35,944 bases of DNA, taken from NCBI RefSeq assembly GCF_001194135.2, contig NC_068986.1:77820668-77856611 (forward strand), written 5' to 3'. Origin of the DNA: Octopus bimaculoides. Lineage: Eukaryota. Both the position numbers and the translations under genes were made by a program. The notes under the pieces are model-generated. The model saw nothing but the letters and a program-made list of their open reading frames with translations, made no database searches and was not told the origin of the DNA. Every line of letters starts with the position of its first letter. The first letter of the stretch is position 1. Shown here one piece after another: positions 1 to 35,944 of this stretch.

Positions 1-272
1 GCTCTTGTGCGGGTGATACATGAGGTTTCTCGAGCGAGATGAGCGTGGTCGTTGCCAGTACCGCCTGACTGGCCTTCGTGCGGGTGACACGTAAAAGCAC
101 CCACTACACTCTCTGAGTGGTTGGCGTTAGGAAGGGCATCCAGCTGTAGAAACACTGCCAAATCAGATTGGAGCCTGGTGTAGCCATCTGGTTTCACCAG
201 TCCTCAGTCAAATCGTCCAACCCATGCTAGCATGGAAAGTGGACGTTAAACGACGACGACGACGACGACGAT
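1..272 (+). mobile_element. Retroposon family C copy (LINE 3' UTR or SINE-like), trinucleotide tail
   Basis: Contains the recurrent blocks gtaaaagcacccactacactc, ggcgttaggaagggcatccagctgtagaaac and cccatgctagcatggaaa...gacgttaaacga, followed by a (CGA)n tail. The same blocks recur in several other copies in this window. Confidence 0.85.
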
Positions 273-358
273 GTGAGAGGCCAGATCTGGCCCGTTTGAA
301 TATAAAACAGGTAGAATATTTGGATCTAATATGGCCTGTTTAAATACTAAATGGTTAA
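273..358. mobile_element. Partial TTAA-ended MITE (same family as 29959-30177, opposite orientation)
   Basis: The segment gaggccagatctggcccgtttgaa...tactaaatggttaa is an approximate reverse complement of the start of the 29955 element. Confidence 0.6.
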
Positions 359-629
359 AAGAATCTTATTTTCCTAATTTATTTCCCCTTTTCTTGCAGA
401 GTTGCTAACAATTGTTATAAATTTTTGTTTGCATTCTCCCACTTAAAGAGCATGCCATTTATTACATCAACTTGAAAACTCTGTTTATTCAAATATCCTG
501 GTATTAGTCTTTTTGAGTTATTTCACATTTTATATTTTAATCATAAATAATTTATTAACTTTTCTCAGAGTTACAATCATGCAGAGAGTTTTGTAATCCC
601 ACACATATGATTTTATATACACATATATA

Positions 630-767
630 GTGATATATGTATATGTTGTAACATCTATCTATCTATCTATCTATCTATCATCTATCTCCTTTCCTCCCTC
701 CTCCCTATCTGTTAGTCTCCTCCTCTCTCTCTATATAAATATATATAAATATATATATATATGTATG

Positions 768-803
<36 letters not shown>

Positions 804-894
804 TACAGACATATATACACACAAACATGTATATAGTGATATGTGGAAGAGATATAAGAAGAGAACGAAATGGAAATAATGAATGCATTGGAAT

Positions 895-989
<95 letters not shown>

Positions 990-1010
990 ACGAGAGAGAG
1001 AGAGAGAGAA
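630..1010. repeat. Compound microsatellite: (ATCT)n, (TA)n, (CA)n, (AG)n
   Basis: Directly visible; includes a long pure (AG)n run from about 900 to 980. Confidence 0.95.
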
Positions 1011-1681
1011 TGATAATGTGGTAAAAGTAAGGAAGTATATTTTCTGTATCCCCTTGCCAAATGCTTAGAAAGTTAATGCATCAATTATTCTCTGTCACTA
1101 TGGCACTTTATTAGACACTGGACACATTTCTTTGACAAACAAAGCTAGTTTTGTTTAACTCTGTCTGTTAGAACTCCAGAATAGTAAACATTATTATAGT
1201 TTGCCTGGTCTCACAACCGGAGTAGCAGCACTTTGATCTGTTCAGTTGTAAGTAATTTAACATGTGTGAAATATATTGTCAGCAATCAGGTATTTGCCTG
1301 TATGGTGCAACAATGCCAGATAGCAATAATGAGTCTGTGTACATTTGGTCATGTTTTTGAAGATTCATTACTTCTTTGGTGAACAATTAAATGTAATGCA
1401 AAAAAGAATTGTCTCCTGGACTTGCTGAAATAACATTAGTCAATAACAAATGTTATTTTCTGTTTTTTTTTCTCTTGCTGTATAATTCTTTTCTTCATTA
1501 TCATAATTTATATTCCATGCATTAAATGCTGCCGATGATGGTGGTGGTGCATTCCCCATTGGTTTTAACAATAAGCATTCAGTTGTTCAATCAACTAAAC
1601 TGCCTTACTTCAGCAACTGAAGAATGCCACCAAGGAGATAGGCATAATCGCTGAAACTAGCTCAATGTGGCTGTGGTTTTG

Positions 1682-1893
1682 GGTGGGGAACTGGCAGAGC
1701 CATTACTGTGCTGGAAAAAATGCTTAATGACATTGCTTCTGACTTTATGTTTTGAGTTCAAATGCTGCAGGGATTGACTTAGCCTTTCATCTTTTCAGGT
1801 TTGATAAGATATGTACCAGTTGAGCACCGGGTTCAATGTAATCAACTTGCACCCTCCCCCTCAATTGCCAGCCTTGTGTCAAAATTTGAAGCC
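1682..1893 (+). mobile_element. tRNA-derived SINE family B (Nin/Deu-domain-like)
   Basis: The head ggaactggcagag...gagttcaaat is followed by gcctttcatcttttcaggtttgataagatatgtacc, which resembles the Nin/Deu domain, and the element ends in gccttgtgtcaaaatttgaa. Multiple copies are present in the window. Confidence 0.8.
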
Positions 1894-1972
1894 AATGTAG
1901 TTGTGGTCGAAAGAATCTACAAGTGGGACTCTTCTGTAGGCGAAGACTAATTCAGTCCTGACTGCCTCACTC

Positions 1973-2164
1973 AGTGAAACATGGACACTGACAAAGAAAT
2001 TATCAAACAAACTAGATGGCTGCTACACAAAGATCCTGCAAATGGTGCTAAATGTGAAATGGCAGCAACATATGACAAACGAATGCCTATATGGAGATCT
2101 GCTGAAAATTAGTGAGAAGATCAAGCAAAGATGGCTGCGACTATCTGGTCACTCCATGTGCCAC
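1973..2164 (+). mobile_element. RTE-clade non-LTR retrotransposon ORF remnant (post-RT region)
   Basis: The frame reads SETWTLTKKLSNKLDGCYTKILQMVLNVKWQQHMTNECLYGDLLKISEKIKQRWLRLSGH, a typical RTE/RTE-X C-terminal pattern (ETWTLT..LDGCYT.ML...LN..W..H.TN..LY). Confidence 0.8.
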
Positions 2165-3011
2165 TCTGCGTCGCATTCTGCATTAAATATATTGGCTTTG
2201 ACTCAACTGTAACTATACTTTGCCCTAGCTTCGTAAGTGTAGTATAGCCCAAGTTTAGTCCTGGTCAACAAACCTTTGATTATCTGCAGTAGCTATGATC
2301 ATCTCATCTTTTATTCAAAAACAGTGCATTTAGGACTACATTATCCAATATATCCTTCCCTTTTCAGAATAGTAGGATGTTATTTGAGGGAAATTTAACT
2401 GCTATTTCTAACAGTCACCACACAGAAGCTCTCTTGTTGGATCGATGTGTCTTTAGGTCAAGATATTATGACTAACATAAAGGCAAAGTGTTACTAAAAT
2501 TGTTTAAGTATATTATTTAATTATAATAAAAGAAATACATTTTTTCTTGACATGAGAATAATTTTCAATATTAATTGTTCAACTGTCCTAACATTACATT
2601 CTCTTTATTGTAGTCATTTTAGTCATGGCAAAACTCATAACATTTATTATATCCTATTGCAACAGTTAAGTGTATAATGAACATGACAGATAAGCATTTT
2701 AAATGGTTGTCTCTTTGATCTGTTTTCTATAATTAGTAGTAGACTTCGTTATCTACAATGAGTTATGAGAATACTAATGTCCATGAAAACTTGGTGGGGA
2801 ATAAATTACTGAAGTAAATCCTGTTTGCATTTTTTATGTAGATTTACACCTATGTTGTGAACTGACAATGTTGTGAACCAATGTTAAGTGACATATGGCT
2901 GTAGGGTTTTACAAACATCTTGAATAAGCTTGCTCACATGAGTTAGAACACACATCATGAAAAAAGAAGAATGTTGGATTTAAAGGGTAATCTAATTCAT
3001 TGTCTGATATT

Positions 3012-3223
3012 GGTTTCAAATTTCAAATTTTCGCACAAGGCCAGCAACTCTGGGGGGGGGGTAAGTTGATTATATCGACTCGGGTATTCGACTAGTACTT
3101 ATTTTATTGACCCCTAAAAGGATAAAAGGTAAAGTTGACCTTGGTGGAATTTGAATGCAGAATGTAAAGATGGACAAAATGCCACTGAGCATTTTGCCTG
3201 GCATGCATACAATTCTCAGTGCC
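3012..3223 (-). mobile_element. SINE family B copy
   Basis: Similar to the reverse complement of 1682-1893 (ggtttcaaattt...cacaaggccagcaa...gataaaaggtaaagttgacc). Confidence 0.8.
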
Positions 3224-3321
3224 TGATATTCAAACCACTGCTTAGCCTTGAGTTCTTTCCTTTAGAGGTGCTGCTTCTGTTGCTAGCATTCAGACAAAGT
3301 TTCCACTATGGGTTTATCAAT

Positions 3322-3765
3322 AAGGCAGAGGCATGGCTGTGTGGTTAAGAAGTTTGCTTTGAAATCATGTGGTTTCCAGTTTAGTCCCACTGTGCAGCAC
3401 CTTGGACAAGTGTCTTCTACTATAGCCTTGGGATGACCAATATTTTGTCAGTGAATTTGGTTGACAGAAACTCTATGAAAGCCTATTGTGTGTGTGTGTG
3501 TGTGTGTGTATGTGTGCATGCGTGCGTGTGTGTGTGTGTGTGTATGTGTGCATGCATGCGTGTGTGTGTGTTTGTCATCACCCATTACACCACCTGATAA
3601 CTAGTGTTGGTTTGTTTACAACCACAAAACTTGGCTCAGCAAAAGTGACTGATAGAATAAGTACCAGGCTCAAACAATAAGTACTGGGGGCAATTTGTTT
3701 GACTAAAAATACACTTTAAGAAAGTGCCTCAACATGGTCACAGTCCAATGACTGAAACAAGTTAA
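3322..3765 (+). mobile_element. tRNA-derived SINE family A, full length, with internal (TG)n
   Basis: Structure is head ggcatggctgtgtggttaagaagtttgct...ttagtcccactg, body cttctactatagcc...gtgaatttgg, internal microsatellite, then 3' part gatagaataagtaccagg...atgactgaaacaag. Confidence 0.85.
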
Positions 3766-4484
3766 TGACATTCCTTAATTTCACCCACCAGTTTTGGAGG
3801 CCTTACATGATGATTATAAGTGTCACCCTTCCTACCCCTAATTAAACCATTACAAGACACAAATTCTCAGCTCTTGCACAAACAGTTGTGTAGCTCAGTA
3901 GCTTGTCATTTTGAGCTTAATGTAAAAATTCCTAATCTGTAAGAATATTCTTTTAAATATTTTAAATTACAATGTTAAAAGTTGACATTTTAAATCACTA
4001 TGTTAAAAAAGTACCATACTAAATTAGTGTTAAACAACCAGGATACCAAACTGGTAGGTTAACCTAAAATAACTTTTAAATTGAACCTTAGGTTAATTTC
4101 AGAAAAACTCTCTAAAACATGGAAAATTTATTTTCTTTTTTTAATAATAAACTGTCAGATTTTGTCAAAAATTACTGCCTTCACCAATTCAACTGAACTG
4201 TAAACATTTAAAAAAAAAAAAACATCCTATTAGTTGGCAAGGAAAACAGTTTCACTAAAATTAAATGCTTATTTTTGAAAATTTTTATGTAACTTAATTA
4301 GAAGAGGAAGGTCAGAAGTCGTGACACTTTCCAGGGTCTGAAAATGGTGAGAGGCAAGAAAAAAGTTATTCTCAGGCTGCAGAACTGACCACAATGCTTC
4401 TAAAAACATCCAAGATCTTTGTGGTGGTGTTTAATTGAGCGATGCATTTAATCTACCATCCAAGAACTGGAATGAAACTCTCTG

Positions 4485-4626
4485 TTGGGATTTCACATAG
4501 TTTCTGTTGGTCAAATTCCTCTCACCAGGCTTTGGCCAAACTAAGGCTATAGTCAGAGATATTTGCCCAGAGAGATGGGATTCAAAATCATGTGGTTACG
4601 AAGCAAACCTTTTACAGTCATACTTG
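4485..4626 (-). mobile_element. SINE family A, 5' half, degraded
   Basis: The segment aggctttggcc..aggctatagt..atttgccca..atcatgtggtt..aagcaaac matches the family A head in reverse. Confidence 0.65.
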
Positions 4627-4840
4627 TATCCATAAATATCAAACTTTTCCAGATTTGTAAGAACAGAAAGTTTAATTAAGTTTCTGTTATGGTCAGGGAC
4701 ATAATGAGAAATTTAAGATAAATTTAAGACAAGGGATCCAAAGGCAAAGTCACTAAATTCTCTTTACTCATGTATGATTTTTATTTAGCTCTTATGAACA
4801 CACACACATCTTACTTTTATATATATTCATTATATAACAA

Positions 4841-4977
4841 GTGAGGCTGTGTGGTTGCTTATCAATAATGTGGTCTTGGGTTCAGTTCCTCTGCTTAGCA
4901 TTACTATAGCCAATACCCCTGGACTTACCAAAGATTTGTGAGTAGATTTTGCTGATAAAACTGAAAGAAGACTGTTG

Positions 4978-4980
<3 letters not shown>
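4841..4980 (+). mobile_element. SINE family A, 5' half, degraded, running into microsatellites
   Basis: The segment ggctgtgtggtt..gggttcagttcc..ctatagcc..tgtgagtagatttt..aaactgaaagaag is followed by (TA)n. Confidence 0.7.
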
Positions 4981-5011
<31 letters not shown>

Positions 5012-5044
5012 ACAAATCTATCTATCTATCTATCTATCTCTCTC

Positions 5045-5119
<75 letters not shown>

Positions 5120-5229
5120 CTGTGCATGTGTGTGTGTATGTATACATATATACATAAATGCATATACATACACACACAGACACAGACATATCCATACATA
5201 CACACACACACAACTGTATATATATGTAT

Positions 5230-5418
5230 GAGGACAGCTGCATGAAGAGAAGTACTGAGCTGTAATTGTGAAGGGTATCTGTGGAAGTGGGGACACCCAG
5301 GAAGACATGGGACAAAGTGGTGAGAAAGAATCTTCAGACACTGGGCCTCACTGAGGAAATGACAAGGGACCGGGAGATGTAGGGACTCACTGTACTTGAT
5401 AAGACATGGTCAAGCTGA
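5230..5418 (+). mobile_element. RTE-clade LINE ORF 3' end remnant
   Basis: From 5296 the frame reads PRKTWDKVVRKNLQTLGLTEEMTRDREM*, the RTE C-terminal G.R..GRP..TW...V..DL motif with a frameshift and a stop. Confidence 0.75.
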
Positions 5419-5454
5419 GTAAAATCACTGTCTTCCACATACCCAGGATTGTCC

Positions 5455-5703
5455 TTTCAGGTGCCAGTGCCACATAAAAAGCACCCATGCTTTATCTGTG
5501 GGACTGAGCCAGTGCTGCATGTGAAAAGCTGGTGGCATGTGAAAAGCACCCACTACACTCTGTTAAGTAGCTGGCATTAGGAAGGGCATTCAACTGTAGA
5601 AACCATGCCACGACAGACAATTGGAGTCTGGCCAGCTGCAAACCGTCCAACCTATGCTAGCATGGAAAGACGACATTAAACGATGATGGTGATGATGATG
5701 ATA
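5455..5703 (+). mobile_element. Retroposon family C copy with (GAT)n tail
   Basis: Same blocks as 1-272; directly follows the RTE ORF end. Confidence 0.85.
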
Positions 5704-5715
5704 ATACACACACAC

Positions 5716-5762
<47 letters not shown>

Positions 5763-5769
5763 GTATATA

Positions 5770-6145
5770 GTGACAATGACATGCAACCAAGACCTTTGGA
5801 GATATGCCATGCTTGTGAAGACCTGTTGAACCAAGTGAAAGCGTAGTCGCAGCCAATGCTAGTGCAACCTGACTGGCACCCCTGCTGGCGGCATGTAAAA
5901 AGCACCATTTGAGTGTGGTCGATGCCAGTGCCGCTTGACAGGCTCCCATGCCAGTGGCATGTAAAAGCATCCACTACACTCTTGGAGGGGTTGGTGTTAG
6001 GACGGACATCCAACTGTAGAAACCTTGCCAAATCAGACTGGAGCATGGTGCAGCTTCCCAGCTTGCCAGTTCTCAGTCAAACCAGCCAACCCATGCCAGC
6101 ATCAAAAGTGGATGTTAAACGATTACTATAATGATGATGATATAA
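5770..6145 (+). mobile_element. Retroposon family C copy
   Basis: Contains repeated ggcatgtaaaa(a)gca subunits, the aggacatccaactgtagaaacc block, cccatgccagcat and a GAT-like tail. Confidence 0.8.
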
Positions 6146-6599
6146 ATATTGTTACAGATCCTGGTATATTTCAAGTATGATCTGCTAAGATATCAAATCA
6201 CCTGATTGATAACCAAAAATAAATACTATCCCTTTTGATTTCATCTTTCCAAGTTCTCTCTTGTGGAAAGACAGTTTATCAAGATTTCCTGTTTTGGTAA
6301 TGTAAAGAAGTTATTCCCTCCCTTATTCTAATTTGCTCCCTGGTTTTGGCATTTCCTTTGAATCTGTTCCCTATAGAAATTGGTTTTTGCACTTGTTCAC
6401 TTTGTACTAATTTACCATTTTGTATGTTCTCCAAGCTTAATTAATAAATCCTTCCTCTTATAATGAGTCTTTCACTAATAATTAAATCATTTTCTTAAAA
6501 ACTAAACAATGATTTCTGTTATCTTTTCCTCTCAGAAAGTGAACATCTCATTTTATTACTTGTGCTAAAGTAAACATTAGGACATAGCAACGCAAAAAG

Positions 6600-6745
6600 A
6601 AATGTGTGTGCATGCACACACACACACACACAAACACGTACAGACACACACTCACACATACATATGCTCACACACACACATGCACGCACACACACCACAC
6701 ACACATGCATACACACCAATGTGCACACAAACAGACAGACAGAAA
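6600..6745. repeat. Degenerate (CA)n/(TG)n microsatellite
   Basis: Directly visible. Confidence 0.9.
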
Positions 6746-7559
6746 TGCTTGGGATATCTTTTTTATTGATGTTCTTCCATATCTTAAGATTATGGTAAAG
6801 CAGTTTCTGCTGTTCACTTTTATCAATCTACATGTTAGTACACTACATAAATTCTTAACATTATCTGATTAAGAGTAAAAAAAAAAACCCACTAAAGAAA
6901 TATCATCTTAGAACTAAACCAGAAGATACCTGAAAGAAAACAAAGATAAAATAAACACAAATTAAAATCAATGTTTTGAAAGTTTTTTTTCTTTTTCTGC
7001 TTAAAGCTATTTTTGATATGGATCCAGATTTCTAAAACTCATTCCTCATTCGCTTTTACACACTAGTTGAATTGTTCTGGAAATCTGCATGAGTTGTTGG
7101 AGAAAATCTATGGCTGAATTATCATTATTTTCGTTTTTTCATATTTCAGTCAAGAAAGAACAGCAGTGCTCATGACACTTCCCAGAGCCTCCAGAACTAG
7201 TGGGCTGGCCCAGAGCTTGTTCATTCTTCTGAACATTGCTGCTGCACAATTCACACCTGCCTCAGTGCCCCACTCTGTACCAATAATGATGCCCTGAGAA
7301 GTGAAGTTGGGACATCTTTAGTGGATTTTTCATTCACAAGAATTTGTGTCTTTCCTTTACTCCTGACCTACATCATGCACTCACTCATTACATTACACCC
7401 ACCCCTAATTCTCACTCTCTTTTTGCAATCTTGTGAACTCTCCCACCCATTCACCCTATCCAGTCTCCAGTCCACTTTACTATATACACCTCCCTGTAAC
7501 ATTTGGGTGAAAACCTGCTGCCTTCTCCCCATTACATCTTCATCAGCTTCTCTCTCCCT

Positions 7560-7875
7560 CCTCTCTCTCCATCTGTGGTAGCCATGTTTTCCTTCTAATG
7601 CAAGGTGCTGTTTTGTCCCTCAATACTATTTCACACCTTCGTTGAGGGGGGTCTTGACCTGCAAGTTGCTTGGTGATCACACTGTTACTGGTATCACATA
7701 TAAAGCATCCAGTACACTCTGTAAAGTAGTTGGCATTAGGAAGGGCATCCAGCCATAGGAACCATGCCAAAGCAAACAGCAAAGCTTGGTGCAATCTTCT
7801 GATTTGGCAGTTCCTGTCAAACCGTCCTACTCATGCCAACATGGATAAAGGATGGTAAATGATGATGATGTTGAT
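7560..7875 (+). mobile_element. Retroposon family C copy with longer 5' part
   Basis: The segment tgcaagttgcttggtgat...aagcatccagtacactctgtaaagtagttggcattaggaagggcatccagc...catgccaacatgga is followed by (GAT)n. Confidence 0.8.
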
Positions 7876-8762
7876 GAGAAGCAGAGTTGATGAAAGCAGA
7901 GTTGATCTTGGTGAATTATTGAACTCATGATACTGGAAGCCAGAACAAATGCCATAAGGTATTTTTACCAATGCTCTAATCCTTCTGTCAACACCTCACC
8001 CAATGTTATTCTTAAAGCACAATAGTTAGCATGTGATGAGTTCAAACTTCGTATGAAATGGTTTGAGACTGAGGTATTCAAGAATGGTTGCATAGTTGAT
8101 ATATTGAACTTTATTACTTACTTTTTTTATATTATATTGTGACATATATTTACTTACATATGTTAGAAAAAAAAAAAGGAATGATTGAAGATGAGGAGTC
8201 TGCAAGCTGCAGTACAGGCAGCTTACTGTAAGAAATCAGTAACAGAAAAATAACATATAAAGGGTTGAGGGGACGATTTAATCCTGTCCTTATAGTCTTC
8301 CTAGTGCTGGTTGTATGATAGCATCTGCCCAGTCCACTCTGTATAGTGGTTGTTGATAGGAAGGGTATCCAGTTATAGAAACTATGCTTAAAAGAAAGAT
8401 GAACAACAACAGAGATTAGTGTTATTTTTCTCTAATGAAGTGTTTCTCTGATGACAAAACATTGTAACAGGAGACTAGATACCATGTGATCATCCAACTC
8501 ATTGTTTCTCATAGGGCAGCAGAGAGAACTATATGGGGCTGTAATAGGGTGGCCAAATTACAGTGTTTGTTCAAAACCATGGCAAAGGAAGATGAATTAT
8601 ATGGATGCAAACAATATTTTATCTTCTCATTAACTAAGAGAAAAGGGGCAAAGAATTTTGTGAAGTGGGTAGGCTGGTATTTGTCAGCTGAAGAATCATT
8701 GGTCTGATCCATGATGCCAGCATGGAAAACAAAGATTTAGAACAATGATAATATATATATAA

Positions 8763-8912
8763 GATAGGCTTCTGCAGTTTCTGTGTACCTAATTTCACTC
8801 ACTGGGCATTGATCAACCCCAGTCTGTGGTACTTGCCCAAAGTGTTTCCATGTGGGATTGGACGTACAAACCACATGGTTGCAAATCAAACTTCTCCACT
8901 ACATAACTATGC
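8763..8912 (-). mobile_element. SINE family A, 5' half, degraded
   Basis: The segment ggcttctgcagtttc..cactcact..cttgcccaa..accacatggtt..aaacttct resembles the family A head in reverse. Confidence 0.6.
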
Positions 8913-9692
8913 TTCTTTAGTAATAAATCCTTTAAAAATTTGAATCTTTGTTGGTCTTTTGAAAGTTTTGTTTCCATGCAGTAATATATGAAAGGCAATT
9001 TTTTCATTTGTCTCTAACCCTCTTCCAACACACTCATACACATTTTAGTGTAAGGCCACCTTTTTCACTATGTGTTTTCATATGATAAGATAATTGCACA
9101 GGAAATTGTCTAAACAAACATTTCCCAAACACAGTATCTCAGAAGCTAGTACGCCAGATTACTCAGTAGTTATATTACTAGAATAGCCTTTCTTTCAGAT
9201 GTCTGTACAAATTCGGGTTATTGGTATTTTTTACTTGTATCAGCCTTTGGAGAAAATAAATAAACAAACAAATAAATGAAGAAATAAATAAAGAAAGAAA
9301 AATAAGAAACAACTCTCTTTTAGATGTAAATAATTTCCTTCAAAGTTTTCTCATGTAACCACTGAAAATTTGCACATCTTTCCAACCCATAATAGTATAT
9401 ATAAACAAACAAAAAGAAATTAAAGAACTACAGCATCAAAAAAGATGGTCTTCACATTCAAATTATTATTATTTTTTTTTTTTTCCTTTCAGTTTTCATT
9501 TGCAGACATTCAACAGGATAATGAGGCCAGTTTTATTCAAATGTTAGTACAGGTATTATAAAATGGTTAAACTAATCAAGCACTAAACAGACAACAACTG
9601 TAATAACACTAACAATAACAACAACAACATTAAAAAATGGAGAATACTGAAAGGTAGAAAAATAAAACAAAAAAAAATCCCAAAATCCAAAG

Positions 9693-9698
9693 CATGCA
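9693..9698 (-). promoter_or_regulatory. UGCAUG (Rbfox-type) motif about 40 nt downstream of the 12b-like donor
   Basis: Plus-strand catgca reads TGCATG on the gene strand. Function is inferred. Confidence 0.45.
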
Positions 9699-9738
9699 AA
9701 ACTGCTACCCCAATGAAAGCAAACAAAGGAATGGTTAC

Positions 9739-10051
9739 CTGAAAGGTTGTTATAAATGCCCAGAGAAGGGAATCAAAGTTAGCTCTTTTGCAGTGACAAC
9801 TAAGTTTGCTGGTAGCAGGTTTCCAATTTTGTAGTGATGGGAATGTAGTAGTGGTAGTAGTAGTACTAGTAGAATTAGTAGTAGAATTAATAATGTTGGT
9901 GACAGTTGTGGTAATATTGTTGTTGTTGTTATTGGTGGTGAAGATTGGAATAGCAGTGGTACTAGTAGTGGTGTTGATGGTGTAAATGGGTTCATCGTTC
10001 TGCTGATGACCTTCACAGAATTTGCCGCCGAAAAAACACATGCCTAAAACA
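9739..10051 (-). CDS. Cav3: Internal coding exon of Cav3, domain II S5/turret/P-helix, exon 12b-like, with long Thr/Asn-rich turret
   Basis: Translates (S)VLGMCFFGGKFC-[72 aa]-CHCKRANFDSLLWAFITTFQ. The GGxFC and RANFDSLLW motifs are 12b-type. Acceptor is ctttattttatctccccacctgcatgtag|T and donor is CAG|gtaacc. Length is 313 nt, phase 2 to phase 0, and the frame is open throughout. Confidence 0.92.
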
Positions 10052-10054
10052 CTA

Positions 10055-10060
10055 CATGCA
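10055..10060 (-). promoter_or_regulatory. UGCAUG motif immediately upstream of the 12b-like acceptor
   Basis: The gene strand reads cc-TGCATG-TAG|exon. Function is inferred. Confidence 0.4.
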
Positions 10061-10372
10061 GGTGGGGAGATAAAATAAAGTGACACAGTTGGCAAACTTG
10101 GGTAAAGAACAGTTCTAGTATTAATGGTTACAAATCTTCTGACTACATTGTTAGACAACAACTACAATGGCAGGTGAGGTTGAAGAGAGAATTAGTTATT
10201 ACATAAAACTGGTAACATGGAGAATACATATATATATGTGTGTGTATATATATATAAATATATATATATATATGTAGATACAATTATACACTTATATACA
10301 TATATATACATATTATATAAAATAAAATCTTGGCTGATGCATTAATGCGCTGCAGTTCTTGCAACAGCTGCT

Positions 10373-10552
10373 NNNNNNNNNNNNNNNNNNNNNNNNNNNN
10401 NNNNNNNNNNNNNNNNNNNNNNNNNNNNNNNNNNNNNNNNNNNNNNNNNNNNNNNNNNNNNNNNNNNNNNNNNNNNNNNNNNNNNNNNNNNNNNNNNNNN
10501 NNNNNNNNNNNNNNNNNNNNNNNNNNNNNNNNNNNNNNNNNNNNNNNNNNNN
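10373..10552. other. Assembly gap (N)
   Basis: Run of N. The other gaps are 17554-17650, 21802-22640, 22919-22928, 23580-24055, 25237-25578 and 28692-28730. Confidence 1.
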
Positions 10553-10776
10553 TATATATATATATATATATGTATGTATATACATATGTATGTATATACA
10601 TATATATGTATATACATATATATATACATACATATATATATATATACATACATATAAATATATATATATATATGTAGATACAATTATACACTTATATACA
10701 TATATATACATATTATATAAAATAAAATCTTGGCTGATGCATTAATGCGCTGCAGTTCTTGCAACAGCTGCTACTT

Positions 10777-10792
10777 AATGATGGTGATGATA

Positions 10793-10840
<48 letters not shown>

Positions 10841-10985
10841 GATGATGATGCTGATAAAGCGCATGGAATTATTGCAGATGACAATAAAGAGAGCAAGATA
10901 CAGAAAACATTGCCTCCCAGATTGATGCCAGTAAGCAACAGAACTCTACTAGCGAAAGCAATGTCAATGTAAATGTTGTTGTTGT

Positions 10986-11035
<50 letters not shown>

Positions 11036-11052
11036 ATGATGATGATGATGAT
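10777..11052. repeat. Two (GAT)n arrays flanking a unique ~120-bp spacer
   Basis: (GAT)n runs at about 10777-10850 and 10987-11052. On the gene strand they read (UCA)n. Confidence 0.9.
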
Positions 11053-11329
11053 CTTGTGAGTTGTTGACTGTGATAATATTGCTGGAAACTTAGGACAAAA
11101 TGCAGTTGCAAGGCAAGATATTTAGCTGCACAATTAGATCTACTCATTAACCTTTTCACTGCTGTAACATAATGTACCACAAATCAAGAGATTTTACTTT
11201 TAAATTCTGTCAAGTTAATATATATTTTAGCATAGGGACACTGGTGCATGGACAATAACAAATTAGAATTCTTTAAAAAAACGTTGGGTCAAACAGTATA
11301 CATTCTCTCTTATATTTTAACAATCTTAA

Positions 11330-11577
11330 CCCATTGATACTAATCCTTTATATTTCCATATGATGAAATCAGCCTCTGGTTCCTTCATACAGACCTTATA
11401 TGATCTTAATTTAAAAATCTTCCATCATATTTTTATATAATACTCTTTTGTTACATTCCAAATATTAGCTTCATAGTGAAAAAGTTATTTATTTTATTAA
11501 ATACATCCAAATTCATAATTATTTTCAAAATTAATTGAAAAACAGTGTGTTTCATTAGAAATATATCCATGAAAGGG
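11330..11577. mobile_element. TTAA-flanked MITE (piggyBac-like termini)
   Basis: Structure is TTAA (11326-11329) CCCATTGATA ... CCATGAAAGGG TTAA (11578-11581), with imperfect short terminal inverted repeats. Confidence 0.6.
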
Positions 11578-11795
11578 TTAAAGAGATATTACAAGACATA
11601 ACTAGTTTCATGTCTACGAAAATATTAACACGCATGTTAGTTCTAGCTACTGAATGATTTATCAATTACATAATTTAAATTATGTAGTGATATAAGACTA
11701 TTCCTTCCTTCTTGCTTAATGTTCATAAATTAAGGTTGATTAAAGTCATATATTGAAAATGAAATATAAATCAACTGTCAGTTGACCCTTCATCA

Positions 11796-12010
11796 CTCTT
11801 TTACTCTTTTACTTGTTTCAATCATTTGACTGCGGCCATCCAGGAACATCGTCTTTAGTCGAACAAATCGACCCCAGGATTTATTCTTTGTAAGCCTAGC
11901 ACTTATTCAATCAGTCTATTTTGCTGAACTGCTAAGTTACAGGGACGTAAACACACCAACATCGGTTGTCAAGTAATGGCGGGAGGACAGACACAGATAG
12001 ACGAACACAT

Positions 12011-12062
<52 letters not shown>

Positions 12063-12224
12063 GATGGGCTTCTTTCAGTTTCCATCTACCAAATCCACTC
12101 ACAAGGCTTTGGTTGGCCTGAGGCTATAGTAGAAGACATTTGCCCAAGATGCCATGCAGTGGAATTGAACCTGGAACCATGTGATTGGGAAGCATGCTTC
12201 TTACCACACAGTCACTCCTGTGCC
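11796..12224 (-). mobile_element. SINE family A, full length, with internal (TA)n/(CA)n
   Basis: Complete reverse copy with tail ctcttttactcttttacttgtttca, 3' domain, microsatellite and tRNA-like head ending cttaccacacagtcactcctgtgcc. Confidence 0.9.
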
Positions 12225-12311
12225 ACTCACTGTCACTCATATTTCATAAACTCTGTAGTCTTATCTTTTGACTAAATGAAAGCTCTGAAGAAACAACAAT
12301 TATATGTTTGG

Positions 12312-12447
12312 TGGTGAGATGGCTGAGTCATTAGAGTGTCTGGTAGAACGACTCATAGAATTTGTTCTGACGCTCTGCGCCTTGAGTTCAAATCTTATCA
12401 ATGTCAACTGAGATTTTATCCTCTTAGGATCAATAAAAAATGAACCA
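12312..12447 (+). mobile_element. SINE family B, degraded partial
   Basis: Contains ggtgagatggctgagtcattag..ttgagttcaaat..tcaactgagattttatcctc..atcaataaaa. Confidence 0.55.
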
Positions 12448-12977
12448 ATTCAGTGTAGGAGATTGGCAAAACTATAAGGATATAACCTTGCAGTATTTGT
12501 TTCAACACTCTATGTATCTTGAGTTCAAACCCCATCATGGCCTATAGGGAGGGTTTATTTAATCCGTTACCTAGTTTAACTCCACAATGTGGCAACTTGG
12601 GTGACTTTAGCAGAGTCCACTCAGTTGCAAGAGACACCTAGTTTGTGGATATAACGCTATCTCCTTTCCACCAGTTTCATTGACCCTGTCATGGGGCAAG
12701 GGTACTGCCTTCTATCTTGATTAAAAAATGAAAAATAGAAAACTAAGCTTGAGAAGGTTAAGTTCCTTGAGCAAAATGAAATAGTTTTATTACCTCACAG
12801 AAAGAAGAAAACCTTTATATGTGAGCCTACTTCAATTTTTACCTACTGAAATTATATATATATATATATATATATATCATGTGATCATGTGACCGACCAG
12901 GCTGTCAGATGTCACACCTCACTGGTCACAATGTGCTTTTGCAGCATTGTTTTTGCTGAAATTATATATATATATAT

Positions 12978-13022
12978 CATCATCATCATTTAACATCTGC
13001 CTTCCATGCTGGCATGGGTGGA
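12978..13022 (-). mobile_element. Family C 3' tail fragment
   Basis: The sequence (CAT)n-ttaacatctgccttccatgctggcatggg is the reverse of the family C terminus. Confidence 0.7.
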
Positions 13023-13193
13023 ACTATTCTAGGAGTACATATATTAGTTTTTAAATTTGGTTTCATGTAGCTTAAAGTTTTGTAGGTTCGTCACTCAAAC
13101 CTAGCGGCTCAAGCCTAGGTGAGCAAATATATATATATATATATACAATGTGTGTGTATGCTTATATATATATATATACAATGTGTGTGTATG

Positions 13194-13255
<62 letters not shown>

Positions 13256-15456
13256 TAAGAAGGGTATTGGATTCAACCAAACCCAAAGATACAGGTAATA
13301 CCGAGTAAGTGCTGTATACCGGCTAGTTCTGCCCCATTCGTTGTATATAGATTAATTTTAATATTCTTAGAAAGACAAAACAAAGGCATTCATATATCTG
13401 TGTAACTTCTCTTTTGCATATATATCTGAGAAAAAAACTCAGTGAAGTCTTATTCATTAATATATGTGCCAAACCATTATGATTGCATTTTATGTTTGTA
13501 GGTTTAGGTACATTGCATAACATGCTTGGTATAGTGAGGCACTGCAATGCTTGCAGCAAAATTTGAATGCATCCTTATTCTTTTTAATCACTTAACTACA
13601 ACAGATAAATATCAGGTTAACTGAGTTGTAAGTCAACTCAAAAGAAAAAATCAATATCTCTTGAAATTAAGAGTAAAATATAGCTTGGCAGAAAACAAGG
13701 TGAAGTTATAAATATTCTAGTTAATTTTATACTTGAAAATGTGAACACAGGGAAAAAATTTTGAAGAATAATGAATTATCTAAAATAACTTTAAACAACA
13801 CATAATAATTGACTTATAAATGTTAATTGAAGTATTATCATGGAATAATTACTGTATATGAACGCTAACCAAGAAAAATACCAAGTCTTACAAGGCCAAA
13901 TCATGTCTAGGGTTGTCATGTTAACACCAACAGACTCACTCCCCACTGCATTGTACATGCATTTTACATTTAATTAATTTTGATTAATTTAAATTCTAAG
14001 ATTGTTTACCTTGCTTTTTCTTATTCAGAATTTATAATTAAGATAATGCTGGTTTCTAATATCATTAAGAGTGTAATAATTTTAATTAATCATTTTTTTT
14101 TTACTACATCAAGTATATTACTGCCCATTTTATTATTTGTTTTATGCAGCAGAAATTTCTGGGAATACTTCTTTAGTCATTTTAGAAATATTATTCTGTT
14201 AGTCCTTGTCATCTTTTTTGAAAAGTGGCAATGTTCTATCATGAAAAACACTATAGTATCCATTTACAAGATATTTCCCTAGAATTTTGTATACAAAGAA
14301 ATGAAGTTGCAGAACAATCCTATCTATGTTATCAGAGAAAAAAAATTGCTTTTAGAATGACAAAAATAGCTATATTATTTGTCTTAGAATGATAGAAGAT
14401 TATATATTTCATAATTCATATTCTAAAGATAAAATAAATGTTGAAACATTAAAGATATTTGAACTGTTTCCCCTACTGAAATTCTCATTAGAGAATTGAT
14501 AATGGTTAAAATATGAAGAAACAATGGGAATTCAGGTAGCAGTGGTGGTGGTAGTGGTGGTGGTGGTGGTGGTGGTGCAGGGGATGTTTGGGAAAATAAA
14601 CATTTGGTACAGCATTGGAAAAGTTAATGTGGTTCAAGAACAATGCAATGGTGCATGCTACTACTGAAGTAGATGCAAATAAATAGTACTTCCTGGCGGC
14701 CTGTATTGGAAAGCTAAAACAATTTGCATTACTAAGATTCTAAGACATGCATTACAAGAAATGGGTGGAGGGTGAAAAAAAAATTAATGCAAAATTGAAA
14801 GGAAAAAAAAGTTAATTAAATTTCTGAAAAATAAATGTTTTCCTATTTCATTTTATTATTATTAATTTTTTTTTATTTTTGAAGGAAAGTTAGTTGATAA
14901 ATGCAACAAAAGAAATTAAGAAATTAAACTTTGCCAAAAGCGCTGCCAAGATCAGAAGACATTGCCACACTTCAGAGCATTTCAGAGTAATGTAGATATA
15001 ATTTTTTTTAAAAGGATGATGGTTTGTTTTTGGCCCCCAAACTGAGAGTTTATCATAGGAGAAAATAGAACATAGATGTATTTTTTGTCCCCCATATAAA
15101 ATTTAATTGAGTCAACTATTCAACTTTCCATGCTCATAGATACAAATAAATGAATTGTCATTCCTGTTGATTTCAGAAGATTGGTGATCAGATTTATGAC
15201 ATTTATCCCTATCCGAAAGGCATTTGTGGAACAAATTAAAAATAGAAAGGGAAACTACTTCTAAGAACCAAACCTATTTTGTAGGTTCAGTTTTTCAGAA
15301 ACTTACCACTTGTACTTCAACCTTTGTTACAGAGAGAAAGAAAAAATTATTGGTTGATGATTCATTTACACTGCTTTTGTATCTGGCTTGCAAGATTCTT
15401 TATGAGAATTTGTGTGTTGAAACAAATTTTGTTGTGTCTGGAGAGTCCTATTGCCA

Positions 15457-15460
<4 letters not shown>

Positions 15461-15503
<43 letters not shown>

Positions 15504-15576
15504 CACATATACACACACACATGCACACATACATATGCACATACAGACACACACACAAATACACACAGACACACAC

Positions 15577-15660
<84 letters not shown>

Positions 15661-15675
15661 AGAGAGAGAGAGGGA
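15461..15675. repeat. Compound (TA)n-(CA)n-(GA)n microsatellite
   Basis: Directly visible. Confidence 0.95.
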
Positions 15676-16348
15676 GGTAGATTTAGGGCTGTGACATAGA
15701 TCAAGAAACAGTCATATATTTTATTTAGTTTAATCAACTAAGGAAGTAGATATCAATTGATATTCACAATTTATGAGAGATTGTTTGGGGATTGAAGAAA
15801 AAAATAAACATGCACTTTGGTTTGCGAAGTCAATTCATGACAGCATGTGTGTACGTGTGTGTGTGTGTGAGTGCACATATGTGTGTATGTATCAGTATGA
15901 TTGTCAGGATATATGGATATAAATAAATATTTATCGCCTTTAACTGTTAAAATTATGTATTAAAGTATTAAATAAATCTTATGAAAAGTAAACAAGTAGA
16001 ATATGTTCAAGCTAAATTAAACTCAACGATTTTAGTTGTTTTGGCGCCCTTACATTTTTCTAAACCAAGTTTCATGTGCTGTCCTCACTTCTTATCCCAT
16101 CAATTATACATTTTTACTTTCCACAAGTTTGAGAAGAGTAAAGAAGTTTTCTATACACTAAATTTTTCCAAACATTCTATGTTTACTAAGCAAAAAATAG
16201 CTAAACACAATTAAACTGAATTTCTTTAAGCACAATGGCCGTTGTGTTTTGGTACAGAATTTAATCTATCACATGCTCAAAACAGAAAATATACCGTCTT
16301 AAAAATGAACATAATGGAAATAAAAATCAGTCCTGTTTATATTATACT

Positions 16349-16382
<34 letters not shown>

Positions 16383-17413
16383 AGGTGGAATGGTTCTGGT
16401 TGAAATCATGTTTGAATGAGAAGAAAATAAAATAGATCAACTCTGAACATGAAGCTCAGCTAAACACAATCTCAATTGAGGAATATTTATATATGTGGTG
16501 TGTTGGATCTGTGAATCAGGTTTTACTTGGACAACACAACAGAAACAATTACAGAACAGCTGCTGCCATCAATATTATAAATGAAATACAATCTGCAATA
16601 TATGACTTACAAAACACTTCTCTTCTTACTATCATAAAGAATCCACCTCCAGTTTTCACTAGTTGGCTTCAAAGGTCAGATCCACTCTAATCGACATTAT
16701 CTATACTCTTTAAAAATTTCATGCAACTGATCTTATAGGAATTATCTCCCCTGTCTGTTGCTTCTATATACCAAGCACTTTTAGAAGAAATTTTTGTTTA
16801 CAAATTGCTTTGATAACCTCAATTTACTGAAGTTTTTCTGACTGTCTATATTACTTCATATGTGAGACCCTATTATATTTGTAATTAATATGCAGAACAC
16901 TCCCCTGAGGTATTTTTCTTCAACCGTATTTATGAGGCAGAAACTTCAATACTAAAACAATAAATATACAAGTGAAAAGTGAACAGAGCAGTCAAATACA
17001 TATTCCCTCCAAGCATTATGAATGAAAACTAAAAGAGTAATTAGTCTATGAATTAATTTTTTTCTTGAAGAACATTACTGTTCTATCTATGTTACCTTAC
17101 TACTTCAGAGCTGCTCATAGTTTCTATGTAATTATAGCAATCTCTTCTTATGAAGAAAATGTAATTATAGAGGCCAATTACTAATGAGTAAAATGTAATT
17201 ATTATGGTTACCAATAAAGCTGCTTGCTTTCCCCAAAGTCAAGAAAAAATTGTTACACAAGTAATTCTGATGGTTAAAAAAGGAAAAATACAAATATTAA
17301 GAAGTATGGAGAAAGATATCTTAGAATGGTTATTTCTGAAAATATCTGTAAAGCATGATATATATGGATATAGATATGTATCTATGTATAAATACATGCA
17401 CACACACACACAC

Positions 17414-17460
<47 letters not shown>

Positions 17461-18119
17461 TATGTATATATATGAAATTATATATACATGTATACTTGCA
17501 TATCATAATAGCCACATAATTCATAATTCTATGAATCCATATATTACATTACANNNNNNNNNNNNNNNNNNNNNNNNNNNNNNNNNNNNNNNNNNNNNNN
17601 NNNNNNNNNNNNNNNNNNNNNNNNNNNNNNNNNNNNNNNNNNNNNNNNNNTATATATGTATATATATATATATAGCTATAAATATATCATCACCATCACT
17701 ATCGTTTTTACATCCACTTTTCCTTTCTTGCATGGGTCAGACAACATTTTGTTGATTTTCTTCCTATCACAGACGTTCCTCTGTTTCCAAGCAAAGAAAT
17801 ATTTCTCCTAGACTTTTGAACATGAACACCACAAATTGCTGAATATTTTTTCATTGAAAGTTACAAACAAATGATACTGCTTATATGACTGAAATTTGTT
17901 TACAACTGGTGCACAATATCAAGACAAGAACACCTAGACATATGCAAATGCGTATGTGTGTATATATATACATGTATATATATATAAAATACAAAAATGG
18001 GACAAGAATGCAAAACATCTTGACAGTTAGGTGATACAAAAAAGGGACAACAAAACATCCAGACAGACGATACAAAGAAAACAAGGATGGGTCATTCGGA
18101 GTTTTCTATTCTATCGAGT

Positions 18120-18560
18120 TCCAGATTATCTTTGCAATTTTGGCTGGTTATTCTCTAGATTGCTCCAATCTGGCCAGCACCAAGGAAAAACTAAGCGAAG
18201 AGCATTAGATTCCTTGAACTGGATTTACCTTGGATTTTAACTAAAGACCTGTACCTTTATGGAAGTACCAACCAACATCCATATCCTCTGGGAAAAGATG
18301 AGTTGTGAACATTATTCTCCTGCCTGTATTCTTCTAACTACATTTACTCTTTATTCCTTTATTTTACTCCTTTATTCTTCTAATTTATTCCTTATAAACT
18401 GTAAATTTCCCCCCGTCTAAAACATTCATACCTTGTCTCTGATGATGGAATACCCAGTGCATGGACACATGCTAAGTTGCCACTTGGATTATCCCAGAAA
18501 CAGCTGTAAGACTTCAAACTGAATTATTCTAAATGACTTGTGAAACTTGTTCTGCCTTGG
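18120..18560 (+). mobile_element. Probable Penelope-like element 3' remnant
   Basis: Decayed reading frames (KRRALDSL.., TGFTLDFN*RPV) resemble the end of a GIY-YIG ORF and are followed by a hammerhead motif of the type associated with PLEs. The family assignment is inference. Confidence 0.5.
18435..18512 (+). ncRNA. Type I hammerhead ribozyme motif with minimal palindromic stem III
   Basis: The motif reads GTCT (18435-38), CTGATGA (18439-45), stem II TGGAATA..TATCCCA (18446-52/18490-96), GAAA (18497-500), C-AGCT-G, TA (predicted cleavage after 18508) and AGAC (18509-12, pairing with GTCT). Confidence 0.75.
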
Positions 18561-19430
18561 TTTTGATTTTTCCTCTAATATAATATAATATAATATAATA
18601 TAATATAACACACACACACATATATGCATGTATGTATGTATGTATGTATGTGTATATATATATGTGTGTATATTATATGTACATATATATTTATATGTAA
18701 GTGTATATGTCACTTTCTTATTGCTTCATATTTCTCCTTTTCCCTCTCCCTCTTCACATTATCTTCTTTAAGTAATTAACATCCCATTCTGACATTTCTA
18801 CTATGGCACCTTTCTTCAACTTTATTACGATATAATGAAAATATTTATAATCTAAGAACTATCTGAAACCACCCCATAAATCCATTTATACAGATAAGGA
18901 ACTGACTTTCTAAAAATGAAACCAGATTCTGCCTCGGTTAAGTTATTTGTAGAAGACTACTTGACCAATTTCTATTTTGACTCCCCTTGTCACCGTTGAA
19001 AGGTACAAATTTTTTTCCAGTTTCTCTTGGTAAATTCATTATGGCAAAGAAGCTTTAACTGACAGGTGGAAAGTAGCTGATGAGGAAGAACTCTGAGTAA
19101 TTAAGTAGCACCTTAAAGTTACAGAATATGCGTTCAGTGCTCCCTTTGAAACAAGTGTAGTACATTACTGCCCATTCCATTCCTTTCATTCATGGACTTA
19201 ATTGCATAATTAACAACTTTTGTTGCTATATACTGGAGTTGTATAGAAGTAGTCATCTCATTGGAATATATAGCTAATTTTCAGATGGGACCAAGTGCAT
19301 TGGCTACAGTGGTTAATAAACTTTATTGGTTGCTTATTATCTCCTCTTGTGTTATCTATATGTGCCCTGTCTATTCCAGAGGCTAACCAACTGTTTTTAC
19401 CACAAACATTTGGCTCTCACTATTATTTTA

Positions 19431-19482
<52 letters not shown>

Positions 19483-19554
19483 ATTATGTCGTGTTTCAGA
19501 AGAAGATCCATCAGGCTGAGCAAAATTGCAGTTGTGGTAGATACTGGTATCACA

Positions 19555-19697
19555 TACCGGTGGCACATAAACGTGCCTCAGTGTCATGCAAATGGCACCT
19601 GTGCTGGTGACATGTAAAAGCACCCATCACACTCTCAGAGTGGTGGGCATTAGGAAGGGCATCTAGCCATAGATGATGATGATGGTGATGATGATGG

Positions 19698-19738
<41 letters not shown>
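19555..19738 (+). mobile_element. Retroposon family C copy, internally shortened, with (GAT)n tail
   Basis: The segment catgtaaaagcacccatcacactctcagagtggtgggcattaggaagggcatctagc is followed by a long (GAT)n run. Confidence 0.8.
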
Positions 19739-19742
<4 letters not shown>

Positions 19743-20429
19743 GGATTTTCCCATCTCTGTCAATCGAATTAACTCATAAACCTACCAAATCTTAAGTCAA
19801 CTTTTGGCTATAGTAGACGACACTAGCACAAGATGCAATGCAAAGGAATTTAAGACAAAACCATGAGGTTATGAAGTAAATGTCTTATCAACACAACATA
19901 TATATGTGTGCATATGTATGTTGACATACACATGCACACATGTAGTTTACCACATACAGTTTTATTATGTACAAACACACACATGTCCACACATGATTTT
20001 AAGATTGACCCTGGCTCCATCCCCACTTTCTGTGGCTTTCCACACAAACATCAATACCATCCTACACTCACCTCAGCCCCAACCCCACTCTACAGTTATT
20101 TACCTCATACCCTCTGATGAAACTTTCTGATCTCTATCCAAGGGGAATGAGTCTAATGAACAAATGTTTCCTCACTAGGTTTTTGTAGTCCAGATTTTTA
20201 TGAATCTGTAAACTGGCTGTGACACTGTCTTACCTCTGATAGCAAGAAGCTGTGTCTACTTTTCCATCCCTTCTGCTGAGTGCTGAGATTGGTTTACCCA
20301 AAATCTCATGTACAAAACCACATGATAAAAATCACCTGAAATGGGTCTATATTACTGTCTCTTCTTTCTCTTTCACTCTGTCTGTCTGCCTGTCTGTCTC
20401 TCTCTGTCTCTCTCTGTATCTCTCTCTGG

Positions 20430-20918
20430 CTGGTAACCACGTACCTCCTCTACAGCAAGAGACCTGTTTCTGTCTCTCAGTCTAATCTTTCATCTCCGTC
20501 TAACCTTTCACACTCTAACCTTTCATCATCTGACACAAGATCACCTTCTGCAATGCCCCCTCCCATCTCAAAGGGTCTTTGTCTTGCAAGTTACTTGGTG
20601 ACCCTGCAAGTGCTGGTTCTGCATAAAAAGCATCCAGTCCACACTGTAAAGTGGTTGGCATTTGGAAGGGCATTCAGCTGTAAAAACCATGTCAAAACTG
20701 ACCTTGCTTGTGCTGGTGCCATGTAAAAAGCACTCAGTGCATACTTCGGGGGTGTTTGGTGATAGGAAGGGTATCCAGTTGTAAAAACTGTGCCAAATGT
20801 ACACAGAAGTCTGGTGCAGTCTTCTACCTGGCTAGCTCCAGACAAACTGTCCAACCAATGCCAGTATGGGAGGTGGATGATAAACGATGATGATGATCAT
20901 GATGATGATGATGATGAT
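20430..20918 (+). mobile_element. Retroposon family C, long copy with (GAT)n tail
   Basis: Shares the 5' extension with the 7560 copy (tggtaaccacgt.., gtcttgcaagttacttggtga), has tandem subunits and ends gtggatgataaacgatgatgat. Confidence 0.8.
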
Positions 20919-20923
20919 ATATA

Positions 20924-21786
20924 CAAGGTGTGATGGGTAAATTGTTGCCATTTTATATTTTTAATTTAGTGCATGCACATAGTTTGTTTTTGATTTTGTC
21001 AAATGCACAGTATAGTAGGGTCAGTGGGGCACCATCTGTGAGAAAAACAACAATATGGCATAATTCACTCTAACAGAAATTTGGAAACAAAATGCTGTAC
21101 TACTTGGTATTCATGCCGGAAGCTCTAATATGAACGTTTCAGAGTGTTTAGGTGTCAATCTGAGGACAGTGTAATCTGAGGACGTGTACTGAGTGATAAA
21201 AATCAAACATCTAGTCAACATCATGGTGTTTGGAGTGATCACTCGTGATGACGATGTTATGCCTCCATTCATCTTCTGTCATAGCTTCAGACTCAATATG
21301 GAGGCCTACATCAAGTGCCTGAAGGAGATAGTGCTATTCTAGGTCAAGAGGGTGGCTGCTGGGAGACCCTATGTCTAGCAACAGGACTGCACCATGCCAC
21401 AGAAGCAGGAGAACCCAGTGATGGCCGTCAGACAATTTCTGCGACCACATCCTCCTAACATCTGGCCACCTAACTCCTCAGACGGCAACCCCTTTGGTTA
21501 TTATGTGTGGGGCGTAGTTGAATGAGAGACCAACAAAACTGAAGGCAAGGATTATGGCAGCATTCACCAATTTAAATATGGAGACCATCCAAAAGAATTG
21601 CAGGAGATTCTGAAGTTGTCTGGAGGCCATGGTTGAAGCCAATGGCAAATTTACTGAATAAATTTACTCTTTAGTATTTCGAGATATTTTTATGTAATTT
21701 TGGTATATATATATTTGTTAAAATGAAATATCATTGTTATTCTCATTTTTGCATGATTTAGACAACGTTTTATTCACCACACCCTG
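20924..21786 (+). mobile_element. Tc1/mariner-superfamily DNA transposon (maT/DD37D-like), internally deleted and decayed
   Basis: Termini are TA|CAAGGTGTGATGGGTAAA ... TTATTCACCACACCCTG|TA (imperfect TIRs and TA target duplication). The transposase remnant reads IMVFGVITRDDDVMPPFIF..LNMEAYIKCL..KRVAAGRPYV*QQD and IWPPNSSDGNPFGYYVWG. Confidence 0.85.
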
Positions 21787-22640
21787 TATATATATATATA
21801 TNNNNNNNNNNNNNNNNNNNNNNNNNNNNNNNNNNNNNNNNNNNNNNNNNNNNNNNNNNNNNNNNNNNNNNNNNNNNNNNNNNNNNNNNNNNNNNNNNNN
21901 NNNNNNNNNNNNNNNNNNNNNNNNNNNNNNNNNNNNNNNNNNNNNNNNNNNNNNNNNNNNNNNNNNNNNNNNNNNNNNNNNNNNNNNNNNNNNNNNNNNN
22001 NNNNNNNNNNNNNNNNNNNNNNNNNNNNNNNNNNNNNNNNNNNNNNNNNNNNNNNNNNNNNNNNNNNNNNNNNNNNNNNNNNNNNNNNNNNNNNNNNNNN
22101 NNNNNNNNNNNNNNNNNNNNNNNNNNNNNNNNNNNNNNNNNNNNNNNNNNNNNNNNNNNNNNNNNNNNNNNNNNNNNNNNNNNNNNNNNNNNNNNNNNNN
22201 NNNNNNNNNNNNNNNNNNNNNNNNNNNNNNNNNNNNNNNNNNNNNNNNNNNNNNNNNNNNNNNNNNNNNNNNNNNNNNNNNNNNNNNNNNNNNNNNNNNN
22301 NNNNNNNNNNNNNNNNNNNNNNNNNNNNNNNNNNNNNNNNNNNNNNNNNNNNNNNNNNNNNNNNNNNNNNNNNNNNNNNNNNNNNNNNNNNNNNNNNNNN
22401 NNNNNNNNNNNNNNNNNNNNNNNNNNNNNNNNNNNNNNNNNNNNNNNNNNNNNNNNNNNNNNNNNNNNNNNNNNNNNNNNNNNNNNNNNNNNNNNNNNNN
22501 NNNNNNNNNNNNNNNNNNNNNNNNNNNNNNNNNNNNNNNNNNNNNNNNNNNNNNNNNNNNNNNNNNNNNNNNNNNNNNNNNNNNNNNNNNNNNNNNNNNN
22601 NNNNNNNNNNNNNNNNNNNNNNNNNNNNNNNNNNNNNNNN

Positions 22641-22918
22641 GATGTGGATATCTTGGCAGAGCAAAATCCCATCATAACTGTTGAGGAACTAGCAGATAAG
22701 TTTGGATTTGGTTATTCAAGTCAGTACTAGACGAAAAACAACAATCTTTGGTTTCAAGATGAAAGGTATTCTTCCATCAGGATAATGCTTCACTACATAC
22801 AGTGATGATGAAATTCCAAAGGCTGGAGCAGTTTGAATGGGAAACGATGATGCCCTACCCACCATATGCACTGGACATTGCCCCATCTGATTATCATTTA
22901 TTCCACAGTCTTCAAAAT
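22641..22918 (+). mobile_element. Mariner transposase fragment (catalytic region), probably a misplaced contig
   Basis: From 22775 the frame reads HQDNASLHTVMMKFQRLEQFEWETMMPYPPYALDIAPSDYHLFHSLQN, matching the mariner HDNARPH and YSPDLAPSD motifs. Bases 22641-22851 are identical to 23369-23579. Confidence 0.85.
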
Positions 22919-22928
22919 NNNNNNNNNN

Positions 22929-22972
<44 letters not shown>

Positions 22973-22989
22973 CATAATGTGTGTATATA

Positions 22990-23579
22990 TTGGGTCATCC
23001 CATAAATAATGCAGCTTTTTGCAATGCATGAACTAAAAGTTGGGGATGATGGGATAAACTACCTGCATCAACTTGTTATAAAGGTAGGTAGTAATTTTAC
23101 CTTGTCCTTATTCTTAGTGTAAGCTTTGAAGAGTGCTATTCAATTTTAACTGTTATTTTTTCAAAGCTATAATAAAACTGACAAAGGAGCAGATCCAGTA
23201 TATGAGTTCAATAAAGGCAACAGTGCAACAGAAAGTGCAAGGAACATTAATGCAGTATATGGGGATCAGACAATAAGCGTAAGCCAGAGTCAACAGTTGT
23301 TCCAGAAATTCTGAGCTGGAAACTACAGCCTAGAAGACAAGCCTCATCCTGGAAGAGCTGTAGAGCTTGATGTGGATATCTTGGCAGAGCAAAATCCCAT
23401 CATAACTGTTGAGGAACTAGCAGATAAGTTTGGATTTGGTTATTCAAGTCAGTACTAGACGAAAAACAACAATCTTTGGTTTCAAGATGAAAGGTATTCT
23501 TCCATCAGGATAATGCTTCACTACATACAGTGATGATGAAATTCCAAAGGCTGGAGCAGTTTGAATGGGAAACGATGAT
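22990..23579 (+). mobile_element. Mariner element, 5' part, internally deleted and truncated by a gap
   Basis: Begins TA|TTGGGTCATCCCATAAATAATGC (TIR-like). The HTH region reads YEFNKGNSATESARNINAVYGDQTISV..FQKF*AGNYSLEDKPHPGRAVELD..EQNPIITVEELADKFGFGYS and then jumps to HQDNA. Confidence 0.85.
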
Positions 23580-24055
23580 NNNNNNNNNNNNNNNNNNNNN
23601 NNNNNNNNNNNNNNNNNNNNNNNNNNNNNNNNNNNNNNNNNNNNNNNNNNNNNNNNNNNNNNNNNNNNNNNNNNNNNNNNNNNNNNNNNNNNNNNNNNNN
23701 NNNNNNNNNNNNNNNNNNNNNNNNNNNNNNNNNNNNNNNNNNNNNNNNNNNNNNNNNNNNNNNNNNNNNNNNNNNNNNNNNNNNNNNNNNNNNNNNNNNN
23801 NNNNNNNNNNNNNNNNNNNNNNNNNNNNNNNNNNNNNNNNNNNNNNNNNNNNNNNNNNNNNNNNNNNNNNNNNNNNNNNNNNNNNNNNNNNNNNNNNNNN
23901 NNNNNNNNNNNNNNNNNNNNNNNNNNNNNNNNNNNNNNNNNNNNNNNNNNNNNNNNNNNNNNNNNNNNNNNNNNNNNNNNNNNNNNNNNNNNNNNNNNNN
24001 NNNNNNNNNNNNNNNNNNNNNNNNNNNNNNNNNNNNNNNNNNNNNNNNNNNNNNN

Positions 24056-24085
<30 letters not shown>

Positions 24086-24086
<1 letters not shown>

Positions 24087-24910
24087 AAATATCATAAAAT
24101 ATCAAATATCATTACCGAGTTAGAAAACGGAGATCTAATGGATACAAATTAATTAATTAATTAATCAACATATTCACCTACAACTGTTTCATTTCACAAA
24201 CAAAATTAAAATTACAAAACATATATAAAAATATAATTTTGCATTTTAAATAGCTTGCATGAAAAACCATCAGGGTGTACAAAGGACAATACAAGGATTA
24301 CATTAGGATACATTTGGAACACTCAGAATATATAGACATGTTTATTATGTATGTAGGTATATATGTATGTATATATGTGTGTGTGTGCATGCATGTGTTA
24401 AAATTATTGCTCTTATTTTTAATTCAATAACAATGATAACAATAATCATGAATAATGGATTATAGTATATAAGAGTTAAGTAATAAAATGAAAGTAAAAG
24501 TAAAATAAAATTTGTTACCCTTTTACTTCTTCATATATTACTTTACTCTTATATACTATAATCCCTTATTCATGATTATTGTTATTGAATTAAAAATAAA
24601 AGTAATAATTTTAATACATGCATGCACACACACATACACATATACATACACACATAATAAACATGTCTATATATTCTGAATATTCCAAACATATCCTAAT
24701 GTAATCCTTGTATTGTCCTTTGTACACCCTGATGGTTTTCCATACAAGGTATTTAAAATGCAAAATTATATATTTATATATGTTTTGTAATTTTAATTTA
24801 AATGAAACAATTGCAGGTGAATATGTTAATTAATTAATAAATTAATTTCTATCCATTAGATCTCCCTGTTTTCTAACTCGATAAGGATATTTGATATCTT
24901 ATGATATTTT
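24086..24910. repeat. Large imperfect inverted repeat (foldback), arms of about 415 and 391 bp, 19-bp centre
   Basis: Arm 24086-24500 is an approximate reverse complement of 24520-24910. For example gagttagaaaacggagatctaatggata pairs with tatccattagatctccctgttttctaactc, and ccatcagggtgtacaaaggacaatacaaggattacattaggata pairs with tatcctaatgtaatccttgtattgtcctttgtacaccctgatgg. Confidence 0.95.
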
Positions 24911-25008
24911 ATATAATATATTCATTGAAGAAATACCTATTCAAAATGTATTAGACTAGTGTAACTTGAATAAAATATCCCTATAAGAGATTTAAATATT
25001 CTCATTGT

Positions 25009-25051
<43 letters not shown>

Positions 25052-25171
25052 AAGGTTTGGAGGTGACGTACAGAAATTATATAGAAAAAAATTAATTAAG
25101 GTACTCAGAAACCTGGATGTTTGTACATTTACAGATTTTTATTAATGTCACATATTAAATGAAGTGCTTTT

Positions 25172-25236
25172 CACCTAGTCGTGTAGGTTTTTCAAATTGT
25201 TTTGAAAACAATTTGAAAAACCTACACGACTAGGTG
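25172..25236. repeat. Perfect palindrome, 32-bp arms, 1-nt spacer, abutting a gap
   Basis: The sequence is cacctagtcgtgtaggtttttcaaattgtttt-g-aaaacaatttgaaaaacctacacgactaggtg. Confidence 0.95.
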
Positions 25237-25578
25237 NNNNNNNNNNNNNNNNNNNNNNNNNNNNNNNNNNNNNNNNNNNNNNNNNNNNNNNNNNNNNNNN
25301 NNNNNNNNNNNNNNNNNNNNNNNNNNNNNNNNNNNNNNNNNNNNNNNNNNNNNNNNNNNNNNNNNNNNNNNNNNNNNNNNNNNNNNNNNNNNNNNNNNNN
25401 NNNNNNNNNNNNNNNNNNNNNNNNNNNNNNNNNNNNNNNNNNNNNNNNNNNNNNNNNNNNNNNNNNNNNNNNNNNNNNNNNNNNNNNNNNNNNNNNNNNN
25501 NNNNNNNNNNNNNNNNNNNNNNNNNNNNNNNNNNNNNNNNNNNNNNNNNNNNNNNNNNNNNNNNNNNNNNNNNNNNNN

Positions 25579-25613
<35 letters not shown>

Positions 25614-26168
25614 TACACTTATCAACATGTATGCACCATGCACACACTCTACTGGGACAGATACAGTGTAGATATGTAACATAACTACATGACAATAAAT
25701 GCATCCAATTATGGAAACTTGTCATTAATGAATGAGCTGATGTTTTGCTACAAATATTTCTAGGTCATCCTTGTGTACATTGTACTATATATAAACCTCA
25801 TTTAACAAAATTACTGTAAACCATAATTGAAGTCCTTGGAGCATTTTCTCAATTCTCTATGATGCCATTTGTTTTCTGACACCAAATGTGATCTATATTT
25901 GCCATTCTCTTGCATTACATCTCTGTCTGAAGGCTGAATATTTGCAGGGAAACCAAATGAGTCCTCTCCTATATTATTTTCTTTAGGCATTGTTTTCTGG
26001 ATATGACTGATTGAGTTTTTCTTAATGGTGTGTAAACAATGTGAGAAAACAGTCACTAATAAATATAGCTTAATAATAAGAAATGCAGAGGCGAGTTGAC
26101 TAGTTTACAAAAAATATATTTCTAAGCTACAGAGAAATAGAAGTCTAGAAGATATTTGGTGAAGCATA

Positions 26169-26559
26169 TCTTTTATCTTTTATCTTTTATCCTTTGCTTG
26201 TTTCAGTCATTAGACTGTGGCCATACTGGGGCACCACTTTGAAGAATTCATAGTCGAATGTATTGACCCCACTACTTTTTTTTGAAAGCTTGCTACTTAT
26301 TCCATTGATTTCTTTTACTGAACTGCTAATGTATGGGGACATAAATACACAAACACGCAGTGGAAGGGAGGAGGGCAAACACAGACACACAAACACACAC
26401 ACACACACATGATGGGCTTCTTTCAGTTTTCATCTACCAAATCCACTCACAAGGCTTTGGTTGGCCCAAAGCTATAGTAGAAGACACTTGCAGTGGGATT
26501 GAAACCAGAACTATGTGGTTGGGAAGCAAGTTTCTTACCACACAGCCATGCCTGCACCT
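26169..26559 (-). mobile_element. SINE family A, full length
   Basis: Reverse copy with (tcttttat)n tail, internal (CA)n and head cttaccacacagccatgcctgcacc. Confidence 0.9.
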
Positions 26560-26835
26560 ATATATTTTAAGAATATAAGATGACAGAATAAAACAAAACT
26601 TTCTCAAAACATAAAGTTTCATGTTGAGCCAATGAGGTTACTTTTATGTGTCTACATGATTTTCTAGAAATAGCAACTAAATCTTCTTCAAAACTTACTA
26701 TTATTGCATGGAAATACCATTGTCTATTGTAGTCCTTAATATACAAAAGATATGTTTGCTATGTTCTTTGATTGTAAATTTGTTTGATCAGAGCTGACTT
26801 CGAGCTGAAGGAGAAGATGGAGGAGGAGAAGGAGG

Positions 26836-27136
26836 AAGAAGTTAACAAAAATAATAACTAATGTCTTGAGAAATGAGCCCTGCAAGGTGGAATGGCTGCT
26901 GCAGCGAGTGTTGCCAGTCATTCTCCATGGCAACACCATTGTGGCCATTATGAGGCACGGCTGAGCACATTATTTGTTCGAGGGTGTGGGCCCATTTCCC
27001 CCTCCACTTTTATATTCTGTTGCTATAACCCTCTTTTTTCTTGTTTTTTCTTTTTCATCTTACCTTTTTTTCTGTTTTTTTTTGTATTTAAATGTTATAA
27101 TTTAAATTGTAATCTGCTGTGATTTGTAAAAATAAA
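26836..27136 (+). mobile_element. Possible CRE-like (RLE) non-LTR retrotransposon 3' end
   Basis: Bases 26836-26964 read KKLTKIITNVLRNEPCKVEWLLQRVLPVILHGNTIVAIMRHG*, resembling the CRE-type terminal motif GEPR...FLLQRLSVAIQRGNA. A T-rich tract and AATAAA at 27131 follow. Confidence 0.5.
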
Positions 27137-27407
27137 GCATTTTTAGTAATTATTTTACAAAGTGGATTTTGCTAAAGGCATCAAAGTTGCTAAGATGATG
27201 GATTAAGTCTACTGGCCAAGTATAACATGGTAAATTCTGAACTCAGAATGCAATGAGCCAGAAAAATAATGCAAAGCAGCAGATGTGATATTTTTACCAT
27301 TCTGTTAATCCACCATCCAAGATTAGTGCTATTTTATTGCCCCTCGAAAGGGTGAAAAGCAGAATTGATATGAACTCAGAGTATAAGAGAATTAGAAGAA
27401 ATATTAA

Positions 27408-27615
27408 TTTCAAATTTTGGCACAAGGCCAGCAAAACATGAGGGGATAAGTTAATTACATCAACCGCAGTGTTCAACTAGTACCTATTCTGTCGACTCCA
27501 AAAGAATGAAAGGCAAAGTCAACCTCAGCAGGATTTGAACTCAGAATGTAAAACCAGATGAAATGCTGCTAAATATTTTGCCTTGCATGCTAACGATTCT
27601 GCCAGCTCACTACCT
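27408..27615 (-). mobile_element. SINE family B, full length
   Basis: Contains tttcaaattttggcacaaggccagcaa..gaatgaaaggcaaagtcaacctc..tttgaactcagaa..gctaacgattctgccagctc. Confidence 0.85.
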
Positions 27616-27726
27616 GAGAAGTGGAAGAAATATTGTGAATCATTTTATCCAATGCTCCATCATCTCTGCCAAATGTAAAAAGCCAAGACAAATGCTAATC
27701 ATGGGCATGGAATTATACTAATTAAA

Positions 27727-28139
27727 AGTGGGTGGGTGATAAGAAGTTTGCCTCCCAACCACATGATTTCAGGTTCAGTCTCACTGTGTGGGACCTTGAG
27801 CAAAAGTCTTCTACTATAGACACAGGCTGACTAAAGCCTTGTGAGTAGATTTGGTAGGTGGAAACTGAAAGAAGCCCATAGTATACATGTGTGTGTGTGC
27901 ATGTATGTATGTATGTGTGTGCATGCATGTGTGCCTTTGTGTTTGTGCCTGTCTTTCCACTGCTTGACAACCACTTTATTTTCTTGTAACTTAATAGTTT
28001 GGCAAAAGAGACTGATAGAATGTGTACCAGTCTTTAAAAAATGAGTAACAGGGTTCATTTGTTTGACTATAACTTTTTAAAGTGGTACCAAAGCATGCCT
28101 GCAGTCAAATGTTTAAGACAAATAAAAGAGGATAAAAGA
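27727..28139 (+). mobile_element. SINE family A, full length
   Basis: Head aagaagtttgcctcccaaccacatgatttcaggttcagtc, internal (TG)/(TATG)n, 3' domain and taaaagag tail. Confidence 0.85.
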
Positions 28140-28419
28140 AAATATGTGGAAAACTAAACAACTAAATCTAAGTTTCATTATCATAGCCAATTATTTGGGT
28201 TAAGCATGAAAGAAATCAATATGTTGTAGGTAAATCCTGCCTTATTTCATTTGAACTTTAAACCTAGCACTCCATTAATGCTATAGAGTTAAAGGCTGAT
28301 AGGATTATAGATAAACATAAAATGTTGCTTGAATTTTAAGGCCAATGAGATTTAGAGAGATATTAATTGAACATGTTTTGTTGGCAACACTAAATGGCAT
28401 TCAACTTTCAGATAATAAA

Positions 28420-28626
28420 TTACACGCATGCACACACACACACGTTTATGCATATCATCATCAATAACATCCATTTTCTATGCGGGCATGGGTTATATAT
28501 ATGTATGCATGTATGTATGTATGTATGTATGTATGTATGTATGTGTGTATGTATATATACACACACACGCGCATCCATATATATACATACAAACACATGC
28601 AGATATAGATATGTGTGTGTGTATGT

Positions 28627-28680
<54 letters not shown>

Positions 28681-28735
28681 ATATATATGTANNNNNNNNN
28701 NNNNNNNNNNNNNNNNNNNNNNNNNNNNNNATATA
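28420..28735. repeat. Compound (CA)n/(TATG)n/(TG)n/(TA)n microsatellite, with a gap
   Basis: Directly visible. Confidence 0.9.
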
Positions 28736-29514
28736 TAATTGGCATTAGAATTTACCAAGATTGCATTCAATTTGGCAATTAATTTGGACCAGATCTCATT
28801 TAATATATGATTTGGCATACCTATCTATCTCACATTACCGACAGTGCATGTTTTTGGTTGTATTAATTGATTGTTATTTCCTATTCTTACTATTTTAGTC
28901 TTGAAGGGGTTAATCTGTGCATTTATGATTATAACAAATATTTCATGTATTTTCTTGCAATTAATTTTCTAAAACAAAGTATGGAAACACATACTCTCAC
29001 AGACACACAGTTACACACGTATCCTACATAGATTCACATACATAGACACTATCATAAGCTCATTGACATTTACACTTTTGTACAAACAAATATTCAAGGA
29101 AAATCAGCCAACACATGAAAAACTGATGAATATGATGTTTTTATGTTTTATGTGTGTAATTTTAATTGCCTCGATTTACAATGAGTTGTGTACTTAATTC
29201 TCCAAGCCTACTACTTAGCAATAGTTGCTTGTAAATTAAGAAACATTGCTCCTTAACTTAACTTTCTCAGAATTCTAATTAAATGTAAATAATTTGAAAT
29301 TATATTTATTGAGAGCAGCAGAAAGTGGATTCACCCAGGAGCAGCAGGTTGAAGCACAGGTTGCTTTGATGACATTTTATATCTAATGGATTATATTTGC
29401 ATTGGTGCCCCCTTATCATTTTATTCAGTCTTACTTTTCTTCTCACCTGGAATGTGTCCTTGTCTTTTTCATATGGAGCTTCATTCTGAATTACTACTTT
29501 CCTAGATGGGTCAT

Positions 29515-29836
29515 TGTGAAGGCATGTGGATTAGTGGTTAGGGTACTTGGCTCACGATTGTAAAATTGTGAGTTCAATTTCCAGTGACACATTGTGTCCT
29601 TCAGCAAGTTACTTTATTTCACATTGCTCCAGTCCACTCAACTGGCAAAAACGAGTAGTACCTGTATTTTAAAGGGCCAGCCTTGTTACACTCTGTGTCA
29701 CACTGAATCTCCTTGATAACTACATTAAAGGTACACATGTCTGTGGCATCCTCAGACACTTGCATGTTAATTTCACGAGCAAGCTATTCCACTGATCGGA
29801 TCATCTGGAACTCTCACCATCATAACCGACAGAGTG
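29515..29836 (+). mobile_element. tRNA-derived SINE family D (single copy here)
   Basis: Contains an A-box-like tggattagtgg and a B-box-like gagttcaattt, followed by tgtgtccttcagcaagttacttta..ttgctccagtccactcaactgg, which resembles a CORE-like central domain. Confidence 0.65.
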
Positions 29837-29958
29837 AGATGGGTTGTCTTCACAATAACTCATGTTTCTTCACAATGCTGTGAAGGCTGCTCATTGTGTG
29901 ATGATAGGAATGGAGAGAAAATCTATGTTAGGTTGGTGTATTTGTTTGGAGTGTTTAA

Positions 29959-30177
29959 CCCTTTAGCATTCAAACTGGGCACAATTAGCCTAAATATCCT
30001 ACCTGTCTAATGTTCAAACCAGCCAGATGCAACCTGTCACACCTACCCTACAATGTCCGTCTAAAAAGAAGCAATCACATCATGAAAATCTCAAAGCTAT
30101 GAGATAATGCATGATTAATTCAAAACAATGTGAATAAATAAGCATTACAGTTGATGAGTAATCTGAAGGATATAGGG
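29959..30177. mobile_element. TTAA-flanked MITE (piggyBac-like termini)
   Basis: Structure is TTAA (29955-58) CCCTTTAGCATTCA ... CTGAAGGATATAGGG TTAA (30178-81). A related partial copy lies at 273-358. Confidence 0.7.
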
Positions 30178-30638
30178 TTAAGTTTCTTGATATGCAGGGG
30201 AAGTAATTTGCTTTAGACATAGGGTAATTAGAATCAAAATAGATTGCACACTTATTATGATAGGGGAGCTTACATTTCATTGATAGATTAGGTTGCAAGT
30301 GATATTTATTATGTAAGGTGAAGCAGAAATGGTGAGAAATCTCACGCTTCTGATTAGATGTACTTGCCAAACAGAGTTTAATGAAACTTATCAGCAGACT
30401 GAAAGGAGAGATATAAGAGAAAGAAGAAAAGAGAAAGATATCTATGTCAAAGACAAAGGTCTGTAGGTAGGCAATAACCAGAAACCAATAAGTGCAGGAC
30501 TAATAAATATTATACAAATAAAGACAATAATTAATGGTTGTAAAACTAATGGTAGTACTTGTAATTGTTAGCGTAACACTTACCCAATTTCTGCATTACA
30601 AGAGTTAGATAGATAGGTAGAAAAAGAGGGAGAGAGAG

Positions 30639-30846
30639 AGGGGGAAGAAAGGGAGAGAGAGAAAGAGAGAAGACATAGTGGAGAGAGAGAGTGGGGGCAG
30701 ATATTGAGATGTAAGAAGAAAGAAGTAAAAATATAAAAATTAGGGGGAAGAAAGGGAGAGAGAGAACGAGAGAAGACATAGTGGAGAGAGAGAGAGTGGG
30801 AGTAGATATTGAGATGTAAGAAGAAAGAAGTAAAAATATAAAAATT
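30639..30846. repeat. Tandem duplication, two units of about 104 bp, purine-rich
   Basis: Unit 30639-30741 is nearly identical to 30742-30846 (agggggaagaaagggagaga...agacatagtggagagag...gatattgagatgtaagaagaaagaagtaaaaatataaaaatt). Confidence 0.9.
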
Positions 30847-32288
30847 ACAATAGGATCCACTTTAAACCTTAAAAAGAAGGATAAGAGAGAGAAAGAATGA
30901 GAGAGAAAGGAGTAAGATATGCATATCTACATGTGTTTATATGTGTATGTGTGCACTTGTGTGTGCTTGTGTGTGTGTGAGTGCAAGAGAGAAAGAGAAA
31001 GAAAGAGAGAGACTGTGTATATAGACGCATACATTCATGTGCAAGTGTGCGCACATGTGCACACACATACACATGCAAACACACACATGTACACATGCAA
31101 ATACATAAATGCAAAAGTGTAATTTTCTCTGTGAAAGAGATTCAGGGCAAGGATAAATGGTTAGGAATATATGCCAAAGAAGTGTGATAAACGCATTCAG
31201 ACCATGACAGAATAGTTTTGGAAGTTAAAGATATGATTTAATTATTTTATTTTTTTTTTTTTGTTACCATAAGCTGAAAAGAATTTACACTTTTATTGAT
31301 TAAACATATGATGATTAATTCTACTACTTAAATATTGGTCAGCTTTTTTAGCCACACCGTAATACACCTATAATGCAAATTTGATTGTTAATCAAGTTAT
31401 GTCTGACATACATGTCAAACTTTGAAGAATTAGTTAAACTGAGAAAATATATAATAGAATAATTTTTGCATGAGAAAACCTTTAAACAGACAATAGCCAT
31501 AATAGAATAAATTTTTAGAACATAAAGGATAAAATTGCATATGATATATTCAGAGTGGCACGCTATAGTTTTGGTGATCTCAAAACTGTTAGTAAATATC
31601 TAAATAAATGCCTAAATATTTGTCTATTTGTCCGTATGTAAGTTGTTGTATCAATACTGTTCGTAGAATAAAAAGATATGTTGGTAGCTTAGATGGTAGA
31701 AAAAAATAAAGTGTTATTGAAACAAATTAAGAATGAGAAAAATATTAATGTTCTACTATGAAACGACATAAGAGAGGAATTTTTATGATAATTAAATAAT
31801 AAAAATGACAAAGTTGAGTGGGTAGCATATGATCAAAATCTGGGTTTGCAACTATAAAACAATAATTCATTTTTCTATACTATAAGATATGAAATTCATT
31901 ATTATGGAGACAGAAGTGAAAAAAAAAAACAAAAAAAAAAACAAACAAAACATAAAAAACAAAGAAATGAAAACCAAACTCAGTTAATATGCTGTAATAT
32001 AAAAATAGGTATAAATATCAAAGAAATTCAATTCCATTCTTAATGACATGCATTCTAGCTACTTTAAAAACTGGTAAATTTTGTAAGATACCAATTTACG
32101 TGGGCAGGCAGCAGACGTTCTCAATTTTGTATGAATGATTGGGATTGTGTGAATGTTCAGAATGCTCATATCATTTCAAAGGAGTTTAAGAGTAATTGAA
32201 AGGGCTGAGATTGGGAATTTAAATTGGATTGCTGAAACAGAATGCTAAAAATCTTACTTCTATAATTGTCATAGCTTTATACAATATT

Positions 32289-32491
32289 GGTTTCAAATTG
32301 TGGCACAAGGCCAGCAATTTTGGGGGAGGTGATATTGGTTACATCAACCCCAGTGCTCAAATATTTTACTGGCCCTGAAAGCATGAAAGGCAAAGTTGAC
32401 ATGGGCTGAAACTGAACCCAGAATGTAATGACAGCTAAAATACCACTTAGCACTTTGCCCAGTATGCTAATGATTCTACCAGCTCTTCCCC
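32289..32491 (-). mobile_element. SINE family B, full length
   Basis: Contains ggtttcaaattgtggcacaaggccagcaattttggggg..gcatgaaaggcaaagttgac..tgctaatgattctaccagctc. Confidence 0.85.
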
Positions 32492-32635
32492 TTATAGTTT
32501 TATACAATATTAAAACAGGCGTTAAGGTTTTGAGAAAGTTGAATTTATGAAAGAAATTTACATATATTTTTTAATATCTACTATTATTTGTATTTACATT
32601 TCTTAACATAAGCCTTAGAGGAACAGAAATGGGAA

Positions 32636-32709
32636 TTTGTATTGTTCATTCTTTGATCACATTGACCACTGATCACATTTGTATTGTTCATTCTTTGATC
32701 ACATTGACC
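32636..32709. repeat. Direct repeat of 32 bp, period 42
   Basis: tttgtattgttcattctttgatcacattgacc occurs at 32636-32667 and again at 32678-32709. Confidence 0.9.
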
Positions 32710-33887
32710 CCTGTGTTTGACTGGTATTTTATTTTGTTGACTTTGTAAGAATGAAATACAAAATCTATCTCTGTTGGATTTGAATTCAGTCGCATTTTCA
32801 TTTGATGTTCTACTATATCTGTCTATCCATGTATTAGTAATGTAAATGAAGTGCTCACAAGTGTGAATCAGGAATTTTTTTGGAGTTGATTAGTAAAAGC
32901 CCTGTTATATCACTGTACTCTATACATATATATATGAATAAATATGAACAAGTGAGATATTGCAGATCTGTCAAATGGAGTGTTTTTCAAATTTGATTTA
33001 TATCTCTAAAAATGTTCAACTCTATTTTTTAATTAGGAAATTATAAAATCAAAACCAACAATACCAACAACTTCATTTGTCTATACAAAAACCAAATTTT
33101 GAGATAAATGAACAGACTTTTAACTGCTTCAACTTCAGTATATTATTAATAATTAGTAGGTGATTTCAATAGAAATTACCTGAATTTGAACTCAGAATCC
33201 TGTGGTATCAAATTTAGAATTCTATATCAGGTGTTTAAATCTCTACTGATTTTCTTCTTCACTACCGCTCTAACACCAAAAATAACAATGATAAAATCTC
33301 TATTTATATATAATTATAAACATAGAGACACATATACAGACATATATGTGTGCACTCACATATACATATATTTGTTAATAAAAAGATGTCTGGCATGTTA
33401 GTGACTATAAAGCGTGAGATGTCTACTTAGATTTCTGTCAGACAGATATGCTATTGAAAATCAGTTTTCTATGAAGAAAATGAAGAAGAAGAAGGAAATA
33501 AAAAGCAACCAACAAAAATACCCCAAAACTCAGACTTGTTGTTGCTGTTGAAGTTGTTTCATTTATATGTGGCACAGTATCAGTCTAAAAACACCTTGTT
33601 ATAGACAGTGAGTCTTGTACAAAGGGATATTTGTCTTCTAGCAAGAAGAAAACAAAGTTTAAAACACTTATTCCCACCGAAATGACCAGTTCAAGAATGA
33701 AGTATGCTCTAAGAAAACGAGCAATGAATAAGGCTTATGTCAGTTGCAGACTTATAGTACACAAGAAAACAGTCTTTCTCTCTGACATTATTTATATTTT
33801 CTCTGTAATGAAGAGAGAGATAAAAAAACCACCTTCTTTTCAAAAAAACAAATATAAAATCAGTTCTATGTGAAATTTTAATAGCCT

Positions 33888-34279
33888 GGCACACGCATGG
33901 CTGCATGGTTAAGAAGTTTACTTTGCAATCATGTGGCTTCAGGTTCAGTTCCATTGCACAGCAATGTCTTCTACTATTAGTACCAAGCTAACCAAATCCT
34001 TGAGAGTCGATTTTGTAGATGGAGACTGTGTGAGAGCTCATTGTATATGTATTGAGTGTTTGCACCTGTGTTTGTCCTTAAGCACTGCTTAGCAGCCAGT
34101 GTTAGTTTGTTTACTTCCCAGTAACTTAACAGTTCAGCAAAAAAGGCTGATAGAATAAATGCCATCATACTTGGTCATAATTTTAAAATACAAAAATTAG
34201 TGTTGATCTGTTTGACTAAAAATCCTTGAAGACATTGCTCCAGCATGGACACAGCCCAATGATTAAAACAAGTAAAAAC
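33888..34279 (+). mobile_element. SINE family A, full length, degraded
   Basis: Contains gcatggctgcatggttaagaagttt..ggttcagttcc..cttctactat..gatagaataa..gctccagcatgg..aaacaagtaaaa. Confidence 0.8.
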
Positions 34280-35206
34280 AATAATTAAAATATGGTTGGT
34301 ATGCATATTAGACGTGTTGCTCTACAGTTTTAATTTTGTATTCCATTGCAGGCCTTTCATGCTTTACAGACAAATATTTTCACTACTTGTTTGACTTTAC
34401 ATCACTGAATCTTTAAGTGAAACTAATTATAATTGACAGTCGATAGTTAAGTTGCTTATTAAGTTGAGAATATGTCAAGGTAGGAGAAAGAGAGAGAGAG
34501 AGAGGGAAAGAGAGAGAGAGAGGGAAAGAGAGAGAGGGAGAGAGAGAGATCAGAACACAGACTAACTCTGGCAGATCCTTGAAACCCATGTAAATATTTT
34601 ATTTAAAGTGGTTCACTGACATCATTTCCCCAGAATTTTTAGCTTGATGTTGTTGAGTATTAAAAATTAGCTAAGATACTGCAGATATGATTAAGCAAAT
34701 GTTTTCGAGCTTAGGTATATGATTGCCTTAGATCCAGATTACAAATTTGCTTTATGTCTCTATATGTATATTCAAAGAATTGTGTTAAGTGGGTATGGCA
34801 AGTTAATAGATAGATAGATTTTTGATTCTTGAGGAAGCAGTTAAATTATTACTTAGCAAGTAGGAGAGATTAGTAAGTTATGTAAACAAGCTAGTTGGTA
34901 AATTAGAACTAAGTTTGAAGGTGACAAAGTGTAAACGACTAAGAAAAGGTAGGGACATCAAAGTATACCAGAGATTTCAGCAATAGTAGCAGCTATTCTA
35001 GGCAACAGAAAAAAAAAATGTGAGTATATATATTTACATATATATATATACATATGTATATAAGTGTGTGTATATATACATATAGATACATATACACACA
35101 CATCTACATACATATATGTGTGGATGGATGTGTTGACACATGGATTCTGTAAGTTTGAGTTGTGAGTAAAGTAAGGCAAGGATAATGTAAACTACGTATA
35201 TACTAT

Positions 35207-35212
35207 CATGCA
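35207..35212 (-). promoter_or_regulatory. UGCAUG (Rbfox-type) motif about 20 nt downstream of the 12a-like donor
   Basis: Plus-strand catgca reads TGCATG on the gene strand, in non-microsatellite context. Function is inferred. Confidence 0.45.
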
Positions 35213-35231
35213 GTGGGTTGAGATACGATAC

Positions 35232-35373
35232 CTGAAACACAGTAAGGATTGACCAGAGTAAGGAGTCGAAATTCTTTCGACTACAGTTGTGGTGGGCATA
35301 TGAGTACGTCTGCGTGGACATTATCCTTTTCTGGCCACAAAATTTACACCCAAATAAGTTCATTCCAAGGATG
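35232..35373 (-). CDS. Cav3: Internal coding exon of a T-type Ca channel (Cav3), domain II S5/turret/P-helix, exon 12a-like (tri-cysteine)
   Basis: Translates (S)[47 protein letters not shown], matching the Cav3 DII signatures SILGMxLFGCKF and [16 protein letters not shown]. Acceptor is gtgttttgcttcag|C, with a CTAAT branch-like motif at 35390-35394. Donor is CAG|gtatcg. Length is 142 nt, phase 2 to phase 0. Confidence 0.95.
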
Positions 35374-35440
35374 CTGAAGCAAAACACAAATTAGGAAACA
35401 TGTTAAACGTTGGTGATAATAATAATATTTATAATAACAT

Positions 35441-35476
<36 letters not shown>

Positions 35477-35500
35477 GGAGGAGGAGGAGGAGGAGGAGGG
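35441..35500. repeat. (GAT)n-(GAG)n array upstream of the 12a-like acceptor
   Basis: Directly visible. On the gene strand it reads (CCU)n then (UCA)n. Confidence 0.9.
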
Positions 35501-35783
35501 GAGGATAAGGACAGCATTTCACAATAGTGCAATATAGCAGCTTGATGGAGATCAAAATTTTTTGGAGAGGATAAAAATAAGAAAAGGGAAGAGTAGAAAT
35601 GGATGGGTGAGGGATGACAATAATGATGATGCAACTGATGATATTTAAGACGAGGCTTAAGAAGAAATGTATGCAGTGAGATGAGGAAAGCCAAGAGAAC
35701 GGATGTGTGATAATGTAGAAAGAGGAAGAAGTAGAGGACAAAGAAGCTAAAGAATGAGTCCTTTTTACTATGTGCACAAGGTC

Positions 35784-35885
35784 TGAAATTTGTGGGGAGA
35801 AGCCTAGTTGGTTGTATCAACTCCAATGTTCAATAAGTACCTATTTTATTGACCCTAAAATGATGAAAGGCCAAGTTAACCTTTG
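35784..35885 (-). mobile_element. SINE family B, 3' partial
   Basis: Contains aagtacctattttattgaccctaaaatgatgaaaggccaagttaacct. Confidence 0.6.
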
Positions 35886-35902
35886 TATGCATGATGTATG
35901 CA

Positions 35903-35944
<42 letters not shown>

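Follow-up and report, generated by a model that had tools for sequence, protein, structure and literature searches.

An alternative exon 12b of Cav3 with a long threonine-rich insert in its domain II turret

The 35,944-nt stretch of Octopus bimaculoides DNA analyzed here, referred to as the window, contains the genuine, coding exon 12b of a single Cav3 (T-type) gene, one of two alternative exons and probably used in place of exon 12a. The extracellular loop that it encodes carries an insert that we read chiefly as a tolerated slippage expansion. No variant of this kind was described in the literature covered, its length and cysteine pattern both departing from those published for exon 12b, but the exon is of a known type and does not constitute a new kind of system. 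The sole relative found in searchable collections was P0001, an open reading frame on a 617-kb contig of ENA assembly ERZ21867824, and this orthologous locus is referred to as L001 throughout.

Exon 12b of the window covers the end of IIS5, the extracellular turret and the start of the pore helix P1. Its 5' side consists of a pyrimidine tract followed by AG (...cctgcatgtAG), with the junction ctccccacctgcatgtAG/TGTTTTAGG, and its 3' border reads CAG/GTaacc, the slash marking the splice junction in both cases. After one phase base the exon translates as VLGMCFFGGKFC-EGHQQNDEPIYTINTTTSTTAIPIFTTNNNNNNITTTVTNIINSTTNSTSTTTTTTTFPSLQNWKPATSKLS-CHCKRANFDSLLWAFITTFQ, with cysteines at positions 5 (end of S5), 12, 85 and 87. 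The loop between C12 and C85 is composed of 23 Thr, 12 Asn, 7 Ser, 7 Ile and 4 Pro amongst its 72 residues, together with only five charged residues (one Asp, two Glu and two Lys), and its commonest codons are ACT (12 times), ACC (9), AAC (7), AAT (5) and ATT (5). An earlier inspection of this DNA from its letters alone (hereafter the sequence-only reading) had reported 72 residues with the same Thr, Ser and Asn counts and few charges, four N-glycosylation sequons (NTT, NIT, NST and NST), a C...CxC arrangement plus a Cys in S5, and intact AG/GT sites at the exon edges, and our recount reproduced each of these observations.

Searches by tblastn with canonical 12b peptides matched both ends of exon 12b. 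The loop itself is stop-free, but frame 2 of the repeat is likewise open across it, and the absence of stops is therefore weak coding evidence when taken alone; the evidence that exon 12b is coding lies in its conserved flanks, which are held in the same frame. The poly-Val open reading frames that run over the repeat on the plus strand were attributed to the repeat itself and dismissed. No match to Rfam families or tRNA genes was found anywhere in the window on either strand, which leaves no RNA-gene explanation. The coordinates of all features are collected in Table 1.

Table 1. Positions of the Cav3 exons, their diagnostic residues and associated repeats in the window and at the orthologous locus L001.
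Feature	Sequence	Position	Strand	Remarks
Cav3 exon 12b	window	9739-10051	-	313 nt, phase 1, 104 codons; from translation and AG/GT borders
72-residue loop, C12 (GGKFC) to C85 (CHC)	window	9799-10014	-	19-23 residues in canonical 12b
Low-complexity core, residues 24-69, TINTTTSTTAIPIFTTNNNNNNITTTVTNIINSTTNSTSTTTTTTT	window	9844-9981	-	Ser/Thr 26/46
Ile22 codon (ATT)	window	9985-9987	-	Cys22 in the orthologue; canonical first Cys of the middle CxC; from alignments
Terminal CxC (Cys85-His86-Cys87)	window	9790-9798	-	sole CxC retained
Extra Cys5 (LGMCFF), outer end of IIS5	window	10036-10038	-	common to the L001 orthologue
Ala90 codon (GCT), RANFD	window	9781-9783	-	neutral residue at the Lys/Ala selectivity-switch position
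TGCATG upstream of 12b	window	10055-10060	-	ends 1 nt before the acceptor AG; last base 4 nt before the exon
Cav3 exon 12a	window	35232-35373	-	142 nt, phase 1; CxxC...C; AG/GT borders
Lys33 of exon 12a (RKNFD)	window	35274-35276	-
TGCATG in the intron after 12a, 20-25 nt past the donor	window	35207-35212	-	same place in L001 (1860-1865, +)
Intronic period-3 microsatellites	window	10778-10855, 10986-11052, 14542-14577, 19672-19739, 20886-20918, 35441-35505
Dispersed repeats, first group	window	40-272, 5528-5703, 5910-6142, 7649-7877, 19601-19673, 20573-20905
Dispersed repeats, second group	window	3019-3707, 11797-12225, 26183-26554, 27400-28139, 32283-32485, 33887-34162
Exon 12a	L001	1701-1842	+	same splice borders as in the window
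Exon 12b	L001	9991-10231	+	241 nt; 8.1 kb downstream of L001 12a

Exon 12a lies 25 kb upstream of 12b on the same strand and carries the motifs GCKFC...C and RKNFD. Its best matches amongst solved structures were to the domain II S5-P region of human Cav3.2, Cav3.3 and Cav3.1, and its Pfam Ion_trans match (E 2.7e-4) fell below the curated cut-off. With 47 codons it is one residue over the published 12a range, and its protein is 89% identical to that of the L001 orthologue. Both 12a and 12b begin with a phase base, and whether this is C or T it completes a Ser codon; (I/V)LGM comes next. As both lengths (142 and 313 nt) are 1 mod 3, the inclusion of both or of neither would shift the reading frame, so that one of the two is expected per transcript. 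Only two exon-12-type sequences are found in the window and only two in L001; tblastn searches of both loci with canonical 12a, 12b, exon 11 and exon 13 peptides revealed no third, penta-cysteine 12b, and no exon 11 or exon 13.

Protostome Cav3 genes are described as having two mutually exclusive exons, 12a of 38-46 aa with a CxxC...C turret and 12b of 48-55 aa with a C...CxC...CxC turret (PMC7382465). The assignment of the window exon as 12b, already made in the sequence-only reading, is upheld by its start (FFGGKFC), by a terminal CxC placed directly before the (D/K)R-x-(N/H)F(D/N) motif (CHCKRANFD), and by its location downstream of a 12a of the same phase. In FGGKFC, as opposed to FGCKFC, a Gly occupies the site where 12a and the vertebrate channels carry the Cys that bonds to the first voltage sensor. 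Two published characteristics of 12b are absent from this exon, namely the penta-cysteine framework, of which only C12...C85xC87 is present, and the bounded length, as the window exon has 104 aa (about twice the maximum) and the L001 exon 80 aa. In the canonical 12b exons used for comparison, P0029, P0037 (mite), P0071 (bug) and P0089 (flatworm), the first Cys is separated from the terminal CxC by 19-23 residues with a CxC in mid-loop, and at this middle site the window exon has Ile22-Tyr23-Thr24. The earlier proposal that the middle CxC had been replaced by the insert is supported: the pair is absent, and its site holds about 50 additional residues of low complexity. A residue of the Cys5 type was found in none of the other retrieved Cav3 fragments with a pattern-matched turret.

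Comparison with known systems further defines the variant. Lymnaea stagnalis LCav3-12b is also the second of two exclusive IIS5-P1 turret exons and longer than its 12a, and it shares FGGKFC, a terminal CxC before (D/K)R-x-NFD and an Ala 20 residues before the outer-pore Asp. It differs in length (48-55 aa versus 104) and in its number of loop cysteines (five versus three), and the window exon adds both the Cys at the S5 end and about 50 Thr/Asn/Ser/Ile-rich residues at the middle-CxC site. Exon 12a, which is tri-cysteine (CxxC...C) and Na+-permeant in Lymnaea, has the same phase and borders as the window 12b, whereas 12b is without the GCKFC cysteine, has a CxC, carries Ala in place of Lys and is located downstream. 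A eukaryotic Cav3-like fragment from ENA (P0025, 352 aa) has a 12a-type CxxC...C turret with about 40 extra residues, which indicates that the domain II turret can hold such a number between conserved cysteines; unlike the window insert, that of P0025 is charged, non-repetitive and located in the CxxC...C loop, and the two are unrelated in sequence. The domain II filter of P0025 reads QESW rather than QEDW, and this fragment therefore lacks the outer-pore Asp.

The 12b protein of L001, VLGMCFFGGKFC-EPQQNSDSNCHTTTTTTSTTTTSSTTTTTTTTTTQTSLQNRTSVWQPR-CHCARANFDSLLWAFITTFQ (80 aa), has a poly-Thr loop that is 24 residues shorter than that of the window (48 versus 72), and its exon, at 241 nt, is also 1 mod 3, the frame being held despite a length difference of 72 nt. 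The homology is confirmed by the first Cys of the middle pair, which L001 keeps with the canonical spacing (C-x9-C-H-T); the second position in L001 is a Thr, the first of the poly-Thr run. The alignment with L001 thus places the tract exactly at the former middle CxC. The window exon has one Cys fewer than its L001 orthologue. Non-repetitive loop residues are shared in frame on both sides of the tract (CE..QQN.D before it; SLQN, WxP and CHC after it), and RANFD in 12b and RKNFD in 12a are present at both loci. The alignment of the window with L001 is confined to the two exons and about 25-45 nt of intron flank, with nothing else in 20 kb. Because the introns cannot be aligned and the synonymous changes approach saturation, the split between the two is deep, and the Thr tract either predates it or arose twice at the same codon. 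The insert had been called lineage-specific in the sequence-only reading, a term that needs to be widened to take in L001, which has diverged from the window by a pS of 0.44-0.60 and has a Thr-rich loop in common with it.

Within the tract, TRF identified a degenerate (ACT)n array of 13.3 copies with 78% matches (window 9845-9884) and a 12-nt unit present three times (9854-9889) that makes both NST sequons. The loop also has an (AAC)4 run with AAT flanks, and its remainder is degenerate, so that the earlier description of a loop built from microsatellites applies to the arrays found by TRF and not to the rest. Seven period-3 microsatellites, of the types (ATG)n, (TGA)n, (GTG)n, (GAT)n and (GAG)n, are located in the introns of the window, most of them 89-100% pure, so that the locus is rich in sequence from which such an insert could arise. 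No period-3 array of the window is more degenerate than the Thr tract of exon 12b. Across the 46 codons of the core of this tract, departures from ACT number 6, 20 and 21 at codon positions 1, 2 and 3, respectively, Ser and Thr account for 57% of the residues, and many Thr codons are now Asn, Ile or Ser. This looks like relaxed constraint accompanied by new slippage (the AAC run and the 12-nt duplication), and the similar variation at positions 2 and 3 shows that Thr identity is not tightly held in the window species, which makes a specific role for the insert doubtful.

The most economical reading of these observations, and one that we favor with moderate confidence, is a tolerated trinucleotide-slippage insert at the loop apex. 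An ACN/AAY slippage tract would have expanded at the apex, at the canonical middle-CxC site, adding about 50 Thr/Asn/Ser/Ile-rich and presumably flexible residues with the loss of both middle cysteines, and the membrane-proximal ends of the loop (FGGKFC, SLQN-W-P, CHC and the Ala of RANFD) are conserved and constrained. The insert may bear O-glycans on its Ser/Thr runs as well as some N-glycans, and its composition suggests that it is probably a flexible, O-glycosylated extension of the apex. An AlphaFold2 model of the isolated exon (mean pLDDT 45.9) was uninformative and was not used as evidence of disorder.

Alternatively, selection may have maintained the insert as a heavily glycosylated, mucin-like canopy that covers the entrance to the domain II pore and alters Na+/Ca2+ selectivity, access of divalent metals or toxins, or surface trafficking, an explanation that we consider possible but doubtful. 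A Ser/Thr-rich tract does occur at the same site in two deeply diverged species, in a turret known to control selectivity and Zn2+/Ni2+ block (PMC7382465), but its length and sequence differ greatly between them (72 versus 48 residues). In L001, 24 of the 25 tract codons (96%) encode Ser or Thr and the variation is mostly synonymous, with 4, 1 and 13 departures from ACT at codon positions 1, 2 and 3; this pattern fits selection for hydroxyl residues, but the same pattern could result from ACA, ACC and ACT units slipping in blocks, a repeat can be kept pure by ongoing slippage alone, and the window tract is degenerating towards Asn and Ile. N-glycosylation of the heavily glycosylated cap envisaged in the sequence-only reading is not supported, as the four observed sequons are at the level expected from composition (4.67 +/- 1.56 in shuffled loops; P(>=4) = 0.77) and none of them is conserved in L001, whose single sequon (NRT) lies elsewhere, outside the tract.

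Mucin-like (PTS) domains are defined by at least 40% Ser+Thr, with Pro and tandem repeats. Ser and Thr make up 30/72 residues of the window loop (42%), 26/46 of its core (57%) and 65% of the L001 loop; Pro, at 4/72, is low for a mucin domain, and the repeats are degenerate (78% matches). The insert is similar to mucin-like PTS domains and to coding trinucleotide expansions in its high Ser/Thr content, imperfect codon repeats and extracellular position, and differs in being short (about 50 residues), Pro-poor and, in the window species, rich in Asn and Ile.

The insert could also be removed from the mRNA by splicing of an internal GT...AG intron within exon 12b, leaving a short mature loop. Several in-frame GT...AG pairs exist (for example, GT at exon position 42 with AG at 269, 228 nt), and one pair starting with GT36 is found in both species. 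However, on a crude donor matrix the internal donors score 3.2 at most versus 7.1 for the real donor, and the best of them (AAG/GTCATC) is missing from L001. Internal splicing would moreover cost the exon its conserved SLQN-W-P and CHC or else reduce the loop below the length of any known 12b, and the residues that flank the tract are conserved in frame on both sides. Judging from these sequence features, internal splicing of exon 12b is unlikely, and we give it only a slight chance.

Another explanation is that 12b has lost its function in this species and persists as a decaying or unused exon, with the growth of the repeat and the cysteine losses reflecting relaxed selection. Amongst the observations in its favor are the loss of two of the five framework cysteines, the degenerate repeat, the lack of transcripts in our searches and reports of some species with 12a alone (PMC4436565). 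Over the 33 flank codons of 12b, however, the comparison of the window with L001 yielded a pS of 0.60 and a pN of 0.031 (11.5 synonymous and 2.5 non-synonymous changes; Fisher p = 1e-8), that is, a pN/pS of about 0.05 at near-saturated synonymous divergence; the corresponding values for 12a were 0.44 and 0.049. This excess of synonymous change in the flanks places exon 12b under coding constraint, and the splice sites are intact and identical, and the frame and intron flanks conserved, in both species. The substitution pattern thus indicates that exon 12b has been translated in this frame in both lineages and is not a decaying pseudo-exon, and we regard decay as very improbable.

The least probable explanation, that the length of the repeat is in part an artefact of a gapped scaffold in which a low-complexity tract was mis-sized, draws on the seven N runs of the window, one of them 320 nt from exon 12b, and on duplicated gap edges, but the tract is not a pure repeat and varies along its length, its frame is intact, and the independent long-contig assembly of the relative (L001) has the same architecture. 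The duplicated gap edges comprise 22641-22851, which equals 23369-23579 (100%, 211 nt), and 10224-10372, which resembles 10624-10772 (95%, 149 nt) across the gap at 10373-10552; they look like a scaffold artefact, and repeat lengths in the window therefore need to be read with care.

With respect to ion selectivity, the residue at the Lys/Ala switch position is Ala in 12b and Lys in 12a, both in the window and in L001. In Lymnaea, the switch residue is likewise Lys in 12a and Ala in 12b, where A1078 of LCav3-12b stands 20 residues from the outer-pore D1098 (PMC9694082), and the 12a channel is Na+-permeant whereas the 12b channel is more Ca2+-selective (PMC7382465, PMC9694082). Ala90 of the window lies 14 residues before the exon end, and would precede the outer-pore Asp of domain II by 20 residues if exon 13, which is outside the window, begins with ILTQED as assumed here; the spacing was checked on P0029 and P0037. 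The Lys/Ala rule is established for molluscs and nematodes only, and Lys is found at the switch position in vertebrate Cav3 channels and in arthropod 12b. By analogy with Lymnaea, the window 12b should be the Ca2+-preferring isoform and 12a the Na+-permeant one, because Ala would leave the outer-pore Asp unneutralised.

The reduced number of cysteines may modify this preference. Cys-to-Ala (delta-Cys) mutants of LCav3 have increased Na+ permeability, a weaker Ca2+ block and a higher potency of Zn2+ and Ni2+ (PMC7382465), and share with the window exon a 12b loop with fewer turret cysteines; in these mutants, however, four cysteines were removed by engineering, whereas two have been lost naturally in the window and one in L001. 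By analogy, the reduction from five to three loop cysteines would loosen the turret and shift both the Na+/Ca2+ preference and the sensitivity to Zn2+ and Ni2+. A more far-reaching possibility, which we put forward only tentatively and at low confidence, is a rebuilding of the Ca2+-type turret in the sole T-type channel, with the voltage-sensor-tethering Cys and then one intraturret bridge lost stepwise (from five cysteines to four in L001 and to three in the window) and a flexible, Ser/Thr-rich, O-glycosylated stalk kept by selection in their place.

Each of the two exons is accompanied by a TGCATG hexamer in its conserved intron flank. The element at the 12b acceptor is found at the same place in L001 (9982-9987, +), as is the one downstream of the 12a donor. 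UGCAUG is the element bound by Rbfox splicing factors, and under the usual Rbfox position rule these sites would favor 12a and repress 12b where Rbfox is active. The background of TGCATG in the window is high, with 66 occurrences on both strands versus 32 expected, because of TG/CA repeats; a further copy is located at 9693-9698 (-).

The introns contain several other elements. A Mos1/mariner-type transposase remnant lies between 12a and 12b at 23150-23311 (+) (Pfam HTH_48, E 3.4e-12), and the open reading frames at 22763-23002 (+) and 23315-23455 (+) look like further transposase pieces (e.g., ...DIAPSDYHLFHSLQN). The 825 nt at 24086-24910 match their own reverse complement at 86% identity, forming a long palindrome or inverted duplication between two N gaps. 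At least two families of dispersed intron repeats (200-430 nt, 67-86% identity) occur in both orientations, and none of these is found in L001. Additionally, a 105-nt unit is duplicated in tandem at 30639-30847 (95% identity) in a purine-rich intron region.

A word-indexed protein search with exon 12b returned P0001 as its one match, and an exhaustive phmmer search of 1.84 billion cluster representatives, clustered at 50% identity such that transcripts could sit behind other representatives, returned only P0001 and a 12b fragment from a mite. Two probe searches of a 5.8-billion-protein set, with probes made of the window 12b or 12a and generic Cav3 flanks, retrieved hundreds of Cav3 fragments and none of this lineage. 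Since 12a transcripts of this lineage are likewise missing, the protein sets are uninformative about the expression of 12b. Exact look-up of the window's open reading frames found none on record in the collection, and scans of JGI metagenomes with a protein pattern and a degenerate DNA pattern gave no match. Full-text literature searches on cephalopod or octopus Cav3 exon 12 and on Thr-rich channel loops returned nothing relevant. The papers that define the 12a/12b framework take their molluscan examples from gastropods (Lymnaea, Lottia, Biomphalaria and Aplysia), and their text contains no cephalopod term.

Of the extracellular loops that set Na+ versus Ca2+ preference in four-domain channels from outside the selectivity filter, the exon 12 turret of domain II is the best documented; published descriptions give it a nearly invariant cysteine framework and a tightly bounded length. 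A natural 12b of twice the normal length, with two framework cysteines fewer and its ends under purifying selection, tests which parts of this framework are needed, and the intermediate cysteine state of L001 provides a second test point. If the insert is inert, the turret apex tolerates low-complexity expansion, which would be an ordinary result. If instead the turret has been rebuilt under selection, the gating kinetics, the Na+/Ca2+ preference and the Zn2+, Ni2+ and toxin sensitivity of the 12b isoform would be unlike those of any described Cav3, and the exon would represent in nature what the delta-Cys mutants are in the laboratory. The conserved UGCAUG beside both exons suggests, in addition, a splicing switch between Na+-type and Ca2+-type isoforms of the channel.

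Follow-up and report, generated by a model that had tools for sequence, protein, structure and literature searches.

A stretch of 35,944 nt of the Octopus bimaculoides genome (GCF_001194135.2, NC_068986.1, positions 77,820,668-77,856,611, forward strand), referred to here as the window, was analysed. It covers part of one invertebrate gene for a Cav3 (T-type) channel, which lies on the minus strand and possesses two versions of exon 12, 12a and 12b. These exons are mutually exclusive, i.e. the pre-mRNA is spliced as either 11-12a-13 or 11-12b-13. We regard it as highly probable that the locus is best described by one Cav3 gene with an exclusive 12a/12b pair, an inferred Na+/Ca2+ selectivity switch between the two products and, as hypothesised below, a partial control of the exon choice by an Rbfox-type factor.

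The original prediction of two minus-strand exons of 142 and 313 nt with equal phase was reproduced exactly from the sequence and its AG/GT splice sites, and the exon with GCKFC and RKNF lies upstream of the one with GGKFC and RANF, as had been proposed and in agreement with the published Lymnaea order. The coordinates of both exons and of the features in and around them are given in Table 1. Exon 12a is bounded by the acceptor ...ttgcttcag/C and the donor CAG/gtatcg, exon 12b by the acceptor ...tgcatgtag/T and the donor CAG/gtaacc. The first base of either exon completes a split codon (third position), and both exons end at a codon boundary and have lengths of 1 mod 3. The 12a peptide consists of (S), the codon of which is split at the acceptor, and 47 residues, and the 12b peptide reads (S)VLGMCFFGGKFCEGHQQ...KLSCHCKRANFDSLLWAFITTFQ. 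The encoded segment runs from the last part of IIS5 through the extracellular turret to the pore helix P1 of domain II, and the Glu-Asp of the domain II filter follows directly in exon 13. When the two peptides were compared with the window by tblastn, they matched each other with E values of 2.5e-6 (C-terminal block) and 0.01 (N-terminal block) and gave no comparable match besides the partner exon; judged by this search, the similarity of 12a and 12b is more than chance. Neither exon 11 nor exon 13 was found by motif scans and tblastn of the window; since both lie outside of it, only the loose ends of RNA contigs reveal their sequences.

Table 1. Features of the Cav3 exon 12 pair in the window (positions counted from the first base of the window).
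Feature	Position	Strand	Description
Exon 12a	35232..35373	-	142 nt = 1 leading base + 47 codons; short turret, CxxC...C, RKNFD
Exon 12b	9739..10051	-	313 nt = 1 leading base + 104 codons; long turret, GGKFC...CHC, RANFD
RKNFD lysine of 12a (codon aag)	35274..35276	-	position of Lymnaea K1067 (Na+-permeant state)
RANFD alanine of 12b (codon gct)	9781..9783	-	position of Lymnaea A1078 (Ca2+-preferring state)
Thr/Asn-rich low-complexity insert in 12b	9844..9981	-	aa 24-69
Intron 12a-12b	10052..35231	-	25,180 nt including 1,983 N; microsatellites, SINE-like repeats
UGCAUG 3' of 12a	35207..35212	-	begins at +20 after 12a
UGCAUG 5' of 12b	10055..10060	-	-9..-4 relative to the 12b acceptor
Variable base in codon 21 of 12a	35311..35311	-	CAG/CGG, Gln/Arg, in RNA contigs

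The assignment of both exons to the same segment of a T-type channel, which had been proposed from the letters alone, was borne out by comparison with the PDB, in which the best matches were domain II S5-P1 of human Cav3.2, 3.3 and 3.1 (E values of 7e-24 to 7e-22), followed by Cav1/Cav2 at about 1e-9 to 1e-6 and Nav/NALCN above 1e-3. Moreover, the start of exon 13 joined to both exons, GTTCTTACACAAGAAGATTGGAAC..., reads VLTQEDWNTVL and contains the domain II filter motif LTQEDWN, and the end of exon 11 in the RNA contigs reads ...FMFIFS. Transcript contigs of 7.7 kb were present among the RNA assemblies.

The seven N runs of the window, including 28692-28730, are all located inside the intron between 12a and 12b, and none of the seven touches an exon; the closest one (10373-10552) begins 322 nt upstream of the first 12b base and is intronic. 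RNA contigs span 12a and 12b end to end with 0 mismatches. The uncertainty arising from the gaps is confined to the length of this intron. Beside two of the gaps duplicates were found, with 22641-22851 being exactly identical to 23369-23579 and 10224-10372 resembling 10624-10772, and these look like scaffolding artefacts. Some weight for a reading of the two exon copies as an assembly artefact, or as parts of two tandem paralogous genes, could come from these gaps and duplicates and from the DNA-like run X35, which gave a 12b contig and no 12a contig. However, 12a and 12b differ strongly in sequence and length and are therefore not haplotigs. Furthermore, L001, a gap-free contig of a relative, carries 12a followed by 12b on one strand, separated by an orthologous intron of 8,148 nt, and the order 12a-12b-13 recurs in three unrelated loci (L002, L007 and L009). 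Channel exons between the two copies, which according to the original prediction would have indicated tandem genes, were found neither in the window by motif scans and tblastn nor in L001. Finally, RNA contigs join 12a and 12b to an identical exon-11 end and an identical exon-13 start, as expected for a single exon 11 and a single exon 13. An artefact or a pair of paralogous genes is thus regarded as extremely improbable, and a single gene with two versions of exon 12 is the reading adopted here.

All four types of junction were detected in RNA contigs: 11-12a in X14, X4, X7, X9, X27, X32, X39 and X40, 12a-13 in X14, X4, X7, X9, X26, X32, X36, X39 and X40, 11-12b in X14, X25 and X27, and 12b-13 in X27, where the exon-13 30-mer is identical to that following 12a. 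Additionally, 12b is spliced in two related organisms (F and G). A direct joint of 12a to 12b was not seen at any loose end of the RNA contigs, which as assembled contigs drop rare forms. Due to the fact that both exons are 1 mod 3, an mRNA with both of them meets a stop 12 codons into 12b and one with neither is shifted in frame; only the single-exon products can be translated, and the splicing is therefore mutually exclusive. The word depth of the assembled contigs, a poor measure of expression, was 110 for 12a and 11 for 12b in X14, 0 and 6 in X25, and 3 and 5 in X27, while X36, X39 and X40 contained spliced 12a at a word depth of 290-1080 and 12b in unspliced form only. Use of one exon only in all tissues and stages, named beforehand as a second way for the prediction to fail, was not what was found, because both exons are used in proportions that differ between samples. 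With respect to the variable base 35311, the RNA contigs of a given sample showed all T, about 50:50 or all C, a pattern which looks like genotypes and does not support A-to-I editing.

The short exon follows the published pattern closely. Published 12a exons encode 38-46 aa with CxxC...C (PMC7382465), and the 12a described here encodes 47 aa with three cysteines (GCKFC...NC), which is one residue above this range and inside the 38-47 aa of nine loci compared; about 100 homologous 12a-type exons share its pattern, and it lies within their loop range. The switch residue was located by its spacing to the filter, the Asp of QEDWN following 20 residues later, as is implied by A1078 and D1098 of Lymnaea (PMC9694082). 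The longer exon is less conventional. It lies downstream of 12a, has the equal phase and starts with FGG.FC, as 12b exons do. However, published 12b exons encode 48-55 aa with C...CxC...CxC (PMC7382465, PMC4436565), and the 104 aa encoded here contain only four cysteines (at GMC, KFC and CHC) and no central CxC. The region of the central CxC, as known from the published pattern (PMC7382465) and from L007 and L009, in which the canonical 12b cysteine frame is present, is occupied by a Thr/Asn run of 46 aa, for which microsatellite-like ACT/ACC/AAC repeats code. Spliced RNA keeps the insert without a mismatch. The exon has four N-x-S/T sequons and about 30 Ser/Thr residues, and the insert is likely to be glycosylated. 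In L001 the 12b exon has 241 nt and encodes 80 aa, with a shorter Thr-rich insert and one central cysteine kept. A homology search with the full 12b peptide gave one match only, and a search with the insert-free 12b core gave none. By its position, phase and end sequences, 12b is judged orthologous to the known 12b exons, in a divergent form.

This divergence could also be read as decay, with 12b being a 'poison-like' regulatory exon whose cysteine frame was eroded by the low-complexity expansion and whose inclusion mainly lowers the output of functional 12a channels. Apart from the reduced cysteine frame and the repeat-encoded run, such a reading could draw on the minor or unspliced state of 12b in most runs, on the middle of the exon, which cannot be aligned with L001, and on a 12b contig of organism F whose length falls a net 13 nt below that of the window exon and which, if real, would be out of frame. 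On the other hand, several runs and the two related organisms show 12b joined in frame to exons 11 and 13, and X25 yields 12b contigs only. The lengths of 313 and 241 nt in the window and L001 are both 1 mod 3 despite their unlike inserts, and RANFD with its alanine at the switch residue is present in both species. The codon differences between the window and L001 (9 synonymous and 5 non-synonymous in 12a, 11 and 4 in the conserved 12b ends) point to purifying selection on 12a and on the conserved ends of 12b. Long 12b exons of 70-75 aa with intact frames moreover exist in other taxa. We therefore consider a decaying 12b very unlikely and retain the view of 12b as a functional alternative to 12a.

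In Lymnaea LCav3 the Na+ effect is 15.6-fold for 12a vs 2.3-fold for 12b (PMC9694082), and the current of LCav3-12a is carried to about 94% by Na+ (PMC4436565). The substitution K1067A makes 12a 12b-like and the reverse replacement of alanine by lysine makes 12b 12a-like (PMC9694082). The tri-cysteine 12a with lysine and the 12b with alanine that had been anticipated at this locus were indeed found, with the two residues matching K1067 and A1078 (PMC9694082, PMC7382465, PMC4436565). Because 12a has the cysteines and the lysine of RKNFD and 12b has the alanine of RANFD, it is well supported by homology that the Na+/Ca2+ selectivity switch is kept in Octopus bimaculoides. Following the snail experiments, the RKNFD lysine of 12a would be held by the CxxC...C disulfide frame beside the filter aspartate and would neutralise it, giving a strongly Na+-permeant, slower channel, and the alanine of 12b would leave the aspartate charged, giving a more Ca2+-preferring channel. 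The 12b described here may be less Ca2+-selective than that of the snail, since its central CxC is absent and removal of turret cysteines raises the Na+ permeability in Lymnaea (PMC7382465).

A lysine at the switch position alone is not sufficient. RKNFDSLLW is also carried by the Ca2+-preferring human Cav3.1-3.3, a lysine is present in the 12b exons of L007, L009, P0063 and P0072, and P0051 combines the tri-cysteine pattern with alanine. Comparison across the sampled loci shows the contrast between lysine and a neutral residue to be lineage-restricted, and the inference of a 'sodium T-type' channel from sequence alone is therefore limited in its reach. In view of these lysines, a genuine exclusive switch with a main output other than selectivity has to be weighed. 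This output could be a change in gating kinetics or in the sensitivity to redox state or to Zn2+/Ni2+, or a mucin-like 12b turret could act through its glycosylation on trafficking or on the shielding of the surface. Consistent with this, 12a slows all kinetics in Lymnaea and the turret cysteines have an influence on block by divalent ions (PMC9694082, PMC7382465), and 12b brings its sequons and Ser/Thr residues to the extracellular turret. Nevertheless, the K-versus-A contrast, which in the snail suffices for conversion either way, is kept in the window and L001, as are the cysteine frame of 12a and the QEDWN filter, and selectivity and alternative outputs can coexist. A main output other than selectivity is accordingly held to be unlikely, and selectivity remains the preferred reading.

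How the choice between 12a and 12b is regulated is not addressed in the literature searched. Both exons are accompanied by a UGCAUG element. The one after 12a lies in the sole conserved intronic block there and has its L001 counterpart at +18 (1860-1865), and the one before 12b is found at an equal offset in L001 (9982-9987). In the window and in L001 the elements are thus conserved (U)GCAUG motifs within about 300 nt of an exon in the flanking introns, as would be expected of Rbfox-regulated exons. The pair sits within generally conserved splice-site flanks, TGCATG occurs in the window at twice the frequency predicted by shuffles, and the conservation comprises the window and L001 only; in L002, L007 and L009 no such pair accompanies the two exons. 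The Fox family recognises UGCAUG, and a UGCAUG in the upstream intron represses a mutually exclusive exon (PMC3585155). The pair suggests reciprocal control of an Rbfox-type, in which such a factor would enhance 12a from the downstream element and repress 12b from the element in its 3' splice-site region. A single factor would thus switch 12a on and 12b off, and in this lineage the exon choice might be set at least partly in this way.

Other causes of exclusivity were considered as well. A U12-type intron was rejected, as the 12a donor GTATCG is off the U12 consensus and reads GTATTG in L001, and steric hindrance was rejected because the intron has a length of 8-25 kb. Competing RNA structures were also rejected; two conserved blocks resemble each other and are not complementary. 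Comparison of the window with L001 revealed conserved intronic blocks only within about 25-50 nt of the splice sites, and the window had no match in Rfam.

An extended reading combines both unusual features of the locus: the turret of 12b would have been rebuilt, in that a mucin-like Thr/Asn segment, expandable and with heavy glycosylation, took the place of the central cysteine pair and came to differ in length between the species (12b of 104 vs 80 aa), and the choice would be under one Rbfox-type factor that enhances 12a from downstream and blocks the 12b acceptor. We offer this only tentatively and consider it rather doubtful. If true, one neuronal/muscle splicing regulator would toggle the ion preference and an extracellular glycan shield together. 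The conserved UGCAUG pair provides a first testable hypothesis on how the exon choice is made, and the atypical 12b, with no central CxC, its alanine kept, a doubled length and an insert predicted to be glycan-rich, represents a natural experiment on the turret cysteine frame. The exact exon coordinates can be used for isoform-specific quantification and cloning. While the basis so far has been mainly one snail and one nematode, the locus adds an animal with transcript evidence for all four junctions.

Exons 12a and 12b of Lymnaea stagnalis LCav3 were reportedly studied by Senatore et al. 2014 (J Biol Chem 289:11952). They were further described by Guan et al. 2020 (PMC7382465) and Guan et al. 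2022 (PMC9694082), and the octopus locus resembles them in the IIS5-turret-P1 segment with its ...TVFQ end just before QEDWN, in the short upstream 12a (CxxC...C, Lys) and longer downstream 12b (GGKFC, Ala 20 positions before the filter Asp), and in mutually exclusive use that varies between samples. It differs from them in the 104-aa 12b (published: 48-55) with four instead of five cysteines and no central CxC, in the extra cysteine at the S5 end (GMCFFG) together with the Thr/Asn-rich insert, in the 12a-12b intron of about 25 kb and in a 12a one residue above the published range. The 12a/12b arrangement has already been published for most protostomes and the kind of switch is known; unusual at this locus are the length of 12b, its Thr/Asn-rich insert without the central CxC and the conserved UGCAUG pair. 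For the latter, egl-15 5A/5B and unc-32 7a/7b of C. elegans offer a parallel with conserved UGCAUG in the introns flanking exclusive exons (PMC3585155); RBFOX binding and function have been demonstrated there, whereas the octopus pair is characterised by motif position and two-species conservation only. The C. elegans T-type gene cca-1 (CeCav3) likewise has an alternative turret pair with lysine in 12a and a neutral Met in 12b (PMC9694082), but the nematode 12b shows CxxC...C...CxC, has its voltage-sensor-linking cysteine elsewhere and is without a low-complexity insert. Exons 15a/15b of invertebrate NALCN (EEEE vs EKEE) are similarly exclusive exons of domain II that toggle between Ca2+-like and Na+-like pores (PMC4436565); in NALCN, however, the lysine is located within the selectivity filter, whereas at the locus described here exon 13 supplies an invariant filter and the lysine is a turret residue.

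The exons 12a and 12b, alternative versions of exon 12 of a Cav3 (T-type) channel gene encoding the domain II S5-P1 turret, are transcribed and spliced as a mutually exclusive pair. The original prediction of two such exons on the minus strand was borne out exactly with respect to position, phase and lengths of 1 mod 3, and both exons have AG/GT splice sites. Both open with the third base of a codon split by the intron and end at a codon boundary. The 12a peptide consists of the split-codon Ser, (S), and 47 residues, and the 12b peptide reads (S)VLGMCFFGGKFCEGHQQNDEPIY-(Thr/Asn-rich, 46 aa)-FPSLQNWKPATSKLSCHCKRANFDSLLWAFITTFQ. Permissive tblastn of the window matched each peptide to the other's exon (E 2.5e-6 and 0.01), with no further match above noise, and generic peptides of the flanking exons 11 and 13 had no match in the window by motif scan and tblastn. 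Long (ATC)n/(CCT)n microsatellites are located directly upstream of the 12a acceptor region; the poly-His/poly-Pro ORFs at this position are artefacts in intronic, noncoding sequence.

Coordinates of exons, gaps and repeats in the window and of exons at other loci
Feature	Position	Strand	Remarks
exon 12a	35373..35232 (142 nt)	minus	acceptor ...ttgcttcag/C, donor CAG/gtatcg
exon 12b	10051..9739 (313 nt)	minus	acceptor ...tgcatgtag/T, donor CAG/gtaacc
(ATC)n/(CCT)n microsatellites	35400-35560		
N run	28692-28730 (39 nt)		in intron
first gap-adjoining duplicate	22641-22851, 23369-23579		exact, 211 nt
second gap-adjoining duplicate	10224-10372, 10624-10772		149 nt, 95%
dispersed element, ~230 nt	11985-12216 (+), 26411-26491 (+), 27727-27958 (-), 3346-3479		copies 70-94% alike
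second repeat family	5529-5619, 7688-7778, 20613-20703		
L001 exon 12a	1701-1842		same strand as L001 12b
L001 exon 12b	9991-10231		same strand as L001 12a
L007 12b-type exon	2468-2692		Lys at switch position
L009 12b-type exon	9099-9251		Lys at switch position

Splice junctions were read from assembled contigs of RNA sequencing runs (X numbers) aligned on each exon. Exon 12a is joined to exon 13 (…CAG/GTTCTTACACAAGAAGATTGGAACACGGTCCT, Q·VLTQEDWNTVL) in X14, X4, X7, X9, X26, X32, X36, X39 and X40, and exon 11 (…ACTACTTATTTTATTTATGTTTATATTCAG, …FMFIFS) to 12a in X14, X4, X7, X9, X27, X32, X39 and X40; two of the contigs with 12a reach 7.7 kb. The same exon 11 end is joined to 12b in X14, X25 and X27, and 12b to the identical exon-13 30-mer in X27. 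Spliced RNA holds the complete 313-nt 12b including the insert, and 12b is also spliced in the close relatives F and G. Two tandem genes, the alternative to a single gene, are contradicted by the joining of one exon 11 end and one exon 13 start to either exon, as is the use of only one exon by the finding of both in spliced form. With the 11-12a-13 peptide as query, domain II S5-P1 of human Cav3.2, Cav3.3 and Cav3.1 scored far better (E 7e-24 to 7e-22) than Cav1/Cav2 (~1e-9) or Nav/NALCN; exon 13, taken from transcripts, starts with VLTQEDWN, the Cav3 domain II filter. Contig word depth, a crude measure of usage, varies for 12a and 12b between samples of the window's organism: 110 and 11 in X14 (both spliced), none and 6 in X25, 7 and 3 in X26 (12b unspliced), 3 and 5 in X27, and 290-1080 (spliced) and 15-57 (unspliced) in X36, X39 and X40.

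All seven N runs of the window lie inside the 12a-12b intron; the one closest to 12b begins 322 nt upstream of that exon's first base, and both exons are covered in full length by RNA contigs with 0 mismatches. The duplicates adjoining two gaps look like scaffolding or gap-closing artefacts; therefore, neither the local order nor the length of the intron is reliable, and its 25,180 nt are approximate only. The two-exon layout is independently confirmed by L001, a gap-free stretch of 20.5 kb that belongs to a 617-kb contig from a related species, in which 12a and 12b are 8,148 nt apart and no other channel-like sequence was found between them. In X35, a DNA-like run of the window's organism (~10x), a full unspliced contig covers 12b (9722-10068) and none covers 12a (35205-35395), probably due to fragmentation in the contig set. 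The dispersed element, present in both orientations, is probably a SINE-like repeat; the dispersed repeats of the window had no Rfam match. At window position 35311 (12a codon 21, turret loop), contigs of X26, X32 and X40 carry sense G for A (CAG to CGG, Gln to Arg), X36 is ~50:50, and X14, X27 and X39 have A alone. Since this per-run pattern resembles genotype classes, here taken from RNA contigs alone, a SNP is favoured over A-to-I editing.

No 12a-12b joint was present at any loose end of the RNA contigs. As joined exons would run into a stop 12 codons into 12b, and omission of both would shift the frame (both computed), only the exclusive products are productive. Exclusivity is accounted for by this frame incompatibility (NMD), which does not explain the selection between the two exons. 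Steric hindrance is ruled out by an intron of 8-25 kb, and U2/U12 incompatibility by ordinary GT donors without U12-type conservation. Intronic alignment between the window and L001 is limited to ~25-50 nt per splice site. Inside these aligned blocks, one UGCAUG begins 20 nt beyond the last base of 12a in the window and 18 nt beyond it in L001, and another occupies -9 to -4 before the 12b acceptor in both. On the sense strand, the background frequency of the motif is ~1 in 1,000 nt for the window, which as a whole holds twice the shuffled expectation, and 1 in 2,300 nt for L001; the motif pair is missing from the surroundings of 12a and 12b in L002, L007 and L009, loci from other assemblies. 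A third sense-strand UGCAUG (9693-9698) begins 41 nt beyond the last base of 12b and is not conserved in L001. Rbfox acts in a position-dependent manner, sites downstream of an exon enhancing its inclusion. One Rbfox-type factor might thus promote 12a via the downstream UGCAUG and block 12b via the acceptor-side UGCAUG. UGCAUG is the RBFOX recognition motif across metazoans, and in C. elegans RBFOX represses the mutually exclusive exon egl-15 5B via UGCAUG in the upstream intron (PMC3585155). Rbfox control of the 12a/12b choice through these candidate sites is a possible new aspect.

In protostome Cav3 channels, 12a comprises ~41 aa (38-46) with CxxC...C and 12b ~52 aa (48-55) with C...CxC...CxC (PMC7382465; PMC4436565). 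Na+ carries ~94% of the current of Lymnaea LCav3-12a (PMC4436565), the sole isoform of the heart, and the switch is a single residue, K1067 in 12a and A1078 in 12b; K1067 is predicted to form a salt bridge with the Asp that follows the Glu of the domain II filter, K1067A makes 12a act like 12b, and Ala-to-Lys renders 12b Na+-permeant (PMC9694082). From A1078 to D1098 there are 20 residues, as from the RANFD Ala to the QEDWN Asp of the window, which places R-K-NFD (12a) and R-A-NFD (12b) at the switch position. The Lys/Ala contrast is kept in the window and L001 (2/2 species). The proposed reading as Na+/Ca2+ switch exons is supported, the contrast at the experimentally defined position being intact; a selectivity consequence in Octopus bimaculoides is inferred from Lymnaea.

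The window 12b has four Cys (GMC, KFC, CHC), and its insert is encoded by ACT/ACC/AAC repeats; the exon holds 4 N-x-S/T sequons and numerous candidate positions for O-glycosylation. In the comparison with L001, the ends of 12b are conserved (11 synonymous vs 4 non-synonymous changes in 36 codons); the middle part cannot be aligned and is of unequal length, with both exons still 1 mod 3. The 12b of close relatives differs by in-frame indels of 3-6 nt, except for a 329-nt spliced contig of organism F (X29, 5x depth) that falls a net 13 nt short of the window exon, with a 1-nt deletion at window 9899 among the changes. If real, this shortening would put 12b out of frame in organism F; alternatively, the ACT-repeat region may have been misassembled at this depth. 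Because Lymnaea channels stripped of turret Cys are more permeable to Na+ and show altered divalent block (PMC7382465), the window 12b may differ functionally from snail 12b. Its doubled length, Cys-poor frame and putatively glycan-rich turret are, with some uncertainty, a new aspect.

Searching for homologues of the 12a isoform peptide gave 116 fragments, ~100 of which are 12a-type exons (CxxC...C, RK) with loops of 8-34 residues, so that the 17-residue loop of the window is typical. Among nine compared loci (the window and 8 from other assemblies), a canonical 12a of 38-47 aa is present in all, and 12b follows downstream in five (window, L001, L002, L007, L009), always with a length of 1 mod 3. 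An exon-13-like QEDW follows 12b in L002, L007 and L009, every locus reaching that far. The 12b lengths are 104 (window, the longest), 80 (L001), 70 (L002), ~74 (L007) and 51 aa (L009), so the published range is too narrow. The central CxC is missing from the window 12b alone; one central Cys remains in L001, and the frame of L007 and L009 is canonical. The 12b switch residue is A in the window and L001, E in L002, and K in L007 and L009. Among homologous proteins, P0063 and P0072 are penta-Cys with RK and P0051 is tri-Cys with RA; human Cav3 channels, which are Ca2+-preferring, also read RKNFD. Given these exceptions, Lys is decisive in the molluscan and nematode context and no universal predictor. 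That the Lys (12a)/neutral (12b) rule is not general and fails in several other taxa may be new, although this is uncertain.

Both exons are present in most nematodes, arthropods, annelids and molluscs (PMC7382465; PMC4436565). The arrangement in the window equals this published protostome Cav3 pair, and the locus is a further case of the known 12a/12b arrangement rather than a new system.
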